Shown one piece after another: positions 1 to 64,000 of a stretch of 64,000 bases of DNA. Location: contig JBAYIY010000003.1 of NCBI GenBank assembly GCA_041665365.1, positions 4,260-68,259 of the forward strand, read 5' to 3'. Both the position numbers and the translations under genes were made by a program. Below the pieces are notes generated by a model that was given only the letters and a program-made list of their open reading frames with translations, was not told the origin of the DNA and ran no database searches. Source of the stretch: Patescibacteria group bacterium. Its GTDB lineage: Bacteria > Patescibacteriota > Patescibacteriia > UBA9570. Position 1 is the stretch's first letter. Each line of letters starts with the position of its first letter.

Positions 1-426
1 AAGTTAAACCCGCAGATTTTAGAAATTCGCCGGAAGAATGTCTTGTTAGTGGATGATAGTATTGTGCGCGGTAATACTTCGCGGGAGATTATTAAAATGT
101 TGCGCGAGGCTGGGGCTAAAAAAGTTTATATGGTATCAGCGGCACCACCGGTTATATCACCGTGTGTGTATGGCGTCGATATGCCCACGCGACAAGAATT
201 AGTGGCTAACCAAGTGGGCGGCAGCATTGAAGCGATTCGTAAATATATTGGGGCAGATTTTTTACTTTATCAAACCATTGCTGATTTAATTGAGGCGGTA
301 AAAATAGACAAAGGTCCGGCGCAAGATTTCTGTACCGCCTGTTGGACCAAACAGTATCCTACCCCAGACGTCACACCAGCGGTGTTACGCAAAATTGAGC
401 AACAACGCTTACGCGATAAATCATGA
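1..426 (+). CDS. purF: amidophosphoribosyltransferase, C-terminal part (truncated at window edge)
   Basis: The PRTase motif VLLVDDSIVRGNTSREI and the C-terminal tail resemble PurF; the gene is followed by purD and purN. Confidence 0.8.
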   Translation, partial: KLNPQILEIRRKNVLLVDDSIVRGNTSREIIKMLREAGAKKVYMVSAAPPVISPCVYGVDMPTRQELVANQVGGSIEAIRKYIGADFLLYQTIADLIEAVKIDKGPAQDFCTACWTKQYPTPDVTPAVLRKIEQQRLRDKS

Positions 427-1745
427 ATATAAATGTTGCCATTATTGGGAGTGGTGCCAGAGAACATGCGCTGGCCTGGAAATTAGCGCAACAACCGGAT
501 GTAATATTATTCAATTTTGGTGCAACTGATAATCCTGGTTTGAAACAACTCTGTCAGGCGGTTATGTTAGGTGATGTTAATGATGTCACGGCGGTGCTGA
601 CTTGGTGCCAAGAACAACATGTCACGATAGTTTGGATTGGGCCAGAGGCACCTTTAGCAAGTGGTCTAGTGAATGCTTTAGAGGCGTTTGGGATTGCCTG
701 TATTGGGCCAACCCAAGAATTAGCTCAACTGGAATCATCCAAAGCCTATACCCGGAAGTTATTGGAAAAATATGATATTAACGCTTCACCGGCTTTTAAA
801 GTATTTACCACATTAGATGGTATTAGTGACTACATGTGGTCGTATCATGATAATGTGGTGATTAAACCGGATGGTTTAACTGGCGGTAAGGGTGTGCGGG
901 TGCTGGGGGAGCAACTTAAAACTCGTGAAGAGGCACTACAATATTGTACAGAATTATTTTCAACTGGCAGTGAGCGAGTTGTTATTGAAGAAAAGCTTGT
1001 GGGGCAAGAATTTTCTTTAATGAGTTTTTGTGATGGAAAACATTTAATCCATATGCCGGCTGTGCAAGATCATAAACGAGCGCAGGTAGGCGACTTAGGT
1101 TCAAACACTGGCGGCATGGGGTCTTATACCGATGTTAATCATAGTCTGCCATTTCTTAATGAACATGATATTAAACTTGCCCAGCAGATTAATGAGAAAA
1201 CAATTCAGGCTATTCAAGAAGATTGCGGCGAAGAATATAAAGGAATTCTGTATGGTGGTTTTATGGCCGTACGCGACGGTGTTCGTTTAATCGAATATAA
1301 TGTACGCTTTGGTGACCCTGAAGTGATGAACTTACTGGCGTTGTTAGATACACCGCTCATTGCTATTACCCAAGCCATTGTTAATCGATCGTTAGATCGA
1401 CTGACGGTAAAATTTTTACCATTAGCGTCAGTGTGTAAATATGTTGTACCAGCCGGGTATCCAGAGCATCCGGTTAAGGATCAATTGATTGATGTGTCGC
1501 GAGTTGATACTAAACAAGTGCAGCTGTTTTATGGAGCGGTCAATACTACCACCCAAGGTTTACAGCTGGCTGGTTCACGCGCGATCGGTTTAGTATCTAC
1601 CGGTACTACTTTGGCTGAAGCTGAGATAAAAGTAGAGCAAGAAATTAAAAAAATTACTGGGCCTGTTTTCCATCGAGCGGATATTGGTACAGCCGCTTTA
1701 GTTTCTAGCCGTGTGCAAATGTTAAAAACCATTCGTTATGCTTAA
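423..1745 (+). CDS. purD: phosphoribosylamine--glycine ligase
   Basis: N-terminus MNINVAIIGSGAREHALAWKL and ATP-grasp regions are typical of GAR synthetase; 4-nt overlap with purF. Confidence 0.9.
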   Translation: MNINVAIIGSGAREHALAWKLAQQPDVILFNFGATDNPGLKQLCQAVMLGDVNDVTAVLTWCQEQHVTIVWIGPEAPLASGLVNALEAFGIACIGPTQELAQLESSKAYTRKLLEKYDINASPAFKVFTTLDGISDYMWSYHDNVVIKPDGLTGGKGVRVLGEQLKTREEALQYCTELFSTGSERVVIEEKLVGQEFSLMSFCDGKHLIHMPAVQDHKRAQVGDLGSNTGGMGSYTDVNHSLPFLNEHDIKLAQQINEKTIQAIQEDCGEEYKGILYGGFMAVRDGVRLIEYNVRFGDPEVMNLLALLDTPLIAITQAIVNRSLDRLTVKFLPLASVCKYVVPAGYPEHPVKDQLIDVSRVDTKQVQLFYGAVNTTTQGLQLAGSRAIGLVSTGTTLAEAEIKVEQEIKKITGPVFHRADIGTAALVSSRVQMLKTIRYA

Positions 1746-2280
1746 TATTGCTGTGCTTGGTTCAACCCAAGGCGCCGATCTTCAGGCTTTGCTTGATGCT
1801 AAGGTTAACATTGTGGTGGTGTTATCCAATAAACCGTTAGCCGGTATTTTAGATAAAGCTCGGCAAGCTGGGGTCGAGGCTTTATCGTTTGAGGATAATT
1901 TTGAAGAGCAAGCCTTAGTAGTCTTAAAAAGACGCCAGGTTGATTTGATTTTATTGATTGGTTTCATGAAAATTTTATCACCTAATTTTATAAAACAATT
2001 TGAGCATAAAATATTAAATATTCATCCTTCATTACTACCTAAATATGCCGGTGGTATGAACATGAACATACATGCCGAAGTATTAAAGAATAAAGACGCA
2101 GTCACCGGTTGTACTTTACATTATGTCACAACCGAGGTGGATGCCGGCCCGATCTATGGTCAAGAAGCCGTGCCGGTGCTACCAGATGATACTCCAGAAA
2201 CTCTTAAAGCCCGCGTCCAACAAGCCGAACAGAAATTATTATTACGAGCCATTAATGAATTATCCATCTTACTGGTTTGA
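1738..2280 (+). CDS. purN: phosphoribosylglycinamide formyltransferase
   Basis: Formyl-transferase motifs (NIHPSLLP, ~180 aa) and an 8-nt overlap with purD. Confidence 0.85.
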   Translation: MLNIAVLGSTQGADLQALLDAKVNIVVVLSNKPLAGILDKARQAGVEALSFEDNFEEQALVVLKRRQVDLILLIGFMKILSPNFIKQFEHKILNIHPSLLPKYAGGMNMNIHAEVLKNKDAVTGCTLHYVTTEVDAGPIYGQEAVPVLPDDTPETLKARVQQAEQKLLLRAINELSILLV

Positions 2281-4303
2281 AGCCATACCAGATAAATTAC
2301 ACTTTCCAAAATTGACGGGTGATAAAACTGTTGATGTAGTTGTAGTCGGTGGGGGCATGTCCGGTATATTGACCGCCTATCTTTTAACCAAACAAGGCAA
2401 AACTGTTGTTGTGTTGGAACAAAACCATATTGGTACCGGTGATACAGGATTTACCACGGCTTTTTTGAATCGTATTCCAGATACTGACATAGTAAAATTA
2501 ACCACTAAATATGGTATTAATCGGGTGAGAGATATTTATGAAACCTATAGTGCCGCGCAGAAATTATTATTTAAACTCATTCAAGCTGAACAGATCGACT
2601 GTGATTTTATGTCTGCACCGTCACGGCATTATTCTAATATACCAAACAGTGCCGCTTTGCTCGCTGAATGGAATATTGTTAAACAACTTGATCACCAGGC
2701 GGAATGGAAAGATAATAATATACAATTTAATCAAGAAGGCTCATGGCACATTCGTAAATTCATTTTTGCCTTAGCCAAAAAATTACAAATTTACGAACAG
2801 ACAGTTGTTACTGGTATAAAAGTAAATAAAAAAAACGTACTTGTAAATACTAGTGAGGGGGAAGTTACTGCACAGAAAGTTATTGTCACCACAGGTTTAC
2901 CGGCCACACTGACGGAATGGCATCATTTATTTGAAACTAGATTATCCTATGTGATTGCCTTACAGTATGATAAACCTGTCACCTTGGCGGATGGGCAATT
3001 TTGGGACAGTGCTGAGCCGTATCATTATTATCGCAAGGTAAATGAGCGCACCATCATTTTAGGTGGTGCGGATCGATATGGTTGGCAGCCACAACCGGCG
3101 CAGACTCCATATCAGCAGTTAGAAGATTGGGCAAAACAAAACTTATCAGGAAATTTTACTGTCACGCACCGCTGGTCGGGCAGTTTGTTTGAAACTAGTG
3201 ATGGTTTACCATATATTACGCCGCATCCCTATTATCCAAAACAGGTGTGGTTGGCCTGTGGATTTTCTGGAAATGGTATGGTGGGCAGTGCCGTAGCGGC
3301 GCAGCTAATCAGTCAGGAAATAGTGTCGAAGAACTTTACATTGCAACGTACTAAACAAACATTAGCTCGCCTGACCACTTCAAACCCTATGACACAAGGT
3401 TGGTGGAAATGGCCAACCCGGTTATTGTTATTTTTAATTTATGGTGTTGCCTTAATCACTCCGGCGGTAATATTTTATCAAGATCGCGGTGGCTTTGGTT
3501 GGCAGATAAACATTTTTCCCTTGGTTGGTTTGTACGCCTTTACATTGGTGTGGGCACAAATCGTATTGGGAGCGGGGATGTGGGTATGGCGCCGGGTATT
3601 TACTTGGATTGAACCGTATCATCGTGCCGAGGGTGTGGTGGCTTTATTATTTGCTTTACTTCATCCTATTCTAATTCTTTATAGTTATGGTTTATCCAGC
3701 TATTTAGATCGTATACCGTTTCTGTATTTAGGTTATTTTCAGTTAATATTATTATGTAGCACAGTCGGTACAGCCATTTTGATGAAATGGAAAAGACTAA
3801 AACACATTTGGTTATATATTCATCTAGCGAACTATGTTGTATTTACTTCAGTCTGGATTCACAGTTGGTTTATCGGCAGCGATGTACGCTTTAGTAATTT
3901 GAAATATCTCTGGATGTTTTATGCTATAACCGCGCTGGGGGCGGTGGGGTTACGGTTATATAATTATTTCAAACCAGTGAGTGCTCGGGTTAAAACCAGT
4001 GGCTGGGTGCAGGCGGCTAAAATTTCTGCAGTGCTAATGGGGCAACCATATTTAGCTCGCGTTGGTCAATTACAAGTTGCCATATTCAACATCAAAGGTC
4101 AGTATTATGCCATCGATAATGTTTGTAGTCATGCCGGTGGGCCACTTTGCCAAGGCTCATTGAACGGAACGACCATTCAATGTCCTTGGCATGAATCAAA
4201 GTTTGATGTTGTTACCGGCCATGTTGTTACCGGTCCAGCACGACGCGACCAGCGTCGGTTTGCCACAAAAGTAGTGGGAGATAGTATCTATATTAAGTCT
4301 TAG
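2255..4303 (+). CDS. three-domain fusion: FAD-dependent (DAO-family) oxidoreductase, multi-His transmembrane domain resembling the ferric-reductase/YedZ(MsrQ) family, C-terminal Rieske [2Fe-2S] domain
   Basis: Dinucleotide-binding motif VVVVGGGMSGILTAY..VLEQ; ~6 predicted TM helices with conserved His residues; C-terminal CSHAGGPL..CPWHESKF Rieske box. The start was chosen at ATG 2255 (MNYPSYW) rather than ORF-track 2123, which lies deep inside purN. Confidence 0.6.
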   Translation: MNYPSYWFEAIPDKLHFPKLTGDKTVDVVVVGGGMSGILTAYLLTKQGKTVVVLEQNHIGTGDTGFTTAFLNRIPDTDIVKLTTKYGINRVRDIYETYSAAQKLLFKLIQAEQIDCDFMSAPSRHYSNIPNSAALLAEWNIVKQLDHQAEWKDNNIQFNQEGSWHIRKFIFALAKKLQIYEQTVVTGIKVNKKNVLVNTSEGEVTAQKVIVTTGLPATLTEWHHLFETRLSYVIALQYDKPVTLADGQFWDSAEPYHYYRKVNERTIILGGADRYGWQPQPAQTPYQQLEDWAKQNLSGNFTVTHRWSGSLFETSDGLPYITPHPYYPKQVWLACGFSGNGMVGSAVAAQLISQEIVSKNFTLQRTKQTLARLTTSNPMTQGWWKWPTRLLLFLIYGVALITPAVIFYQDRGGFGWQINIFPLVGLYAFTLVWAQIVLGAGMWVWRRVFTWIEPYHRAEGVVALLFALLHPILILYSYGLSSYLDRIPFLYLGYFQLILLCSTVGTAILMKWKRLKHIWLYIHLANYVVFTSVWIHSWFIGSDVRFSNLKYLWMFYAITALGAVGLRLYNYFKPVSARVKTSGWVQAAKISAVLMGQPYLARVGQLQVAIFNIKGQYYAIDNVCSHAGGPLCQGSLNGTTIQCPWHESKFDVVTGHVVTGPARRDQRRFATKVVGDSIYIKS

Positions 4304-6165
4304 TTCAGCGTACTGAAAGGAACTAATTTAGAATATCTGCCACCCAAATAGGTACCAACAGCGCGCACGTGAACCTTATAGGCAGTGGCGGCGGTGAGGC
4401 CTTTAACGGTGAGTTGGTGTTTGGTTGTGATAACCTGTTTTTTTAGTTTGTTACCATGTTTAATTTGCAACACATAAAGATCGGCTCCGGCAACAGTGCG
4501 CCAACGAATTTGTGCTCCTTTGCTTGTTTCTTTTGAAACTGTCACATGTTTTACTTTGGCTGGAGCAGTCAGAGCAGTACCGCTTGGCGAATAACTAGTC
4601 GTACCAACATCGTTAACATAGACAGCACCAATTAGTTCAGCTTCTTGACCATCCGGATTAATCACATCAACATTTTGAAAACCACCGGATCCACCACTGG
4701 GTAGCAAACCAACTATGGCAGTATCGGTCACGGTTAGATCAATTAATGGTACACCGCCAATGGCTGCGACTGCACCATCCACAAAGCCGGAGCCACTAAT
4801 GGTAATAGTGGTAGCCGTACTATCATCAGCTGTTTCCGGTGACACTGAATAAATAGTTGGAGCTGTATCTGTCGTCACAACTAAGGCATTTGCTACAGTC
4901 GTTTGTTTACCACTGGGTGAAGTAACGCGAATGCCATATGTACCGTTACTTAATGAACTTGGTACAGTGACTTGAATTTCTGTACTGCTCACAACAGCCA
5001 CGGTATCAGCTTCAACAATAGAACGGATGGCAGCACTACTGGATGAACCAGGTATAAACGATACAGTTGAGTTGGCTAAGAAATTATTGCCATATAACCA
5101 AACTAAACCACTTGGTTGCGCAGTGGCTTGGCCGGGTCCACCATAAAAGCTGGCTGTTCCACTGACAGTAGTAGCATCTGGGCAGGTTTGGCCAGCTGGT
5201 AGTTTTACCCAAAGTATATAGTAACCAGCATTCAAGAAGACACCACTGTTAATGCCGGCTGTTCCAGAAGTCACATAATCATCAGACCCAAATGGGGTAA
5301 TGTACCAATCACCAGAACTTTCCACCTGGACTTGTTGAGCACGATATAAATACATTTTAGCCGGTGTCGCTATAGCACCACCACTATCACCACCGCAACT
5401 TTCACTGGCTTGAGCAGTTTGAGAATCGAAAGATGGTTTAACGGAAGCATCATCAGTAATGCGCACATCATCAATCAGCCAGCCGCGAAAACCATTATAT
5501 TTTTCATCCATCGTATCAAAACTGAATTTGAGTTTTATGGTACTACCAACGTACTCCGACAAATCAGCTTGCGTATGAATCCATTGTCCAATTTCACCCA
5601 AACCGCCAGAGCTATATGGTTTAAATGATTCACCATCAACATCATTAATTGGGTTCATACCAACTACTTTAGCCCAAGTGACGCCATCATCGGTCGTAAC
5701 GTAGGTATCCATTAAATCATAACGATCAACATCGACACCTTCTATTTCCCACCAGCTCCAAAAAGTTAAGTCAGCATTAGCAGCTGTTGTTAGATCAATT
5801 GATTGGCTGACTAGTTCTCCAGAATTTGATAGAGCTGACCAGCCACCATTTTTTTCCACTTGATCAGCCAAAGTCCAGTCACCTAAAAATGTGCCATCTG
5901 CACTACTGCCATACCACCAGACATAATCACCCGAATAGGCCGATGGTAAGTAGCCAAAATCAGGCAATGATACCAAAGCTGGGTTAATGTCACTTGAAAT
6001 GGCCACATCATTTGGATTAGCCTGGAGGTGCCATTGGCCAGTACTGGTCCAATTACCCACGCCACTTTCCATATCGTCAAAAAATAATGTCGCGGCACTG
6101 ACTGGTTGTGAGCTTAAGCTAAGAGCCAAGCCACAAATGATACCGAGCAAAAGTCCTTTTTTCAT
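4300..6165 (-). CDS. secreted surface protein with IPT/TIG-like and C-terminal fibronectin type III domains
   Basis: N-terminal signal peptide MKKGLLLGIICGLALSLSSQPVSAA; Ig-like/TIG repeats; C-terminal FN3-like segment (..WRTVAGADLYVLQ..YKVHVRAVG). Confidence 0.55.
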   Translation of the reverse strand: MKKGLLLGIICGLALSLSSQPVSAATLFFDDMESGVGNWTSTGQWHLQANPNDVAISSDINPALVSLPDFGYLPSAYSGDYVWWYGSSADGTFLGDWTLADQVEKNGGWSALSNSGELVSQSIDLTTAANADLTFWSWWEIEGVDVDRYDLMDTYVTTDDGVTWAKVVGMNPINDVDGESFKPYSSGGLGEIGQWIHTQADLSEYVGSTIKLKFSFDTMDEKYNGFRGWLIDDVRITDDASVKPSFDSQTAQASESCGGDSGGAIATPAKMYLYRAQQVQVESSGDWYITPFGSDDYVTSGTAGINSGVFLNAGYYILWVKLPAGQTCPDATTVSGTASFYGGPGQATAQPSGLVWLYGNNFLANSTVSFIPGSSSSAAIRSIVEADTVAVVSSTEIQVTVPSSLSNGTYGIRVTSPSGKQTTVANALVVTTDTAPTIYSVSPETADDSTATTITISGSGFVDGAVAAIGGVPLIDLTVTDTAIVGLLPSGGSGGFQNVDVINPDGQEAELIGAVYVNDVGTTSYSPSGTALTAPAKVKHVTVSKETSKGAQIRWRTVAGADLYVLQIKHGNKLKKQVITTKHQLTVKGLTAATAYKVHVRAVGTYLGGRYSKLVPFSTLN

Positions 6166-6222
6166 ATTTTTTCTCCCCCTTAATTTTTAAAAACTTATCT
6201 CTTTACTTCAGTATAGGATAAC

Positions 6223-6251
6223 TTGTTTAATCTGGCTAGTTCCGCTATGCT
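6223..6251 (+). promoter_or_regulatory. candidate sigma70-type promoter of purH (TTGTTT-17-TATGCT), positioned for a leaderless transcript
   Basis: -35 at 6223-6228, -10 at 6246-6251, start codon at 6258. Confidence 0.3.
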
Positions 6252-6257
6252 GGGCAC

Positions 6258-7760
6258 ATGATTAAACGCGCCTTAGTTAGTGTTTCTGATAAAACTGGCA
6301 TTGAAGAATTGGCTCGTGAATTGATCGAATTAGGAGTAGAAATTGTCTCCACTGGTGGTACCGCGAAACGTCTCGCGGACGCTGGCGTGACTGTGCGCAC
6401 CATTGATGATCTGACCGGCTTTCCAGAAATGATGGATGGCCGCGTAAAAACTCTCCACCCCAATGTGCATGGTGGTATTTTAGCGGTGCGGGATAATCCG
6501 GTGCACATGGCTGCGGCGAAAGAACATCATATTGAAATGATAGATTTGGTAGTAGTGAATCTATATCCATTTGAGTCTAAACCTAGTATTGAAAATATTG
6601 ATATCGGTGGGCCAGCCATGGTGCGGTCAGCGGCGAAGAATTATCACGATGTTATCGTAGTAGTTGACCCATTAGATTATTCTATAGTATTAGATGAACT
6701 CAAACAAAATCAAACTGTGTCTGAACAAACTCGTTACTACTTAATGCAAAAAGCCTTTGCGCATACGGGGTACTATGATTCTATGATTGCTAATTACATG
6801 AATCAAACCCGCGTGTTTACGACCGAACTCAGTTTTGGTTATCGTAAAGTGGCCAATTTACGGTACGGCGAAAATCCACATCAAGCCGCTGCGTATTATG
6901 CCGAACCTTTATTTCATGGCAGCAGTATTGTGCAAGCCGATATTTTACAAGGTAAGCAATTATCCTATAACAACATCATGGATGCTGATGCTGCCTTACG
7001 TTTGATCGTTGAATTTCATCAACCCGCCGCAGCGATTATTAAACACACTAATCCGTGTGGTACGGCAGTAGCTGATAATATTACAACCGCTTTTACTAAA
7101 GCTTATGAAACAGACAGCCTATCGGCTTTTGGTGGGGTCGTGGCTTTAAATCGAACGTGTACGGTGGAGATTGCAGAATTATTGAGTAAAGTTTTTGTGG
7201 AAATAATTCTGGCGCCGGATTTTGAAGACAAAGCCGTTGAGGTGATGAATAAAAAACCCAATGTGCGCTTGTTAAAACTAGGTGCTTTAACTCCACCGGA
7301 CGGAACTTGGGAAACGCGCAAAATATTAGGTGGTGCCTTAGTGCAAGACACCGACACAAAAATTATTACTGAGCATAATTTGTCTTTTGTCACTGATAAT
7401 AAACCTACCAAAGAGCAGGTATCAGATTTATTATTTGCTTGGACAGTATGTAAACATGTTAAATCCAATGCGATTGTTCTAGCACAAAATGGGGTAACCT
7501 TAGGAGTAGGCGCCGGTCAGATGTCTCGGATAGAGGCTGTTAATATTGCTTTACAAAAAGCTGGCGATAAAACCCAAGGAGCCGTGCTGGCGTCGGATGC
7601 CTTTTTCCCCTTTAGAGATTCCGTTGATGCTTTAGCCAAAGCCGGAGTTAGTGCCATTATTCAACCGGGTGGTTCAGTGAAAGATCTTGCCGTGATTGAA
7701 GCAGCTAATGAGCATAATATTGCCATGGTATTTACCGGGCACAGAGCCTTTTTACATTAA
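6258..7760 (+). CDS. purH: bifunctional AICAR transformylase / IMP cyclohydrolase
   Basis: MGS-like N-terminus (VSVSDKTGIEELAREL..GGT) and AICARFT domain; 500 aa. Confidence 0.9.
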   Translation: MIKRALVSVSDKTGIEELARELIELGVEIVSTGGTAKRLADAGVTVRTIDDLTGFPEMMDGRVKTLHPNVHGGILAVRDNPVHMAAAKEHHIEMIDLVVVNLYPFESKPSIENIDIGGPAMVRSAAKNYHDVIVVVDPLDYSIVLDELKQNQTVSEQTRYYLMQKAFAHTGYYDSMIANYMNQTRVFTTELSFGYRKVANLRYGENPHQAAAYYAEPLFHGSSIVQADILQGKQLSYNNIMDADAALRLIVEFHQPAAAIIKHTNPCGTAVADNITTAFTKAYETDSLSAFGGVVALNRTCTVEIAELLSKVFVEIILAPDFEDKAVEVMNKKPNVRLLKLGALTPPDGTWETRKILGGALVQDTDTKIITEHNLSFVTDNKPTKEQVSDLLFAWTVCKHVKSNAIVLAQNGVTLGVGAGQMSRIEAVNIALQKAGDKTQGAVLASDAFFPFRDSVDALAKAGVSAIIQPGGSVKDLAVIEAANEHNIAMVFTGHRAFLH

Positions 7761-7761
7761 T

Positions 7762-9513
7762 ATGTCTCACCAATACATTGCCGTTATCGATTTTGGTTCA
7801 CAATTTGCTCATCTGATTGCGCGCCGGATTCGGCAGCATGGCGTGCTAGCGAAAATATTTACACCCGATACAAATCCTACTGAATACGCTGATGCCAAAG
7901 GTATAATTTTATCCGGTGGGCCCAAGAGTACTATTGCGGAAGATGCTGTGCCATATAATCATCGTTTGTTCGATATTAAGGTACCGATTTTAGGTTTATG
8001 TTACGGACATCAATTAATTGCCCTGCATTTTGGTGGTCAAGTGGCCAAAGGTAAAACCAAAGAGTACGGTCAGGCTGATCTAACAATCACTCAGCCCGAT
8101 GTTATTTTTACCAGTCTATCTAAAAAACAAAGAGTTTGGATGAGCCATTGGGATGTAGTTACCCAAGTTCCGGCTGGTTTTACAGTGATTGGTCGAACAG
8201 CAGATTGCGACATGGCCGCCATGGTTAACCCCACCAAAAAAATCTGGAGTTTTCAATACCATCTGGAAGTGCATCACACCACACATGGTTTAAAAATGTT
8301 GGAGAATTTCTTGTTTAAAATTTGTCAGGTGCGCGCCGATTGGAATATAGCGAAGATTGAACAAGAGATTATTAAAGATATTAAAAAAACTATACCAAAC
8401 CATAAACAAGTCTTTGTGTTGTTATCCGGCGGAGTCGATTCGACTGTAACTTTTGCTTTGTTAGAAAAAGCCTTGGGCAAGAAACGGGTTTATGGTTTAC
8501 ATATCGATAATGGTTTTATGCGCTTAAATGAAAGTAAGCAAGTTCTTTTCGCTTTGAAAAAAGCCGGTTTCGGTAATATGCATATGGTGGATGCCTCAGA
8601 GCGGTTTTTGCAATCTGTGGCTGGTATGACTGATCCAGAAAAAAAACGTCAGGCCATTGGTGAAATGTTTATTGAGATTGCCAATGAAGAAATAAAAAAA
8701 ATGTTGTTGTTGGATAATTATATATTGGGTCAAGGTACAATTTATCCAGATACGATCGAATCTGGTGGTACCAAACACGCTGATAAAATTAAAACTCATC
8801 ATAATCAAATAGATTTGATTAAACAAATGATTAAAGATGGGAAAGTAATTGAACCATTACGCAATCTTTATAAAGATGAAGTGCGCGCGATCGGTAAAAG
8901 ACTGGGCATAGCCACGAGTTTATTACAACGTCAACCTTTTCCCGGGCCTGGTTTAGCGATTCGCACATTATGTTCCGATGGTCAGAATCCGGTAGTCGCT
9001 GCCGGGATTTTGCCAATGAAATCAGTGGGCGTACAGGGTGATGAACGATCCTACAAACATCCCGCCATTATTACTAAACCAAAAACTTGGTCGCAACTCA
9101 ATGAATTATCTGTGCGTTTAACCAATGAAGTGTTTCATATTAATCGTGTGCTTTGGCTGGTAGCAGGTAAAAATATCTCACAAGCCAAAATGCATCCCGC
9201 TTATCTAACTAAAGCTAGATTGGATTTATTAAGACAAGCCGATGACATTGTACAACGAGTCATGCGGCAAGATAAACTCACCAAAGATATTTGGCAATTT
9301 CCCGTAGTACTGGTGCCGTTTGGCAGAAATCAGACCGGTGAAACCATAGTTTTACGACCAATTCAATCACAAGAAGCTATGACGGTAAATTTTTACCCCA
9401 TGCCCAGAGCGAGTTTAAAGAAGATAACCAAACAGTTATTAAAACTTCCAAAGGTTGAGTATGTTTGTTATGATGTCACCAATAAACCACCTGCTACCAT
9501 TGAGTGGGAATAA
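7762..9513 (+). CDS. guaA: GMP synthase (glutamine-hydrolysing)
   Basis: Class I GATase N-terminus (IAVIDFGSQFAHLIARRIR..LGLCYGHQ) and ATP-PPase P-loop (LLSGGVDSTV). The start was moved to ATG 7762 (MSHQYIAV), which abuts the purH stop. Confidence 0.9.
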   Translation: MSHQYIAVIDFGSQFAHLIARRIRQHGVLAKIFTPDTNPTEYADAKGIILSGGPKSTIAEDAVPYNHRLFDIKVPILGLCYGHQLIALHFGGQVAKGKTKEYGQADLTITQPDVIFTSLSKKQRVWMSHWDVVTQVPAGFTVIGRTADCDMAAMVNPTKKIWSFQYHLEVHHTTHGLKMLENFLFKICQVRADWNIAKIEQEIIKDIKKTIPNHKQVFVLLSGGVDSTVTFALLEKALGKKRVYGLHIDNGFMRLNESKQVLFALKKAGFGNMHMVDASERFLQSVAGMTDPEKKRQAIGEMFIEIANEEIKKMLLLDNYILGQGTIYPDTIESGGTKHADKIKTHHNQIDLIKQMIKDGKVIEPLRNLYKDEVRAIGKRLGIATSLLQRQPFPGPGLAIRTLCSDGQNPVVAAGILPMKSVGVQGDERSYKHPAIITKPKTWSQLNELSVRLTNEVFHINRVLWLVAGKNISQAKMHPAYLTKARLDLLRQADDIVQRVMRQDKLTKDIWQFPVVLVPFGRNQTGETIVLRPIQSQEAMTVNFYPMPRASLKKITKQLLKLPKVEYVCYDVTNKPPATIEWE

Positions 9514-9530
9514 TTATTAACAAGGGAACT

Positions 9531-10430
9531 ATGTATAAATATATTGCCAGTATCTTGTTCGCAGCCACAGTGGCTGTGCCAGCTTTAGCTAATACACAAC
9601 CGGCCGCAGTGCAGAATGTGGCTGTTGAAAAAAAATTTGCCCATCGGGTAAAACTCGATTGGTCAGATAGTCAGTTAGATACTGTGACCGGTTATCAAGT
9701 GCGCGTCATGAAACAGGCCAATAATCAGTTAGTGAAAAAAGTCCGGACACCAGAATCACAAGTTGTGGTTACAGAGTTACAACCAAACACGGCCTACAAA
9801 ATGCGTATTCGTACTATTGCCAGTGGTGAACTCGGTGATTATTCCGAACCAGTTGAAGTCACAACTAAACCGGTGGCATCTATTACTGTCACAGTTGATG
9901 GGTCTAATGTCAGTTGGGTAGTAGACGGTGATGCGGTGAATGGTTTCAAAGTAGTCTGGTCAAAAAATGAGCATCCAACTTATCCAACCAGAACGGGGGA
10001 TCAATATCAATATGTTAGTGCTGATACTAGTTTGGCTACTTTAACCAGTTTTGATGGTGCCGGTACTTATTATGTGCGGGTGTGTAATTATACTGGTAGT
10101 GGCTGTGGTGTTTATTCCAATGAAGTTACGGTTACTCTAGAGGCAACCAATGAAGTTGAAAGTATAGTTTTGAGTTATGTTGAGGGCAAGAAAGTATCTT
10201 GGGTAGCCGATGGTTATTCTGAGAATGGTTATAAATTAGTCTGGTCAAAGAATCCCCATCCAGAATATCCCACCCGCGATGGTGATTCATACACCTATTA
10301 TGGTGCCGATGCGACCTATGGTTATCTTAATGTCACTGAAGCCGGTACTTATTACGCTCGGGTTTGCACTTATGTAAATGGTGCCTGTGGCGTTTATTCC
10401 AATGAATTAACCTTGGATTTGGTAGAATAA
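9531..10430 (+). CDS. secreted protein: FN3 domain followed by two tandem ~95-aa repeats
   Basis: Signal peptide; FN3-like segment (..YQVRVMK..YKMRIRT); repeats VSWVVDG..VVWSKNEHPTYPTR..GTYYVRVCNYTGSGCGVYSNE and VSWVADG..LVWSKNPHPEYPTR..GTYYARVCTYVNGACGVYSNE. Confidence 0.55.
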   Translation: MYKYIASILFAATVAVPALANTQPAAVQNVAVEKKFAHRVKLDWSDSQLDTVTGYQVRVMKQANNQLVKKVRTPESQVVVTELQPNTAYKMRIRTIASGELGDYSEPVEVTTKPVASITVTVDGSNVSWVVDGDAVNGFKVVWSKNEHPTYPTRTGDQYQYVSADTSLATLTSFDGAGTYYVRVCNYTGSGCGVYSNEVTVTLEATNEVESIVLSYVEGKKVSWVADGYSENGYKLVWSKNPHPEYPTRDGDSYTYYGADATYGYLNVTEAGTYYARVCTYVNGACGVYSNELTLDLVE

Positions 10431-10455
10431 AAAATAGGAAACAAATATAAATAAA

Positions 10456-10503
10456 CAAAACTAACGTAGGGGTAATTCATGAATTACCCCTACGTTAGTT
10501 TTG
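10456..10503. repeat. 48-bp perfect palindrome CAAAACTAACGTAGGGGTAATTCA|TGAATTACCCCTACGTTAGTTTTG; intergenic copy of the IHELPL palindrome family
   Basis: Read directly from the sequence; its 30-bp core is identical to the in-CDS copy at 54484-54525. Confidence 0.7.
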
Positions 10504-10522
10504 TGTCTCTACTGGTTTTGAT

Positions 10523-10597
10523 ATATATTTGTTCTTGACCGATTAGAAAATTCATGATATCGTCATCTTGAAAGCGCTGAAAAGGGCGCTTTTTGTG
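10523..10597 (+). repeat. ~70-bp direct repeat, copy 1 (promoter-like TTGACC plus hairpin AGCGCTGAAAAGGGCGCT-T5); flanks the higBA-like module
   Basis: Near-identical (about 5 mismatches) to 11202-11275. Confidence 0.6.
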
Positions 10598-10602
10598 TTG
10601 TT

Positions 10603-10905
10603 ATGGAATTACATACCAAACCAATTGTTGAGGATTTTATTCAAAACCTAGAAACGTCTACAATGGCTAAAGTTTCTAGAACAATTGATTTATTAGAAAA
10701 ATTTCAATACTCATTAGGAATGCCGCATAGCAAAAGAATTGGCCGTAATATTTTTGAGTTACGAATTAGAGGTAAACAGGAAGTCAGATTAGTTTATACA
10801 TTTAAAGATGATTTTATCATTTTGTTTTATGGATTTATTAAGAAATCTAATCAAATTAATCAACGAAACCTAAACAATATCTACCATTTATTTGACAGTT
10901 TATAA
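10603..10905 (+). CDS. type II toxin, RelE/ParE superfamily (HigB/Gp49-like)
   Basis: 100 aa; motif ..GRNIFELRIRGKQEVRLVYTF.DDFIILFYGFIKKS is typical of HigB/Gp49 toxins; an HTH antitoxin follows. Confidence 0.6.
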   Translation: MELHTKPIVEDFIQNLETSTMAKVSRTIDLLEKFQYSLGMPHSKRIGRNIFELRIRGKQEVRLVYTFKDDFIILFYGFIKKSNQINQRNLNNIYHLFDSL

Positions 10906-10929
10906 CGTATAAGTTATAATCATTCTTAT

Positions 10930-11199
10930 ATGGAATATAAGAAATTTAAAGAAAGAGTATTACGTGATCCTGAGGTAAGAAAAGCCTACGATGCACTGGG
11001 ACCAGAGTTTGCTTTAATTGAATCTTTAATCTCTAAACGTATAGCCAAACAACTCACTCAAACAGCTTTGGCTAAAAAAATTAACACTAAACAATCTGCC
11101 ATCGCTCGGTTGGAGTCTGGGAAGTATAATCCCAGTTTAGCTTTTCTGAATAAAGTAGCCGTAGCATTAGATACCAGAGTAAAAATAACTATTGAGTAA
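10930..11199 (+). CDS. XRE-family HTH antitoxin (HigA-like)
   Basis: 89 aa; HTH motif LTQTALAKKINTKQSAIARLESGK; immediately downstream of the toxin. Confidence 0.65.
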   Translation: MEYKKFKERVLRDPEVRKAYDALGPEFALIESLISKRIAKQLTQTALAKKINTKQSAIARLESGKYNPSLAFLNKVAVALDTRVKITIE

Positions 11200-11201
11200 C
11201 T

Positions 11202-11275
11202 ATATTTCTTGACCGATCATAAAATTTATGATATCGTCATCTTGAAAGCGCTGAAAAGGGCGCTTTTTGCGTAGA
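11202..11275 (+). repeat. ~70-bp direct repeat, copy 2 (upstream of ftsK)
   Basis: Matches 10523-10597. Confidence 0.6.
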
Positions 11276-11308
11276 CGGCACCTTGAAAATATGATATAGT
11301 CCGAACCT

Positions 11309-13486
11309 ATGGCGAAGAAATCGAAAAGTGGAAAAGCTCGAGCTAGTGAGCCAATGATGGATCAAACCACCCGTCGTGGCGTGTTAAGTATCATTATTCT
11401 GGCCTTAGCTCTCATTACGATCTTGAGTTTATTCGGATTAGCCGGAACCATCGGTGTTTATTTCAATACCGGATTAACCACCGTAGTGGGATTAGGTCGA
11501 TATATAGTACCGATTTTGCTACTCATTGTTGTTTATCATTTATTGGCACCAAAAGACGCCGAATTGGAATTATCTCCATTATTTATCACAGGCATGGTAA
11601 TAATGGCGGTGGGTATCTTTGGCCTAATTGATATTGTTCAACCGCAAGCTGGTGGTTATGTGGGTACGGCTTTAACCTACCTGTTCAGAACTATGGCTAG
11701 TGTGGGGGTGGCGGTGGTAATATTCGTAGCCTTCATTCTCATTTCTATCCTGATTGTCTTTAATGCTTCATTGTTGAATATTATTCAGCACATTCCAGCA
11801 CGTACCATGTTAGGTAAGACACTGCGGTTTGTGGTTGCCTTTTTTGGTAGTGCTCGACAAAGATTAGCCATTGCTAAAGAAGAAGCCATGACTGAGGTCG
11901 AAGCAGTGGAGGAAATTCATGAATTGCCAACTGATGAACCTGAACCAGATTACACAGAAAATAGTGTCGATGCATTGGATGAAGAGATCATTGATACAGA
12001 AGAAGGTAAACAAATGAAACTAGTGCGCATACCAAAACATCATCGCAAGATCGATTTACCTTTAGATTTATTATCTAGTAATAAAGGTAAGCCGACCAGT
12101 GGTGATATTGAACACAATAAAGAGATAATTGTGCGCACACTGCAAAACTTTGGGATTGATGTTGAATTAGGCCCGGTCAGTGTTGGGCCAACTGTGACAC
12201 AATATAGTTTTCGTCCAGCCTCAGGTGTAAAAGTATCCCAAGTTGTTTCATTGCAAAATGATTTAGCTTTGGCCTTAGCGGCTCATCCAATTAGGATCGA
12301 AGCACCAATTCCTGGGAAATCATTAATTGGCGTGGAAGTACCAAATATTAAGGCAGCTCAAGTGGGGTTGCGAGAACTACTTGAATCAGATGAGTTTAGA
12401 CAACGTAAAACCAATCTAACTTTAGTGTTTGGTAAAGATGTCTCTGGTAAAGCCTTTGTTGGTGATCTAGCTGCCATGCCGCATATGTTAATTGCTGGTG
12501 CCACCGGTTCTGGAAAATCGGTTTGTATGAACACAGTGCTGATCAGTTTGCTTTATCAGAACGGACCCGATGATTTGAAGATCGTGTTAGTTGATCCAAA
12601 ACGAGTTGAGTTTAGTATGTACAATGACATTCCGCATTTACTGACACCAGTTATTACGGATGTGCAAAAAACCATCAATGCCTTACAGTGGACGGTAAAC
12701 GAAATGGATCGTAGATACGAAGTCCTCGCTCAAGCTAAAAAGCGTGATATTGCTGGCTATAATACAGCTCATCCTGAGCAAACTTTACCTTATATAGTGT
12801 TTGTGATTGATGAATTAGCTGATCTGATGGCCACAGCACCACGTGAGGTTGAAGCCGCGATTGTTCGTTTAGCTCAAATGGCTCGGGCAGTAGGTATTCA
12901 TTTGGTATTGGCTACGCAACGTCCGTCGGTTGATGTTATCACTGGGTTAATCAAAGCCAATATCACAACGCGCTGTGCCTTTTCAACCGCATCGGTGGTT
13001 GATTCACGCACCATTCTTGATATGTCTGGTGCCGAAAAACTATTAGGACGAGGGGACATGCTTTATATGAGTACCGACTCATCTAAGCCGCGTCGTTTAC
13101 AAGGTGCCTTTGTATCGGAAGAAGAGATTAGTCACGTGGTCACTTACTTAAAAGACAATGGTAAGCCGGATTACGATACTGAGGTGGTGGAACGGGGCAA
13201 GACCGGTGCCTTACCACAAGCCTTTATGGATAGCGAGGCCGATGATGAATTATTACCCGCTGCCAAAAAGGTGATTGTCGATTCACAGAAAGCCTCAGCA
13301 TCTTTACTGCAAAGACGTCTGCGGGTAGGGTATGCCCGAGCGGCGCGCTTACTGGATATTTTGGAAGAGCAAGGTTTTATTGGCCCGGCTGATGGTGCTA
13401 AACCACGTGAAATCATGTCCGTGTCTACTGACACAGATATTCCCACACCTGAAGCAGTTGACGAAGATGACACTACCAACGTTTAA
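11309..13486 (+). CDS. ftsK: DNA translocase FtsK/SpoIIIE
   Basis: N-terminal TM helices, an acidic linker, Walker A (GATGSGKSVCMN) and a gamma domain. Confidence 0.9.
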   Translation: MAKKSKSGKARASEPMMDQTTRRGVLSIIILALALITILSLFGLAGTIGVYFNTGLTTVVGLGRYIVPILLLIVVYHLLAPKDAELELSPLFITGMVIMAVGIFGLIDIVQPQAGGYVGTALTYLFRTMASVGVAVVIFVAFILISILIVFNASLLNIIQHIPARTMLGKTLRFVVAFFGSARQRLAIAKEEAMTEVEAVEEIHELPTDEPEPDYTENSVDALDEEIIDTEEGKQMKLVRIPKHHRKIDLPLDLLSSNKGKPTSGDIEHNKEIIVRTLQNFGIDVELGPVSVGPTVTQYSFRPASGVKVSQVVSLQNDLALALAAHPIRIEAPIPGKSLIGVEVPNIKAAQVGLRELLESDEFRQRKTNLTLVFGKDVSGKAFVGDLAAMPHMLIAGATGSGKSVCMNTVLISLLYQNGPDDLKIVLVDPKRVEFSMYNDIPHLLTPVITDVQKTINALQWTVNEMDRRYEVLAQAKKRDIAGYNTAHPEQTLPYIVFVIDELADLMATAPREVEAAIVRLAQMARAVGIHLVLATQRPSVDVITGLIKANITTRCAFSTASVVDSRTILDMSGAEKLLGRGDMLYMSTDSSKPRRLQGAFVSEEEISHVVTYLKDNGKPDYDTEVVERGKTGALPQAFMDSEADDELLPAAKKVIVDSQKASASLLQRRLRVGYARAARLLDILEEQGFIGPADGAKPREIMSVSTDTDIPTPEAVDEDDTTNV

Positions 13487-14141
13487 TCAGCGAGCGGTTA
13501 CCAATAGTGAAACGCTTGGTCAAAAATTGCGTCGTGTGCGTGAACAAAGTCGTTTCACTATTGCCGATATTAGCCAGCGTTTACAGATTAAAGCCGAATA
13601 CTTAACTGCGATTGAAGAGAGTCGGTATACAGATTTACCCAGTGCCGTATTTGTAAAAAATTATGTTCAGCGCTACGTAAAAATATTAGGAGTGAGTTTT
13701 ACTACAGTAGAACCATTGCTATTATCTGAACTAAAAGTTTACGAACGTCAACCAACCATTCCAACCTTAAAACGGTATTTGACCCAACGGCCATTACGTA
13801 TCTGGACAGTTGTCTTTGGGCTGTTAATGCTCTTCGTTGTGCTCGCCATTGGCACATATTTCGCACTGGAAATTAGCCATAGTATTGAGCCACCGGTAGT
13901 AACTTTAGAGACAATGCCGCCTAAAGTTGCCTACGTCGATCGAGTAATAACTGTGGCTGGACAAACCGTTCCGGAAGCGGTAGTGTCTATAAACGAACAA
14001 GTGATTCCAGTATTACCAGATGGTCGTTTTAGCCAACTAATGTCTCTCCAAGAAGGTAATAATATATTAAAAATTGAAGTTAAAACAAAACGCAGTCAGT
14101 CAAACATTCAGTACGTTCAAGTTTACGTTGATAAAAAATAA
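13467..14141 (+). CDS. membrane protein with N-terminal XRE-type HTH (RodZ-like architecture)
   Basis: HTH (LGQKLRRVREQSRFTIADISQRLQI), a single TM helix and a C-terminal extracytoplasmic domain. The start was chosen at ATG 13467; the upstream part of the ORF overlaps ftsK. Confidence 0.45.
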   Translation: MTLPTFNQRAVTNSETLGQKLRRVREQSRFTIADISQRLQIKAEYLTAIEESRYTDLPSAVFVKNYVQRYVKILGVSFTTVEPLLLSELKVYERQPTIPTLKRYLTQRPLRIWTVVFGLLMLFVVLAIGTYFALEISHSIEPPVVTLETMPPKVAYVDRVITVAGQTVPEAVVSINEQVIPVLPDGRFSQLMSLQEGNNILKIEVKTKRSQSNIQYVQVYVDKK

Positions 14142-14172
14142 TTAGGTAATTAATCAAACGACAATAAAATTT

Positions 14173-15231
14173 ATGACAAAAGCAACTAAAGTATCAGCTA
14201 ATAATCCAAGACAAAAAGCAGCCGAAACCGCCATTCAGCAGATCCGTGAGCGGTTCGGTGACAGTGCTATTATGAAGATGGGCGAGGCTAGCCAAATGCA
14301 AGTAGAAGCAATTCCAACTGGTTGTATCTCGCTAGATTTAGCCTTAGGCATTGGTGGCGTACCCAAAGGACGCGTGATCGAATTATATGGTCCTGAAGCA
14401 TCCGGAAAAACTACCTTGGCTCAACACATTGTGGCTGAAGTGCAGAAAAAAGGTGGTCTAGCTGCCTTTGTGGATGCGGAACATGCCCTCGACCCGGAAT
14501 ATGCCAAACGCATTGGTGTTAATGTCGAAGAATTATTAATTTCACAGCCAGATAGTGGTGAACAAGCCTTAGACATTGTAGAAACCTTAGTGCGGTCTGG
14601 TGGGGTAGACGTTATAGTGATTGATTCGGTCGCAGCGTTAACGCCAAAAGCTGAAATAGAAGGAGAGATGGGCGATATACAGATGGGTGCTCAGGCTCGC
14701 TTAATGAGCAAAGCATTACGTAAACTTACCCCGATTGTCAGTAAAAGTGGTACAACGGTAATATTTATTAATCAGGTTCGCCAAAAGATTGGTGTAATAT
14801 TTGGCAACCCAGAAACCACGACCGGTGGTACGGCCTTGAAGTTTTATGCCTCAGTGCGCATTGAAGTGCGGCGCTCAGCTCAAATTAAACAAGGGGATAG
14901 AATTATTGGTAACCGTGTTAAAGCCAAGATTGTAAAAAATAAAGTGGCCGCACCATTTAGAACTACTGAGTTTGATATCATGTACAACGAAGGTATTTCT
15001 TTGGCGGGTGATCTACTCGAAACTGGTGTCCAGTTTGGAGTGATCGAGAAATTAGGCAACAGCTATGTGTATAAAGAAGATAAATTAGGGGTGGGTCGTG
15101 AAACGGCCAAACAGTATTTACGGGAACGGCCAGAATTGATGGCTAAAATTAAAGTCGATATTTATTTAGCAGTCGCCCAAGGTGAAAAAGGTGCCATGGA
15201 TACGCCTGACCCTCAAGACGACGAGAAATAA
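14173..15231 (+). CDS. recA: recombinase RecA
   Basis: ..[20 protein letters not shown].. and full-length RecA similarity. Confidence 0.95.
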
Positions 15232-15239
15232 AAAAAAAT

Positions 15240-15268
15240 GCACGGGACGAATAATATTCGTCCCGTGC
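15240..15268. terminator. bidirectional rho-independent terminator (14-bp perfect stem GCACGGGACGAATA / TATTCGTCCCGTGC)
   Basis: Flanked by an A8 run upstream and T-rich sequence downstream; lies between the convergent recA and 15294..15614. Confidence 0.65.
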
Positions 15269-15293
15269 ATTTATGCGATTTGCCGGTGTGGAT

Positions 15294-15614
15294 TTAAAAA
15301 TTGAATTTCCGGCTGAGGTCGTAAGCGACTGGGATTTTCCAATATTTGCCTTGTAGTGTATTGACGACGGCAATAACATCTAATACTAAGACAACGACGC
15401 CCAATAACCAGCCGATTACTGGAATGACAGAAATGAGTAAGGCCACGAACATTACAGCTCCTTGGCGAGCATGTTCTTGGCAGAACTTACTATCCTTTTT
15501 GGCTAACATTGGAATCAAGAACAAGATGCCAACATAGCTTAAACAAGCCATGACTTTGTTTTCCTCAACATCTTTGGGGTCAAACTTGACCTCGCTCATA
15601 TTTTTGTTATCCAT
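15294..15614 (-). CDS. small membrane protein, DUF4870-like
   Basis: 106 aa; two hydrophobic helices; ..ACLSYVGILFLIPMLAKKDSKFCQEHARQGAVMF.. resembles the DUF4870 family. Confidence 0.45.
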   Translation of the reverse strand: MDNKNMSEVKFDPKDVEENKVMACLSYVGILFLIPMLAKKDSKFCQEHARQGAVMFVALLISVIPVIGWLLGVVVLVLDVIAVVNTLQGKYWKIPVAYDLSRKFNF

Positions 15615-15662
15615 AATAATTTGGATTGATTACATTTATTAATAATAATTATTATAACACGT

Positions 15663-17584
<1,922 letters not shown>

Positions 17585-17634
17585 ACGTTTTAGTGGTTAG
17601 AGACATACCATGGTATGTCTTTACAAATTAGCTA

Positions 17635-17661
17635 GTTAGCACTCTCGGTATTTGAGTGCTA
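17635..17661 (-). promoter_or_regulatory. CIRCE operator (HrcA binding site): TTAGCACTC-N9-GAGTGCTAA, perfect consensus
   Basis: Exact match to the CIRCE consensus in the groES 5' region. Confidence 0.85.
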
Positions 17662-17664
17662 AAG

Positions 17665-17694
17665 TAGTGTAGCGAAAGGGGTTACTCCCTGTCA
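17665..17694 (-). promoter_or_regulatory. candidate groESL promoter TTGACA-18-TACACT (minus strand), immediately upstream of CIRCE
   Basis: Reverse complement of 17689-17694 is TTGACA and of 17665-17670 is TACACT. Confidence 0.5.
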
Positions 17695-18863
17695 AGCCGG
17701 TAAAACCAGCCAATAATTACGCACCAAATGAGGGTTAAACTGGGAATGGTCCAGAAATAATGATCAGTTATACCCAGTAATAATATCGCTAATAATAAGT
17801 ATGCGGCTGGTTTGGAAATGAGCTGGTTTTTATGTAAGATAACGGGGTATAAAATGAACCAATACCAAATAATAGCACCAAATACTCCCAGTTCGCCCAG
17901 AATCATCAGTGTGACATTATGAATTGGAGTTACTGTTTCACTGGTATATTGACCAATGCCAATACCGAGTGGCCAACGTTGTTTAAATACGGTGCTAAAT
18001 TCTTGTATTTGGTCTTGTCGTTCAGTGATAGAATTTTGTTCAACATAATTGGTCGCTGTTATACGGCTATTTATTAGTGGCCAATAAATAATCAAACAAA
18101 TAATTAATACTCCCAGACTACTAATAAGAAAATAAGGATCAATTTTTTTAGCGATAATCATTATTACCAGCATGACACACCAGACTAATAAAGCTGTTCG
18201 AGAAAAAGTTAAAATTAAACCTAATGTCATTACCGCACCAGGTACAGCTAGCCACCAGTATTTTTTCGAGAGATAAGCCGTTGCTATTAAGCATAATAAT
18301 ATTAAACCGCCGGTGATATTAGGGTGAGGCATTAGGCCATAAGCCCGTAACCAACGACCGGAATCTGTTAATACCACCGCCACACCAGAGGTAGCTGGTA
18401 GTTGACTGGCTACCCCGAGCCATTTATTCGGAATAACTTCCTGAAAAATGAATTGACTAATATTTGTAAAAGATTGGATACAACCAATTAAAGTAAAAGT
18501 ACCAAGCAACCAATCAGATTTTAGCGGAGATGTAGCGATAATGGCCATGAGCCATAAACCAAGAGCGAGATGTAGCCAATAATACAAGGCTAGATTTTGA
18601 TCGTGACCAAAATAGCTTGAGCCCGCCGCCACTATTAAAATGGCACATCCCAACAAACTGGCTAATAAATTTGGCTGTAGGGTTGTTTGGTGATACCAGT
18701 ACCATAACCACAACAAACCAACTATGACAATTAATATATCAAAACCATACAGAGCGATAATCGCGAACTGGTTTTGTGAAATTGTTAATATTAGGCGTGT
18801 TTGAAAGGGCAAAAAAAATATTAGGGTATATATGGCGACTTGAAGAACAACTGGTAGTTTCAT
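17682..18863 (-). CDS. polytopic membrane protein, O-antigen ligase/polymerase-like
   Basis: About 10 TM helices; family assignment is by overall topology only; start chosen at MKLPVV. Confidence 0.4.
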   Translation of the reverse strand: MKLPVVLQVAIYTLIFFLPFQTRLILTISQNQFAIIALYGFDILIVIVGLLWLWYWYHQTTLQPNLLASLLGCAILIVAAGSSYFGHDQNLALYYWLHLALGLWLMAIIATSPLKSDWLLGTFTLIGCIQSFTNISQFIFQEVIPNKWLGVASQLPATSGVAVVLTDSGRWLRAYGLMPHPNITGGLILLCLIATAYLSKKYWWLAVPGAVMTLGLILTFSRTALLVWCVMLVIMIIAKKIDPYFLISSLGVLIICLIIYWPLINSRITATNYVEQNSITERQDQIQEFSTVFKQRWPLGIGIGQYTSETVTPIHNVTLMILGELGVFGAIIWYWFILYPVILHKNQLISKPAAYLLLAILLLGITDHYFWTIPSLTLIWCVIIGWFYRLDRE

Positions 18864-18894
18864 CTTCTTATCATAACACAATCTAACCAGAATA

Positions 18895-18938
18895 CACCTT
18901 CCCAACCTTCCTATTGTAGGAAGGAGTAAGAAAGAAAA
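18895..18938 (+). repeat. member of the nested-hairpin repeat family (CACCTTCCCAACCTTCCTATTGTAGGAAGGAGTAAGAAAGAAAA)
   Basis: Shares the leader CACCT.CCCAACC, a hairpin, and the AGTAAGAAAGAAAA tail with copies at 28091, 43441 and 53382. Confidence 0.45.
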
Positions 18939-18978
18939 TGTAAACGGAATGGTGTGTTGCGGGGGTCCTTCGATAAAC

Positions 18979-19257
18979 TCAGGACGAGCTTTTTTTACTC
19001 AATTCCTTAAGTAGGACAATATTTTGTTGAATTAAGGCCATTTTTTTAGCACGTGACCAGCCTTTTATTTGTATTTCTCGTTTATGAGCCATGTCTCTAG
19101 AAGGATATTGTTCTTGATATACCATTCGTATGATGGTGAATTTTTTCGTAAAAAAAGAATCATGGTTTTTGTGTTCAAGAAGACGTTTTTTTATGTTATT
19201 CGTAATACCAGTATAAAATACAGTGTTATCGCATAACAAAATATATAATGTATACAT
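18979..19257 (-). CDS. GIY-YIG nuclease family protein (standalone, UPF0213-like)
   Basis: ..YILLCDNTVFYTGITNNIKKRLLEH.. and ..IQIKGWSRAKK.. motifs; 92 aa. Confidence 0.7.
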   Translation of the reverse strand: MYTLYILLCDNTVFYTGITNNIKKRLLEHKNHDSFFTKKFTIIRMVYQEQYPSRDMAHKREIQIKGWSRAKKMALIQQNIVLLKELSKKSSS

Positions 19258-19431
19258 AAAAGTACATAAGTTAAATAATGGTATTAATATTGATATTTTT
19301 CGTCCTCAACTAACCAAGGTATACTCCTGAAATGGCAATATCATTTGGCTAATTGGAGATATTTTTCTTCTATCCCTTCGACAAGCTCAGGATTGAAAGT
19401 TCACACTGAGCGAGCGAAGCGAGTCGAAGTG

Positions 19432-19503
19432 TTGCGGGGGCGGGATTCGAACCCGCGACCTGATGGTTATGAGCCACCCGAGCTTCCACTGCTCCACCCC
19501 GCG
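19432..19503 (-). tRNA. tRNA-Met (anticodon CAT), initiator-like (C1:A72 mismatch)
   Basis: Reverse complement CGCGGGGTGGAGCAGTGGAAGCTCGGGTGGCTCATAACCATCAGGTCGCGGGTTCGAATCCCGCCCCCGCAA folds as a cloverleaf and closely resembles E. coli tRNA-fMet; CCA is not encoded. Confidence 0.8.
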
Positions 19504-19517
19504 ATAAATGTGGCACT

Positions 19518-19546
19518 ATTGTACTGTGGACTAATCGTTATGTCAA
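19518..19546 (-). promoter_or_regulatory. candidate tRNA promoter TTGACA-17-TACAAT (minus strand)
   Basis: Consensus hexamers lie about 14 nt upstream of the tRNA 5' end. Confidence 0.5.
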
Positions 19547-19564
19547 TGTGCTATACTACACAAT

Positions 19565-21466
19565 ATGTCGGAGTTTGAAAAACAAATATTTGCTAATGCC
19601 AACCAGGATTACGACGCCGCCTTTGCCAAATTATTTGGGGCGTATTGCCATGATGTTTTTCGAGTCGCTGTGGCAGCCTCATACTATTCAGTTGATCCAG
19701 CTATTGATTTAACGCGGGAAGTGTTTGCTGAGGCCTATAAATATATCCATGCTTTTTCACCACAACAGGGTAGTTTTCATTTACATCTCATGATGGTTTT
19801 GGTGAAAGTTTTACGCAAGCGATCCACCCCTGTCCCGTCCACTCACGAAATCATACCGAAATATTTAAAACACAGATTACGGCCAGATGCCGCTCGACTG
19901 TGGTATGCCATTCAGCATTTACCGTTTGATCTCTGGTTGGTATGTGAACTATTTTATGGTGGACATTTTACACCTCCAGAAATAGCTTATATTTTAAATC
20001 AACCAGTTAGTCAAATACAAACTTTACTAGGCCAAGTACATCATTATTTACGCCAAGTAACGCCGACTTATCATGAACATTTGATAAAAATATATAAACG
20101 GCGCAACCGATTTGCTGTGTTAAAACCAAATCAACAAGTCCGTTTGATGCGTTTGCTCTTAGAACGAAAGCGCATGCGAATGACTTTTATTCAACGCAGT
20201 GTTTGGCAACGCTTAGCTCGACCGAGAAATATATTAATTTTAGCAATAACTGGTGGATTAATCGGTGCAATGATTGTAGCTCTATTATATCGTGAGCCGG
20301 CTCGACAATTATTTACGCAAAATAATTTACCAACTACAAACCAAGTATCCAGTCTATTTACTAGTGTAGTAACAGATCGTCGACCCAGTTTCTTATATAA
20401 GTCAGGTGACTTACCAAAAGTTGAGGTTGTGCGTGAATCATTAGTAACCGTTACTGAAAAATTATATGGTACCAAATATGTTAGTGATCAAACTCAGCCA
20501 ACTGATGCTGATGGTTTAACACCGCAGTTTAGTTTTGCTTTCGCTGAGGATAAATATATCCAGGTTAGTACGGCTTATACTTACATGGTGCCCGAAAAAT
20601 TATCTGAAGATACGTTGCAATATGCGGCCTTAAAACATTTTGTTTCGCTCCCATTGAATCAATTTACTTATGTGAACGGTACATATTATATCCCGGAAGA
20701 TCCTACTCAATTTCGGCCGTTATTTATCTCCTTTAATAATAACGGTGCAATTGATTATCAAATGCGACAAGTCGCGATTTGTGATTTACCCAATTTAACT
20801 GAACCAATTGCTGATACGCAAGCGCAATCATTTGGCTATGAGTTTTTAAAAGCTCATAAATTTATTGAAGCCGATGAAGCTGATTTAGAGATTGAACGAA
20901 TGAGTAGTGAAAATCGTACTGTACCACTCGATGCCTTTTGTAAAAATGGTGATACCAAACCCGTGCAAGATCGTTTATTAGTGTATTTTACTCCACAAAC
21001 CTCATTGAAATTTGGCACAGCAGCGAATGATCAATTACCACTGCGGTTGCCCGGTGTGGCGGTGCAATTACATGGTAAACATATTACTAATCTACGGGTC
21101 GATCCATTATTTTTACTTTTACAATCAGCGGTGCGCGGTTCAGACGTGACCTTGAAACCCCTCAGTCAAGCGATGACAGAGTTACAGAAATATCACTATC
21201 CCAATGAAGCGGAGCTAGGTGAAGCACAGCGTCATGCTACAGTCTTTCCACAATGGAATCATAGTCACGGGTCAGATCGATTTACGCAAATGGCTGTGAG
21301 CACAGTGGCCTTAGAATATGTTTATGATGAACTCAATCACACCATCGAACCTTATTATATTTTTACTGGTATGGGTACTGATGGTAATGGTAAAACTATT
21401 TCAGCACGGTGGTATGTGACAGCTTCTACAACTGATGTTGAATTAAGGGGACCGTACAGGGAATAG
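19565..21466 (+). CDS. membrane-anchored protein with N-terminal sigma-70/ECF-like domain and ~370-aa C-terminal extracytoplasmic domain
   Basis: Sigma region-2/region-4-like segments (..DLTREVFAEAYKYIHAF..; ..LWLVCELFYGGHFTPPEIAYILNQPVSQIQTLLGQ..), then one TM helix (ILILAITGGLIGAMIVALLY) and a large C-terminal domain. Confidence 0.4.
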   Translation: MSEFEKQIFANANQDYDAAFAKLFGAYCHDVFRVAVAASYYSVDPAIDLTREVFAEAYKYIHAFSPQQGSFHLHLMMVLVKVLRKRSTPVPSTHEIIPKYLKHRLRPDAARLWYAIQHLPFDLWLVCELFYGGHFTPPEIAYILNQPVSQIQTLLGQVHHYLRQVTPTYHEHLIKIYKRRNRFAVLKPNQQVRLMRLLLERKRMRMTFIQRSVWQRLARPRNILILAITGGLIGAMIVALLYREPARQLFTQNNLPTTNQVSSLFTSVVTDRRPSFLYKSGDLPKVEVVRESLVTVTEKLYGTKYVSDQTQPTDADGLTPQFSFAFAEDKYIQVSTAYTYMVPEKLSEDTLQYAALKHFVSLPLNQFTYVNGTYYIPEDPTQFRPLFISFNNNGAIDYQMRQVAICDLPNLTEPIADTQAQSFGYEFLKAHKFIEADEADLEIERMSSENRTVPLDAFCKNGDTKPVQDRLLVYFTPQTSLKFGTAANDQLPLRLPGVAVQLHGKHITNLRVDPLFLLLQSAVRGSDVTLKPLSQAMTELQKYHYPNEAELGEAQRHATVFPQWNHSHGSDRFTQMAVSTVALEYVYDELNHTIEPYYIFTGMGTDGNGKTISARWYVTASTTDVELRGPYRE

Positions 21467-21471
21467 AAACA

Positions 21472-21585
21472 TTCCGGAGTTTACCCACTCACTGGAATGT
21501 ACCCCCTAGCCCCCTTGCAGGGGGAACAAGATTTTTTCTCACACTTTTTCTTAGCCCCCTGCAAGGGGGTTGGGGGTAAATTCCG
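21472..21585. mobile_element. MITE-like ~100-bp hairpin-rich repeat, copy A (TIRs TTTACCC(C)C/GGGGGTAAA; internal GCCCCCTTGCAGGGGG and GCCCCCTGCAAGGGGG hairpins)
   Basis: About 90% identical to 48769-48872; fills the gap between two convergent stop codons. Confidence 0.6.
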
Positions 21586-21586
21586 T

Positions 21587-22477
21587 TTAAGAGATCAGTT
21601 CTTTCATTGTCTGTTCCCATCTCTTCTGCAATTCTGGTCTTGGATCATAAGTATGAAATTTCAGAATATCATCTGAGAGTACCACAACGCTCGATTCTAT
21701 CGGCCCACTAAGTTGTTTGAGTTGTTTAGGCATGAACCACAGTTGGAGTTTTTTTAATAATCTTTCCCATAACCACAGGCGATCTGGCAGGTGACTAGAA
21801 CCAACTGTGCGATTAGGGTACATTTGATAGGCTGGTGTATTAGGTAAAACTTGTTTGATCCAATCATATTGTAGATTTTTAAACAAATGTTGTGGGTCAT
21901 AAATGGGTAGGAGTTGCGCTAACCAATAGGCCTCTAATAAATCACCATCGTTGTTTCTCAACTGGTCTAGTTTGGTTAAACCAGTTGGTGTGACATAAAA
22001 ACTTAAACATATAGCATCTTTGGTATGATTTGGTTTAGGACGAACATTAAGTAGTTTGGCTAATAAAGTTGTATAAAATCTGGTTGACCAGATATGATCA
22101 GGAGCAGTGACAATCAGGATATCAACATCACTATTACATTGTACATTGTGATAGGCTAATGTGTTTACTAAAGCCATGGCTCTAACGCCGGGCAACATGG
22201 TTAACCAACCTAATAAGCGGCGGCGTTTATTCCATTTTCGTTCAGATTCTTGGTAACGTTGTTGTCGTATAACACTTAAATTTTCACGCCCCTGAAACAT
22301 AACAAAACCACCGTGTTCTATTAATTGTGGTAGTTGTTTGGCTACAGTCATCGTTTCACTTAATGAAGTTTGAGGTGACCGCCATAAATAGCGATAAATT
22401 TCTGGATAGGTGAGGGGAAAATCAAATGAATCAAAATACACTAGTGTTGCCAGAATCGATTGTTGTAGTGGTGTCAT
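21587..22477 (-). CDS. hypothetical protein, possible nucleotidyltransferase fold
   Basis: Weak: ..NSDVDILIV.. is a Dx(D/E)-like motif preceded by a putative wHTH; assignment is tentative. Confidence 0.3.
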   Translation of the reverse strand: MTPLQQSILATLVYFDSFDFPLTYPEIYRYLWRSPQTSLSETMTVAKQLPQLIEHGGFVMFQGRENLSVIRQQRYQESERKWNKRRRLLGWLTMLPGVRAMALVNTLAYHNVQCNSDVDILIVTAPDHIWSTRFYTTLLAKLLNVRPKPNHTKDAICLSFYVTPTGLTKLDQLRNNDGDLLEAYWLAQLLPIYDPQHLFKNLQYDWIKQVLPNTPAYQMYPNRTVGSSHLPDRLWLWERLLKKLQLWFMPKQLKQLSGPIESSVVVLSDDILKFHTYDPRPELQKRWEQTMKELIS

Positions 22478-25302
22478 AAGCGCCGTAAAAACTGCGCGGT
22501 GTAGGAGTTCTTTACCAGTTTCACTTGTTCTGGAGTACCTTCAGCAATAATTTCGCCACCACCATCACCACCCTCGGGGCCTAAATCTATCAACCAATCA
22601 GAACATTTTATAACATCTAAATTATGTTCGATAATCAATACACTGTTACCTTTATCAACTAACTTATGTAACACACTAAGTAATCTTTTGACATCGGCAA
22701 AGTGTAAACCAGTGGTTGGTTCATCTAGAATGTATAAAGTTTTACCAGTGGCGCGGCGTGATAATTCTGTGGCCAGCTTAATTCTTTGGGCTTCACCACC
22801 AGATAGGGTTGTAGCATTTTGTCCGAGTTGAATATAACCCAAACCGACATCTAATAAGGTATGTAATTTTTCATGAATCGCTGGAATATGAGTAAAAAAC
22901 TGGACAGCCTCTTCAACCGTCATTTCCAAAACATCAGCGATCGTTTTACCTTTATAGTGAATTTCTAAAGCCTGTAAATTGTATCTTTTACCCTGACATT
23001 CATCGCACTTTACATAAACATCTGGTAATAATTGCATAGCAATGCATTGGACACCATCACCTTCACACGCCTCGCACCGGCCACCCTTCACATTAAAAGA
23101 GAACCGGCCAGCTTTATAACCGCGCATTTTGGCCTCTGGTACTTGCGTGAATAAATCACGAATGGCAGTAAAGACCCCGGTGTAGGTGGCGGCATTAGAA
23201 CGTGGGGTTCGACCAATGGGGGATTGATCAATATGAATGACTTTATCGAGATGTTCCAAGCCGGTTATTTCACGATGTTTACCGGGATGATCTTTGGCAT
23301 TAAAAAAATGTTGCGCCAGTGCTTTGGCGAGAATATCGATCATGAGTGTAGATTTACCTGAACCAGATACGCCGGTGATACACACTAATTTTCCTAATGG
23401 AATAGACACATCAATATTTTTTAAATTAAATTCTTGCGCCCCAAAAATTTTAATGGCCTTACCGTTGCCTGAGCGATATTTTTTAGGTGGAGAGATTGTC
23501 TCTTTGCCAGATAAATACAAACCAGTCAGAGAATGTTTATTTTTCTTAATGACGGTCGGTGTACCTTCCGCGACAACTTCACCACCATGGCTACCGGCGC
23601 CTGGGCCAATATCAATCACATGATCAGCGGCTTCAATGGTGTCGGCATCATGTTCGACCACAATTACGGTGTTACCTAAATCACGCAAGGTTTTTAAAGT
23701 AGCAATCAAACGAGCGTTATCACGTTGGTGCAAACCAATTGACGGTTCATCTAGTATATAAATCACCCCCATGAGGGCTGAACCAATTTGGGTGGCTAAC
23801 CGAATGCGTTGGGCTTCACCGCCAGACAAGGTGGCAGCGGCGCGATCTAAAGTTAGGTAATCTAAACCGACATTATGTAAAAACTCTATCCGTTCTTTAA
23901 CTTCTTTCACAATGGGGGAAGCAATTTTTTGTTCGCGTTGCGTTAATTCATAACTGGAAAAAGTTGTACGCAATTGGCTAATACTTAAGGCACACAAACT
24001 AGCAATATCAGCAGCATGAATGGTAACTCCGAGTACGGCTGGTTTTAATCTTTTGCCAGAACAGGTTGGACACAGTGAGATGCGCATGTACCGTTCGATT
24101 TCACCGCGCATGTAATCAGATTCAGTTTCTTTGTAGCGGCGTTCTAAATTCGGAATGACACCTTCATAGGAGGTATAAAAACCTTTAACTTTACCAGGTG
24201 CATAAGGGGCATTGATATCATAACTATTATCTCCAGAACCAAATAACACGGTTTGCAGAGCAGCGGCTGATAAATCTTTCACTGGATCATGAATCGAAAA
24301 ACCTTGGGCTTGTGCCACGGTTTCTAAAATACGCATCATCCAGGTTTGATTAGCCGAGGTGCGTGACCACGGGCGAATGGCTCCTTCGGAAATAGATAAG
24401 CGTTTATTTGGAATAATCAAATCAGGATCCACTTCAAGTTTGGTGCCTAAACCGGTACATTCTGGGCAAGCGCCATGGGGGCTATTAAACGAAAAATTAC
24501 GCGGTTCCAGTTCTTCCATATTAAAACCACAGTTGGGGCAAGCGAACCGTTCGGAAAATATTTGATCACGTTCAACTGTGGTATCGTGAATAATCACTAA
24601 GCCGTTTCCTAAATCTAAGGCCGTTTCCAAAGATTCAGCGAGGCGTTCTTTATCCAAGTCTGCCGTGATGGTGAGGCGATCAATCACAATATCAATAGCG
24701 TGTTTTTTCTTTTTATCTAAAGTCATGTCTTCAGCTTCTTCAATCGGAAGCATCAGACCATCAATTCGTAAGCGGCTGTAACCAGATTTTTTGGCTGTGT
24801 CTATGACATTACGGTGTTCACCTTTTTTATCACGAATCACCGGAGCTACGATCATTACTTTGTGATCGATTGGTAAATGAGTGACCGCTTCAATAATTTG
24901 TTTAACCGTTTGTTTACAAACCACTGTGCCATCATTTGGGCAATGGGGGATACCGATACGGGCATAGAGTAAGCGCAGATAATCATAGATTTCAGTGACT
25001 GTGCCAACGGTGGAACGGGGATTGTGTGACGTAGTTTTTTGATCAATTGAGATGGCCGGTGACAAACCAGAAATTTGATCAACGTCTGGTTTATCCATTA
25101 AACCCAAAAACTGGCGCGCATAGGCTGATAAGCTTTCCACATAACGGCGTTGCCCCTCAGCGTAAATAGTATCAAACGCCAAAGATGATTTTCCTGAGCC
25201 GGATAATCCGGTAATCACCACCAATTGATTACGCGGAATATCAACAGAAATATTTTTTAAATTGTGTACCCGCGCTCCCCGGATAGAGATGAAATTATCC
25301 AT
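22474..25302 (-). CDS. uvrA: excinuclease ABC subunit A
   Basis: Two ABC ATPase modules (GLSGSGKSS, GVSGSGKST) and zinc-finger Cys clusters; start chosen at MDNFISIRGA. Confidence 0.95.
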   Translation of the reverse strand: MDNFISIRGARVHNLKNISVDIPRNQLVVITGLSGSGKSSLAFDTIYAEGQRRYVESLSAYARQFLGLMDKPDVDQISGLSPAISIDQKTTSHNPRSTVGTVTEIYDYLRLLYARIGIPHCPNDGTVVCKQTVKQIIEAVTHLPIDHKVMIVAPVIRDKKGEHRNVIDTAKKSGYSRLRIDGLMLPIEEAEDMTLDKKKKHAIDIVIDRLTITADLDKERLAESLETALDLGNGLVIIHDTTVERDQIFSERFACPNCGFNMEELEPRNFSFNSPHGACPECTGLGTKLEVDPDLIIPNKRLSISEGAIRPWSRTSANQTWMMRILETVAQAQGFSIHDPVKDLSAAALQTVLFGSGDNSYDINAPYAPGKVKGFYTSYEGVIPNLERRYKETESDYMRGEIERYMRISLCPTCSGKRLKPAVLGVTIHAADIASLCALSISQLRTTFSSYELTQREQKIASPIVKEVKERIEFLHNVGLDYLTLDRAAATLSGGEAQRIRLATQIGSALMGVIYILDEPSIGLHQRDNARLIATLKTLRDLGNTVIVVEHDADTIEAADHVIDIGPGAGSHGGEVVAEGTPTVIKKNKHSLTGLYLSGKETISPPKKYRSGNGKAIKIFGAQEFNLKNIDVSIPLGKLVCITGVSGSGKSTLMIDILAKALAQHFFNAKDHPGKHREITGLEHLDKVIHIDQSPIGRTPRSNAATYTGVFTAIRDLFTQVPEAKMRGYKAGRFSFNVKGGRCEACEGDGVQCIAMQLLPDVYVKCDECQGKRYNLQALEIHYKGKTIADVLEMTVEEAVQFFTHIPAIHEKLHTLLDVGLGYIQLGQNATTLSGGEAQRIKLATELSRRATGKTLYILDEPTTGLHFADVKRLLSVLHKLVDKGNSVLIIEHNLDVIKCSDWLIDLGPEGGDGGGEIIAEGTPEQVKLVKNSYTAQFLRRL

Positions 25303-25346
25303 ATGAATCGCGAGTAGTATACGCCCGTGATATACTATGGTCAAGC

Positions 25347-26528
25347 ATGCGCACTGTTATAGCTCAACAATTAAAGACTTTACCCAAACAACCGGGTGTA
25401 TATTTGTTCAAAAACCGGTTTGGTAATGTTCTGTATGTCGGCAAAGCCAAAGTTTTACAACAACGGGTGCGGTCATATTTTCGCGCACAGACCGACTTAT
25501 CTGATTTAAAGTTATTAATGATTCCACAGATTGATGTGATTGATACCATTCCGGTAGCGACAGAGACGGACGCGATTGTTTTAGAAGACCAACTGATTAA
25601 AGATTATCAGCCACGCTTTAATACTTTAGCCAAAGACGATAAAAGTTTTTTATATATTCATATTACCGCCGAAACTACTCCGCGTATCCTGGCCGTCCGG
25701 CGGCCAGATTTAGCGAGTGGAGGAATTTTTTACGGACCATATCCGTATGCAAAAAATATCCGATCGCTGTTACTTTTAATACATAAAATTTTCCCGGATA
25801 CTCAACAAATCGATCGGGTGATTGCCTTGTTAGAGGGTAAATTGTCTAACTTAATTCCAGACTTACAGACCGCCATGCAGCAGGCAGCGCGCCAAAAACA
25901 CTTTGAACGAGCCGCCCATTTACGCGATCAAATCCGAGCTGTGCAACAATTAAAAATGTTACGCAAAACACCGCGCCAATACTTGTTAGAAAGAATGCAA
26001 ACTACATCTTTGGATATAATGATCGGCCTGAAGGAATTATCACACGCCTTACATTTACCAGAATCTTTGCACCGCATTGAAGTGTATGACATCTCGCACC
26101 ACCAGGGGCGATATATGGTTGGTTCGATGATTGTGTTTATTGATGGCTTACCGGATAAAGCCGAGTATCGTCGATTTAAAATTAAAAGTGTGTTAACCGG
26201 TCAATCGGATGATTTTAAAAGTTTACGGGAAGTGGTGCAGCGCAGATTAAAACGTGATTGGTCATTACCGGATTTGGCGATTATGGACGGCGGTAAGGGG
26301 CAACTTAGTGCGGTGGCACCATTGTGGCAATTAGCCGGAGTGCCAGTAGCAGCTTTAGCCAAAAAACGGGAAGAATTATTTTTACCCGGTATACCTTTGC
26401 CGGTATTATTATCAGCCGGGAGTCAGGGTTTATTTTTAGTACAAAGAATGCGCGATGAAGCGCACCGGTTTGCGATTAGTTATTATCGTTTATTGCACAG
26501 CCGGGCTATGCGCCAGGCAGGGAAATAA
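25347..26528 (+). CDS. uvrC: UvrC-like excinuclease subunit, short form (GIY-YIG plus RNase H-like endonuclease domain; no C-terminal (HhH)2)
   Basis: GIY-YIG motif (GVYLFKNRFGNVLYVGKAKVLQQRVRSYF) and C-terminal UvrC endonuclease motifs; 393 aa; divergent from uvrA. Confidence 0.7.
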   Translation: MRTVIAQQLKTLPKQPGVYLFKNRFGNVLYVGKAKVLQQRVRSYFRAQTDLSDLKLLMIPQIDVIDTIPVATETDAIVLEDQLIKDYQPRFNTLAKDDKSFLYIHITAETTPRILAVRRPDLASGGIFYGPYPYAKNIRSLLLLIHKIFPDTQQIDRVIALLEGKLSNLIPDLQTAMQQAARQKHFERAAHLRDQIRAVQQLKMLRKTPRQYLLERMQTTSLDIMIGLKELSHALHLPESLHRIEVYDISHHQGRYMVGSMIVFIDGLPDKAEYRRFKIKSVLTGQSDDFKSLREVVQRRLKRDWSLPDLAIMDGGKGQLSAVAPLWQLAGVPVAALAKKREELFLPGIPLPVLLSAGSQGLFLVQRMRDEAHRFAISYYRLLHSRAMRQAGK

Positions 26529-27249
26529 TATCCTCAGCGGTCGCGCCGATCATGAGTAATTCAGCATCAGTGACAGTTAATTCTTCAGTACCAGATCGAA
26601 TAACTATACCATTACCAGTGTTAGACCGGAGGATAGTGGGTTGCTTATTTAATAAAGGTTGAACGGCGGGTAAAGCTGATAATTTTGTCATTAAACCAGA
26701 GGCTGGTTTTTGTAGAGGCAATTCATGAATTGCCTCTACAGGTTGTTGAGTGGGTTCAGGTTGTTCAAATGTGGCTAAAGCTGTTTTAGTGGCTTGAACT
26801 TTCTTTTGCAGATCAGTGAGTTGATCGGCATAGCGTTGGTTAATATGATCCATTTCATCCAACAGACCCTGGCGATCTAACCCACCGGCGGAATAATTAT
26901 CAAAAGCTTTTTTCTCATCGATTTTTTGTAATCTAACCACTTCTTTGAGTTGGGTATTTTGTTTTTGTAAAACCTCTTTTAACTGAGCGATCTGTGCGGT
27001 GTTATCTGGCACAGCGGCCGTTTGACGATCCAGTTCAAACAATTCACGTTCTAGTGCCTGTTGGCGGGTTTCACTACCTTGGATTTTAGAAATCCAATCT
27101 TTCATGTTACCCAAAAGAGTATTCTCTTCTTGTTGTAATTTTTCTAGTTCAGCTTGTACCGCACTCCGGCGATCCGGCGTAGCCGAAACTGGTGTCACAG
27201 GTGGAACTGGTTGTAACTTAACGTTGGGGGATAAAGTTATATCTGGCAT
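26506..27249 (-). CDS. hypothetical coiled-coil protein
   Basis: Heptad-rich central region; contains an in-frame palindrome copy encoding AIHELPL. Confidence 0.4.
   Translation of the reverse strand: MPDITLSPNVKLQPVPPVTPVSATPDRRSAVQAELEKLQQEENTLLGNMKDWISKIQGSETRQQALERELFELDRQTAAVPDNTAQIAQLKEVLQKQNTQLKEVVRLQKIDEKKAFDNYSAGGLDRQGLLDEMDHINQRYADQLTDLQKKVQATKTALATFEQPEPTQQPVEAIHELPLQKPASGLMTKLSALPAVQPLLNKQPTILRSNTGNGIVIRSGTEELTVTDAELLMIGATAEDIISLPGA
26711..26740. repeat. 30-bp perfect palindrome TGTAGAGGCAATTCA|TGAATTGCCTCTACA inside a CDS (IHELPL family, diverged copy)
   Basis: Read from the sequence; differs from the 54484 copy by symmetric compensatory changes. Confidence 0.55.
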
Positions 27250-27259
27250 AATGTTTAGC

Positions 27260-28042
27260 CTACTCTAAAGTGAAGTCCTTTAAAAGGTTACTAACTGTTT
27301 TATCAAAAATCACACTTGATCCAGTTGGGGCATACTGACCAAGAATTGTTACCACGTATTGTTCAGACTGAGCAGTTGTGACGGGGAAATAATGCACTAT
27401 GATGGGATTATGATTGGCGTCATAGGCATGTTGCGTAGCGCCGTTGCGCGCAGCGACAGCCGTAGGGGATGATACCGCAATGGTGCCGTCATAAGTGGGG
27501 GCGGCTTGTTCGAGCCAAGTGGAAAAATCGGCTAAGTCATTTTTTGTCACCGTGATAGTCATAGTAGTAGCATCGATGCCAGTGTGTGTGTAGCGCACGG
27601 AATTGGTGGCTTGATCGGTTAACGTCCAACTGATCGGTAAGGCCAGGGTCATTTCACCAGCCGATGTCAGAACTTGTCTTTTTTCTATTGTGTTCAGCAT
27701 AAATAAACCGCTGTTATCCTTGGCTAAGGCAGACATTTCTAGGAAAGTGGCTTGGGCATAGCCGGCCACAACAATTAACGCCAAGGCGCCAACAAACACA
27801 ATACTATATATATTAATCAGGTTATGTCGCATCGACCAGGTTTTAACTTTATGTTTATGATGGGTCTGGTGTTTGGGTGCTGACGCGGGTGGCTCGGCCG
27901 GCACATGCGGTGACACCTGATAGATGTCTAATGGGCTGACGGCCGACTTTTTTTTACGACTAACACGAGCCCGGGTTTTTTTGGCGGTGGGTGCAATTTT
28001 TTTCTTAGGTGTGGTTTTTTTCTTTGTAGTTTTTCTTTTCAT
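27260..28042 (-). CDS. hypothetical membrane protein with Lys-rich cytoplasmic N-terminus
   Basis: MKRKTTKKKTTPKKK.. basic tail, one TM helix and a C-terminal extracytoplasmic domain. Confidence 0.4.
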   Translation of the reverse strand: MKRKTTKKKTTPKKKIAPTAKKTRARVSRKKKSAVSPLDIYQVSPHVPAEPPASAPKHQTHHKHKVKTWSMRHNLINIYSIVFVGALALIVVAGYAQATFLEMSALAKDNSGLFMLNTIEKRQVLTSAGEMTLALPISWTLTDQATNSVRYTHTGIDATTMTITVTKNDLADFSTWLEQAAPTYDGTIAVSSPTAVAARNGATQHAYDANHNPIIVHYFPVTTAQSEQYVVTILGQYAPTGSSVIFDKTVSNLLKDFTLE

Positions 28043-28090
28043 AGAACAATATGAGAATTGTACAACGGATGTTTTTTTGAGGCAAGGGGG

Positions 28091-28192
28091 AGACCTCTCC
28101 TCCCCAACCCTCCTCTCCTTCGTTAGGAGAGGAGGGAGTAAGAAAGAAAACCCCCTCTCCTTCTGAAGGAGAGGGGCAGGGGGAGAGGTCTC
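28091..28192. repeat. composite nested-hairpin repeat R1 (outer IR GAGACCTCTCC/GGAGAGGTCTC enclosing two hairpins and the AGTAAGAAAGAAAA motif)
   Basis: Related to 53382-53510 (the hairpin CCCCTCTCCTTCTGAAGGAGAGGGG is identical); overlaps the uvrD stop codon. Confidence 0.55.
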
Positions 28193-30230
28193 ATTCCTCT
28201 TGCACCAGTTCTTTGGGTATATCCTTTAAAAATCTCGATGGGGCAGTAATTTGAGTAGCCCCATAGACCGTGCGCTGGGCAGCATAAATAAAATAGGCAC
28301 GGCGCTTAGCACGAGTCAGAGCGACATAACACAAGCGGCGTTCTTCTTCCATTTCAGCGGGTTGAAAAATACTGCGGGCATGGGGAAACAAACCTTCTTC
28401 CATACCACAAATAAACACCGTATCAAATTCTAAACCTTTGGCTGCATGCACTGTCATCATATTAACCGCATTAGAGTCATCATTAACCTCGTCTTGATCT
28501 GACACTAAGGTGATATCTTCCAACATGGCTATAATACCATCGGCTCCTAATTTATTATCAAACCGTTTGGTCACCGATTTTAATTCATCAATATTTTCTA
28601 GTCGGCTCAAGTCTTCCGGTAATTTAGTATTATATTGATCTTTGAAGTGGGTTAGTGACACAATTAGATCTAATGATTCAGATGGCGTTAGGGTAGAAAT
28701 TTTTTGGTTGATGGTTTTCATTAGATTTTGAAATTTCAAAAATGCCTCATGTTGTTGGGTGCGTAGTTCAGGTAACGAATCAGGTGTAATGTCTAAATAG
28801 GTGACACCTAAACTGCGGCACTGGGCTTCAATTTTTTTCCAACTATTCGCACCCAAACTGCGCGCTGGTACATTCACAATTCGTTCCACACTCACCCAAT
28901 CTTGGGGGTTAACCACTGATCTTAAATATGCTACCAAATCTTTAATTTCCCGCCGTTCATAAAATTTAATACCACCAATAATGTGATACGGTATATTATA
29001 GCGTAAAAAAGTTTCTTCTAAGGCACGGGATTGAGCATTAGTGCGATACAGTAACACATATTTACGTAAATCAATTTGATGTAATTGTTTTTGAATCGTG
29101 CGTTGTAAAGAAAATGTTTGGCTGGACATGATTTTATCTAATATTCCCGGGGTTGGTTGGGCATCTTCATCAATATAATGTACCTCATCCTGTTCGGTGA
29201 CTGTTTGGGTGGGATTGAATATTTCTTGAATGATATATTCACCTTCTTGTTTTTCATCGCTCACGGCTTTGATGGTGATTTTGTGGCCGCGCTCATTGTC
29301 TGTCCATAGGGCTTTGTCTTTTTGTTTGACATTATATTTAATAATTTCATTGGCGGCTTCTAGAATATGTTGGGTGGATCGATAATTTTGCTCTAATAAT
29401 ATTACAGTGGGGTTTTTATAATCGGTTTCAAAATCCAAAATATTTTGTAGATTAGCACCTCTCCAACTATAGATGGATTGTGCATCATCCCCGACCACAC
29501 AGATGTTATGATATTTTTCCGCTAGCAGGTGGACTAATTTATACTGCGCCTGATTAGTATCTTGATATTCATCCACTAATATATAATGAAAAGCCTCTTG
29601 GTATTTTTTTAATACTTCAGGGTAGTCAGTAAAAATCCGCACAGTTAAACCAATTAGATCATCAAAGTCTAAAGCATTATGATCTTGTAAGGCCTTTTGG
29701 TAAGTGTTATAAACCCCGGCCGCCGTGCGTTCCATGACATTACCGGCTTGAGTGGAAAAATCGGCTGGGGAGATTAAATCATTTTTAGCTTGAGAAATCA
29801 TGTGTTTCATTAAACCTGGTGCAATCACTTTAGTATCTAGACCTTGATCTTTCATCACTTTTTTTATGAGAGAATCGGTATCTGCTGTGTCATAGATCAC
29901 AAAAGTCTTTTTGTAACCCAATGACTCTATTTCACGTCTAAGAATTTGGACACAGACCGAATGAAACGTTCCCATGATGGGATAATATTTAATCTTACTA
30001 CCCAAGAGTTTTTGTAAACGCGTGCGCATTTCTTTAGCTGCTTTATTGGTAAAGGTAACAGCTAAAATATTTTGTGGGGCGGCTTTTTTCTTGGCAATAA
30101 TATAGGCCATGCGGTGAATCAAAGTTTTAGTTTTACCGGAACCAGCGCCTGCCAAAATTAACACCGGCCCATCCGTGGCTTCCACCGCCGCGCGTTGTTT
30201 ATCATTTAATGAAGCTAACAATTCATGCAT
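28191..30230 (-). CDS. uvrD: ATP-dependent DNA helicase UvrD/PcrA family
   Basis: SF1 helicase motifs (..LILAGAGSGKTKTLIHR.., ..VTFTNKAAKEM..); 679 aa. Confidence 0.9.
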   Translation of the reverse strand: MHELLASLNDKQRAAVEATDGPVLILAGAGSGKTKTLIHRMAYIIAKKKAAPQNILAVTFTNKAAKEMRTRLQKLLGSKIKYYPIMGTFHSVCVQILRREIESLGYKKTFVIYDTADTDSLIKKVMKDQGLDTKVIAPGLMKHMISQAKNDLISPADFSTQAGNVMERTAAGVYNTYQKALQDHNALDFDDLIGLTVRIFTDYPEVLKKYQEAFHYILVDEYQDTNQAQYKLVHLLAEKYHNICVVGDDAQSIYSWRGANLQNILDFETDYKNPTVILLEQNYRSTQHILEAANEIIKYNVKQKDKALWTDNERGHKITIKAVSDEKQEGEYIIQEIFNPTQTVTEQDEVHYIDEDAQPTPGILDKIMSSQTFSLQRTIQKQLHQIDLRKYVLLYRTNAQSRALEETFLRYNIPYHIIGGIKFYERREIKDLVAYLRSVVNPQDWVSVERIVNVPARSLGANSWKKIEAQCRSLGVTYLDITPDSLPELRTQQHEAFLKFQNLMKTINQKISTLTPSESLDLIVSLTHFKDQYNTKLPEDLSRLENIDELKSVTKRFDNKLGADGIIAMLEDITLVSDQDEVNDDSNAVNMMTVHAAKGLEFDTVFICGMEEGLFPHARSIFQPAEMEEERRLCYVALTRAKRRAYFIYAAQRTVYGATQITAPSRFLKDIPKELVQEE

Positions 30231-30311
30231 AGACTGGATAGCATAGCATTACTTTAATTTCATTGACAAATTCACCCGATAGTATTAAATAATCTGACAT
30301 CTGGAGGGAAG

Positions 30312-30629
30312 ATGAAAGAAAAGAGGGGACGCGGTCGGCCTTCTATGGGCAATGAAGCCCGAAACGTCAACGCGGTGGCGAGAGTCACCGCAATGACGTT
30401 GGAAAAGGTTGACCAGGCCGCTGCAGCAGCCGGTGTGTCACGTTCCACCTGGATCGCCGACACCATCGAGCGGGCGTTGTACCCGCCCGTCGTCGGCGAA
30501 GATTGTACTGGGCTCCCGGGTGAGCCCGAGGACAATCACGTCGACCTTGGAGTCGACGTTTCAATTTGTGAGGGAGAGTGTATGGGAGAAGAAACTCCCA
30601 TTCGCTATCTTGATAATGATGAGGAATAG
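30312..30629 (+). CDS. ribbon-helix-helix (CopG/Arc-like) DNA-binding protein encoded in a GC-rich (~58%) foreign segment
   Basis: ..RGRPSMGNEARNVNAVARVTAMTLEKVDQAAAAAGVSRSTWIADTIERAL.. matches the RHH pattern; the frame was chosen on that basis because all six frames are open in this GC-rich stretch. Confidence 0.5.
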   Translation: MKEKRGRGRPSMGNEARNVNAVARVTAMTLEKVDQAAAAAGVSRSTWIADTIERALYPPVVGEDCTGLPGEPEDNHVDLGVDVSICEGECMGEETPIRYLDNDEE

Positions 30630-30677
30630 GCTTGGGTTGAGTACAAAACACTCCCCAAGCCTAAGTTACATAGTGTA

Positions 30678-30706
30678 TTGACACTGTCATGACAGTATGA
30701 TATGGT
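30678..30706 (+). promoter_or_regulatory. candidate promoter TTGACA-17-TATGGT with embedded 12-bp palindromic operator CTGTCATGACAG; positioned for a leaderless dinJ transcript
   Basis: Hexamers and palindrome read directly; start codon at 30713. Confidence 0.4.
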
Positions 30707-30712
30707 GGGTGT

Positions 30713-30997
30713 ATGAACAACATGGATACAATTCAAATTAGAATTGACACAAAAACCAAACAATCCGCTCAGCATGTGTTAGATGAGTTGGGATTAGATA
30801 TGACCTCAGCTATTCGGGTTTATTTAAAACAAATCGTTTTGCAAACTAGTTTACCTTTACGTTTGTTAACGAGTAATGGTTTAACACCAAATGAAGAGCA
30901 GGCTATTCTTGCCGCTTCAACTGAAGCGAAGACAGGGATGAATGTGACGAAACCAATGTCGGTTAAGGCAGCTCTAAAATATTTGGATACCTTATAA
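30713..30997 (+). CDS. dinJ: DinJ/RelB-family antitoxin
   Basis: 94 aa; ..IQIRIDTKTKQSAQHVLDELGLDMTSAIRVYLKQIV..SLPLRL.. matches DinJ; start/stop overlaps the toxin (ATAATG). Confidence 0.7.
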   Translation: MNNMDTIQIRIDTKTKQSAQHVLDELGLDMTSAIRVYLKQIVLQTSLPLRLLTSNGLTPNEEQAILAASTEAKTGMNVTKPMSVKAALKYLDTL

Positions 30998-31257
30998 TGT
31001 ACATTCAGTATCATAAAAAATTTGAGAAACGGTTTACCAAACTAACACCCCAACTCAAACAGAAAGTGAAAAAATGTATTGAACGGTTTGATCAAAATCC
31101 ATTTGATACCCAATTAAGGAATCATGCATTGACTGGAAAATTAATAGGTAAAAGAGCCATTTCTGTAATGGGTGACATGAGGATTATCTTTGAAGAGCAA
31201 AATAATTATGTTTTAGTTATAATGTTAGATGTCGGAACACATAATCAAGTTTATTAA
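30997..31257 (+). CDS. yafQ: YafQ/RelE-family mRNA interferase toxin
   Basis: 86 aa; ..HALTG...G.RA...GDMRIIFEE....VLVIMLDVGTHNQVY matches the YafQ C-terminus. Confidence 0.7.
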   Translation: MYIQYHKKFEKRFTKLTPQLKQKVKKCIERFDQNPFDTQLRNHALTGKLIGKRAISVMGDMRIIFEEQNNYVLVIMLDVGTHNQVY

Positions 31258-31268
31258 AAAATAAATAT

Positions 31269-31652
31269 ATGTACGACGATAACGACCCAAATATAACTTG
31301 GCAGGATCGGTGGGAAGGCGGCGCTCGAGAAGAACGTGTGCATTACCAACAAATGACACCAGATCAACTACTGCAGTGTCTGAACCAACATGATTTTGGT
31401 AGTTATTACAGTCTCTGGTATGTCATTGGAACACAAACCACGCAAGCTGATAAATTTATTTGGCCACTATATGACGTGATTGCCTCTTCGGCTGATTTTT
31501 TAACCCGTTATCATGCCGCTACTAATTTGGCTAAATTACTAAATTGGCCAGACGATCATTCCATTATTAAACAAATTAAATTAAGCCAAGAGCGCCCAAC
31601 TGTGGAGCTAGTAAGCAGTCTTAAAGAGGTATTGACACAAATACCCAAATAA
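31269..31652 (+). CDS. hypothetical protein
   Basis: ORF only; no recognisable motif. Confidence 0.3.
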   Translation: MYDDNDPNITWQDRWEGGAREERVHYQQMTPDQLLQCLNQHDFGSYYSLWYVIGTQTTQADKFIWPLYDVIASSADFLTRYHAATNLAKLLNWPDDHSIIKQIKLSQERPTVELVSSLKEVLTQIPK

Positions 31653-31673
31653 ACTAGTATCACCTCACTGTTT

Positions 31674-31898
31674 ATGAATCTTGCTTTGATTCTCTCAATC
31701 GCACAAGTTATCGTCGTCGTTATGCTGGTGGCAGCCGTGCTTTTGCAGCAAAAAGGCGTTGGGCTGGGTTCTAGTTTTGGTGGTGGTGATAGTGTGTTTA
31801 CGACCCGCCGTGGTCCTGAAAAAGTCATCTTTAATGCCACGATCGTTTTATCTAGTTTGTTCCTTGGGTTAGGCATTGCTGCCTTTCTTCTCCAATAG
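31674..31898 (+). CDS. secG: preprotein translocase subunit SecG
   Basis: 74 aa; two TM helices; ..LLQQKGVGLGSSFGGGDSVFTTRRGPEK.. is the SecG signature. Confidence 0.75.
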   Translation: MNLALILSIAQVIVVVMLVAAVLLQQKGVGLGSSFGGGDSVFTTRRGPEKVIFNATIVLSSLFLGLGIAAFLLQ

Positions 31899-31930
31899 AA
31901 TTCAATAGTTTTTTTATCAAATAATTTTGT

Positions 31931-33679
31931 ATGTCTGAAAATCGTCAATCACGATTAGTACTCGGTGTGCCTAAACGACGGCTGCCAACCATGGCGCAAT
32001 TGCGCTATATCAACAACTTACTAACCTTCAAACAACAAATCACAGTGTTGCTTTGTTCAGTTGTATTTGTGGCCGCATTAATTTTTATGGGGGTATATCG
32101 TTATTTAAGTACGACTCATGTTATACCTGAGTATGGCGGTTCATACGTGGAAGCGTTAGTTGGACAGCCACAATATATCAATCCGATTTTGGCGCAAACG
32201 AATGATGTTGATCAAGATTTATCACGCTTGATGTTTTCCGGTATGTTTAGGCAAACTAAAGAGCAGAAACTCGAACCTGATTTAGTCACCGCTTACACTA
32301 TTTCTGACGATCAACTAACTTACACTTTTACAATTCGGCAAGACGCTAAATGGCATGATGGTGAAGCGCTCACCGCCAGCGATGTTATGTTTACCATTCA
32401 AGCCATTCAGGATCCAAATTATCAGAGCCCATTAGAGTCAAGTTTAAGAGGTGTGCAAGCTGAGAAAGTTGATGACAACACTATCAAGCTAACCTTAAAA
32501 GAGCCATTTGCACCATTTTTATCTAGTTTAACTTTTGGTATTTTACCTGAACATATTTGGTTTGATGCTTACAAAGTATCTTCACAAAATATTACCCTAT
32601 CTGAATACAACATCAGACCGATTGGTTCTGGACCATTTATGTTTGATTCGTTAGTCAAAGATGGTAGCGGTGTATTAAAATCATATAAGTTAAAACCGTT
32701 TAAACAGTACTATGGTCAAAAACCATATCTCTCCGCGCTGAGTTTTTCATTTTATAGTGATTTAGATTCAGCCGAGCAAGCCTTACAGCATAAAGAAGTT
32801 GATGGCCTCGGTTTTATAACTCCAGAACAAAAAATTACACTACAAAATAAAGTAAATAATCTTAATTATTACCGTTTACAATTACCCCAATACACAGCGA
32901 TTTTCTTTAATCAAAAGAAATCTGATGTCTTAGCGTCTGACTCGGTGCGTCAAGCGATGGTGTGGGGAGTTGATCGTACCACTATTATTGATCAGGCTCT
33001 CAGTGGTGAAGGCGAGCCGATTTATACACCAATTTTACCGGGTTATTTAGGCTATAATACTGAAGTTGAAAAATATGGCTTTGATTTAGAAAAAGGTAAA
33101 CAAATCTTAGAAGACAATGATTGGAAAATACCAGAAGGTGAGCAATACAGAAAAAAGGGCGATCAAGTATTAGAATTTGGTATTGCCACAGTTAATCAAC
33201 CGGAATTTTTGGCGACACTTAAAGTGCTGCAAGATAATTGGGCAGCTATGGGCATGAAAGTAAACGTTAATGTCTATGAACCAGCCGATATCCAAGAACA
33301 GATTATCAAACCACGTGCTTACGAAGCGCTCTTGTTTGGTGCGATCATCGGGAGTGATCCTGATCCATATGCTTTTTGGCATTCCACGCAAATGTCTCAT
33401 CCTGGTTTAGCTTTGGCCGTGTTTTATCAAAAAAATATCGACGATTTATTGGAAACCGCGCGTAAAACCAGTGATGAAGAACAACGGCGGTTAAAATATT
33501 TTAACTTTCAAAACATTTTAGCAGAAGAAATTCCGGCCATATTCTTATACAATCCTTATTATACCTACGCTATGAACAATAGTGTTAAAGGTATCACTTC
33601 ACAATATATTTCACTACCCTCCGATCGGTTTGTGGATATCCTTAACTGGCATATCAAAACCAAACGGATTAAAAATTAA
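31931..33679 (+). CDS. ABC transporter substrate-binding protein, family 5 (oligopeptide/nickel-type), N-terminally membrane-anchored
   Basis: N-terminal TM anchor; ..NPILAQTNDVDQDLSRLMFSGMF.. resembles the SBP_bac_5 signature region; ~580 aa. Confidence 0.6.
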   Translation: MSENRQSRLVLGVPKRRLPTMAQLRYINNLLTFKQQITVLLCSVVFVAALIFMGVYRYLSTTHVIPEYGGSYVEALVGQPQYINPILAQTNDVDQDLSRLMFSGMFRQTKEQKLEPDLVTAYTISDDQLTYTFTIRQDAKWHDGEALTASDVMFTIQAIQDPNYQSPLESSLRGVQAEKVDDNTIKLTLKEPFAPFLSSLTFGILPEHIWFDAYKVSSQNITLSEYNIRPIGSGPFMFDSLVKDGSGVLKSYKLKPFKQYYGQKPYLSALSFSFYSDLDSAEQALQHKEVDGLGFITPEQKITLQNKVNNLNYYRLQLPQYTAIFFNQKKSDVLASDSVRQAMVWGVDRTTIIDQALSGEGEPIYTPILPGYLGYNTEVEKYGFDLEKGKQILEDNDWKIPEGEQYRKKGDQVLEFGIATVNQPEFLATLKVLQDNWAAMGMKVNVNVYEPADIQEQIIKPRAYEALLFGAIIGSDPDPYAFWHSTQMSHPGLALAVFYQKNIDDLLETARKTSDEEQRRLKYFNFQNILAEEIPAIFLYNPYYTYAMNNSVKGITSQYISLPSDRFVDILNWHIKTKRIKN

Positions 33680-33686
33680 TGTTTTT

Positions 33687-35486
33687 ATGATGCAACAGCA
33701 GTCACATCCGCATTACTTTAGGCGGAAACCTCGCACTATTCAGCGCACAGTTAGTCGTGCTAATGGTGGGCAAAGATTTGTTCAATCACCCAGTGTCGCT
33801 CCGGTGGCAGTGGGCGTAGGCAAACATAAATTACGCGTCGCCATTGTCGGTGGCGCGGAAGAAGTTGGTCGTAATATGACCATGATTGAATATGGCAAAG
33901 ATGTCATATTAATCGATTGTGGTTTACAGTTCCCGGAAGAAGATCAACCGGGCATTGATTACATTATTCCTAATGTGTCATACCTGAAAGGTCGTGAGCA
34001 AGATGTTAAAGGGATCGTTATTACCCATGGTCATTATGATCATATTGGCGGTATACCACATCTGTCACCCGTCCTGCATCATCCACCGATTTACGGTACT
34101 AAACTAACCAACGGTATTATCATGAAGCGGCAGGATGATTTTCCAGATAAAGGCAAAATTGATTTACGGGAAATTAATCCAGATCAACCCATTCAGCTAG
34201 GGATATTTAAATTAGAATTTTTCCGGGTCAATCATAATATTCCAGATTGTGTTGGTATTATTGTGCATACACCAGAAGGCACTTTAGTGCATACTGGTGA
34301 TTTCAAGTTTGATTTACAACCCATCATGGATGAGATCACAGATTTTGCTAAAATGGCCGTGCTTGGTCAACAAGGTGTTTTAGCCTTGTTATCTGATTCA
34401 ACCAATGCTCCATCGGCTGGCCATCAGATTTCCGAAACGGTGATTGGTTATACCTTGGATGAAATTTTCCGCAAAGCTAAAGGGCGCGTAATTGTTGGTA
34501 CGTTTGCTTCACTGTTAAACCGGTTACAACAAGTCATTTGGATTTCGGAAAAGTATGGTCGTAAGATTGTCATTGAAGGTTTCAGCATGAAGAGTAACAT
34601 TGAAATTGCCAAAGAGCTAGGCTACCTGAAAGTGAATCCAAAAACTATTATCACGCCACAGGAAGCCGTGCGATTGCCAGAAGATAAACTCACTATTATG
34701 TGTACCGGCGCCCAAGGGGAGAGTAACGCGGCACTGATGCGCATTGCCACCCGTGAGCACAGATTTTTCCGGATCCAAAAAGGTGACATGGTGATCTTTT
34801 CCTCATCGGTCATTCCTGGCAACGAACGCACCGTGCAACGTTTAAAGGATACCTTACTGAAGGAAGGTGCTAAGGTGATTCATTACGAAATGATGGATGT
34901 GCATGCCGGTGGTCACGCCAAAGCCGAAGATTTGAAATTACTCTATACCTTACTAGATCCAAAATACATTGTGCCAGTGGAAGGTAATCGTTGTTTGTTG
35001 GAAGCCAATAAAACAGTAGCCCTCGAAATGAAATGGCCAGACGAGCATGTTTTCGTGACAACGAACGGTCAGATTATGGAATTTTCTGGTGGTGAAGGTA
35101 GATTAACCAAAGAAAAAATCCCCAGTGATTATGTGATGGTAGATGGGTTAGGTGTCGGTGATGTGCAAGAAGTGGTGCTACGTGATCGCCAATTAATGAG
35201 TGAAGATGGCATGTGCATTATTGTTGTGACGATTAAAACTCAAACCGGCGAAGTGATTGGCGCACCAGAAATTATCACGCGTGGGTTTATCAACATTAAA
35301 GATGCCAAACATTTAATTGATGAAACCCGTGAAAAAGTAAAACGCATTTGCCAGCAAAAACATCCTGAAGCGGCGGCCACTAATCCGCAATTCATTAAAA
35401 ACAAGTTACGTGATGATATCGGGCAATTCTTATTTCAACGCACCCAACGCCGTCCCATGATTTTACCGGTGGTGGTTGAGGTGTAA
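33687..35486 (+). CDS. rnj: ribonuclease J
   Basis: Metallo-beta-lactamase motif (ITHGHYDHIGG), beta-CASP and C-terminal domains. The start was moved to ATG 33687 because the ORF-track start overlaps the upstream gene. Confidence 0.85.
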   Translation: MMQQQSHPHYFRRKPRTIQRTVSRANGGQRFVQSPSVAPVAVGVGKHKLRVAIVGGAEEVGRNMTMIEYGKDVILIDCGLQFPEEDQPGIDYIIPNVSYLKGREQDVKGIVITHGHYDHIGGIPHLSPVLHHPPIYGTKLTNGIIMKRQDDFPDKGKIDLREINPDQPIQLGIFKLEFFRVNHNIPDCVGIIVHTPEGTLVHTGDFKFDLQPIMDEITDFAKMAVLGQQGVLALLSDSTNAPSAGHQISETVIGYTLDEIFRKAKGRVIVGTFASLLNRLQQVIWISEKYGRKIVIEGFSMKSNIEIAKELGYLKVNPKTIITPQEAVRLPEDKLTIMCTGAQGESNAALMRIATREHRFFRIQKGDMVIFSSSVIPGNERTVQRLKDTLLKEGAKVIHYEMMDVHAGGHAKAEDLKLLYTLLDPKYIVPVEGNRCLLEANKTVALEMKWPDEHVFVTTNGQIMEFSGGEGRLTKEKIPSDYVMVDGLGVGDVQEVVLRDRQLMSEDGMCIIVVTIKTQTGEVIGAPEIITRGFINIKDAKHLIDETREKVKRICQQKHPEAAATNPQFIKNKLRDDIGQFLFQRTQRRPMILPVVVEV

Positions 35487-35501
35487 AAAACACGAACCGT
35501 T

Positions 35502-35539
35502 GTCCGGTAGAGACATGCCATAGCATGTCTCTACCGGAC
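35502..35539. terminator. bidirectional terminator hairpin (17-bp perfect stem GTCCGGTAGAGACATGC / GCATGTCTCTACCGGAC)
   Basis: Lies between the convergent rnj and serpin genes; followed by an A-rich tract. Confidence 0.65.
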
Positions 35540-35547
35540 AAAAACAT

Positions 35548-36813
35548 TTATTTCAATGGATCAACCATTCTACCCATGAATAAAATATTTCCGCTTTGGT
35601 TGTCAAGAATAATAAAAACAAACGGATGATCAGCGCGAAACACCGGTATTTCAGTTTGTGCGGCTGACAATGACGTAGTTACACCAGTCGCAGCGGCAGC
35701 TTCAGTGCCGGCTTCATTTACATCAATAAACGCTTGATGAATGACCGATTGGATAAATAAATCTTTAGTTCCATCCATACCAGAAAAATCAGCGTTTGTA
35801 GAAAAAGCCGTTGGCATGCCCATGGCCTTTAAGGTGTCATTCAAAGTATATTTTGTATCCAGGGTGAATTTTGGTAGATAGACATCAACTAGTTGTTCAT
35901 TCAGGCTAGCTTTCCAAGCATCAAGTTGTTTTACAGAGAGTGATGATTCTAATATTGAGAGATCATTGGTTTTGGGTAGTAAAACCAACATCGATAATTG
36001 TTTACCTTGATAGGGGAGTTCAAGCACCTGAGTGGTAACATCAGCCACATAGCGAAATTTTGTTGCGGTGTTGGTTTGCTGCATCATGGGAACGCGCACA
36101 GTTTCAGTAGAGGAGATATTAAAATTCTCTTCGCTGGTGTCAGTTTGGTTAAACTGTGTTAACCACTCACCTTTAAAATATACCGCATTGGTTAATACCA
36201 ATTTGGTTATTTCAGAAATTGTACCATTCGGAAAAAGATCTTTAATTTTATCATTGGTTTTGTCTGCCACCCAGGTGTTAATAGTATTCCTGGATGCTTC
36301 TGGATTATTGGCAAAATCCAAATTGGTGGCTTCACCGCCAAAGTATTGGTGTACTGTATTTAAATAATCAGCCTGCAATTTATAATCTTGTTGTACCCAT
36401 AAAGCATTGGCGACATTAAATTGATAATCAGTGTTAGTAGTGGTCAGTCGATCATTCAGTGCTTGATAGGCAATGCGCCGATCAGTTTCATCAGTTGGAA
36501 ATTGAAAGACCGCTTGCATTTCTTTAGCAGTGTTACCTCGAGCGCCTTCATAAACCATGGCAAACGCTGTAGACAAACTATATGGGGAAAAGAACACATT
36601 ACCAGAATCATTTTTTAATTGATTATAAAGATTAAAGGCAAATCCATTATTTACATCAACCACGGCCGTAGCACAAGCCAAGGCTTTATTATTATTGGTT
36701 GTGGCACTGGGAGATTTAATAAATGGGTTGTTTTTACTAAAATAAATTAAAACATCAGCACAAACAATAGCAACTAGGGCAAGTACCATAATGACCAGAA
36801 TTTTCTTTTTCAT
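35548..36813 (-). CDS. serpin-family protease inhibitor with N-terminal signal anchor
   Basis: ..FFSPYSLSTAFAMVYEGARGNTAKEM.. and the C-terminal serpin signature ..FRADHPFVFIILD...GNILFMGRMVDP. Confidence 0.85.
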   Translation of the reverse strand: MKKKILVIMVLALVAIVCADVLIYFSKNNPFIKSPSATTNNNKALACATAVVDVNNGFAFNLYNQLKNDSGNVFFSPYSLSTAFAMVYEGARGNTAKEMQAVFQFPTDETDRRIAYQALNDRLTTTNTDYQFNVANALWVQQDYKLQADYLNTVHQYFGGEATNLDFANNPEASRNTINTWVADKTNDKIKDLFPNGTISEITKLVLTNAVYFKGEWLTQFNQTDTSEENFNISSTETVRVPMMQQTNTATKFRYVADVTTQVLELPYQGKQLSMLVLLPKTNDLSILESSLSVKQLDAWKASLNEQLVDVYLPKFTLDTKYTLNDTLKAMGMPTAFSTNADFSGMDGTKDLFIQSVIHQAFIDVNEAGTEAAAATGVTTSLSAAQTEIPVFRADHPFVFIILDNQSGNILFMGRMVDPLK

Positions 36814-36850
36814 AACCGTAATTCTATCCTAATGAAACCTACGATGCAAC

Positions 36851-36879
36851 TTGACGAAAGGGATTTTTTTTGCTACAAT
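36851..36879 (+). promoter_or_regulatory. candidate strong promoter TTGACG-17-TACAAT for the downstream giant surface-protein gene
   Basis: Hexamers read directly; they lie inside the first codons of the ORF-track call, which argues that the true start is downstream. Confidence 0.45.
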
Positions 36880-36901
36880 ACACCTTAATAATCCTTCAAT
36901 C

Positions 36902-39900
36902 ATGATTGTTTTGATCAAACAACAAATAAAAAACCAAGAAAACCAGCCCAGATCGATCTTTTCTGGTCTGTGGTTATTGTTAATGCATGTGTTATTGGGT
37001 GTTTATCACGTCATATTGATCATGTTTTTCCCGGCCAGCACCAGTTTTGCCAAAGTGAATGATTTATCTAGCAATGGGTATAAAACATCATATATAAGAC
37101 ACTGTCGTTTGCAACACAATGTTCGGTTCGGTACCTTAGCCTATTCACTGGTGTTGGTAACTATCATAACGATGATTCAGGCCACTGTCTCGATTATTAA
37201 CCCAGAACAATTTGGTCAATCAGCTTATGCCGCCACCTTTGAAGTAAACACAAATGAATTCACCAGTGACGGTAGTTGTGACCCACTAGGTGGCGGTGGT
37301 TTAGATTGTACTATCCGTGAAGCCATTGCTTTAGCTGGTCCAAATGACAGCATCACTTTTGATAATAATTATACTATTACTACAACTATCCCTCTTAATA
37401 TCTTGAATGCTGGATTAACAATTGATGGAGCCGCGGCCGGAGGAACGGTGACAATAAATTGTAATAATGTAGCCAATTTTGGTTTTGTAGTATCGGCTGA
37501 TGATGTTACGCTAAAAAATATTACAATCGAGAATTGCACAAATGACTCTATCATATTAAAAAATAGCGGTTTTTTAGTCGATGCCGTGACAGTATCGAGT
37601 GGTAATAATCGTGGTATTTATGTTGAACCTGCTGTAACTAGCGGTACTATCATGGGGAGTACATTAACTGAAAATCTAGTCGGAATTTTTGTGATAAATA
37701 GTTCTGGTCTTACTATTACGGGCAATACAGTTGAGCAGAGCACTTTGCAGGGTATGCAAATAAATGGTGTGACTGGTTCTGTCATCACCGCTAATACAAT
37801 AACCAACAATAGTGATGTTGGTCTTAGTTTATTACCGAACAGTGATAGCAATACTATTACTAATAATACAATTACCAATAATAGTGGTAGTGCCGGTTTA
37901 GCCATTGATACTTCAGACAGTAACTTGATTACTGGTAACACCATCACTGGTAACACAACGAGAGGGATGTATTTCACGAGTAGCTCTAATAATCAAGTAA
38001 GTGGTAATACAATCAGTGGAGCAGATGCTGTGGTGGTTGATGCTGGTTCAACTGATAATATCATTGGTGCCAGTTTAACTAGTCCGGATACGACGGGTAA
38101 TAACATAACTAGCACAACAGATGGTATTGAGTATATTAGTGCTACCACTAAGGACAACTATCATAGAAAAAATAGTTTCGTTTCTGTTGGAGCAAGTTTT
38201 GTTGCCAATACCAGTGGTGCCCAAAGTGATAGTTCAACTCCAGTAATTACTGCTTGGTATAATGATGGCATTTATGGTACAGCCAGTGCTGATAGTACGG
38301 TTGATATTTACGATGCAGCAAATTATATTACTAGCACTACAGCCAACTCAGCTGGTTTATGGTCGATCACAGATAGTTCATTATCTGAACAGACTACTCT
38401 GGCGGTGATGGCCACAGTCCAAGCTGCCGGCTCAAGTGATTTTGCTACTACTACAGCGCAAACTCCTTTAGCCATTTCTAGTGTTGTCACTGAGCCATCC
38501 ACTAATTTGGCTACAATCAGTTGGGGAACTAATTTGTTGGCAACCAGTACACTGCGTTATGCGCCGGCTAATGGTGGAGCCGAGGCCGTGACTGTCACCC
38601 TAGCTGATGCTAGTACTACTTTTAGTACAGCGTTATCTGGTTTAGCTCCAGCTTCACAATATGATTGTACCATTACCGGTACGGCTGAATATCTTACTGA
38701 TAATACAGCTAGTGGTGATTGTACTTTCACAACTAGCTCAGCTTCAGCGACCGAAACAACCTATGCTGATACGGTTGTAAAAAATGTGACTGTGATAGAT
38801 GCTTATGATAATCATACTACTATCACTGGAGCGGCTGATCAGAGTGAGATTTTTCCGTATGGTAAATTAACCTTTGTTTTTAAAGATACAGAGTTACAAT
38901 TAAATGATTACCGCTTACATTTTGTCTTACATGAAGCTAAGCAAAATGCGACCGATATTATTAATAAAAAGAAAGCCTTTGATAGTAATGGTCGAGCTGA
39001 GTTCAATGTCAAGAAACAACAACTAGCACTCGAAAAAACTTATGCCGTATTTTCTGGGTTAGTAGCTAGTAATGGGACGTATTTAAATACAGATGGCTTA
39101 GCTAGACAATTCACCTTTAGTTTAATTGACGCGCCACAATTATTAGCACCAAGTGAACGAGTTTACAATGGTATGCCAGAGCGATTTGTAGTGGCATCAG
39201 CCGCACCTAGCGTGACCGTATATTTAGAAAATCAGGCCGGTGTGGAGCAGTTTCATTGTACCGCTACTATGGTGGATAATGTTGGTGCCTGTACGCCACC
39301 CTTCGGTGTGGCCTTGGGGGATTATACTGTGCGTTTAGTTGATGCGCGCGGTGGTGTGGTCACAAAATCATTATATATTACAGCTCAAGCTCCCGATAAT
39401 GTTATCAACACAGATGATCGATCTGATAATTACAACAAACGTTTGATTACCACCGGTCAGCCAACCTTAGTTGGTATTATTCCAACTGGAGAAAAAGTTG
39501 AGATATCCATTCCGCAAATTAATGGTGCCATGTTAGCCGATGTGGCAGATAGTACCGGGCCAATCACGACCTGGTCATTCACTTTACGTTTAACCACTTT
39601 ACCATTAGGTGAAACCGATATTAAAGTGAATGATCAAACCATCTTAGTGTATCGTGTGCCTGGGGCGGTGCAACCAGCCGTGATTAGTCCAGATAATAAT
39701 AGTGCAGCACCAATTGCACCACGGATTCAAGTAATTAGTCCGGATGATCATGAATTAGAGATCTTGAACAGTGCCGGTGTGCAGCTGTTCAGAAATGGTT
39801 ATACCAATGGTGGTTTAGTAGTTGATTTACGTGCCTGGTATACCTTGCCTGGTACTTATACTATTACATTACGCAATCGTAATACTATAAATTTAATTTC

Positions 39901-40666
39901 TAAGAGTGTTTCTTTTACCTTTACTATTACCGCACCTGTTAGCGTGACAACTACCACGCCAGAACCAACCATAATTGAACCGATTGTAACTCCAATTACA
40001 ACTCCAATCGTAACTGAACCGATAGTTGATGTCGTTAAAGTTGAAACGGATTTACAACAAGTTGCCACAGAAACACAACAACCGCCAGTTTTTCCAACTA
40101 TTACTACGCAGCATGTTGTCGTCGACGATACCTTTAAAGCTTTAATCACAAAAGAAGTGAGTATCGGTACAGTGGTGGATTTTGCACCTGATGAAAACAC
40201 TGTTGTAACACCGGGAGAATTACCGATCATCACTCATACCGTGGAAGTATCACTTTGGGATTGGCTGACCGGTCGCACATCAACTTCAGTTGATAAAACT
40301 AACGTGGTGTTGTGTGGCACGGTAAAATTACCAGAGGAAGTGAAGACTGAGCCAGCCTATATGATTGTGTCGGTCTTTTCAGCACCAGTGGTAAAAATTG
40401 CCCAAGTTAATCATAACGGTCAGTGGAGTATGACGGTGCCGGCAGAATTATTAACCACGGGTGAGCATACCGTGTTTGCTGCCTTGGATGTAAATGGCAC
40501 ACAATCCGATCAAGTTGAAATTGCCCGGTTCGTGATTCAACGGCAACAACGTCTGTCGAATACAACTTGGTTAGTGATTATCAATGTAGTGGTGGTACTC
40601 ATTGCTGGATTATCTATTTGGTTGATTCGATTACGTCAGAAGCGAATGAATAATTCAACTTTATGA
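36902..40666 (+). CDS. giant surface protein: N-terminal signal anchor, right-handed parallel beta-helix repeat region, Ig-like domains, C-terminal TM anchor
   Basis: Repeats (NNTITNNSGSAGLAIDTSDSNLITGNTITGNTTRGMYF..) are typical of pectate-lyase-like beta-helices; C-terminal hydrophobic anchor plus basic tail (LIRLRQKR); the start at 36902 is uncertain. Confidence 0.5.
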   Translation: MIVLIKQQIKNQENQPRSIFSGLWLLLMHVLLGVYHVILIMFFPASTSFAKVNDLSSNGYKTSYIRHCRLQHNVRFGTLAYSLVLVTIITMIQATVSIINPEQFGQSAYAATFEVNTNEFTSDGSCDPLGGGGLDCTIREAIALAGPNDSITFDNNYTITTTIPLNILNAGLTIDGAAAGGTVTINCNNVANFGFVVSADDVTLKNITIENCTNDSIILKNSGFLVDAVTVSSGNNRGIYVEPAVTSGTIMGSTLTENLVGIFVINSSGLTITGNTVEQSTLQGMQINGVTGSVITANTITNNSDVGLSLLPNSDSNTITNNTITNNSGSAGLAIDTSDSNLITGNTITGNTTRGMYFTSSSNNQVSGNTISGADAVVVDAGSTDNIIGASLTSPDTTGNNITSTTDGIEYISATTKDNYHRKNSFVSVGASFVANTSGAQSDSSTPVITAWYNDGIYGTASADSTVDIYDAANYITSTTANSAGLWSITDSSLSEQTTLAVMATVQAAGSSDFATTTAQTPLAISSVVTEPSTNLATISWGTNLLATSTLRYAPANGGAEAVTVTLADASTTFSTALSGLAPASQYDCTITGTAEYLTDNTASGDCTFTTSSASATETTYADTVVKNVTVIDAYDNHTTITGAADQSEIFPYGKLTFVFKDTELQLNDYRLHFVLHEAKQNATDIINKKKAFDSNGRAEFNVKKQQLALEKTYAVFSGLVASNGTYLNTDGLARQFTFSLIDAPQLLAPSERVYNGMPERFVVASAAPSVTVYLENQAGVEQFHCTATMVDNVGACTPPFGVALGDYTVRLVDARGGVVTKSLYITAQAPDNVINTDDRSDNYNKRLITTGQPTLVGIIPTGEKVEISIPQINGAMLADVADSTGPITTWSFTLRLTTLPLGETDIKVNDQTILVYRVPGAVQPAVISPDNNSAAPIAPRIQVISPDDHELEILNSAGVQLFRNGYTNGGLVVDLRAWYTLPGTYTITLRNRNTINLISKSVSFTFTITAPVSVTTTTPEPTIIEPIVTPITTPIVTEPIVDVVKVETDLQQVATETQQPPVFPTITTQHVVVDDTFKALITKEVSIGTVVDFAPDENTVVTPGELPIITHTVEVSLWDWLTGRTSTSVDKTNVVLCGTVKLPEEVKTEPAYMIVSVFSAPVVKIAQVNHNGQWSMTVPAELLTTGEHTVFAALDVNGTQSDQVEIARFVIQRQQRLSNTTWLVIINVVVVLIAGLSIWLIRLRQKRMNNSTL

Positions 40667-41208
40667 AACGGTTGTTATTATTACTCTGTGCATTATCATT
40701 TTACCCGGCTAGTTTAGCGGCTGCGACCGCTGGCAGTGTGCATGTCGTGGCTCACGCCAACGATGCGGCTGCGCTTGAGATAGTCGATCGCACAACCATC
40801 GTGAAACAAATCGATTATCTTGGTTTAGATTCAACCAGTCAACCCGTCACAACAGAAATTGAGTTTAGTGGGACAGCGGCGACACCACAAGCTACAGTTA
40901 AGGTTTCTATTCCGGCGGCTGACATTGCGCAATTAACCGAAGTAGACAGCGCTGGTAAATGGAGTATAGCTTTACCAACTCAAGCACTGACACCAGGGAA
41001 TTATTATGCTTATGTATCAGCCGCAGATATAACTGAGACCAATAAAACTCTAGGTTTACCCGTAGCCTATTTCACCGTGTTGAATAATCAATCATTGTCG
41101 GTGGCAACCTGGATATTTTTAGTCACCAGTGGATTAGCCATTTTTGCTTTATTATTGGCGATTACTTTACAATTGCGTTATAATGCTGAACATCATCCCG
41201 TTTTATGA
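40663..41208 (+). CDS. secreted protein with C-terminal TM anchor (resembles the C-terminal module of the upstream giant protein)
   Basis: Signal peptide MKRLLLLLCALSFYPASLAAA; C-terminal TM helix. Confidence 0.4.
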   Translation: MKRLLLLLCALSFYPASLAAATAGSVHVVAHANDAAALEIVDRTTIVKQIDYLGLDSTSQPVTTEIEFSGTAATPQATVKVSIPAADIAQLTEVDSAGKWSIALPTQALTPGNYYAYVSAADITETNKTLGLPVAYFTVLNNQSLSVATWIFLVTSGLAIFALLLAITLQLRYNAEHHPVL

Positions 41209-42185
41209 CAATTTTTTCCGGTATTCAACCGTCTGGCTCAATTCATTTAGGAAATTATATCGGCGCTATTCGACAATGGGTTGAACTTCAAACCAGTGCG
41301 CAGCCGTGTCTTTATTGCATTGTGGATTATCATGCTATCACTGTCCGACAAGATCCTGACACACTCAATGAAAATATTCGGTCACTGGCCGCCATGTATC
41401 TGGCCGTCGGTTTAGATCCAACAAAAGTTATCTTATTTAAACAATCAGATGTATCAGCGCATACTGAACTAGCCTGGATCTTGAACACGCTAACCTATAT
41501 GGGTGAACTGGAGCGCATGACGCAATACAAAGATAAAATCAAACAACACAAAAAAAACAATAATGTTGGTTTATTTACTTATCCAGTCTTGATGGCAGCC
41601 GATATATTATTATATCAAACTGAGGCTGTGCCCGTCGGGGAAGATCAATCGCAACACGTTGAATTAACTCGTGATATCGCGCAACGCTTTAATGAACGTT
41701 ATGGTGATACATTTATCGTACCGAAAGTGTTGCAACCTACTGTCGGAACACGGATTATGAGTCTAGATGATCCAACTAAAAAGATGAGTAAATCCGCCAC
41801 TAGCCCGTTAGGTTATATCAGTTTAACTGATACGCCAGAGGTGATTACAAAAAAAATAAAAAAGGCCGTCACTGATTCCGGTACGGACATTATTGCCAGC
41901 GATGATAAACCGGCTCTTAAAAACCTCTTAACTATCTATTCAGTATTGTCCGGTAAAACTATCACTCAACTCGAAACACTTTACGCCAAGCAAGGTTATG
42001 GTAAATTCAAAACTGATTTAGCCGAAGTAATAGTGAATTGGGTAAAACCAATTCAAGCACGTTATCAAACTTTAATGGTAGATCAAGTTAGTTTAGATCA
42101 AATCTTACAGCACGGCGCTGACCAAGCGAAAATTTTGGCAGATAAAACATTGCGCGATGTCAAAAGTAAAATCGGCCTCAACTAA
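41205..42185 (+). CDS. trpS: tryptophan--tRNA ligase
   Basis: Class I HIGH-like (PSGSIHLGNY) and KMSKS motifs; 326 aa. Confidence 0.9.
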   Translation: MTIFSGIQPSGSIHLGNYIGAIRQWVELQTSAQPCLYCIVDYHAITVRQDPDTLNENIRSLAAMYLAVGLDPTKVILFKQSDVSAHTELAWILNTLTYMGELERMTQYKDKIKQHKKNNNVGLFTYPVLMAADILLYQTEAVPVGEDQSQHVELTRDIAQRFNERYGDTFIVPKVLQPTVGTRIMSLDDPTKKMSKSATSPLGYISLTDTPEVITKKIKKAVTDSGTDIIASDDKPALKNLLTIYSVLSGKTITQLETLYAKQGYGKFKTDLAEVIVNWVKPIQARYQTLMVDQVSLDQILQHGADQAKILADKTLRDVKSKIGLN

Positions 42186-43464
42186 AATCCCGACCATCCT
42201 AATTTTTGGGTTAGGCGGTTATGTGCATGGCAGTGGTACTGCCGCGGCTCTGTATTTTGCTAAACAGGGCTATCATGTGATTGTGACCGATCAAAAATCT
42301 GCCGATCTATTACATCAAGGCACAATAAAAAAATTAAATAAATACCCCAATGTTGAGTTAGTGTTGGGAAAACATCGTAAAACCGATATTAGACGAGCTG
42401 ATTTGATAGTTCGTAATCCGGGTGTGTCGGATCAATCACCCTTTATGCAGTATGCCCACCAATTAAAAAAACCGATTACAAATGATGTGGGTATTTTCTT
42501 GGATGAATTAAAAGAGCAGTTCGGGCCAGATGGTGTGACGGTGGTTGGTATCACCGGAACGCGCGGTAAAAGTACCACTACGGCTTTAATTGGCCACATG
42601 CTACAAGCACGGGTGGGCGGAAACATTGGTTTGTCACCCTTAACTTTTCTCAATAAAATCAAAGCTAATGATGTAGTAGTGTTAGAGCTATCTAGTTGGT
42701 TATTACGTGATTTACATCTACCTAGTTTGTCTGTCGCAGTAGTAACAAACATGTTGCGCGATCACATGAATTATTACAAAAACATGTCATTGTATCAGGC
42801 CGATAAAGAACGCATCTTTTTAGGCCAAGCACCCTACCATCATGCTGTAGTAAATGCGACTGATAGTAGAGTTCGTCAGATGGCAAAAAAAACTAAAGCG
42901 CAATTACATTGGTTTAATAAAACCAGTATTAAGGGAGTACAATTATTAGGTGAACATAATCAATTTAATATTGGGGCGGCTTGGCAAGTAGGGAAAGTAT
43001 TTGGTTTAACCGATAAACAATTAGTTGCAGCTGTTAAATCATTTAAACCATTAGCGAATCGTTTAGAAGTAATTCGCGTACATAACGGTCGGACATTTAT
43101 CAACGATACTACAGCCACAACTCCAGATGCGACTATTGCAGCACTGTTATCATTTAAGAAAAAAGTGATTTTAATTGCTGGTGGCAACTCTAAACAGTTA
43201 TCATTAACAGCCCTGCGTAAATTAATCCCTCAACATGTAAAAAAACTGATTTTATTACCCGGTAATGCCAATCATGATTTTCCTCCTGGTATTACTGTGT
43301 CTACCATGGCGCAAGCCGTGCGTACTGCCTGGCAGTTATCCAAACCCGGCGATATTATTTTATTATCGCCGGGTGTGACCTGGTTACCCTTAATGAATGA
43401 ATTTAAACGCGGTGAAGAGTTTGTTAAGGAGGTAAAAAAACACCTCCCCAACCCTCCTATATAG
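42157..43464 (+). CDS. murD: UDP-N-acetylmuramoylalanine--D-glutamate ligase
   Basis: Mur ligase P-loop (GITGTRGKSTTTALIGHML) and N-terminal Rossmann-like region; start uncertain (overlaps trpS). Confidence 0.8.
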   Translation: MSKVKSASTKIPTILIFGLGGYVHGSGTAAALYFAKQGYHVIVTDQKSADLLHQGTIKKLNKYPNVELVLGKHRKTDIRRADLIVRNPGVSDQSPFMQYAHQLKKPITNDVGIFLDELKEQFGPDGVTVVGITGTRGKSTTTALIGHMLQARVGGNIGLSPLTFLNKIKANDVVVLELSSWLLRDLHLPSLSVAVVTNMLRDHMNYYKNMSLYQADKERIFLGQAPYHHAVVNATDSRVRQMAKKTKAQLHWFNKTSIKGVQLLGEHNQFNIGAAWQVGKVFGLTDKQLVAAVKSFKPLANRLEVIRVHNGRTFINDTTATTPDATIAALLSFKKKVILIAGGNSKQLSLTALRKLIPQHVKKLILLPGNANHDFPPGITVSTMAQAVRTAWQLSKPGDIILLSPGVTWLPLMNEFKRGEEFVKEVKKHLPNPPI

Positions 43465-43512
43465 GAGGGAGTAAGAAAAAATCTTAACCCCTTCCTAAAT
43501 AGGAAGGTGTAT
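43441..43512 (+). repeat. nested-hairpin repeat family member (CACCTCCCCAACCCTCCTATATAGGAGGGAGTAAGAAAAAA plus a second hairpin CCTTCCTAAATAGGAAGG)
   Basis: Shares leader, hairpin and AGTAAGAAA tail with the other copies; its 5' part encodes the last 8 residues and the stop codon of murD. Confidence 0.5.
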
Positions 43513-43519
43513 TCCGGCA

Positions 43520-44248
43520 TTATAAATGCGCGTAGCGTTTGATTTGTTCAAGAAAGGGCATCTTTTCTCCACTACATTCAAAGATGTAACTAGGAGGAGT
43601 ATTGTGTAATTTTGGTTCGGCCTGTTGCATAACTCGTAGAGTTTGACGTGCCACGGCTTCATTTGAATCGATCACTTTAACATCTGGTCCAACCAGGCGT
43701 TGAATTCGTCCCTTTATTAGGGTGTAATGGGTACAGCCTAAGACAACAATGTCAGCCTCGCCAATTGGTTTGAGATAGTGTTTTAGTTGTTCTTCGGTTA
43801 AACGGTGAAATTCAATGGCGGTGGCTAAACCAATGCAGGGAATTTTTTTCACGTTTTTATCGGGCGCAAATTCAGCAATCAATTGGTCAGTATAAGGTGA
43901 TTCAGTTGTGACCACCGTAGCCAATAAAGCAATCTGACCATTTTTAGTTAGAGCCGCGGCTGTTTTAATAACTGGCACAACTCCAATAATAGATTTTGGT
44001 ACATGCGCACGAAAAAAATCTAAATCGTTCACTGAAGCAGTATTGCAGGCCAGCACAATAACATCACAAGTTTTGGCTAATTTTTTTAAACCGTTTAAGG
44101 TAATGTGCCGAATTTCATCTGGAGTGCGTTCACCAAATGGAAAAAAAGCTGTATCGGCATAATAGGTGATACTTTCGGTTGGTAGAACTTGTTTGATAGT
44201 ATTGAAGATGCCGAGACCGCCAATACCTGAATCATAGACGCCGATCAT
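43520..44248 (-). CDS. murI: glutamate racemase
   Basis: MIGVYDSGIGGL.. and ..LACNTAS.. motifs. Confidence 0.9.
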   Translation of the reverse strand: MIGVYDSGIGGLGIFNTIKQVLPTESITYYADTAFFPFGERTPDEIRHITLNGLKKLAKTCDVIVLACNTASVNDLDFFRAHVPKSIIGVVPVIKTAAALTKNGQIALLATVVTTESPYTDQLIAEFAPDKNVKKIPCIGLATAIEFHRLTEEQLKHYLKPIGEADIVVLGCTHYTLIKGRIQRLVGPDVKVIDSNEAVARQTLRVMQQAEPKLHNTPPSYIFECSGEKMPFLEQIKRYAHL

Positions 44249-44268
44249 AGTTGGATCAGTTTAACATG

Positions 44269-45783
44269 TTAATGAATAATCAGACTAGTGCCAGTCATGT
44301 CAACTGGTTTTGGTTCACCCAGGATATCTAAAATAGTGGCCGCGCAATCTTTTAAAGTGCCATCATCGCGCAATTTAGCTTGTTTATGTTGGTCATCAAT
44401 TAAAATAAATGGGACAAATGAATCCGTGTGAAAGGTATGTGGGCAGTTATAGGTGGGATCCCACATGACTTCGGCATCACCATGATCGGCGGTTATTATC
44501 ATCACACCATCATGGACTTTTAATTCTTGATAGATGATATGTAAAGCGCGATCAATCGCTTCCACCCCTAAAATGGTGGCGGGTTTGTTACCGGTATGGC
44601 CGAGCATATCGGCATTGGGAAAATTCATCACATACACATCAAAAGCATCACTTTTTAAGTGTTTCACAGCCTCAGCGGCAATGGCCTCAGCTTGCATTGC
44701 TGGCTTTAAATCATAGGTGGCAATTTTATCTGATGGAATCAGGACACGTTCTTCACCTGGAAATGGATCTTCGCGCATGACATTAAATATTTTGGTCACA
44801 TAAACCCATTTTTCTGTCTCAGTGAGACGGAGTTGTGAATAACCACGTTTACTCAATACTTCACCTAGAATATTTTTCGCGGCCAGTTCAACACGCGCCA
44901 ATGCGGCTGGGGCGGGCATATCAGTATAATATTCACTCATGCCCACATAATGTAACTTTGGTACAGTGCGCCGAGTAAAATGTTTAAACCCTGGTTCTAT
45001 TAAAGCTTGTGTAATTTCAATTTCCCGATCGATGCGAAAATTAAAATTTATCACCACATCACCATCACGCATTATGCCATCGGGATTAATAATTGTCGGT
45101 TGAATAAATTCATCAGTTTCACCGCGCGCATAAGCCGTTGTAATAGCAGCATCGGCGGAGTTTGCCTGGTGTAAACCTTCGCCTAGAACTAATAATTTAT
45201 AAGCCGCTTCAATCCGTTCCCAACGATGATCGCGATCCATCACCCACCAGCGGCCTTGTAGTGTCGCCACATCATTACCCAATTTGGCCACATATTGACG
45301 CGCGGAAGTTGGCGGCACATCACGTCCGTCTGTAATGGCATGAATAAACACATCCTTCACTCCACCAGCTTTGGCCATGGCGACTAATTCATGACAGGCT
45401 GTGTCGTAAGTATGTACACCACCATCGGAGATTAAACCCATAAGGTGTAAACGGCCAGTTCCGGTAACCGCTTGTTGGATGGCTTTTAATAGAACGGGAT
45501 TCTTGCGAATATCTCCTGTCGCAATGGCCTGCAGTAATTGCATTTGAGGCAACAATAAGTTGCGTCCGGCTCCCATAATTAAATGACCCATCTCGGTTGA
45601 ACCAGGGTGACCTTGTGGTAGACCAATGTGTGGACCAGCCGCACCAATCGGTTTGTTGGGATAGTTCGCTAGAAAAGAGTCGATCGTGGGAGTTTTCGCT
45701 AAAAAAATCGCATTATGAGCATCATCGGTACCAATACCCCAGCCATCGAGAATAATAAACATCACCGGACGTTTACTTTTCAT
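44269..45783 (-). CDS. gpmI: 2,3-bisphosphoglycerate-independent phosphoglycerate mutase
   Basis: ..FIILDGWGIG.. N-terminus and full-length iPGM similarity; 504 aa. Confidence 0.9.
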   Translation of the reverse strand: MKSKRPVMFIILDGWGIGTDDAHNAIFLAKTPTIDSFLANYPNKPIGAAGPHIGLPQGHPGSTEMGHLIMGAGRNLLLPQMQLLQAIATGDIRKNPVLLKAIQQAVTGTGRLHLMGLISDGGVHTYDTACHELVAMAKAGGVKDVFIHAITDGRDVPPTSARQYVAKLGNDVATLQGRWWVMDRDHRWERIEAAYKLLVLGEGLHQANSADAAITTAYARGETDEFIQPTIINPDGIMRDGDVVINFNFRIDREIEITQALIEPGFKHFTRRTVPKLHYVGMSEYYTDMPAPAALARVELAAKNILGEVLSKRGYSQLRLTETEKWVYVTKIFNVMREDPFPGEERVLIPSDKIATYDLKPAMQAEAIAAEAVKHLKSDAFDVYVMNFPNADMLGHTGNKPATILGVEAIDRALHIIYQELKVHDGVMIITADHGDAEVMWDPTYNCPHTFHTDSFVPFILIDDQHKQAKLRDDGTLKDCAATILDILGEPKPVDMTGTSLIIH

Positions 45784-47144
45784 GCGCGAATCAAGGTTAA
45801 CAATTCTTTAGTTTTTTCATCCAGTAATTGCGCGGATCTAGCCTCAAGATTTAAGCGTAATAATGGTTCGGTATTAGACGCTCGTACATTAAACCAGTAA
45901 TCTTCATACTCAATGGTGATACCATCTAACTCTGAGATTTTTTTCGCCTGTGGTCCATAAGTATTTTTAATGTTTGCCATGACCTGTAATGGGTGGGTGA
46001 CAGTTGAGTTTATTTCTCCGGAATGGAAATATTTGCGTAATGGCCGCACTTGGTCAGCGATCGTAGCTGATTCACGACTGAATAACTGTAAGAGTTTTAA
46101 TACTACAATACATGGTGCTTCAAATGTGCCGTGGGGTAATTTTACAAAGAAATGGCCAGATGACTCACCGGCAAAAACGGCGCCTTCTCTTAGGGCTTGT
46201 TCTTTAATCAATGAGTGGCCAACTTTGGTAACCGATGGTTTACCACCATATTGTTCGATCATATCCTGGGTGATGCGACCGGGTCTAATATCGTAACAAA
46301 TCGTACTGCCAGGAAATTGTTCCAGAAAAACTTTGGCTAATAATCCACGCACCATGGCTGGTTCAATTAATTTACCCTCATTGTCGATGAAAAAAATCCG
46401 ATCACCATCACCATCCGTGGCAATACCCAGGTCGGCTTTTTCTTCCACAACTCGTTTCATTAAGGCGAGATTATTTTCCTCTTTGAACGGATCAGCTTCA
46501 TGGGCTGGAAAGGTACCATCCAAATTAAAATTCATCATGATAAGTTCACACGGGAGATGCTTGAATAATTCTGTGAGATAAGTTGCCCCCATGGCATTAG
46601 CCGCATCGGCCACAATCTTAAATGGTTTTATATTATTAGTACCAGCAAACTGAATGGCCTCAGCCACATCATTTATGACAATATCAGCACGGGTTTCGAC
46701 GTGACCAGTATTTTTTTTATTATTATAATCAACGTTTTTCGAAACGGCATCACGTAATGTCATAATGCCGGTATCTTTACTGACCGGGACACCACCGGCC
46801 CGCACCATTTTTAGACCATTGTATTGTGGGGGATTGTGTGAGGCCGATACCATCAAACCACCATCATAACCATACTTTGCAACAGCAAAATAGAAAGCCG
46901 GCGTTGAGACTAACCCAACATCAACTACTATTTGGCCTTCATCTAACAAACCCTGAATGACCGCCTGCTTCAAACTAGGTGATGATAGACGCATGTCCGC
47001 GCCGACGACTAATTTTAATTGACGATTATTTTGTTCAGCCGAAATTAATTGAGATAAAGACCGGGCAGTTTTATAGGCGATATCCTCGGTTAATTCCGAA
47101 CCATAAACGCCACGAATATCGTAGGCTTTAAAGATTTCTCCCAT
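45780..47144 (-). CDS. phosphohexomutase (phosphoglucosamine mutase / phosphomannomutase family)
   Basis: Active-site motif VSASHNP, a metal-binding loop and ~450 aa length. Confidence 0.8.
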   Translation of the reverse strand: MGEIFKAYDIRGVYGSELTEDIAYKTARSLSQLISAEQNNRQLKLVVGADMRLSSPSLKQAVIQGLLDEGQIVVDVGLVSTPAFYFAVAKYGYDGGLMVSASHNPPQYNGLKMVRAGGVPVSKDTGIMTLRDAVSKNVDYNNKKNTGHVETRADIVINDVAEAIQFAGTNNIKPFKIVADAANAMGATYLTELFKHLPCELIMMNFNLDGTFPAHEADPFKEENNLALMKRVVEEKADLGIATDGDGDRIFFIDNEGKLIEPAMVRGLLAKVFLEQFPGSTICYDIRPGRITQDMIEQYGGKPSVTKVGHSLIKEQALREGAVFAGESSGHFFVKLPHGTFEAPCIVVLKLLQLFSRESATIADQVRPLRKYFHSGEINSTVTHPLQVMANIKNTYGPQAKKISELDGITIEYEDYWFNVRASNTEPLLRLNLEARSAQLLDEKTKELLTLIRA

Positions 47145-48237
47145 ATTGTTGTATCAAGCTACCCATGGCCCAAGCCATTGCCACTACCATCACGACACAA
47201 CTTAATAACCAACCAAAGAAACCAAACCAACTCATCACGCCAGTTACTAGATATAACATACTAAAACCTAACATAAACTGTCCGAAAGAAGATTTGGCTT
47301 GTGGTAACAGCAGATAACCTAGACCAGAACCAGCTAATACTTTTGCCCACATCAGTACAACCAATAAAACTAAACCACTCATGGTGGCTAATGGTAAGCC
47401 AACTAAGGTTATAGCTAAGGTAAGTAAAACAGCCGGTGCTAGAACTAATATGCCAATACCATATAGTAGACTTTTGCCCGGCGCTGTTTTCATGCGCTGT
47501 ATAACGGTGTTGCTATTTTTCGGGAATAATTTAAGAAGCACAATTCCTAATATTACATAACCCAACCAACCAAGCATGAGTTTAATAACCTGAAAGACGG
47601 TGACCAAGGGTTTTTTTACATCTGGTTTTGGTGCGGTTTGGTTATTATTTTGTTCTTCAGGTTTAGTGTGATGCACTTCACCTAATATGCTGGCCGTGTT
47701 GCCTGTGTTTAATTCATTGGCTGTGACAGTGACATCACCGTTCACAGTGCCGTTAACATCCAGGGTGTTAGATTGCACAGTAACGTCTTGTCCAACATGG
47801 GCAGTTTTAGCAATGGTAACTTGATTACCAAATACAACTAAATTTCGTCCGACTGACTGTTTTATGGTAACAGTGCTACCAGCGGCTCTAAGACTTCCAT
47901 TAACATCGCCATCAACTATCACTGTTCCACCAGCTACAAATAAATCTCCTTCAATTGTGCCAGTTACCGTCACGGTATTACCAGCGACGAAAACATCATT
48001 CAAATAATGTTTATCCAAAACCACATCTTGGTTAGCATACAAGTACATGTGTTCAACCGTGTCTAAGTTTTCTTCTTTCACTGCACCAGTTGTGTTTTTA
48101 ACTTGTTCATTAATTGGGTCAGTTTCAGCTGCCAACATAGCATCGGCTGGAGTGAGCGTAAATAAAACAATGCCTCCTAATACAAGTGCAATAAAAGCAC
48201 TGATTAATGGGATAGATTGGGTCACTTTAAATTTCAT
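47128..48237 (-). CDS. membrane protein with beta-helix-like V/G/T-rich repeats (DUF4097/bactofilin-like) and a C-terminal multi-TM domain
   Basis: ..FVAGNTVTVTGTIEGDLFVAGGTVIVDGDVNGSLRAAGSTVTI.. repeats followed by about 5 TM helices. Confidence 0.35.
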   Translation of the reverse strand: MKFKVTQSIPLISAFIALVLGGIVLFTLTPADAMLAAETDPINEQVKNTTGAVKEENLDTVEHMYLYANQDVVLDKHYLNDVFVAGNTVTVTGTIEGDLFVAGGTVIVDGDVNGSLRAAGSTVTIKQSVGRNLVVFGNQVTIAKTAHVGQDVTVQSNTLDVNGTVNGDVTVTANELNTGNTASILGEVHHTKPEEQNNNQTAPKPDVKKPLVTVFQVIKLMLGWLGYVILGIVLLKLFPKNSNTVIQRMKTAPGKSLLYGIGILVLAPAVLLTLAITLVGLPLATMSGLVLLVVLMWAKVLAGSGLGYLLLPQAKSSFGQFMLGFSMLYLVTGVMSWFGFFGWLLSCVVMVVAMAWAMGSLIQQYGRNL

Positions 48238-48278
48238 ACTAGTGTTAGTTTATATGAATCAAGTGGGCGTACTATACA

Positions 48279-48350
48279 CCAGTGAGGGGGTATTGGCAAC
48301 CTGGAATTTATCTCTTTAGTCTTACCCCCAACCCCCTTGCAGGGGGCTTA
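48279..48350. repeat. partial/rearranged copy C of the MITE-like element (one arm CTTACCCCCAACCCCCTTGCAGGGGGCTTAG plus an inverted left-end fragment CCAGTGAGGGGGTA)
   Basis: Matches the reverse complement of the right arm of copies A and B. Confidence 0.45.
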
Positions 48351-48386
48351 GATTAATGATAAAGTTCTTTTAAGAAGCGCCGCCTT

Positions 48387-48800
48387 GTGAGGGGGCGTTT
48401 TATGTACTTAAAAGAACCTACTCAAAATCAGATTAAATTACAACATAAACTACAATTGTTAGCACGTAAGTTACGAAATAATCCTACTCAAGCTGAAGTG
48501 GTGTTATGGAACAGATTAAAAGAAAAACAACTTGGTTGTAAGTTCAGACAGCAATATCCACTCTTTCAATTCATTGTAGATTTTTATTGTTCATCTCATC
48601 GATTAATCATTGAGGTCGATGGTTTAATCCATGAACAACAACGTGATTATGATCAGTTACGTGATCAGATAATGATGCGACATGGTTACTCAGTGATGAG
48701 ATTCGCGAATGCTGAAATCATGAATGATCTAGATAAGGTAATCGACAAGATTAAGGAGAAACTAAATGGATTTACCCCCTCACTGGAATTTACCCCCTAG
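48387..48800 (+). CDS. DUF559 domain protein (Vsr-like PD-(D/E)xK endonuclease fold)
   Basis: ..LARKLRNNPTQAEVVLWNRLKEKQLGCKFRQQYPLFQFIVDFYCSSHRLIIEVDG..HEQQRDYD..RD..GY.VMRF matches the DUF559 signature; the last 10 codons and the stop lie inside the MITE-like element. Confidence 0.75.
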   Translation: MRGRFMYLKEPTQNQIKLQHKLQLLARKLRNNPTQAEVVLWNRLKEKQLGCKFRQQYPLFQFIVDFYCSSHRLIIEVDGLIHEQQRDYDQLRDQIMMRHGYSVMRFANAEIMNDLDKVIDKIKEKLNGFTPSLEFTP

Positions 48801-48872
48801 CCCCCTTGCAGGGGGAATAAGATATTTAAACCACTTTTTCTTAGCCCCCTGCAAGGGGGTTGGGGGTAAAGT
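48769..48872. mobile_element. MITE-like ~100-bp hairpin-rich repeat, copy B
   Basis: About 90% identical to copy A; supplies the 3' end of the DUF559 ORF and lies between convergent stop codons. Confidence 0.6.
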
Positions 48873-48876
48873 TAGA

Positions 48877-49533
48877 TTATTGGCAAACCGTCACGATATT
48901 CCTATTACCCTCACCTAACTCATTTTTTATAACCCGTAAACCGGCGTGTTTACACAACTCAGCCAATTCTGTAAAGGTGAATTTATGATAGTAACGCTTG
49001 GCTAATACCTGGCCCTGACCGTTTTTCCACGGGACTAAATAATCACCCGGATCATAACCGGCACCAGCCACCGGGTAACTCTCTGGAATATTCCAGTTAA
49101 GCATAAATAAAACTCCACTTGGTTTTAAAACTCTGGTCATCTCCTGAAGGGCGGCTTGGCGATAAACGTCTGAAGGAATGTGCTGTAAACTAGCCACAGC
49201 TGCTACTACATCAAAAGATTGATCTGGATAAGGTAATTTCAGCATCGAACCATAATCAAAGTGATATAGCGGATGTAGTTTTTTAGCATGATCCAACAAT
49301 TGACGAGACAGGTCTAAACCGGTATAGTCAACCGCCGGAATGGCAGCAATTAGCCGGCCATTACCACAACCTATATCCAACAGTTTAATTTCCCCTACCA
49401 TCACATTTATGATATCAACCAGGTATTTAAATTCATCCCATTGGTACGAGCGGGTATGAGAAAATTGATCAGCAATATTATTATAATCCTGCTCTAATTG
49501 TTTAATAATTTGATCAGCGAATGAAACAAGCAT
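48877..49533 (-). CDS. class I SAM-dependent methyltransferase
   Basis: Motif I LDIGCGNGRL; ..SFDVVAAVASLQHI..; ..VLKPSGVLFM. Confidence 0.75.
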   Translation of the reverse strand: MLVSFADQIIKQLEQDYNNIADQFSHTRSYQWDEFKYLVDIINVMVGEIKLLDIGCGNGRLIAAIPAVDYTGLDLSRQLLDHAKKLHPLYHFDYGSMLKLPYPDQSFDVVAAVASLQHIPSDVYRQAALQEMTRVLKPSGVLFMLNWNIPESYPVAGAGYDPGDYLVPWKNGQGQVLAKRYYHKFTFTELAELCKHAGLRVIKNELGEGNRNIVTVCQ

Positions 49534-51062
49534 TACAAGAATTAATTCAATTAGCTATTGAGCGCAGTGTAGCAGATGCGCCAGCTTTGCGTACAGTCAA
49601 AGCCGAGATTTCCAAGAAATATAAAATGGCTATGCCCACTAATGCTGAATTATTGGCGGAATTAAAAAATTTAAAAATCACCGATGCCCGGTTGCAAAAA
49701 TTGTTGCAAATTTGTAGTGTGCGCACATTATCTGGTATCGCACCCATTACGGTTTTAACCAAACCATATCCTTGCCCGGGTAAATGTATTTATTGTCCGG
49801 CTGAGCAAAACATGCCGAAGAGTTATATTGATACTGAACCGGGAGCCATGCGCGCCTTAGGCTTACAATTTGATCCGTATTTACAAGTGACCAAACGGAT
49901 TGAAGCGTTGGAACAAAATGGGCACATTCCGGAAAAGTGCGAGTTAATTGTATTAGGTGGTACGTGGACAGCCTATCAAGCAGATTATCAAGAATGGTTT
50001 ATGAAACGCTGTTACGATGGGTTTAATTTTGATGAAGTGGGGGCGGCTACGTTAGATGAAGCTAAGACTAAAAATGAGACAGCCCAGTATCGGGTAATTG
50101 GTTGCACTTTAGAAACCAGACCAGATCATATCACTCAGGCTGAGGTGAAACGTCTGCGCTGGTTTGGAGCCACACGGATGCAGTTAGGTGTGCAGAGTTT
50201 AAATAAACATGTGCTTGAATTGAATCGACGGGAACAAACTAACGAACAAGTGCAAACCGCGACTAAATTATTAAAAGAAGCCGGTTTGAAAATCACTTAT
50301 CACATGATGCAGAACTTACCCGGTTCCGTACCCGAGAGTGATCTGCAAGATATTAAAACCATTTTTTCTCATCCGGGTTATCAACCGGATCATATTAAAA
50401 TTTATCCCTGTGTGGTAGTGAAATCAGCTCCGTTGTATCGTGATTGGCAAGCCGGTCGGTTTAAATCTTATACTCCGGAAGTGTTGCTGAATTTATTGGT
50501 AGATATAAAACAACAGGTGCCGGCGTATGTGCGCATTGAAAGATTAGTGCGCGATATTCCAGAAAATTCTATCGTGGGCGGCAATGTAGTGACTAACTTG
50601 CGCCAGATTATGCAGCAAAAGGGAGTACAGTGTGTTTGCATTCGCTGCCGTGAACCGCGCAATGATTTAAGTGGCTTAGATCAAGCTGAGTTGGTCACGC
50701 GTGACTATGACTCGGCTGATGGGACAGAGTATTTTATCTCTTTTGAAAATACAGAGCACACAAAGATATTTGGATTTGTCAGATTACGCTTACAACACCG
50801 CACGCAACATTGGTATGAAGTCTTACAAGATGCCGCCATCATTCGAGAGTTGCATGTTTATGGCCAACTCGTACCGGTAGCTGAGGATGGCACAGCTATT
50901 CAGCATAAAGGGATGGGTAGAAAATTAATGGAACAAGCTGAGACCATTGCTCAGAATCATGGGTTTAAAAAAATTGTTGTGATTGCTGGTGTGGGGGTAC
51001 GGAAATACTATGAAAAGTTGGGTTATCAGCTCGACCAGGAGTATATGGTCAAAAAGTTTTAG
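49521..51062 (+). CDS. ELP3-family radical SAM plus GNAT acetyltransferase (tRNA uridine(34) modification homolog)
   Basis: Radical SAM region (..YPCPGKCIYCP..) with ELP3-like architecture and a C-terminal GNAT fold (..HKGMGRKLMEQAE..); 513 aa. Confidence 0.75.
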   Translation: MKQALQELIQLAIERSVADAPALRTVKAEISKKYKMAMPTNAELLAELKNLKITDARLQKLLQICSVRTLSGIAPITVLTKPYPCPGKCIYCPAEQNMPKSYIDTEPGAMRALGLQFDPYLQVTKRIEALEQNGHIPEKCELIVLGGTWTAYQADYQEWFMKRCYDGFNFDEVGAATLDEAKTKNETAQYRVIGCTLETRPDHITQAEVKRLRWFGATRMQLGVQSLNKHVLELNRREQTNEQVQTATKLLKEAGLKITYHMMQNLPGSVPESDLQDIKTIFSHPGYQPDHIKIYPCVVVKSAPLYRDWQAGRFKSYTPEVLLNLLVDIKQQVPAYVRIERLVRDIPENSIVGGNVVTNLRQIMQQKGVQCVCIRCREPRNDLSGLDQAELVTRDYDSADGTEYFISFENTEHTKIFGFVRLRLQHRTQHWYEVLQDAAIIRELHVYGQLVPVAEDGTAIQHKGMGRKLMEQAETIAQNHGFKKIVVIAGVGVRKYYEKLGYQLDQEYMVKKF

Positions 51063-51079
51063 TGTGCTAGAATAGGCAG

Positions 51080-52327
51080 ATGTTAGAACATTTACGCCAC
51101 CAAGACCCGGAGCTGGCCGGTTATATCACCAGTGAATTAGATCGACAGCGTCATAATTTAGAGTTAATTCCCTCGGAGAATTTTGTCTCATTGTCGGTGT
51201 TAGAAGCGTTAGGGAGTATTTGTACTAATAAATATTCAGAAGGCTATCCCGGTAAACGTTATTACGGTGGTAATCAATTTATCGACAAAATTGAGCAATT
51301 AGCCATTGATCGAGCCAAGCAGATTTTTGGCGCCGAGCATGTGAACGTGCAGCCATTATCTGGTGCACCGGCTAACTTAGCGGTTTATACAGCTTTGCTA
51401 CAACCAGGCGATACAGTGTTGGGGATGGATCTTACGCATGGTGGCCACCTTACACACGGGCACCCGGTGACCTTCATGGCTAAAGTATATAATTTCATTC
51501 GTTATAAAACTAAACCGGATGGTTTAATTGATTTCGATCAAGTGCGTGCCTTAGCCTTAGAACATAAACCAAAATTAATTCTGGCCGGTTTTTCAGCCTA
51601 TTCACGTGAGTTGGAGTATGAAAAATTCCAAGCTATTGCCGATGAAGTTGGTGCTATGACCATGGCCGATATTGCACACATTGCCGGTTTGATTGCGGCC
51701 GGTGAATTAAAAAACCCGGTACCGATTTTTGATGTTGTCACTACTACCACACATAAAACATTACGCGGTCCACGCGGTGGTATGATTATGTGTAAAGCCA
51801 AACATGCTGCGGCTATAAACAAAGCGGTGTTTCCTGGTGTGCAAGGTGGCCCGCATGAACATCAAATTGCGGCCCTGGCTGTGGCGCTTAAAGAAGCGAT
51901 GACACCAGAGTTTAAACAATATGCTAAGCAAATTCGTTTAAATGCGCAGGTGTTATGTACTGAACTTAAAGCCGGAGGTTTAACTATTATGCATGGTGGT
52001 AAAACAGATAATCATTTGCTTGTGGCTGATGTTACTCCCTTAGGTATTACCGGTAAAATCGCGCAGACGGTATTGGATGAAGTAAACATCACGTTAAACA
52101 TGAACACCATTCCAGACGATCCACGTGGGCCAATGGATCCATCCGGTATTCGTTTAGGTTCGCCACCAATGACAACGCGCGGTATGAAAGAACCAGAGAT
52201 GAAAATCATCGCTGAGTTGATTCTAAAGACATTGAAGAATCATAATAACGAGACAATTAAACAAGAGGTTAAACAAGCCGTGATTGCGTTAACCGATAAG
52301 TTTCCGCTGTACCCGGAGTTAGGTTAA
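51080..52327 (+). CDS. glyA: serine hydroxymethyltransferase
   Basis: ..LELIPSENFVS..; a PLP-site T(T)THKTLRGPRGG-type region; full-length SHMT similarity. Confidence 0.95.
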   Translation: MLEHLRHQDPELAGYITSELDRQRHNLELIPSENFVSLSVLEALGSICTNKYSEGYPGKRYYGGNQFIDKIEQLAIDRAKQIFGAEHVNVQPLSGAPANLAVYTALLQPGDTVLGMDLTHGGHLTHGHPVTFMAKVYNFIRYKTKPDGLIDFDQVRALALEHKPKLILAGFSAYSRELEYEKFQAIADEVGAMTMADIAHIAGLIAAGELKNPVPIFDVVTTTTHKTLRGPRGGMIMCKAKHAAAINKAVFPGVQGGPHEHQIAALAVALKEAMTPEFKQYAKQIRLNAQVLCTELKAGGLTIMHGGKTDNHLLVADVTPLGITGKIAQTVLDEVNITLNMNTIPDDPRGPMDPSGIRLGSPPMTTRGMKEPEMKIIAELILKTLKNHNNETIKQEVKQAVIALTDKFPLYPELG

Positions 52328-52328
52328 T

Positions 52329-53384
52329 ATGAGTTTACAAATTGGTATTGTTGGCTTGCCGAACGTGGGGAAATCCACTTTGTTTAAGGCGCTGACAAAA
52401 ATTCAGGTTGATGCCAGTAATTATCCATTTTGCACCATTGACCCGAATGTGGGTGTAGTGGCTGTGCCGGATGAACGCTTACAAAAATTAAGTGATTTAT
52501 CGCACTCGGCGAAAATGGTTCCGGCGGTGATTGAGTTTGTGGATATTGCTGGGTTAGTGGCTGGTGCCTCAAAAGGGGAAGGGTTAGGCAATAAATTTTT
52601 AGCCAACATTCGTGAAGTTGATGCCATCATTCAAGTAGTGCGCGAGTTTACTGACAATAATGTGGTGCATGTCCATGGTAAGGTTGATCCTAAAACTGAT
52701 ATTGAGGTAATCAATTTAGAATTGATTATGGCGGATTTACAACAAATCCAAAATGCGACGGAAAAGTTAGGTAAAAAAGTGCGGGCGCAAGATAAAGGAG
52801 CGGTCGCAGAATTGGCGGTTTTGGAAAAAATTAAAACCGCTCTTGAAGCCGGCCAATTAGCCAACACAGTGGCATTAGATGCAGAGAAAGAAGAACCATT
52901 GATTAAACACCATAGTTTATTAACACGAAAACCAATTTTGTATGTGGTTAATGTTGATGAAGCGGTGCAGGCCAAAATTATCATTCCCGGAGCGGTGACA
53001 ATATCGGCGAAAATAGAATCGGAATTAGTGGAGCTTTCGGCTGATGATGCTAAAATGATGATGGATGAATTAGGTATGACAGAAACCGGTTTGGAAAAAT
53101 TAATTACCGCGTGTTATAAATTATTAGATTTACAATCATTCTTGACCACTGGTGAAGATGAAACCAGAGCTTGGACAATTAAACGCGGCACCAAAGCCCC
53201 CCAAGCCGCCGGTGTGATTCATTCTGATTTTGAACAAAAATTTATTCGCGCTGAAGTGATTAATTGGCAAAAATTACTCGAAGCCGGTGGTTATCCAACT
53301 GCGCGTGATAAAGGTTGGCTACGCATGGAAGGCAAAAATTATGTGATGCAGGATGGGGATGTGGTGGAGTTTCATCATGCTTAG
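52329..53384 (+). CDS. ychF: redox-regulated ATPase YchF (Obg-like GTPase family)
   Basis: [15 protein letters not shown]-loop and a TGS-like C-terminal domain. Confidence 0.9.
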
Positions 53385-53510
53385 ACCTCTCCCCTAACCC
53401 CTCTCCTTCTGAAGGAGAGGGGAATAAGAAAAATAATGTTGAATCTATTTTTGTGTTCTTACTCCCTACTCTCCTGATGAAGGAGAGGAGGGCTGGGGAG
53501 GAGAGGTCTA
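53382..53510. repeat. composite nested-hairpin repeat R2 (outer IR TAGACCTCTCC/GGAGAGGTCTA; shares hairpin CCCCTCTCCTTCTGAAGGAGAGGGG with R1)
   Basis: The outer inverted repeats contain the TAG stops of both convergent genes (ychF and the methyltransferase). Confidence 0.55.
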
Positions 53511-54611
53511 GGTTCGTTTCAAAAAATAAATTTTCCGTAACACCCTAGCCTGATCGCGACCATAGAAAATCGGTTTATGAAATACCGTGAAGCCGGCTTG
53601 TTTAATGGCTTGGTCTAAATCCATTTGGAGTATACCCTGAGATTGTTTCCAAGCTGGTAGTGCTAACACCATACGGCCAGTTGGTTTTAACAACTTAGAT
53701 AATTCTATAAAAACTTTACTATAAAAATCCGTGAGTTGTTGTTTGATTTGGTTAATGTTATGTAACTGTACCGGGCCAAGTGTACCTTCTCCCACAATAA
53801 CATCAACAGCTTGATTTGATAAATGATCTTTTAATTTTAAAACATCCGCACAGATTAATTTGGCTTCAGGTAATTTTGCCCATGATAAATTGGCTTGCGT
53901 ATCGGCAATACACTGTGGGGAAATATCACTGCCAACTACAGAGGTATAACCTAATTGTAATGCTTCTTGCACAACTGTGCCGGAACCACAAAATGGATCC
54001 AAAATGGTATTAGATTTCATCGGACGGGCAATATTTAGCATCATTCTGGCTACTTTGGGTGGCAGCATGCCGGAAAAACTATCTCGCTTAGGGCGGCCAT
54101 AATCGTTCTGAGAAAAGGTTTTAAAATCTTGCACTGCAGTAGTGCGACCGAAAATGGTTTTATCTTTATAGAGAGCCACAATAAAATCGGTTTGATCGCG
54201 TAACAAGTGTTCTTTGGTGACAATGACTGATGATAAATTAGTTTCATTACTCACCACAAATCTAACCGATCGACCACCCTCACGTAATTTTTTTTTCCAA
54301 GTTAAACCCAATTCCCGTAGTTGATGGTTTTTATCATTAATCATACTAGCTGATATTGTCTCATCACCGGCATACACACTGAACCCAAATACCAATTTAT
54401 GATCAGCCGGAATCTGTTCTAATAATTGATAAATTTCATCAATGTTTCCATCAATCTGGTCGGCAATTTTAACCGTACCACCCAAATCCCGTAGGGGTAA
54501 TTCATGAATTACCCCTACGGGATTTATCAACACAACCTGTCCACCGGTGTAATCCACACCCAATTCCAAAGCGGACAATTCTGGGGTGTTTCCTAAGACA
54601 GCAAGTTTCAT
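53508..54611 (-). CDS. class I SAM-dependent RNA methyltransferase, Trm11/RlmL-like (N2-guanine type) with a putative N-terminal THUMP-like region
   Basis: Motif I ..ILDPFCGSGTVVQEA.. is typical of THUMP-associated N2-G methyltransferases; its N-terminal region carries the in-frame palindrome (..PVGVIHELPLR..). Confidence 0.55.
   Translation of the reverse strand: MKLAVLGNTPELSALELGVDYTGGQVVLINPVGVIHELPLRDLGGTVKIADQIDGNIDEIYQLLEQIPADHKLVFGFSVYAGDETISASMINDKNHQLRELGLTWKKKLREGGRSVRFVVSNETNLSSVIVTKEHLLRDQTDFIVALYKDKTIFGRTTAVQDFKTFSQNDYGRPKRDSFSGMLPPKVARMMLNIARPMKSNTILDPFCGSGTVVQEALQLGYTSVVGSDISPQCIADTQANLSWAKLPEAKLICADVLKLKDHLSNQAVDVIVGEGTLGPVQLHNINQIKQQLTDFYSKVFIELSKLLKPTGRMVLALPAWKQSQGILQMDLDQAIKQAGFTVFHKPIFYGRDQARVLRKIYFLKRT
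54484..54525. repeat. 42-bp perfect palindrome AAATCCCGTAGGGGTAATTCA|TGAATTACCCCTACGGGATTT inside a CDS, in frame
   Basis: Read from the sequence; encodes NPVGVIHELPLRDL in the methyltransferase. Confidence 0.65.
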
Positions 54612-55543
54612 AACCGGTGTGTCTTATACCAGTTTACAAATTGTGTCAAACCGACTTGGAGTGATGTGGTTGGCGAATAGTCTAATAATCTTCGAGCTTT
54701 ACTGATATCAGCTAGAGTGTGTTGCATCTCGCCAGTTTGGCTGGGTTGTGGCTCGATCACGGCGGTTTGACCGGTAATATTTTCTAAAGTTTTGATAAAG
54801 TCATTCAATGATACAGCTTGGTGGTTACCTAAATTAATTATTTCAAAATCTAACGGGTGATTGATAGCCGCCATAATTCCAGAAATAATATCCTGAATGT
54901 AAGTATAATCGCGGCTGGTAGTACCGTCACCGAATTTATGAATCGGTTTATGGTTTAACACGGCTTCAGTAAATAAATATGGGGCCATATCCGGGCGGCC
55001 CCTTTCGCCATACACGGTAAAGAATCTCAATATGGTGGTGGGTAATATTTTTTTGGATAGGTACTGTTCAGCTTGTAATTTGTAGACGGCATAAGGTGAT
55101 ACAGGAGATAGATTAGTGATTGATTCTGAGAAGGGGGGAGTGATGTTACCATACACCGCCGAGGTTGAGCCAAAAATAAATTGTTTCACCCCAAACTGTT
55201 TGGCTAAATCGACTAATTGTTTTGTCCCTTCATAATTGACTCTTTTATATAACGCCGGATTCTGCACAGACGGACGCACCCCAGCGCGCGCCCCCAAATG
55301 AATCACCACGTCAGGCTGATGGGTTTCAAATATTTTTTCTAAACTTACTCGATCACAAATGTCGGTTTTATAGAAAGTATAATTTTTGTAAGCTGAAAAT
55401 AATTCCAAATTTTGTATTTTAAACACCGGATTATAATAATCATTCATTTCATCGACATTAACAATTACATGACCAGCTTGGTGTAGCGCTTGAATGAGGT
55501 GTGAACCAATAAACCCAGCGCCACCGGTAACTAGGATAATCAT
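54608..55543 (-). CDS. NAD-dependent epimerase/dehydratase (SDR family, UDP-sugar 4-epimerase-like)
   Basis: ..[13 protein letters not shown].. Rossmann motif and a YxxxK-type catalytic region; 311 aa. Confidence 0.8.
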   Translation of the reverse strand: MIILVTGGAGFIGSHLIQALHQAGHVIVNVDEMNDYYNPVFKIQNLELFSAYKNYTFYKTDICDRVSLEKIFETHQPDVVIHLGARAGVRPSVQNPALYKRVNYEGTKQLVDLAKQFGVKQFIFGSTSAVYGNITPPFSESITNLSPVSPYAVYKLQAEQYLSKKILPTTILRFFTVYGERGRPDMAPYLFTEAVLNHKPIHKFGDGTTSRDYTYIQDIISGIMAAINHPLDFEIINLGNHQAVSLNDFIKTLENITGQTAVIEPQPSQTGEMQHTLADISKARRLLDYSPTTSLQVGLTQFVNWYKTHRL

Positions 55544-55545
55544 AT

Positions 55546-55782
55546 TTAACTTTTAGCCGGTTCAGTTATTTTGGCTATTATGGCCAGTATCATTACAAGC
55601 AACATAAAAGACCAGGGACCAAAAGCGCGGGTGGGGGCTAAGATCTGATCTTCATAATAGGGATCACCTAACAAAGTAGTGTCACCTAACAAAGCTAAAT
55701 AAATCACCCACAGTGATAACGACACCAATAGTATTACTATCAGGTTAACGCAGACTATATATACGATAGGTTTGGTTTTCAT
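55546..55782 (-). CDS. small two-TM membrane protein, hypothetical
   Basis: ORF with two hydrophobic helices; overlaps the 3' end of the upstream gene by 38 nt. Confidence 0.3.
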   Translation of the reverse strand: MKTKPIVYIVCVNLIVILLVSLSLWVIYLALLGDTTLLGDPYYEDQILAPTRAFGPWSFMLLVMILAIIAKITEPAKS

Positions 55783-57310
55783 ATATTTGGGGGAATGAAG
55801 CTGGCTGAGCGGTTTGCCAAATAATGTCAGCTTGAGAGCCTTTCGGCATGATTAAATAACTTAAGTGGTATTGTTGTGCGGCTGGGTAAGCTTCAGGTGA
55901 ATTTGGTTTGGCTATAATATTATAGAATGCTTGGACACGCAAATATTCTGCACTAGTCTGGTCAGTAAATACGGTTTTGTATAAAGAGCTATTAGCTTTA
56001 AATGATTTTAAATTGCGATGATTCAAATTATACCAAGGATATGATGCAATTGGTCCATCGTACCACAAGGGGGCAAACGTAATTTCTCGATTGGCCGCGG
56101 CCATAATACCCACTAGCACACCATCATTAGGTTGGTTGGTATTTAACCACTGCACCGCTGTGATAAATTCAGCTTGTGGTTTGAATCTATTACTCCAACC
56201 GGTGATATCGTCTTTTATGTAAACAACGGTATGCGCTAATTGAGCACTCCAGATTAATAAGACACATCCTAACCATAACCACGCCGGCCATTTAATCATC
56301 GTGCGTAATTGTTCAATCCCAACGGCAGCTAATAAGACTACTCCCAACCAACAGTAAGCCACAAATCTATCCGGTAATAGTATCCAACCAATCACAGATA
56401 GATGACCCATAATTAGGGGAACAACTAACCAACTAATCATCAAACCATACACCGCTGATCTTTTATCTTTATAAAATAACAAACCAATTACGGCCAGTGC
56501 CGCTAAACCATAACCAAGAAAGGCCGGGTGATCGTACAGTGGGTGATCATAGCCGGAGTAAGCGCCACTCTTAAACAAATTAACCGCCTCATGCAGTGAC
56601 ACTGGCAATATCTCAAACTGCCACACCAAGCCAAAACCAACTAAACCTAAAATACCAATCACCAGTTTCCATTTCCAGTTAGGCAGATACCATAAATAAA
56701 ACCACACGGCACAGGTAACGCCAGCTACGCCAAAACTCAATGAGTGAATATAGCCTAATAATCCAGTGACCGGTATAACCAAAAACCATAACCACCAGTT
56801 TTTTGTAGTAACAATCAGGGCTAGTGATAAAACTAAAATGCTAATCAAACAATACCCAATTAAATTTTGTGGGGTTAGAATCTCAGCGCGCAATACAATT
56901 GGTACCAAACTGGTACTTAAACCAGTTATAGTAGCCACCAACAATGAACGTGATGTGACCCAACCAATTGCCCATAGCACACCAGCTAGTGTCATTAAAG
57001 TTAACACTAATACAACCGGCACTAAGTGATAGCCGGGTACATGGGTTAGTTTGATGATTCCGGCCAGGAAATATTGCAAACCTGGATAGGTACTAGAGGT
57101 CCAACAGATATTAAAATTATAACCTAAATCTCCGGTGTGTCCTGTACTGAATTGGCCGGTATCAGCTAAAGTCTGCGCGCCACACGACCAACCACCAGCA
57201 TCCGGCGTGGTTAAAAACCAACCATACATGAGGTACGGTAAAACACCAACCAAGCCAGCTTGAACCAGCACAAGCACCAGTGAGATAATTACCTTAAATG
57301 GTTTCGACAT
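55745..57310 (-). CDS. polytopic integral membrane protein, possible GT-C-type glycosyltransferase (ArnT/PMT-like)
   Basis: About 12-13 TM helices and ~520 aa, embedded in a glycan-synthesis operon; family assignment is by architecture and context only. Confidence 0.4.
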   Translation of the reverse strand: MSKPFKVIISLVLVLVQAGLVGVLPYLMYGWFLTTPDAGGWSCGAQTLADTGQFSTGHTGDLGYNFNICWTSSTYPGLQYFLAGIIKLTHVPGYHLVPVVLVLTLMTLAGVLWAIGWVTSRSLLVATITGLSTSLVPIVLRAEILTPQNLIGYCLISILVLSLALIVTTKNWWLWFLVIPVTGLLGYIHSLSFGVAGVTCAVWFYLWYLPNWKWKLVIGILGLVGFGLVWQFEILPVSLHEAVNLFKSGAYSGYDHPLYDHPAFLGYGLAALAVIGLLFYKDKRSAVYGLMISWLVVPLIMGHLSVIGWILLPDRFVAYCWLGVVLLAAVGIEQLRTMIKWPAWLWLGCVLLIWSAQLAHTVVYIKDDITGWSNRFKPQAEFITAVQWLNTNQPNDGVLVGIMAAANREITFAPLWYDGPIASYPWYNLNHRNLKSFKANSSLYKTVFTDQTSAEYLRVQAFYNIIAKPNSPEAYPAAQQYHLSYLIMPKGSQADIIWQTAQPASFPQIYENQTYRIYSLR

Positions 57311-58205
57311 AATCGGCTACTCCGGTAGCAAAACTCCAATGTGGTTTCCAACCTAAATCACGTCTGGCCTTAGTGGCATTGATATAGGTATGCATCACTT
57401 CGCCAGCGCGGATATTTTTGAAATGTGGTTTGCCGGATTGTGGGAAGTGTTGAGCTATAGTGGTATAAACAACTTGATCAGAAATTGGTTTACCTAAACC
57501 TAGATTATAGATTTGATCATTACCTGATTGTAAAGCTAATATATTAGCCGCCACAACATCTGGTATATAAATATAATCGCGCGTTTTGTCACCTTGACCA
57601 AAGATAGTAGTTGGTTGATGTTGGGACAATTGTTGTGCAAAAATAGCTACGACACCAGCTTCACCGTGTGGATCTTGTCTGACACCAAAAACGTTACCAT
57701 AACGGAAAATAGTGTAATGCAAACCAAAGGCACGGTGATAGTATTGGATCCAGTTTTCTCCCAATTGTTTAGAGGCAGCATAGGCTGAGATTGGTTCTAA
57801 CGGTGCAGTTTCTTTAGTAGGCAACTGTTTGGCGTTACCATAAATGGTGCCGCCAGTTGAGGCAAAGATAATTTTTTTTGTACCGGCTAAAGTAGCACAG
57901 CGTAAAACATTGGCTGTACCTAAAACATTCACATCTAAAGTAGTATCAGGATCACGCATCGATATCACCACTTCTGAGAGCGCGGCATGATGATTCACTA
58001 CGTCAGGTTTCTCCGTAATAAAAATCTGTTGTAACTTAGTTTGATTGCGCACATCGACTCGATAAAATCTTGCGGCTGGATGCACATTCTTTTTAAAACC
58101 ATGTTGTAAACTATCTACTACAATCACGTGATGGCCAGCCTGGACGTAGGCATCAACAATATGGGAACCAATAAACCCGGCTCCACCGGTCACTAATATG
58201 CGCAT
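57294..58205 (-). CDS. NAD-dependent epimerase/dehydratase (GalE-like)
   Basis: [15 protein letters not shown].. Rossmann motif; start chosen at MRILVTGG. Confidence 0.8.
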   Translation of the reverse strand: MRILVTGGAGFIGSHIVDAYVQAGHHVIVVDSLQHGFKKNVHPAARFYRVDVRNQTKLQQIFITEKPDVVNHHAALSEVVISMRDPDTTLDVNVLGTANVLRCATLAGTKKIIFASTGGTIYGNAKQLPTKETAPLEPISAYAASKQLGENWIQYYHRAFGLHYTIFRYGNVFGVRQDPHGEAGVVAIFAQQLSQHQPTTIFGQGDKTRDYIYIPDVVAANILALQSGNDQIYNLGLGKPISDQVVYTTIAQHFPQSGKPHFKNIRAGEVMHTYINATKARRDLGWKPHWSFATGVADYVETI

Positions 58206-58268
58206 AGTAGCGTTAGGATACCACGACTTGCCAATCAAGGCTATATATGTAATAGTATGGGCTCATTT

Positions 58269-58931
58269 ATGATTACCGCTGCGGTTATTCCGGCTCGAAA
58301 TGAAGCAAAACGCATTAGAAGTGTGGTCGAACAAACGCGCTTACATGTTGATTATGTTGTAATAGTGGACGATGGTTCAAATGATGGTACGGCTGATATG
58401 ATTAATGATTTAGGGGAAACAGTGGTTGTTTTGCAGCATGATGTTAACTTAGGTAAGGGAGCGGCTTTAAAAACCGGCTGTGATGCAGCATTATTACTGA
58501 AAGCTGATGTGATTGTCACACTCGATGCCGATGGGCAGCATAATCCGGCTAGTATTCCTGGCATGATTAAACAATTACAAGATGACAAACTCGATATTGT
58601 CTTTGGTATGCGTCAGTTTAATAGTAAAATGCCCATGATGATGCTCATTGGTAATCAATTCTTATCAAAACTGATTAGTTTCTTATTTAAAGTAATGATT
58701 CATGACACGCAATCCGGCTATCGTGTGTTTACTGCGCATGCTTATAAAGATTTACGTTGGCACAGCACTGGCTATGAAGCCGAAACCGAGATGATCGTGC
58801 GCACGGGGGATCATCATTTACATTATGCCGAATTCGATATCGCTACGATTTATCACGATAATTATAAAGGCACTACAGTCTTTGATGGTATTAAGATTTT
58901 ATTACAAATTCTAAGGTGGAAATTCATCTAA
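58269..58931 (+). CDS. family 2 glycosyltransferase (polyprenyl-phosphate sugar synthase, DPM1/GtrB-like)
   Basis: ..VIPARNE..IVDDGSNDGT.. and the LDADGQHNP motif; 220 aa. Confidence 0.8.
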   Translation: MITAAVIPARNEAKRIRSVVEQTRLHVDYVVIVDDGSNDGTADMINDLGETVVVLQHDVNLGKGAALKTGCDAALLLKADVIVTLDADGQHNPASIPGMIKQLQDDKLDIVFGMRQFNSKMPMMMLIGNQFLSKLISFLFKVMIHDTQSGYRVFTAHAYKDLRWHSTGYEAETEMIVRTGDHHLHYAEFDIATIYHDNYKGTTVFDGIKILLQILRWKFI

Positions 58932-58934
58932 AAT

Positions 58935-59264
58935 ATGACTAATATTCAAATTATTGCCAGCGTCTTCGGATTAGTAATGATGTATCTATCTTTTTTACAT
59001 TATAAGCGGCATGAGTTTAATCGCTATCAGTTTGTTATCTGGGAAATACTCTGGCTAGGCTTTGCTTTAGTGACACTATTACCGAATCGATTTAATTTTG
59101 TGACCGAAAAATTGGGTATTGCGCGCGCGTTTGATTTATTTTCTATCATTGCTTTTGTAATTATACTGTTTTTAACCTTTCATAATTATTTATTAGTGAC
59201 AAAATTAGAAAAAAGGTTAGAAAACCGGGTGCGGGATAAAGCCCTGGAACCATTAAAAAAATAA
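58935..59264 (+). CDS. DUF2304-family small membrane protein
   Basis: 109 aa, 3 TM helices, located immediately downstream of the GtrB-like GT2 (the canonical context for DUF2304). Confidence 0.55.
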
Positions 59265-59266
59265 CT

Positions 59267-60328
59267 ATGACACCTATGAAAACAGCCTTAATTATTGGTA
59301 TTACCGGACAAGATGGTTCTTATTTAGCTGAGTTATTACTAGCCAAGGGTTATACTGTACATGGTACTATTCGGCGTGCCAGTACGTTTAACACGGGGAG
59401 GATCGACCATCTTTATCAAGACCCACACGTGCATGGCGTGAATTTGTTTTTGCATTATAGCGATTTAAGTGACGGTAGTAATCTAGCTCGTTTGATTCGT
59501 GAATTAAAACCAGATGAAATATATAATTTAGGTGCCCAAAGTCATGTGCGGGTGAGTTTTGATATTCCGGAATACACCGGTGAGGTCACTGGCTTAGGCA
59601 CATTAAAAATTCTCGATGCCATTCGTGATGCCGGTGATAAAATAAAGTTTTATCAAGCCTCTAGTTCGGAAATGTTTGGTTTAGTGCAAGCTGTGCCCCA
59701 AACCGAAACGACACCGTTTTATCCGCGGTCACCCTATGCGGTGGCTAAAGTATATTCCTATTGGATTACGCGCAATTATCGCGAAGCTTATAATTTATTT
59801 GCCTGCAACGGCATTTTATTTAATCACGAATCACCGCGCCGTGGTGAAACATTTGTCACCCGTAAAATTACTCGCGCTCTAGCCAAAATTAAATTAGGCA
59901 TCGATGAAAAATTATATTTAGGTAACATCGATGCGAAACGGGATTGGGGTTATGCCAAGGATTATGTCGAAGCGATGTGGTTAATGATGCAACAAGATAA
60001 ACCGGATGATTATGTGGTAGCCACTAATGAAACTCACACGGTGCGTGAATTTATCGAAGTGGCCGGTAAAGAGTTGGGCATGGACATTACTTGGCAAGGC
60101 TCCGGTGTAAACGAAAAAGGGATTGATACTAAAACTGGTAAAGAAATTATCAACATTGATCCAAAATATTTTCGGCCGACTGAAGTAGATTTATTAATCG
60201 GTGATTATAGTAAGGCAAAAAAAATCTTGGGTTGGGAACCAAAAGTGAGATTTACTGAATTAGCTAAAATTATGGCTTTAGCTGATTACGATTATTTTGC
60301 TAAAGAAAAAGGACATTTAGCTGCATGA
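59267..60328 (+). CDS. gmd: GDP-mannose 4,6-dehydratase
   Basis: ..[36 protein letters not shown].. and full-length GMD similarity. Confidence 0.9.
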
Positions 60329-61257
60329 TGGAACTCACTGCAAAAATATACGTAGCCGGTCACCGTGGTTTAGTGGGCAGTGCGATCATGCGGCAGCTCA
60401 CAACGTTAGGCTACACAAACCTGATTACAAAAACGCACAGTGAATTAGACTTACTCAATCAAGCCCAGGTTAAGGCTTTTTTTGAGACAGAAAAACCAGA
60501 TTATGTTTTTATGGCGGCTGCCAAAGTAGGCGGGATTCAGGCTAATAATTTATATCGAGCAGATTTTATTTACCAAAATATTCAAATTCAAAATAATGTC
60601 ATTTGGAGTGCCTATCAAGCCGGTGTCAAAAAACTATTATTTTTAGGCAGTAGTTGTATTTATCCAAAACTTTGCCCACAACCAATTAAAGAAGAGTATC
60701 TTTTAACTGGCGCATTGGAAGCCACTAATGAGCCTTATGCCATAGCCAAGATTGCCGGTATAAAATTATGTGAAGCATTAAATGTGCAATATGGTACCAA
60801 CTACATCTCCGTAATGCCAACTAACATGTATGGCCCGGGTGATAATTATGATCTGAACAATTCCCACGTGTTGCCCGCGTTGATTCGTAAGTTTGTTGAA
60901 GCGAAACAATCTCAGGCACCGACTGTCACTGTTTGGGGTACTGGCACACCGCGCCGTGAGTTAATGCACGTTGATGATTTAGCTAATGCCGTTGTGTTTT
61001 TAATGAATAATTATGACGGTAAAGACATTGTTAATATCGGTACCGGTATAGATCACACGATCATGGCCATTGCCCAACTGGTAAAAACAGCCGCCGGTTT
61101 TGTCGGGGAAATTGTGTTGGACAATACTAAACCAGATGGTACACCCCAGAAATTGTTAGATGTGTCGCGGATAAATAAGTTGGGTTGGCAGGCAAAAATT
61201 GAATTGAAAGAGGGAATTAGACAAAGTGTTGATTGGTATAATAAAGAAATGATATGA
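60325..61257 (+). CDS. fcl: GDP-L-fucose synthase (GDP-4-keto-6-deoxymannose 3,5-epimerase/4-reductase)
   Basis: ..[14 protein letters not shown].., ..[10 protein letters not shown].., ..[12 protein letters not shown] motifs. Confidence 0.9.
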
Positions 61258-62210
61258 ATAGAATCGATTCAAAACGTATTTTAATTACTGGAGGTGCTGG
61301 TTTTATTGGGTCACATCTCTGTCGTAGTTTATTATCTGATGGACACGATATATTGTGTGTTGATAATTTTTATACGGGTAGTAAGCGTAATGTGCTCGAT
61401 TTAATCGGTCATCCACATTTTGAGTTGCTACGTCATGATGTTACTTTTCCACTCTATGTTGAAGTTGATGAAATTTACAATTTAGCTTGTCCAGCTTCTC
61501 CAATTCATTATCAGTTTGATCCAGTGCAAACTACAAAGACATCAGTTCATGGTGCCATTAATATGTTGGGACTAGCAAAAAGAGTAAAGGCTAAAATTTT
61601 TCAGGCCTCTACTTCTGAAATCTATGGTGATCCCAGTGTTCATCCTCAAACTGAGGCGTATTGGGGAAATGTCAACACGACTGGCCTTCGTGCTTGTTAT
61701 GATGAAGGTAAACGGTGTGCTGAAACTTTATTTTTTGATTATTATCGACAACATCACTTAGATATTAGAGTGGCTAGAATTTTTAATACCTATGGCCCTA
61801 ACATGCATCCACGTGATGGGCGAGTTGTATCTAACTTTATTGTTCAAGCGTTAACGAATCAACCCCTCACGTTATATGGGGACGGCTCTCAAACGAGGAG
61901 TTTTCAGTATGTTGACGATTTGGTTAATGGCATGATTGCTATGATGAACAACACAGAGCAATTTATTGGTCCGGTTAATTTAGGAAATCCGCAAGAGTTT
62001 ACTATTCGTCAATTAGCTGACTTAGTTCTCAAGTTTATTCCAGAGAGTCATAGTCAACTTGAATTTAAATCACTTCCGGAAGATGATCCCAAACAACGTC
62101 AGCCAAATATTCAACTCGCTCGCACTAAATTACAGTGGGAACCTACCATATCTTTGCAAGAAGGATTAGTAAAAACAATTAGCTATTTTAAGGAACTATT
62201 AAAAGTCTAA
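61254..62210 (+). CDS. uxs: UDP-glucuronate decarboxylase (UDP-xylose synthase)
   Basis: ..[60 protein letters not shown] is nearly collinear with UXS-family sequences. Confidence 0.85.
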
Positions 62211-62212
62211 TC

Positions 62213-62644
62213 ATGTTGCGAACTGTACAAAATTTTATTACAGCAGTACGTCAAAGATATGGAAGCTTTCCAATTTTTTTTGTGATTGGCGGCAGTTGTG
62301 GTCTATTAGATTTGGCTATTTTATATACATTAACAGATGTTTTTAAAATATGGTATTTATATGCGGGTGTTATTTCGTTTCTGATCATCTCTATTATTAG
62401 TTTTTTCTTACATAAGACAATTTCATTTAACAGTGCGTCAACAAACTATCGGCAGCAGTATATTCAATTTCTATTTGTTATCACAGTGGGTATTGTTATT
62501 AACAACTCTGTATTGTATATTTGCACCAGTCTATTGGGCATATGGTATCTGACATCTCGCATTATTTCATCCTTAGTGGCCATGATCTGGAATTATTGGT
62601 TTAATTCACGCATAGTGTTTACTAGTCCTATGCAACATTTATGA
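62213..62644 (+). CDS. gtrA: GtrA-family membrane protein (polyprenyl-phosphate sugar flippase-associated)
   Basis: 143 aa; 4 TM helices; GtrA-like N-terminal segment and C-terminal ..WNYWFNSRIVF motif. Confidence 0.7.
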   Translation: MLRTVQNFITAVRQRYGSFPIFFVIGGSCGLLDLAILYTLTDVFKIWYLYAGVISFLIISIISFFLHKTISFNSASTNYRQQYIQFLFVITVGIVINNSVLYICTSLLGIWYLTSRIISSLVAMIWNYWFNSRIVFTSPMQHL

Positions 62645-63351
62645 AAATAGTTTCAATCATTATCCCTGTCTACAATGAAGTCAAGACGATACCGGCTATT
62701 ATCCAGGCAGTAGAGCAGGCTTCAGTGGGTCATTTGCAAAAAGAGATTATTCTGGTTGATGATTGTTCAACCGATGGTAGTCGAGCGCTACTTGAATCTT
62801 ATCAAACCAGTCATCGAGTATTTTTTCATAAAGTTAATACTGGAAAAGGTGCAGCCCTGCATACAGGACTGGTTCAGGCTAGTGGCGATATCATCATCAT
62901 TCAGGATGCCGATTTAGAATATGACCCAACTGAGTATGAAGAATTATTGGCTCCCATATTGAAAGGTAAAGCAGATGTTGTGTTTGGTTCACGCTTCATG
63001 GGTGGTAAACCACACCGCATTTTGTATTATTGGCATTTTATTGGGAATAAAATGTTAACTACATTTTCAAATATGTGTACAAATTTGAATCTGACAGACA
63101 TGGAGACCTGTTATAAAGTGTTTACTCGATCGGTTTCAGACTTGATCGTGCCTAAGCTCACTTCAAAACGTTTTGGATTTGAACCAGAATTTACATCGTT
63201 AGTGGCCAAATTGGTGAAACAAGATCAGTGCCGCATTTACGAAATTGGTATTTCTTACAGTGGTCGTGGTTATAGTGAGGGTAAAAAAATTGGTTGGAAA
63301 GATGGCATTGAAGCGATCTGGTGCATTATTAAATTTAATCTATTACGTTGA
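62641..63351 (+). CDS. family 2 glycosyltransferase (DPM1/GtrB-like)
   Basis: ..IIIPVYNE..LVDDCSTDGS.. and IIQDADLEYDP motifs. Confidence 0.8.
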   Translation: MKIVSIIIPVYNEVKTIPAIIQAVEQASVGHLQKEIILVDDCSTDGSRALLESYQTSHRVFFHKVNTGKGAALHTGLVQASGDIIIIQDADLEYDPTEYEELLAPILKGKADVVFGSRFMGGKPHRILYYWHFIGNKMLTTFSNMCTNLNLTDMETCYKVFTRSVSDLIVPKLTSKRFGFEPEFTSLVAKLVKQDQCRIYEIGISYSGRGYSEGKKIGWKDGIEAIWCIIKFNLLR

Positions 63352-63938
63352 TGAACAGACAACGTGCTCATTTTCAAGGTAAAGAAGCTAGTTTAGAAAG
63401 TCTATTACGTTGGTTGCGTTTAAGAAGAATTGTTCGACATATCCCTGACAATAGTGTGGTGGTTGACTTAGGGTGTGGTTATGACGCTGGTTTTTTACAT
63501 ACGATCGCATCCAAACTAAAGCGCGGCATAGGTGTAGATTTATCTGTTGGACCTAGCTCGGTTCAGCACATTGAAATGTTAGCAGCCAATCTCAATGAGC
63601 CATTGCCATTACCTGATAAAACATTTGATATCGTAGTATCGATGGCTAATTTAGAACATTTGGAAAAACCAGAGGTAGCATTGCAAGAAATGAAACGGGT
63701 TTTAAAACCAGGTGGCAAAGTATTACTAACCACACCTTCTACCTATGCTAAACCGGTGTTAGAATTTTTAGCTTATCGCTTACATGTTGTGAGTGAAGAT
63801 GAAATTCGTGATCACAAATTGTATTTCAATAAAGCCTTACTTCATCAGTATTTTAAGGAGGCCGGTTTTAATAATATTCAACATCACTATTTTCAATTTG
63901 GTATGAATAATTTCGTTTTAGCAGTAAAAGACTACTAG
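63348..63938 (+). CDS. class I SAM-dependent methyltransferase
   Basis: VVDLGCGYDAGF motif I; ..LKPGGKVLLTTP. Confidence 0.75.
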   Translation: MMNRQRAHFQGKEASLESLLRWLRLRRIVRHIPDNSVVVDLGCGYDAGFLHTIASKLKRGIGVDLSVGPSSVQHIEMLAANLNEPLPLPDKTFDIVVSMANLEHLEKPEVALQEMKRVLKPGGKVLLTTPSTYAKPVLEFLAYRLHVVSEDEIRDHKLYFNKALLHQYFKEAGFNNIQHHYFQFGMNNFVLAVKDY

Positions 63939-64000
63939 ATTAGTTTCGACAATGTTATTTACACTATTAGTTTGGCTTATCATTACAGTTATTATCTATA

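Follow-up and report, generated by a model that had tools for sequence, protein, structure and literature searches.

Palindromic mirror-repeat elements and a DUF559 nuclease gene bracketed by their arms in a Patescibacteria genome

The repeats in the window (the whole 64-kb stretch of DNA analysed) are non-coding, non-autonomous elements of about 100 bp, which often supply new stop codons at compact gene 3′ ends. They form at least two sequence families, which have architecture and linker motifs in common. The DUF559 gene, together with a conserved leader hairpin, makes up an inserted cassette of ~570 nt with inverted family-1 arms on both sides, and in many phyla lineage-specific arms of the mirror-repeat type enclose DUF559 genes in the same manner. 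We suggest, at slightly less than an even chance, that the Vsr-fold DUF559 nuclease and the palindromic modules may be a nuclease–target or functional pair, similar either to RAYT and REPIN or to a free-standing homing endonuclease. The features are listed in Table 1.

Table 1. Positions of the repeat elements and cassette components in the window
Feature	Position	Strand	Evidence
Family-1 doublet, copy A	21475..21585	.	folding, relatives without copy A
Family-1 doublet, copy B	48768..48872	.	repeat searches, DNA folding
Family-2 doublet, copy 1	28091..28191	.	repeat search, module scan, folding
Family-2 doublet, copy 2	53383..53509	.	inverted relative to copy 1; repeat search, module scan, folding
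Small family-2-like element	43440..43512	.	module scan, folding
Half element	18897..18938	.	repeat search, module scan
Left arm of DUF559 cassette	48301..48352	.	inverted-repeat search, module scan
Leader hairpin and T-run	48381..48401	+	nucleotide conservation in L086, L006
DUF559 (Vsr-fold PD-(D/E)XK) nuclease gene	48402..48800	+	Pfam PF04480

Copies A and B are ~105–111 bp each and ~91% identical over ~105 nt (blastn), and their similarity to each other and to an inverted 31-nt arm in the cassette far exceeds chance. The window has 5 occurrences of the hairpin core CCCCCTGCAAGGGGG, where 0.01 is expected, and 3 of the left-end motif TTACCCCCTCACTGGAAT (≤3 mismatches; 0.03 expected). The initial annotation described two full copies, ~90% identical, between convergent genes, and the sequences do read in this way. 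The terminal inverted repeats (TIRs) that it noted are also present, although slightly longer, as CGGA(G/A)TTTACCC...GGGTAAATTCCG, and are found in copy A at 21475–21486 and 21574–21585. Copy A consists of TIR CGGAGTTTACCC, a duplicated end (21480–21498), a left Y-Y-R module (21502–21524), a loop, a right module (21555–21576) and TIR GGGTAAATTCCG, and its DNA folds with −33 kcal/mol (z = −6.9). It makes up the entire spacer between the stops of the ORFs at 19565–21466 (+) and 21587–22477 (−). The order in copy B is L1 (48770–48789), L2 module (48793–48815), loop, and R module (48845–48866) followed by TAAA. Copy B provides the last ~10 codons and the TAG (48798–48800) of the DUF559 ORF, as had been proposed, and ends 4 nt short of the stop of a convergent methyltransferase gene, 48877–49533 (−). 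A third full family-1 copy is present in contig L086, at an unrelated site between divergent genes. Metagenome contig L003 ends inside copy B, and assemblies break within the elements.

Copies A and B are each built from a G/C-rich pyrimidine-pyrimidine-purine module (C5-N2/3-C5-loop-G5) arranged as an inverted doublet. The module is a mirror repeat, composed of a pyrimidine run, 2–3 nt, a second pyrimidine run, a loop and a purine run; where stems are asymmetric, the mirror model gives 0–1 mismatch, against 2–3 for the direct model. There are at least 7 such sites in the window, in 2–3 sequence families, and none in shuffles; counted as single modules, there are 10–12, compared to 0 in 20 shuffles. 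The folding of the repeats (z = −5 to −7) and the location of copies at separate sites bear out the view that these are structured, dispersed repeats.

Four elements were overlooked in the initial annotation, namely the two family-2 doublets, the small element and the half element. Family-2 copy 1 has TIR AGACCTCTCC...GGAGAGGTCT and mirror-repeat modules CCTCTCCTCCCC-AA-CCCTCCTCTCC-loop-GGAGAGGAGGG, and adjoins the stop codon of a UvrD-like helicase gene. The termini of copy 2, TAGACC.../...GGTCTA, are themselves the stop codons of the convergent genes 52329–53384 (+) and 53508–54611 (−). The small element lies between convergent murD and racemase genes, giving murD its last codons and stop, and this junction is variable among relatives. 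The half element, CCTTCC-CAA-CCTTCC-TATTGTA-GGAAGG plus the shared AGTAAGAAAGAAAA linker, is located 3′ of a small GIY-YIG nuclease gene (18979–19257), which is an insertion beside tRNA-Met. Repeats likewise lie on either side of this gene, and of a HigB/HTH pair in the window.

The site of copy A is empty in four syntenic relatives (L153/L154, L155, L156, L157), in which the flanking genes overlap by 13 nt and have no spacer. The ~570-nt DUF559 cassette is similarly missing from the syntenic site in four relatives (L149–L152). On this sequence comparison, the repeats are evidently insertions and not conserved terminators: relatives do not have the sequence as a conserved terminator, and with the L086 copy there are more than two. 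The 64-kb window has no gene for a transposase, integrase or RAYT, in agreement with the initial annotation as regards transposases. Its description of the elements as MITE-like holds in that they are structured, dispersed and inserted. Bacterial MITEs include Correia/NEMIS, ERIC/IRU and Nezha. The repeats resemble such elements in their size of ~100 bp, TIRs, strong fold-back and absence of coding capacity, in insertion polymorphism between relatives, and in being able to supply gene ends. They differ in that no clear target-site duplication was found by comparison with the empty copy A sites, and in that the only gene sharing their ends is that of a nuclease, not a known transposase. We know of no autonomous IS with the same ends, and the name MITE in the strict sense is therefore unproven.

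Better comparators are REPIN-like doublets (discussed below) and the BoxC/TMECO/PIT triplex-motif repeats (Holder et al. 2015, PMC4666352), which occur in E. coli and in other Enterobacteria as well as in Cyanobacteria. The succession of C-stem, loop, G-stem, 2–3-nt loop and mirror G-stem is the design of these ‘intrastrand triplex motifs’, although a triplex here is putative. Family-2 stems are 9–11 nt, as in TMECO, and both groups are strictly intergenic, with dispersed copies at variable loci and no transposase nearby. Both also have inverted pairs of two arm types, A and B in TMECO, and here L-type (TAG linker) and R-type (AA linker). One E. coli copy adjoins the DUF559 gene ycjD, a nuclease link which those authors did not report (PMC4666352). 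The differences are that the window repeats do not match the CCCTCNCCC...GGGNGAGGG pattern, that family-1 stems (5–6 nt) are below the ITxF search threshold, and that here the host belongs to the Patescibacteria and the elements have outer TIRs and an A/T-rich central loop.

Inverted arms lie on both sides of the DUF559 gene, as the initial annotation had it. The left arm has a broken outer TIR, GGAATTTA (48303–48310), followed by the R-type module TTACCCCCAACCCCCTTGCAGGGGGCTTAGA (48322–48352), whose 31 nt are inverted and 97% complementary to 48839–48869 in copy B and to 21549–21579 in copy A; the left boundary of the arm was set by alignment with the promoter region of relatives. This arm is the sound part of what was called a partial, rearranged copy. 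The fragment further left (48276–48293) matches at only 15/18 positions and lies within the spacer of a promoter-like element conserved with relatives, so that its membership in the element is doubtful. The leader, CGCCTTGTGAGGGGGCG TTTT ATG, is directly 5′ of the DUF559 start; it is conserved at the nucleotide level in L086 and L006, and is therefore counted as a cassette component. Contig L086 contains a decayed DUF559 between inverted arms of different sequence.

The DUF559 product has 132 aa (137 aa with a GTG start at 48387), and matches Pfam PF04480 with E = 5.7e-35, the NCBIfam YcjD model with 1.7e-19 and PDB 3HRL with E = 3e-16. The residues of the D/E-x-D/H motif are conserved, with D60, E71, D73 and H77 invariant. 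DUF559 groups with Vsr (PMC1189080), and Vsr and the homing endonuclease I-Bth0305I are in the same clade as DUF559 (PMC3424549). In vivo, a DUF559 protein of Caulobacter causes damage to DNA (PMC12907096). Together with the 3HRL match and the conserved catalytic residues, this makes it plausible that the nuclease is active.

The link with DUF559 had been presented as a local feature, but is recurrent and extends across phyla. Flank repeats scoring ≥15 were found at 16 of 38 DUF559 loci, whereas none of 210 random-position controls scored above 14, and in an independent non-redundant sample at 12/17 DUF559 loci compared to 4/107 controls. In a gene-based control, repeat arms bracketed 24 of 46 DUF559 genes from diverse bacteria and 7 of 219 neighbouring ORFs (52% vs 3%, odds ratio 33, p = 1.4e-15); the loci are mostly from IMG/VR, a biased collection, and many of the positive ones come from related alphaproteobacterial contigs and share one syntenic position, so that the effective sample is smaller, estimated from the loci as roughly a dozen independent lineages. 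At this shared position DUF559 seems to have been passed on vertically and not to be mobile. The density of triplex-motif-like modules is 2.5 per kb at distances of up to 200 nt from DUF559 and 0.31 per kb elsewhere, and there are extra dispersed arm copies in the same loci. In E. coli, TMECO #9 is 167 nt downstream of ycjD; the ycjD stop has a degenerate motif, and what is left of a second 3′ end is also present. The closest YcjD relatives in the sample (L114, L059) have TMECO-like arms. We came across no publication that connects DUF559 with these repeats. The recurrent pairing, ycjD included, hints that a class of repeats which is widespread but so far unexplained has its partner in the little-studied DUF559 family.

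In the proposed pair, the nuclease would recognise an arm folded as a hairpin, cruciform or triplex and nick or cut it, after which the arms would be copied by recombination or repair synthesis. Acting in trans, it could spread gene-less doublets, as RAYT does for REPINs; or its gene could home into an existing doublet, as a free-standing homing endonuclease inside a palindromic target. Gene-less doublets would be deletion derivatives or unoccupied targets. For this genome, one DUF559 gene and 2.5 family-1 copies were considered. REP/REPIN elements are reportedly associated with RAYTs, which are IS200/IS605-like Y1 transposases. The likeness lies in short palindromic extragenic modules, whose inverted doublets give long hairpins, in one small enzyme gene between inverted copies of the genome's own repeat, and in gene-less doublets dispersed elsewhere in the genome. 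However, the enzyme here is a Vsr-fold PD-(D/E)XK nuclease and not an HUH/Y1 transposase, the modules are mirror-repeat homopurine/homopyrimidine blocks and not palindromes with a GTAG head, and only a handful of copies is seen. With Vsr-like EDxHD homing endonucleases, whether free-standing or in introns (I-Bth0305I, PDB 3R3P; PMC3424549) the DUF559 gene shares the nuclease clade, a small, selfish-looking gene that is present or absent at a syntenic site and has decaying copies, and a position between the halves of a palindrome, like a homing gene inside its target. It differs in being outside any intron or intein, in that its presumed target is a multi-copy non-coding repeat and not a conserved gene, and in that the window gene adjoins a complete doublet and is not within its loop. 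Several observations count against the pair: no nuclease gene adjoins family 2 within the window, about half of the DUF559 loci lack repeats in their flanks, a gene in L190 that encodes no nuclease has the same arms on either side, target-site duplications were not found, a 130-aa PD-(D/E)XK nuclease cannot alone perform strand transfer, and the Caulobacter work favours a repair role.

A possible but fairly unlikely alternative is that unlinked or other machinery spreads the modules, that these create spots prone to recombination or permissive for insertion, and that small horizontally moving genes (DUF559, GIY-YIG, toxin–antitoxin) accumulate there without the nuclease acting on the repeats. 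The E. coli TMECO loci are rearrangement hot spots (PMC4666352), and the ycjD–TMECO segment is missing beside fabI in ~38% of 5426 genomes. The repeat-bracketed GIY-YIG gene and HigB/HTH pair, the L190 gene and the variable murD/racemase junction would fit as well. However, the enrichment is strongly specific to DUF559 relative to other ORFs in the same loci, small ones included. On the start-codon side the arms usually begin within ~90 nt, and on the other side they begin at the stop codon or overlap it. Leader, ORF and arms are also found again together, as one unit, in contexts that are unrelated.

It is rather improbable that the arms serve the gene, by insulating or terminating transcription, pairing the mRNA 5′ and 3′ ends or restraining a toxic nuclease, and that gene-less doublets are scars of ORF loss and not independently mobile. 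Removal of the ORF from arm-ORF-arm units such as L135 would indeed yield a perfect palindromic doublet; the decaying gene in L086 and the remnant 3′ end in E. coli are in keeping with this, and the terminator-like leader hairpin sequesters a G-run before the ATG. Against it, there are no DUF559 remnants near the other six sites (tblastn, E ≤ 1e-4), and on inspection no homology to the interior of cassettes is obvious in the doublet loops. In all four relatives there is overlap between the genes on either side of copy A, and the scar model thus needs insertion of a whole cassette followed by clean deletion.

There is little likelihood that DUF559 is a housekeeping T:G mismatch nickase whose partner, a cytosine methyltransferase, is encoded at another place in the genome, with the repeats irrelevant. 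The grouping with Vsr (PMC1189080; PMC3424549) and the functional tie of Caulobacter VsrA (DUF559) to the ScmA methyltransferase (PMC12907096) speak for this. The gene is missing from the syntenic site in L149–L152 and decaying in L086, which is not what a housekeeping gene would show; the window encodes no C5-cytosine methyltransferase, and the cross-phylum flanking repeats would be left unexplained. Conserved bidirectional transcription terminators, repetitive in appearance only, are most improbable, even though most copies lie between convergent genes and have stable G/C hairpins, given that a terminator scan finds no U-tract terminators in the elements and no T-tract follows the hairpins, that relatives have neither spacer nor hairpin at the same sites, that the L086 copy is between divergent genes, and that 91% identity over 105 nt, loops included, is not expected from convergence.

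Rickettsia palindromic elements are small palindromes which very compact genomes tolerate, even within or at coding sequences. To our knowledge they have no associated nuclease, and they are unrelated in sequence and architecture to the elements described here, which resemble them in supplying C-termini and stops. Family-3 palindromes likewise lie in-frame within two ORFs.

The MAG from which the window comes is a member of the Patescibacteria (CPR), close to Kerfeldbacteria, and has a G+C content of 41%. The structured elements of the window are listed in the table. Two complete inverted doublets, copies A and B, define family 1. They are 91% identical over ~105 nt, in agreement with the ~90% given in the initial annotation, and their 15-nt hairpin core CCCCCTGCAAGGGGG occurs five times in the window, against 0.01 expected. 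Each is bounded by an outer terminal inverted repeat (TIR), (C)GGA(A/G)TTTACCCCC, and its inverted counterpart. Between these lie the module C5-N2/3-C5-TTGCA-G5 and the same module in inverted orientation, separated by an A/T-rich loop of ~30 nt. The arms are of two kinds, L-type with a TAG linker and R-type with an AA linker. As had been noticed from the sequence, copy B also provides the last codons and the TAG stop of the DUF559 gene. The partial copy reported on the other side of this gene survives in part: its 31-nt inverted arm is solid, while the left fragment is doubtful as part of an element, because a promoter-like element, with -35 and -10 blocks kept in relatives, has this fragment in its spacer.

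Structured elements of the window and the DUF559 gene
Feature	Position	Remarks
Family-1 copy A	21475-21585	Fills the whole spacer between two convergent stop codons
Family-1 copy B	48768-48872	Ends 4 nt short of the stop codon of the convergent methyltransferase gene
Inverted arm, 31 nt	48322-48352	97% complementary to the right arm of copies A and B
Left fragment of the partial copy	48276-48293	15/18 match; within the spacer of a promoter-like element
DUF559 gene	48402-48800 (+)	
Family-2 doublet	28091-28191	Family-1 plan, other stems
Family-2 doublet	53383-53509	Family-1 plan, other stems
Small relative of the family-2 doublets	43440-43512	
Half element	18897-18938	Y-Y-R type

Family 2 has the TIR AGACCTCTCC and modules such as CCTCTCCCC-TAA-CCCCTCTCC-TTCTGAA-GGAGAGGGG, and has the linker motif (A/G)TAAGAA...TTCTTA in common with family 1. 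Y-Y-R modules (pyrimidine run, pyrimidine run, loop, purine run) with a first block that is the mirror of the second were sought in a dedicated scan, which returned 10-12 for the window but not one across 20 shuffles. The asymmetric stems of family 2 fit a mirror model with 0-1 mismatch, compared to 2-3 for a direct-repeat model. Single-strand folding of all the elements with ViennaRNA, which covers Watson-Crick folds only, beats shuffled sequences (z = -5.1 to -7.1), and the predicted fold is a long hairpin for family 1 and a three-way junction for family 2. Rfam contains no RNA family matching the elements.

Comparison with relatives indicates that the elements were inserted. Copy A is flanked by convergent genes, for a 296-aa protein and a 633-aa sigma-like protein, which are 120 nt apart in the window, the gap being the element. 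In L153/L154, L155, L156 and L157 (related contigs, 56-63% protein identity) the same genes overlap by 13 nt, with no spacer. One of the two has gained four new C-terminal residues with its length unchanged, and most element sites are at or over stop codons, the element termini providing TAG or TAA. At the DUF559 site, the Elp3-methyltransferase-DUF8173-PGM synteny is retained in four further relatives (L149, L150, L151 and L152), where the spacer is 20-95 nt long and holds no DUF559 gene and no hairpin or doublet. The synteny check suggested in the initial annotation therefore comes out as an insertion in the window, of ~570 nt (roughly 48301-48872), with the left boundary (~48301) set by alignment with the promoter region of the relatives. 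A further complete family-1 copy was found in L086, another contig (42% G+C), at an unrelated site between divergent genes upstream of mfd. Given this copy and the empty sites in relatives, copies A and B are not, as had been considered as an alternative, the sole copies of a conserved terminator. The target-site duplication (TSD) was searched for and none was convincing, the flanks of copy A being only 8/15 similar on comparison with the empty sites. Short-read assemblies break within the elements. The genome of the window carries ~1 such insertion per 9 kb. Taken together, the elements of this CPR genome make up a superfamily of palindromic doublets that are small and structured and have been inserted.

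Beyond the window, an exact 22-mer scan of 185k GTDB genomes, a set that does not include the source MAG, returned only two unrelated single hairpins. Among 104 loci from a metagenome scan the full family-1 element occurs only in L086; most of the other hits are either single hairpins whose contexts are unrelated or belong to tandem arrays of another lineage. All window ORFs of at least ~90 aa were checked using Pfam or the precomputed annotation of identical contigs. They comprise housekeeping genes, two toxin-antitoxin pairs, one GIY-YIG gene and the DUF559 gene, and the region 31-33.6 kb encodes a solute-binding protein. No transposase, integrase or RAYT (Y1/HUH) gene was found among these ORFs of the 64-kb window, to which extent the reported absence of a transposase is correct.

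The DUF559 protein matches PF04480 with E = 5.7e-35 (119.9 bits, against a Pfam cut-off of 20.6) and retains the conserved D, E-x-D and H core residues. It also matches the YcjD model and 3HRL, the solved structure of a Neisseria DUF559 protein (E = 3e-16). By homology, it is a member of the DUF559/YcjD-like Vsr-fold nucleases, and nuclease activity is predicted. A role in a defence system was considered and rejected, PADLOC matches being only marginal. Directly 5' of the ATG is a G/C hairpin followed by a T-run, which is conserved at the nucleotide level in L086 and in a further contig, L006. Since these have different genomic contexts, the leader travels with the gene.

In the window, the DUF559 cassette is bracketed by family-1-type arms. 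The DUF559 gene in L086 is decaying, with an internal deletion and a frameshift, and is bracketed by inverted arms of other sequence, CCCCCTCCTTTCAGGAGTGGGG / CCCCACTCCTGAAAGGAGGGGGG, with the mirror block AACCTCCCC preceding. A hairpin-rich element of ~160 nt is present in direct copies on both sides of the closest homologue, which is 58% identical and comes from a cyanobacterium of the Xenococcaceae. In contig L077 the DUF559 gene is located within tandem arrays of a C5-TTGCA-G5 module identical to that of family 1.

The 22-nt module CCCCCTGCAAGGGGGTTGGGGG, the same as in the window, is the building block of tandem arrays (48- and 75-nt) that precede genes in L009, L020, L072, L075, L077, L080, L087, L096 and L105. 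These are contigs of another lineage with 40-48% G+C, mostly from sample Ga0078972, and the array in L077 is the one enclosing a DUF559 gene. The 75-nt periodic arrays (L009, L020) were considered as CRISPRs and rejected, because the 'spacers' are themselves repeated. Integron attC sites, suggested by the cassette-array appearance of L005 and L077, were likewise rejected: no integrase is present, and one GTTRRRY match, at the end of copy B, is no more than chance would give. The hairpin plus G-run motif is also seen in coding-like sequence (PPNPLQGG) beside CT-rich simple repeats, for example in L010, L013, L014, L019 and L023. Such contigs are many, unrelated, higher in G+C and phage- or plasmid-like in appearance, and the short motif probably has an unrelated use in them.

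We analysed the association between DUF559 genes and flanking repeats in two samples. In the first (37 IMG/VR loci and the loci already described, 38 being scored), the flank-repeat score was at least 15 in 16/38 loci, whereas the 210 random-position controls scored 14 at most. The second sample used different seed peptides and was de-duplicated to one locus per cluster, and gave flank repeats in 12/17 loci versus 4/107 controls. In a gene-based control, repeats flanked 24/46 DUF559 genes but 7/219 other ORFs and 4/120 small ORFs of the same loci, that is, 52% of DUF559 genes versus 3% of neighbouring ORFs (odds ratio 33, p = 1.4e-15). The seven positive control ORFs are mostly the gene adjoining DUF559, or spurious ORFs in arrays. 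The arms vary by lineage with the design kept: in alphaproteobacterial contigs, for example, CCTCCCCC-loop-GGGGGAGG-(hairpin)-GGAGGGGG makes perfect TIRs of 45-58 nt. The orientation of the arms with respect to the DUF559 gene is not constant: Y-Y-R is upstream in the window and L086, and the alphaproteobacterial group shows the opposite. Additional arm copies occur elsewhere within the same short loci, and triplex-motif-like modules are 8x denser within 200 nt of DUF559 than elsewhere. Flanked DUF559 genes were found in CPR, cyanobacterial, proteobacterial and other unidentified contigs, as well as in E. coli K-12. The association of gene and repeat is strong across phyla, with the caveats that many of the positive loci are related contigs at one syntenic site, that about half of the loci are negative, and that IMG/VR is a biased source.

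In E. coli the DUF559 gene is ycjD. BoxC/TMECO repeats, for which 'potential intrastrand triplex' (PIT) repeats is another name, have the pattern CCCTCNCCC-N3-6-GGGNGAGGG-N3-GGGNGAGGG, and MG1655 has 23 intergenic copies, with five inverted pairs of type A and type B (Holder et al. 2015, PMC4666352). Triplex formation has been demonstrated in vitro, local variability is high, and the authors state explicitly that no mobility functions were found nearby; their table places TMECO #9 between fabI and ycjD (PMC4666352). The stop codon of ycjD runs into a degenerate motif. In the fabI-ycjD spacer (3200-3410 of L148, the K-12 locus) the stretch from the ycjD stop to TMECO #9 includes ~70 nt that duplicate the ycjD 3' end and look like what is left of a lost second DUF559 gene. 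The ycjD-TMECO segment is missing beside fabI in ~38% of 5426 complete E. coli genomes, in which an RND efflux island abuts fabI. The nearest relatives of YcjD in our samples, L114 and L059, have TMECO-like arms, and grouping DUF559 proteins by arm sequence is suggestive only for this YcjD/L114/L059 set.

The elements resemble several known systems without coinciding with any. Like BoxC/TMECO, they have three homopurine/homopyrimidine blocks (Y-Y-R or Y-R-R), short loops and a third block that mirrors the paired block. However, the CCCTCNCCC/GGGNGAGGG pattern is absent from the stems of family 1 (C5/G5, 5-6 nt) and family 2 (CCTCTCC(CC)/GGAGAGG(GG), 9-11 nt), and the two families therefore belong to the BoxC/TMECO architecture and not to its sequence family. 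Compared to the ITxF stem length of at least 6-8 nt, family 2 is long enough and family 1 is borderline. REPINs are likewise inverted doublets of a short palindromic module, dispersed extragenically, but here the flanked gene is DUF559 and not a Y1/HUH RAYT. The initial description as MITE-like fits the TIRs, the size below ~200-300 bp, the lack of coding capacity and the several copies (the third in L086). No convincing TSD was found, and there is no parent IS with the same ends and no transposase in the window, where DUF559 is the sole gene sharing the arms. As regards homing endonuclease genes, the DUF559/Vsr/I-Bth0305I clade has proven homing members (PMC3424549), and the present protein, a predicted nuclease, is homologous to 3HRL. 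The cassette is present in the window and absent from the syntenic site of the relatives, but their empty site has no doublet, so that a homing target there would be hypothetical. The elements are BoxC/TMECO by architecture, REPIN-like without a RAYT in the window, and MITE-like with no convincing TSD and no known parent IS.

We tentatively favour a functional pairing of the DUF559 nuclease with its arms. The nuclease would nick or cleave the folded arm and so trigger copying, either acting in trans on gene-less doublets, in the manner of RAYTs and REPINs, or through homing of the nuclease gene into a doublet. An unlikely alternative is that DUF559 is a passenger in a hot spot. In L190 (1215-1590; alphaproteobacterial type, ~72% G+C) a non-nuclease gene of 98 aa, next to a phage-portal gene, is bracketed by the 45-nt arms that also occur around DUF559, so the arms are not exclusive to DUF559. 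It is less probable again that the arms serve the DUF559 gene and that the doublets are scars. We consider it improbable that DUF559 is a Vsr-type repair enzyme unrelated to the repeats. In the literature the family is placed in one group with Vsr and the homing endonuclease I-Bth0305I (PMC3424549; PMC1189080), and a Caulobacter DUF559 protein triggers the SOS response once a cytosine methyltransferase is removed (PMC12907096). That the repeats are terminators can be dismissed almost entirely, because the elements have no intrinsic-terminator T-tract after a G/C hairpin, the sole match being the DUF559 leader hairpin, and the copy-A site of relatives has no spacer.

The pairing of DUF559 with its arms may have a wider meaning. 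BoxC/TMECO/PIT repeats have been known since the 1990s, with explicitly no explanation so far of their origin, their mobility or the instability that accompanies them. Most DUF559 (PF04480) members encountered here are without an assigned function. The association merges both questions into one testable hypothesis: does YcjD, or the window protein, cut its own flanking arms? It is conceivable, if somewhat doubtful, that the palindromic triplex-motif repeats of BoxC/TMECO type across Bacteria have their long-missing cognate enzymes in the DUF559 nucleases. The two would form a RAYT-independent system of Vsr-fold nuclease and repeat, in which nicking of folded arms drives the spread of gene-less doublets and local genome instability, even in minimal Patescibacteria genomes. 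Such genomes are usually called streamlined, and the one described here has gene ends remodelled by insertions at the density noted. In full-text literature searches, no publication was found that ties these repeats to DUF559 or that deals with MITE-like elements in CPR. The finding is genuine and broader than first described, and the recurrent bracketing of DUF559 merits direct testing, for which E. coli ycjD and TMECO are an immediately tractable system.

The window contains other repeats and cassettes. A third repeat family consists of perfect palindromes of 30-42 nt, CGTAGGGGTAATTCATGAATTACCCCTACG, at 10465-10494, 26711-26740 and 54484-54525. Two of the three copies are in-frame within ORFs (26506-27249 (-) and 53508-54611 (-)), encoding VEAIHELPLQ and VGVIHELPLR, and are RPE-like insertions in coding sequence. 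A HigB(Gp49)/HTH toxin-antitoxin pair (10603-11199) lies between 67-nt direct repeats (10532-10598 and 11206-11272, 94% identical), which contain a terminator-like hairpin and make this another small repeat-framed cassette. Compared to L153, L155 and L156, the small GIY-YIG nuclease gene (18979-19257) has been inserted beside tRNA-Met. The 18-nt direct repeats CCTTCGAYAARCTCAGGA (18967-18984 and 19376-19393) frame it, and the region also has a 12-nt duplicate of the tRNA 3' end (18954-18965 versus 19429-19440) and the Y-Y-R half element. The murD/racemase junction (43464-43520), which carries the small element in the window, is a local hot spot. The extra genes found there differ between the relatives L149, L150 and L152 and comprise an ORF of 152 aa, a hydrolase gene and a toxin-antitoxin pair of the nucleotidyltransferase type.

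Follow-up and report, generated by a model that had tools for sequence, protein, structure and literature searches.

Type II toxin-antitoxin (TA) operons autoregulate. Dedicated TA regulators of the ribbon-helix-helix (RHH) type are omega of the omega-epsilon-zeta system and PaaR2 of PaaR2-PaaA2-ParE2, with omega being composed of an RHH domain and a disordered N-terminal arm. GC-rich islands in AT-rich genomes are often structured RNAs. Genomic islands and horizontal gene transfer are common in Patescibacteria (PMC12455944), and Kerfeldbacteria have been reported to be strongly host-attached (PMC7906910).

The locus described here is located in a 64-kb stretch of patescibacterial DNA, which was analyzed in full and is designated the window. 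Its UvrD protein is 76 to 77% identical to UvrD of “Ca. Kerfeldbacteria” metagenome-assembled genomes. The stretch between uvrD and secG (Table 1) probably represents, at a probability of roughly 60%, a mosaic accessory islet composed of a foreign RHH patch, an independent TA module, and an orphan passenger.

Table 1. Features of the islet and its flanks, with positions counted from the first letter of the window
Feature	Position	Strand	Evidence or remark
uvrD (UvrD/PcrA helicase, 679 aa), left native flank	28191..30230	-	Pfam UvrD domains
Divergent intergenic spacer, 81 bp	30231..30311	.	TTGACA 30263-30268 (+); Shine-Dalgarno 30303-30308
ORF105, 105-aa chimeric gene	30312..30629	+	Sole stop-free frame; homologues; AF2 fold
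Compositionally foreign patch	30325..30558	+	234 bp, 63.7% GC, codons 5-83 of ORF105
Hairpin/inverted-repeat chain H1-H6	30363..30663	.	Repeat search, fold z-scores
H1	30363-30400		
H2	30454-30499		
H3	30501-30537		
H4, terminator-like	30538-30559		Flagged by terminator scan; ends exactly at patch 3' edge
H5	30574-30609		
H6	30627-30663		10-bp perfect stem spanning ORF105 stop codon
Promoter-like TTGACA-N17-TGnTATGGT, putative DinJ/YafQ operator	30678..30706	+	Palindrome in spacer
RelB/DinJ-family antitoxin, 94 aa	30713..30997	+	Pfam RelB, TIGR02384
YafQ/RelE-superfamily mRNA-interferase toxin, 86 aa	30997..31257	+	Pfam YafQ_toxin, TIGR02385
orf127, strain-specific orphan ORF, function unassigned	31269..31652	+	Native-like codon usage
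secG promoter TTGACA-N17-TAGTAT, right islet edge	31632..31660	+	Same position in L019, L022, L029
secG, right native flank	31674..31898	+	Pfam SecG and TIGR00810 matched

Organization of the uvrD-secG locus

In the distant CPR (Patescibacteria) genomes L027 and L029, uvrD and secG are divergent and directly adjacent, about 67 to 78 bp apart. Here, both genes are separated by 1.44 kb of cargo comprising the RHH reading frame ORF105, the RelB/DinJ gene, the YafQ/RelE toxin gene, and orf127. None of these four ORFs had a homologue in the fetched relatives L011 to L037. Together with the adjacency of uvrD and secG in L027 and L029, this supports the accessory nature of the islet, as originally predicted. 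The divergent spacer upstream of ORF105 has about the length of the ancestral uvrD-secG spacer (67 to 78 bp in L027 and L029), and a promoter-like site on its minus strand (30269..30240) accompanies the TTGACA hexamer on the plus strand; these sites may function as promoters. On the other side, the final codons of orf127 run into the secG promoter. SBP_bac_5 and RNase J come after secG, and the order secG-SBP-RNase J is kept in more than 10 CPR loci.

Other cargo was found between uvrD and secG in further genomes: L015 contains an IS200-like fragment at this place, L022 the gene for a HicA toxin, and L031 a stretch of 2.7 kb. Across CPR lineages, TA modules and remnants of transposases have thus accumulated time and again in the uvrD-secG spacer. 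The orphan orf127 had no match in Pfam, NCBIfam, or PHROG, recovered only itself from 5.8 billion clusters, and did not occur in the secG-upstream regions of L019 and L022.

The islet contains no integrase or transposase gene and no tRNA, the sole tRNA of the window being located at 19431-19503. Neither direct repeats at the flanks nor target-site duplications were found, no sequence of at least 8 nt is shared from edge to edge, and the islet edges resembled the secG-upstream DNA of L019, L021, and L022 only in the conserved promoter hexamers. The lack of an integrase, a tRNA, and a flanking direct repeat weighs against the explanation proposed here, as it gives no hint of an insertion mechanism. 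The window possesses no second copy of the patch, and PADLOC defence models gave no credible match. From the signatures of genomic islands, the locus displays atypical composition, limited to the patch, and absence from the syntenic locus, but no mobility signatures.

Two Logan assemblies, SRR6484324 (12.5 kb) and SRR18595301 (3.0 kb), were 100% identical over the islet and both flanks, and the same sequence is present in NCBI, JGI, and ENA contigs of 138 to 180 kb. This excludes the misjoin that had been considered as a source of the compositional jump. The independent assemblies being 100% identical, polymorphic copies of ORF105 do not exist among them, and they are uninformative for dN/dS.

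Composition of the GC-rich patch

The mean GC content of the window was 40.9%. The segments of 150, 240, and 300 nt with the highest GC content (65.3%, 62.9%, and 59.0%) were located at positions 30371, 30323, and 30300, respectively, and the corresponding runners-up anywhere in the window reached 57.3%, 54.2%, and 52.7%. The patch within ORF105 was the strongest GC peak of the window and was retrieved as the maximum-likelihood GC segment, with 63.7% GC versus 39.2% in its surroundings. The sharp contrast that had been predicted from the sequence thus stands, since the patch is far above the window, but its values had to be corrected: the GC content of the whole ORF105 is 56.6% instead of about 58%, and the window does not have about 38% GC.

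For codons 5 to 83, the observed GC3 of 0.671 was compared with that of the same protein sequence encoded by native codon usage. The expected value was 0.395 ± 0.052, and the GC3 of the patch was reached in none of 5,000 simulations; native genes display a GC3 of 0.345 ± 0.031. The amino-acid content alone would put the GC of the patch at 0.538. This covers about 60% of its elevation above the window mean but does not explain the excess. The GC3 of the patch is below that of the genes of the ORF105 relatives (0.79 to 0.89), a point against the proposed origin.

Within the islet, the atypical composition is limited to the patch. Both ends of ORF105 are native-like, at the front the Shine-Dalgarno sequence and the start, and at the back the final 22 codons (30561-30626, GC3 of 0.27), which agrees with the predicted return to AT-rich composition over the last ~80 nt and with the chimeric junction derived from it. 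The remaining islet is also native-like, with GC3 z values between -1.25 and +0.07 for DinJ, YafQ, and orf127. The TA pair and orf127 are therefore outside the high-GC acquisition, and the assumption that the islet was acquired as one piece had to be abandoned.

The ORF105 protein

All six frames had been thought to be open in the GC-rich region. Between 30312 and 30560, only the +0 frame is stop-free and the other five frames contain one to three stops; GC2 of the +0 frame is lower than GC1 and GC3. A Shine-Dalgarno sequence, GGAGGG, precedes the ATG of ORF105 by 3 nt. The start called by NCBI yields a protein of 94 aa. Because the conserved RGRGRP arm falls upstream of that start, the ATG at 30312 is to be preferred. 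The protein from this start begins with a basic arm, RGRGRPSMGNEARNVN, which is followed by an RHH core at about residues 21 to 56 and an acidic tail from residues 60 to 105, which is predicted to be disordered and for which no homologue was detected.

The sequence scores of ORF105 were below the gathering thresholds of Pfam RHH_1 (PF01402; 14.9 bits versus 20.5, E = 0.026) and Pfam NikA-like (15 versus 27, E = 0.028) and below the NCBIfam thresholds. In the AF2 monomer model, residues 21 to 56 reached a pLDDT of 85 to 94, and an extended segment is followed by helices at residues 27 to 40 and 44 to 56, in agreement with the strand-helix-helix topology of about 40 to 45 residues that characterizes RHH proteins. 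When this model was compared with the PDB by Foldseek, the top 40 or more matches were all RHH proteins, headed by CopG, Arc, MazE, NikA, AmrZ, AtaR, and ParG, with TM-scores of 0.6 to 0.78 (normalised to the target) and an rmsd of 1 to 2 Å over 37 residues; the E-values were not significant because the domain is very short. A profile search of the PDB matched AtaR/DUF1778 and CopG, and a transcriptional repressor family was matched in PHROG (E = 9e-4). The homologues and the predicted fold together place ORF105 in the RHH fold, as had been proposed, although the sequence scores are sub-threshold. RHH proteins form homodimers whose two-stranded antiparallel sheet inserts into the DNA major groove. 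If expressed, ORF105 would probably dimerise and bind DNA as well, either in the role of a small repressor or as an antitoxin-like orphan. A duplication of dinJ as the origin of ORF105 was rejected, since both proteins do not align.

Relatives of ORF105

A word-indexed protein search with ORF105 returned only ORF105 itself, so that exhaustive HMMER searches were needed. These revealed few homologues (P0007, P0009, P0006, P0012 to P0015, and P0004). Even the closest of them reach just about 45 to 48% identity across a stretch of about 55 aa, with phmmer E-values between 3e-4 and 8e-4 in a search of 1.8 billion sequences. The homologues have the motifs RGRGRPS-G-[DE]ARNVN-VR[VL]T and AAAAAGVSRSTWI in common, and their first ~7 residues are missing from ORF105. 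P0003 and P0004 score close to the RHH_1 cutoff (20.4 and 22.6), while P0009 and P0004 match NikA-like with E-values of 3e-5 and 9e-4. Three other candidates, P0002, P0005, and P0008, were discarded as low-complexity or repeat noise; the alignments of these large Ig/PKD/EGF-repeat proteins are confined to residues 55 to 97 in the tail. A derivation of the tail from the downstream partner genes of the relatives was also rejected, as no similarity was found by tblastn.

All detectable relatives are encoded on contigs with 65 to 74% GC, and no homologue was found in CPR or low-GC genomes among 15 billion proteins. The relatives are located on mobile elements and not in chromosomal core regions. 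The 50-kb contig L003, which encodes one of them, is phage-like and also carries genes for a serine recombinase and baseplate J and a gene resembling Mu gp48; in L008, the RHH gene overlaps a Phage_integrase ORF. Next to the relatives, an integrase, an unknown protein of 248 aa, or phage proteins are encoded, and no relative is located beside a RelB/RelE pair. The patch itself had no meaningful match and no match at the DNA level in phage and plasmid collections (tblastn, blastn) and no relative in IMG/VR viral contigs.

Best hits in equally low-GC relatives would have spoken against a high-GC source, but every detectable homologue is high-GC. An acquisition from high-GC DNA is consequently not refuted, whereas neither the “recent” event of the original prediction nor a particular donor lineage is supported. 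The low identity of the nearest homologues, only about 45 to 48%, points to no particular donor and gives no date for the transfer.

The DinJ-YafQ toxin-antitoxin module

Both genes of the predicted dinJ-yafQ pair scored above the cutoffs of their families. The antitoxin reached 43.3 bits with Pfam RelB (cutoff 22.4, E = 3.5e-11) and 63.7 with TIGR02384 RelB_DinJ (cutoff 45.65) and was below the cutoff of the E. coli DinJ equivalog NF008412 (32 versus 96). An alternative start at 30722, as called in other assemblies, would yield an antitoxin of 91 aa. The toxin reached 37.1 with Pfam YafQ_toxin (cutoff 30) and 39.3 with TIGR02385 RelE_StbE (cutoff 27.9). With 40 bits compared to the 87.25 of the strict YafQ model TIGR00053, it falls short of YafQ sensu stricto, which is defined, besides this score, by the full catalytic His/Asp/His set. 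The nearest solved structure of the toxin is HP0894 from H. pylori. In the alignment with this protein, the His of “HAL.G” and the C-terminal “G[ST]H” are kept, and the middle His (“ECH”) is changed to “AIS.” The nearest plasmid matches are RelE/StbE toxins with 35 to 43% identity on cyanobacterial and alphaproteobacterial plasmids. The antitoxin gene is located immediately upstream of the toxin gene, and its stop codon shares 1 nt with the toxin start codon at 30997 (TAATG), the arrangement of translationally coupled genes.

The promoter-like site in front of the antitoxin gene comprises TTGACA at 30678 and TGnTATGGT (30701-30706), albeit the sites predicted by the promoter scan were not enriched over shuffles. 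Its 17-nt spacer contains CTGTCATGACAG at 30684-30695, which occurs once in the window. The perfect 12-bp palindrome that had been noticed in the TA promoter is even longer, since it extends to the perfect 14-mer ACTGTCATGACAGT (30683-30696). By analogy to DinJ-YafQ and RelBE, this palindrome is likely the operator for autorepression by the antitoxin-toxin complex.

Hairpins in and downstream of ORF105

A chain of six hairpins or inverted repeats, H1 to H6, which had escaped the first inspection of the sequence, stretches through the patch and beyond the stop codon of ORF105. Its fold z-scores were -5.7 and -6.8 for the two strands, and the signal was sustained over ~400 nt compared to a window background of -0.3 ± 1.3 in a coarse-sampled scan. 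GC heterogeneity was rejected as the cause because the signal persists in compositionally homogeneous pieces: when folded separately, the GC patch had z-scores of -4.2 and -5.9 on the two strands, and the region 30559-30700 had -7.1 and -4.1. The genes of the relatives and the neighboring genes did not show this signal. In Rfam 15, the one tRNA was the sole match to the whole window at gathering thresholds, and no match was obtained for 30150-30800 at E-values of 10 or below.

The region 30325-30700 with its unusually strong hairpins (z of -4 to -7) is the sole puzzling element of the locus and is not explained by a transfer of DNA. The terminator-like H4 is located inside ORF105. Transcripts terminated there would not include the stop codon of ORF105, which weighs against the chimeric gene proposed here.

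Origin of the islet

The islet site has probably gained and lost cargo repeatedly in CPR genomes, and the pieces of the islet would have separate histories. The source of the 234-bp fragment was probably the gene for a small RHH regulator on a phage or integrative mobile element of an unsampled high-GC bacterium. Following uptake of foreign DNA and illegitimate recombination, which we infer as the route of entry, this fragment would have been fixed in frame behind a native-like Shine-Dalgarno sequence and start codon, and reading would continue through the 22 native-like codons to give the chimeric protein of 105 aa. The RelB/DinJ-YafQ/RelE operon would be an independent type II TA unit of native-like composition with its own putative promoter, and orf127 an orphan passenger.

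Alternatively, ORF105 might be a non-functional remnant of captured foreign DNA, with a real RHH ancestry but without a working protein, which is doubtful although it deserves more weight than any other alternative. The frame would then have stayed open only because GC-rich DNA contains few stop codons. A base-frequency calculation indicates that 79 stop-free codons at 63% GC are expected in about 10% of the cases, and the small number of stops in the remaining frames of the patch points in the same direction. A remnant would also agree with the tail without homologues, the terminator-like H4 inside the ORF, which coincides with the 3' boundary of the patch, the missing first residues, and the presence of orf127 as a second orphan ORF in the islet. 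Against this stand the good Shine-Dalgarno sequence, its ATG, from which the conserved RGRGRP arm is again read in frame, the entirely intact RHH core, which is modelled with high confidence, and the sequence of ORF105 that remained unchanged in assemblies from different runs.

A more specific source of the patch, raised in the original prediction but considered unlikely, would be the high-GC host of this Kerfeldbacterium itself or a prophage of that host, with uptake by competence and in-frame fixation; the hairpin chain might then be functional as a structured RNA or a recombination site. If this were true, gene flow from host to epibiont would be physically recorded in the patch, which would also provide molecular evidence on the identity of the host. 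Such patches might serve as host-tracing markers if the donor can be identified.

Even less probable is a three-component TA system in which ORF105 would be the dedicated transcriptional regulator of DinJ and YafQ. The three genes are on the same strand, the gap between ORF105 and dinJ is 83 bp, and H6 with its 10-bp arms and the 14-bp palindrome are located between the genes as possible regulator sites. Moreover, ORF105 shares with omega the architecture of an RHH domain and a disordered N-terminal arm. The composition, however, indicates different origins of ORF105 and the TA pair, a conserved co-occurrence does not exist as 0 relatives of ORF105 accompany a RelB/RelE pair, DinJ is itself an RHH autoregulator with its own promoter-like site, and ORF105 has no similarity to DinJ.

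Equally improbable is that 30325-30700 is primarily an RNA or DNA element of stacked hairpins, such as a regulatory RNA or a site for the replication, transfer, or recombination of a mobile element, and the ORF secondary or coincidental. Such an element would explain why both strands fold so strongly over ~400 nt and why neither homologous nor neighboring genes share the hairpins, and it would comply with the GC-rich island in an AT-rich genome, which is often a structured RNA. The hairpins are nevertheless about equally good on both strands, indicating DNA palindromes rather than a strand-specific RNA, the region lacks an Rfam family and is present as a single copy in the window, and protein homology and RHH fold already explain codons 5 to 60.

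A locus without any transfer, meaning a native gene with its GC content raised by an Ala/Gly/Arg/Pro-rich sequence or by local mutational bias, or an assembly chimera, is effectively refuted by the GC3 of the patch, the exclusively high-GC relatives, the absence of the ORF105 gene from the locus in related genomes, and the identical assemblies, although the amino-acid content does lift the expected GC.

Comparison with known systems

Both the TA pair and the RHH fold are textbook cases. As in E. coli DinJ-YafQ and in the RelBE-family type II operons, the antitoxin gene precedes the toxin gene, stop and start overlap, a palindrome is located within the promoter, and the products pass the family models RelB/DinJ, YafQ_toxin, and RelE_StbE. 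Different from E. coli DinJ-YafQ, the toxin scores below the strict YafQ model, and the “ECH” His, as judged from the alignment with HP0894, is replaced.

ORF105 shares the beta-alpha-alpha core and the small size with CopG, Arc, and MetJ and with the RHH domains of the antitoxins MazE, VapB, and AtaR/TacA; its predicted core superposes at 1 to 2 Å on CopG, Arc, MazE6, Rv0298, AtaR, and TacA. It differs from all of them by scores below the Pfam and NCBIfam thresholds and by the basic RGRGRPS-G-xxARNVN arm, which is common only to a very small high-GC family. An N-terminal DNA-binding module followed by a disordered C-terminal tail is also found in type II antitoxins such as MazE and VapB from M. 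tuberculosis and AtaR/TacA. In contrast to these, no cognate toxin comes after ORF105, and its tail is a native-like read-through and not a conserved toxin-binding segment. The relaxosome accessory RHH proteins NikA and MobC are related by the weak match to Pfam NikA-like and by the N-terminal fragment of NikA (2ba3) among the fold matches, but all NikA-like scores are below the gathering threshold, and neither the islet nor the examined contigs of the relatives offer a relaxase or oriT context.

Compared to the small genomic islands of Patescibacteria (Gios et al. 2025, PMC12455944), the islet has in common the strain-specific cargo, the variable locus, regulators and TA-like genes, and a composition that is atypical in part. 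It is far smaller than typical islands, 1.4 kb with a foreign patch of just 234 bp, it does not carry a mobility gene, and what was transferred is less than a gene, joined in frame to native-like ends. This transfer is real but fairly ordinary, and it fits, without changing, the published view of patescibacterial genomes as more fluid than would be expected from their size (PMC12455944). The islet provides a clean and well-bounded case of sub-gene-sized foreign DNA that was fixed in a streamlined CPR genome and is now part of a chimeric RHH ORF.

Composition and integrity of the islet

The islet of about 1.4 kb between uvrD and secG contains ORF105, encoding a chimeric protein of 105 aa with a predicted ribbon-helix-helix (RHH) fold, the genes of a RelB/DinJ antitoxin and a YafQ/RelE toxin, and orf127. 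The original prediction of a GC-rich RHH gene followed by dinJ-yafQ concerned a real finding and was largely accurate. The best-supported account of the islet is that of a mosaic of three independent parts at a recurrently variable locus. The first part would have come from a high-GC bacterium, as 234 bp of an RHH regulator gene carried by a mobile element; it would have become fixed in frame, with native-like translation signals ahead of it and a native-like tail behind it. The second would be a separate, compositionally native RelB/DinJ-YafQ/RelE module with a putative palindromic operator, and the third the orphan ORF orf127.

Genes of the islet and its flanks, with the basis of the assignment
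Gene	Position	Strand	Basis
uvrD	28191-30230	-	ORF calls and family models
ORF105	30312-30629	+	ORF calls
RelB/DinJ antitoxin	30713-30997	+	ORF calls and family models
YafQ/RelE toxin	30997-31257	+	ORF calls and family models
orf127	31269-31652	+	
secG	31674-31898	+	ORF calls and family models
SBP_bac_5	31931-33679	+	ORF calls and family models

A few kilobases downstream, a serpin-family gene (35548-36813, 421 aa, Pfam Serpin) adjoins that of a 1271-aa NosD/beta-helix protein (36851-40666), cargo that small CPR genomes do not usually carry.

The mean GC content of the window is 40.9%. The top values for 150, 240, and 300 nt were all located within 30300-30560 (65.3%, 62.9%, and 59.0%), and the runner-up values in the rest of the 64 kb were 57.3%, 54.2%, and 52.7%. 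A two-boundary likelihood scan delimited the anomalous segment to 30325-30558, 234 bp with 63.7% GC versus 39.2% in the surroundings. In the null model, each protein was back-translated 5000 times with the codon usage of 33 long native genes, the GC3 of which is 0.345±0.031. For codons 5-83 of ORF105, the GC-rich patch, a GC of 0.538 and a GC3 of 0.395±0.052 were expected, and 0.629 and 0.671 were observed (z = +5.3); 0 of the 5000 simulations reached this GC3. Amino acid content accounts for part of the GC excess of the patch, but its codons are clearly not chosen as in native genes. DinJ, YafQ, orf127, and the last 22 codons of ORF105 could not be distinguished from native genes (z between -1.25 and +0.07). 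This indicates that the foreign DNA is a sub-gene patch and not the whole islet. The suspected chimeric junction within ORF105, between codons 5-83 and the native-like tail, is thus supported, but an arrival of the toxin-antitoxin (TA) pair together with the patch does not agree with the codon usage of DinJ and YafQ, which matches that of native genes. Nor are all six frames open across the patch, as had been stated; the sole stop-free frame there is that of ORF105.

Misassembly of the GC-rich segment is excluded. Logan contigs from two runs, SRR6484324 (20.7 kb) and SRR18595301 (3.0 kb), encode the identical 105-aa protein with the same neighbors, and these independent assemblies match the window at 100% identity along 12,468 bp and 3,025 bp, covering both islet flanks. 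The protein was also found on NCBI, JGI, and ENA contigs of 138-180 kb.

ORF105 as an RHH protein

A phmmer search against 1.84 billion representatives yielded nine matches to ORF105 at E <=1e-3. Three of them were discarded as repeat-protein noise aligning to its tail; the remaining relatives were P0007, P0009, P0006, P0004, and P0003, and a profile search added P0012 to P0015. ORF105 and its relatives share the motifs RGRGRPS-G-[DE]ARNVN-VR[VL]T and AAAAAGVSRSTWI. Since the conserved arm starts upstream of the 94-aa start call of NCBI, ATG 30312, preceded by GGAGGG at a spacing of 3 nt, is the better start. The NCBI protein (MFA6474968.1) starts at an internal Met at 30345 (MGNEAR...) and thereby loses the RGRGRP arm, which is conserved throughout the homologues. 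The longer call of 105 aa in JGI, Logan, and ENA agrees better with the family.

From a small alignment, AlphaFold2 predicted an extended segment and helices 27-40 and 44-56 for residues 21-56 (pLDDT 85-94), and disorder for residues 60-105. The leading Foldseek PDB matches were all RHH proteins (CopG, Arc, M. tuberculosis MazE and Rv0298, NikA, AmrZ, AtaR/TacA, and ParG), superposed with an rmsd of 1-2 Å over ~37 residues, and a PDB profile search matched AtaR/DUF1778 and CopG. The RHH identity of the GC-rich gene is accepted at the level of the predicted fold but did not reach the Pfam threshold, with family-model matches to RHH_1 (E 0.026), NikA-like (E 0.028), VapB (E 0.013), and YlcI/YnfO (E 0.019) all below threshold. 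Alternatively, this ORF with its predicted RHH core and disordered tail may be a non-functional remnant, which is considered unlikely.

Origin of the GC-rich patch

All relatives of ORF105 are located on contigs with 65-74% GC, and the GC3 of their genes is 0.79-0.89. The 50-kb contig of P0009 is phage-like and contains genes for a serine recombinase and baseplate J as well as a Mu gp48-like gene; its baseplate protein shows distant similarity to the counterparts in SfV and Mu-like phages. P0006 overlaps an ORF above the Pfam Phage_integrase threshold, P0007 and P0012 overlap a conserved 248-aa gene without assigned function, and P0004 and P0009 contain NikA-like matches. The location on high-GC contigs beside phage and integrase genes indicates that the family belongs to mobile elements of high-GC bacteria. 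A high-GC bacterium is thus supported as the donor class, as originally proposed.

The nearest relatives are ~45-48% identical to ORF105 over ~55 residues, and there was no closer homologue among ~15 billion proteins, including the Logan assemblies from which both independent contigs originate. This argues mildly against an abundant co-assembled donor. Phage, plasmid, and viral collections contained no match to the patch at the DNA level. Because Kerfeldbacteria were reported to be unusually strongly host attached (PMC7906910), and DNA uptake and horizontal gene transfer (HGT) are documented in Patescibacteria (PMC12455944), the patch may nevertheless be host derived, which is kept as a candidate reading only.

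The TA module

Antitoxin and toxin passed the RelB/DinJ, YafQ_toxin, and RelE_StbE thresholds, and their genes overlap by 1 base. The toxin remained below the strict YafQ NCBIfam model and, aligned to H. pylori HP0894, does not possess the middle His of the catalytic region, so that “YafQ/RelE-superfamily” is the safe name. Among annotated plasmid proteins, those nearest to it are RelE/StbE toxins with 35-43% identity. The perfect 12-bp palindrome predicted before dinJ is present only once in the window, extends to 14 bp (30683-30696), and occupies the spacer of a TTGACA / TGnTATGGT site; judged by the way type II TA operons function, it is a putative DinJ-YafQ operator. Since the -10 element ends only 6 nt ahead of ATG 30713, either the dinJ mRNA has no leader or almost none, or the start is at 30722, as called in other assemblies, or read-through from ORF105 also contributes to transcription of the operon.

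A second TA-like pair in the window comprises a Gp49/HigB-like toxin (10603-10905; Pfam Gp49, E 6e-15) and an XRE-type HTH antitoxin (10930-11199; HTH_3, E 6e-12). It is preceded by a 64-bp near-perfect palindrome (10448-10511; 32-nt arms, 91% complementary), at which the window scan gave its strongest structure signal (z -7.1 and -6.5).

The uvrD-secG locus in relatives

UvrD of the window is 76-77% identical to UvrD of “Ca. Kerfeldbacteria” MAGs. In two distant CPR genomes (L027 and L029), taken to show the ancestral arrangement, uvrD and secG are divergent neighbors with ~67-78 bp between them, and a TTGACA-N17-TAATAT promoter precedes secG. The same spot contains 830 bp with an IS200-like Y1 transposase fragment (5361-5654) in L015 and 2.7 kb of unrelated genes (2939-5643) in L031, and a HicA toxin gene (2-175) is directly upstream of secG in L022. 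Such varied cargo points to the divergent promoter region as a conserved hot spot of insertion. In the closest Kerfeldbacteria, the uvrD side is rearranged, with a TrmB-like regulator now as neighbor. In L019 (SecG 85% identical), the 970 nt preceding secG contained neither orf127 nor the TA pair, and loci L011-L037 contained no relative of ORF105, DinJ, YafQ, or orf127, the last being an orphan. Two MAG contigs titled “uncultured Gammaproteobacteria bacterium,” L011 (CAZSXL010000058.1) and L013 (CAYZUI010000173.1), encode UvrD 76-77% identical to that of the window with the same neighbors as in the Kerfeldbacteria MAG L014; the two records probably carry a wrong label or were binned wrongly.

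No integrase, tRNA, or flanking repeat was found at the islet. Its right edge is the positionally conserved secG promoter TTGACA-N17-TAGTAT (31632-31660), into which the last codons of orf127 run. Upstream of ORF105 (30256-30311), TTGACA-AATTCACCC-GA-TAGTAT loosely resembles, over a short stretch, the secG promoter region (31624-31673), TTGACA-CAAATACCC-AAATAAAC-TAGTAT. One possibility is that the original secG promoter was split, or duplicated, by the islet.

A chain of hairpins

On either strand, the folding of 30300-30640 is much stronger than that of dinucleotide-shuffled sequences (z -5.7 and -6.8). In 120-nt windows across 30281-30700, z was ~-2 to -6 except at 30401-30520 (-0.1 on the plus and -1.7 on the minus strand), against a background of -0.3±1.3 in the window. 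This excess is absent in the RHH genes of the relatives (z -0.4 to -2.75) and in dinJ, yafQ, orf127, and secG (z -0.9 to +0.8). It persisted when the GC-rich patch (z -4.2/-5.9) and the AT-rich region 30559-30700 (z -7.1/-4.1) were folded separately. The structure consists of six consecutive hairpins across 30363-30663. The fourth (30538-30559), which resembles an intrinsic terminator, has its end precisely at the 3' edge of the patch; the sixth (30627-30663) includes the stop codon of ORF105 and lies immediately before the dinJ -35 element.

Elsewhere in the window, a perfect intergenic palindrome with 18-nt arms, AAATGCACGGGACGAATA/TATTCGTCCCGTGCATTT (15236-15272; z ~-6 on both strands), and an intergenic G/C-tract inverted repeat with 29-nt arms (48787-48873; z -5.2 and -4.0) had no Rfam match and probably terminate transcription between genes that are convergent or adjacent.

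The hairpins of the islet may be, for example, donor 3' untranslated or terminator remnants, protein-binding inverted repeats, or an mRNA-stabilizing structure. Apart from this chain, its one oddity, the locus is made up of familiar types, namely, an RHH regulator and a type II TA module in a small HGT islet.
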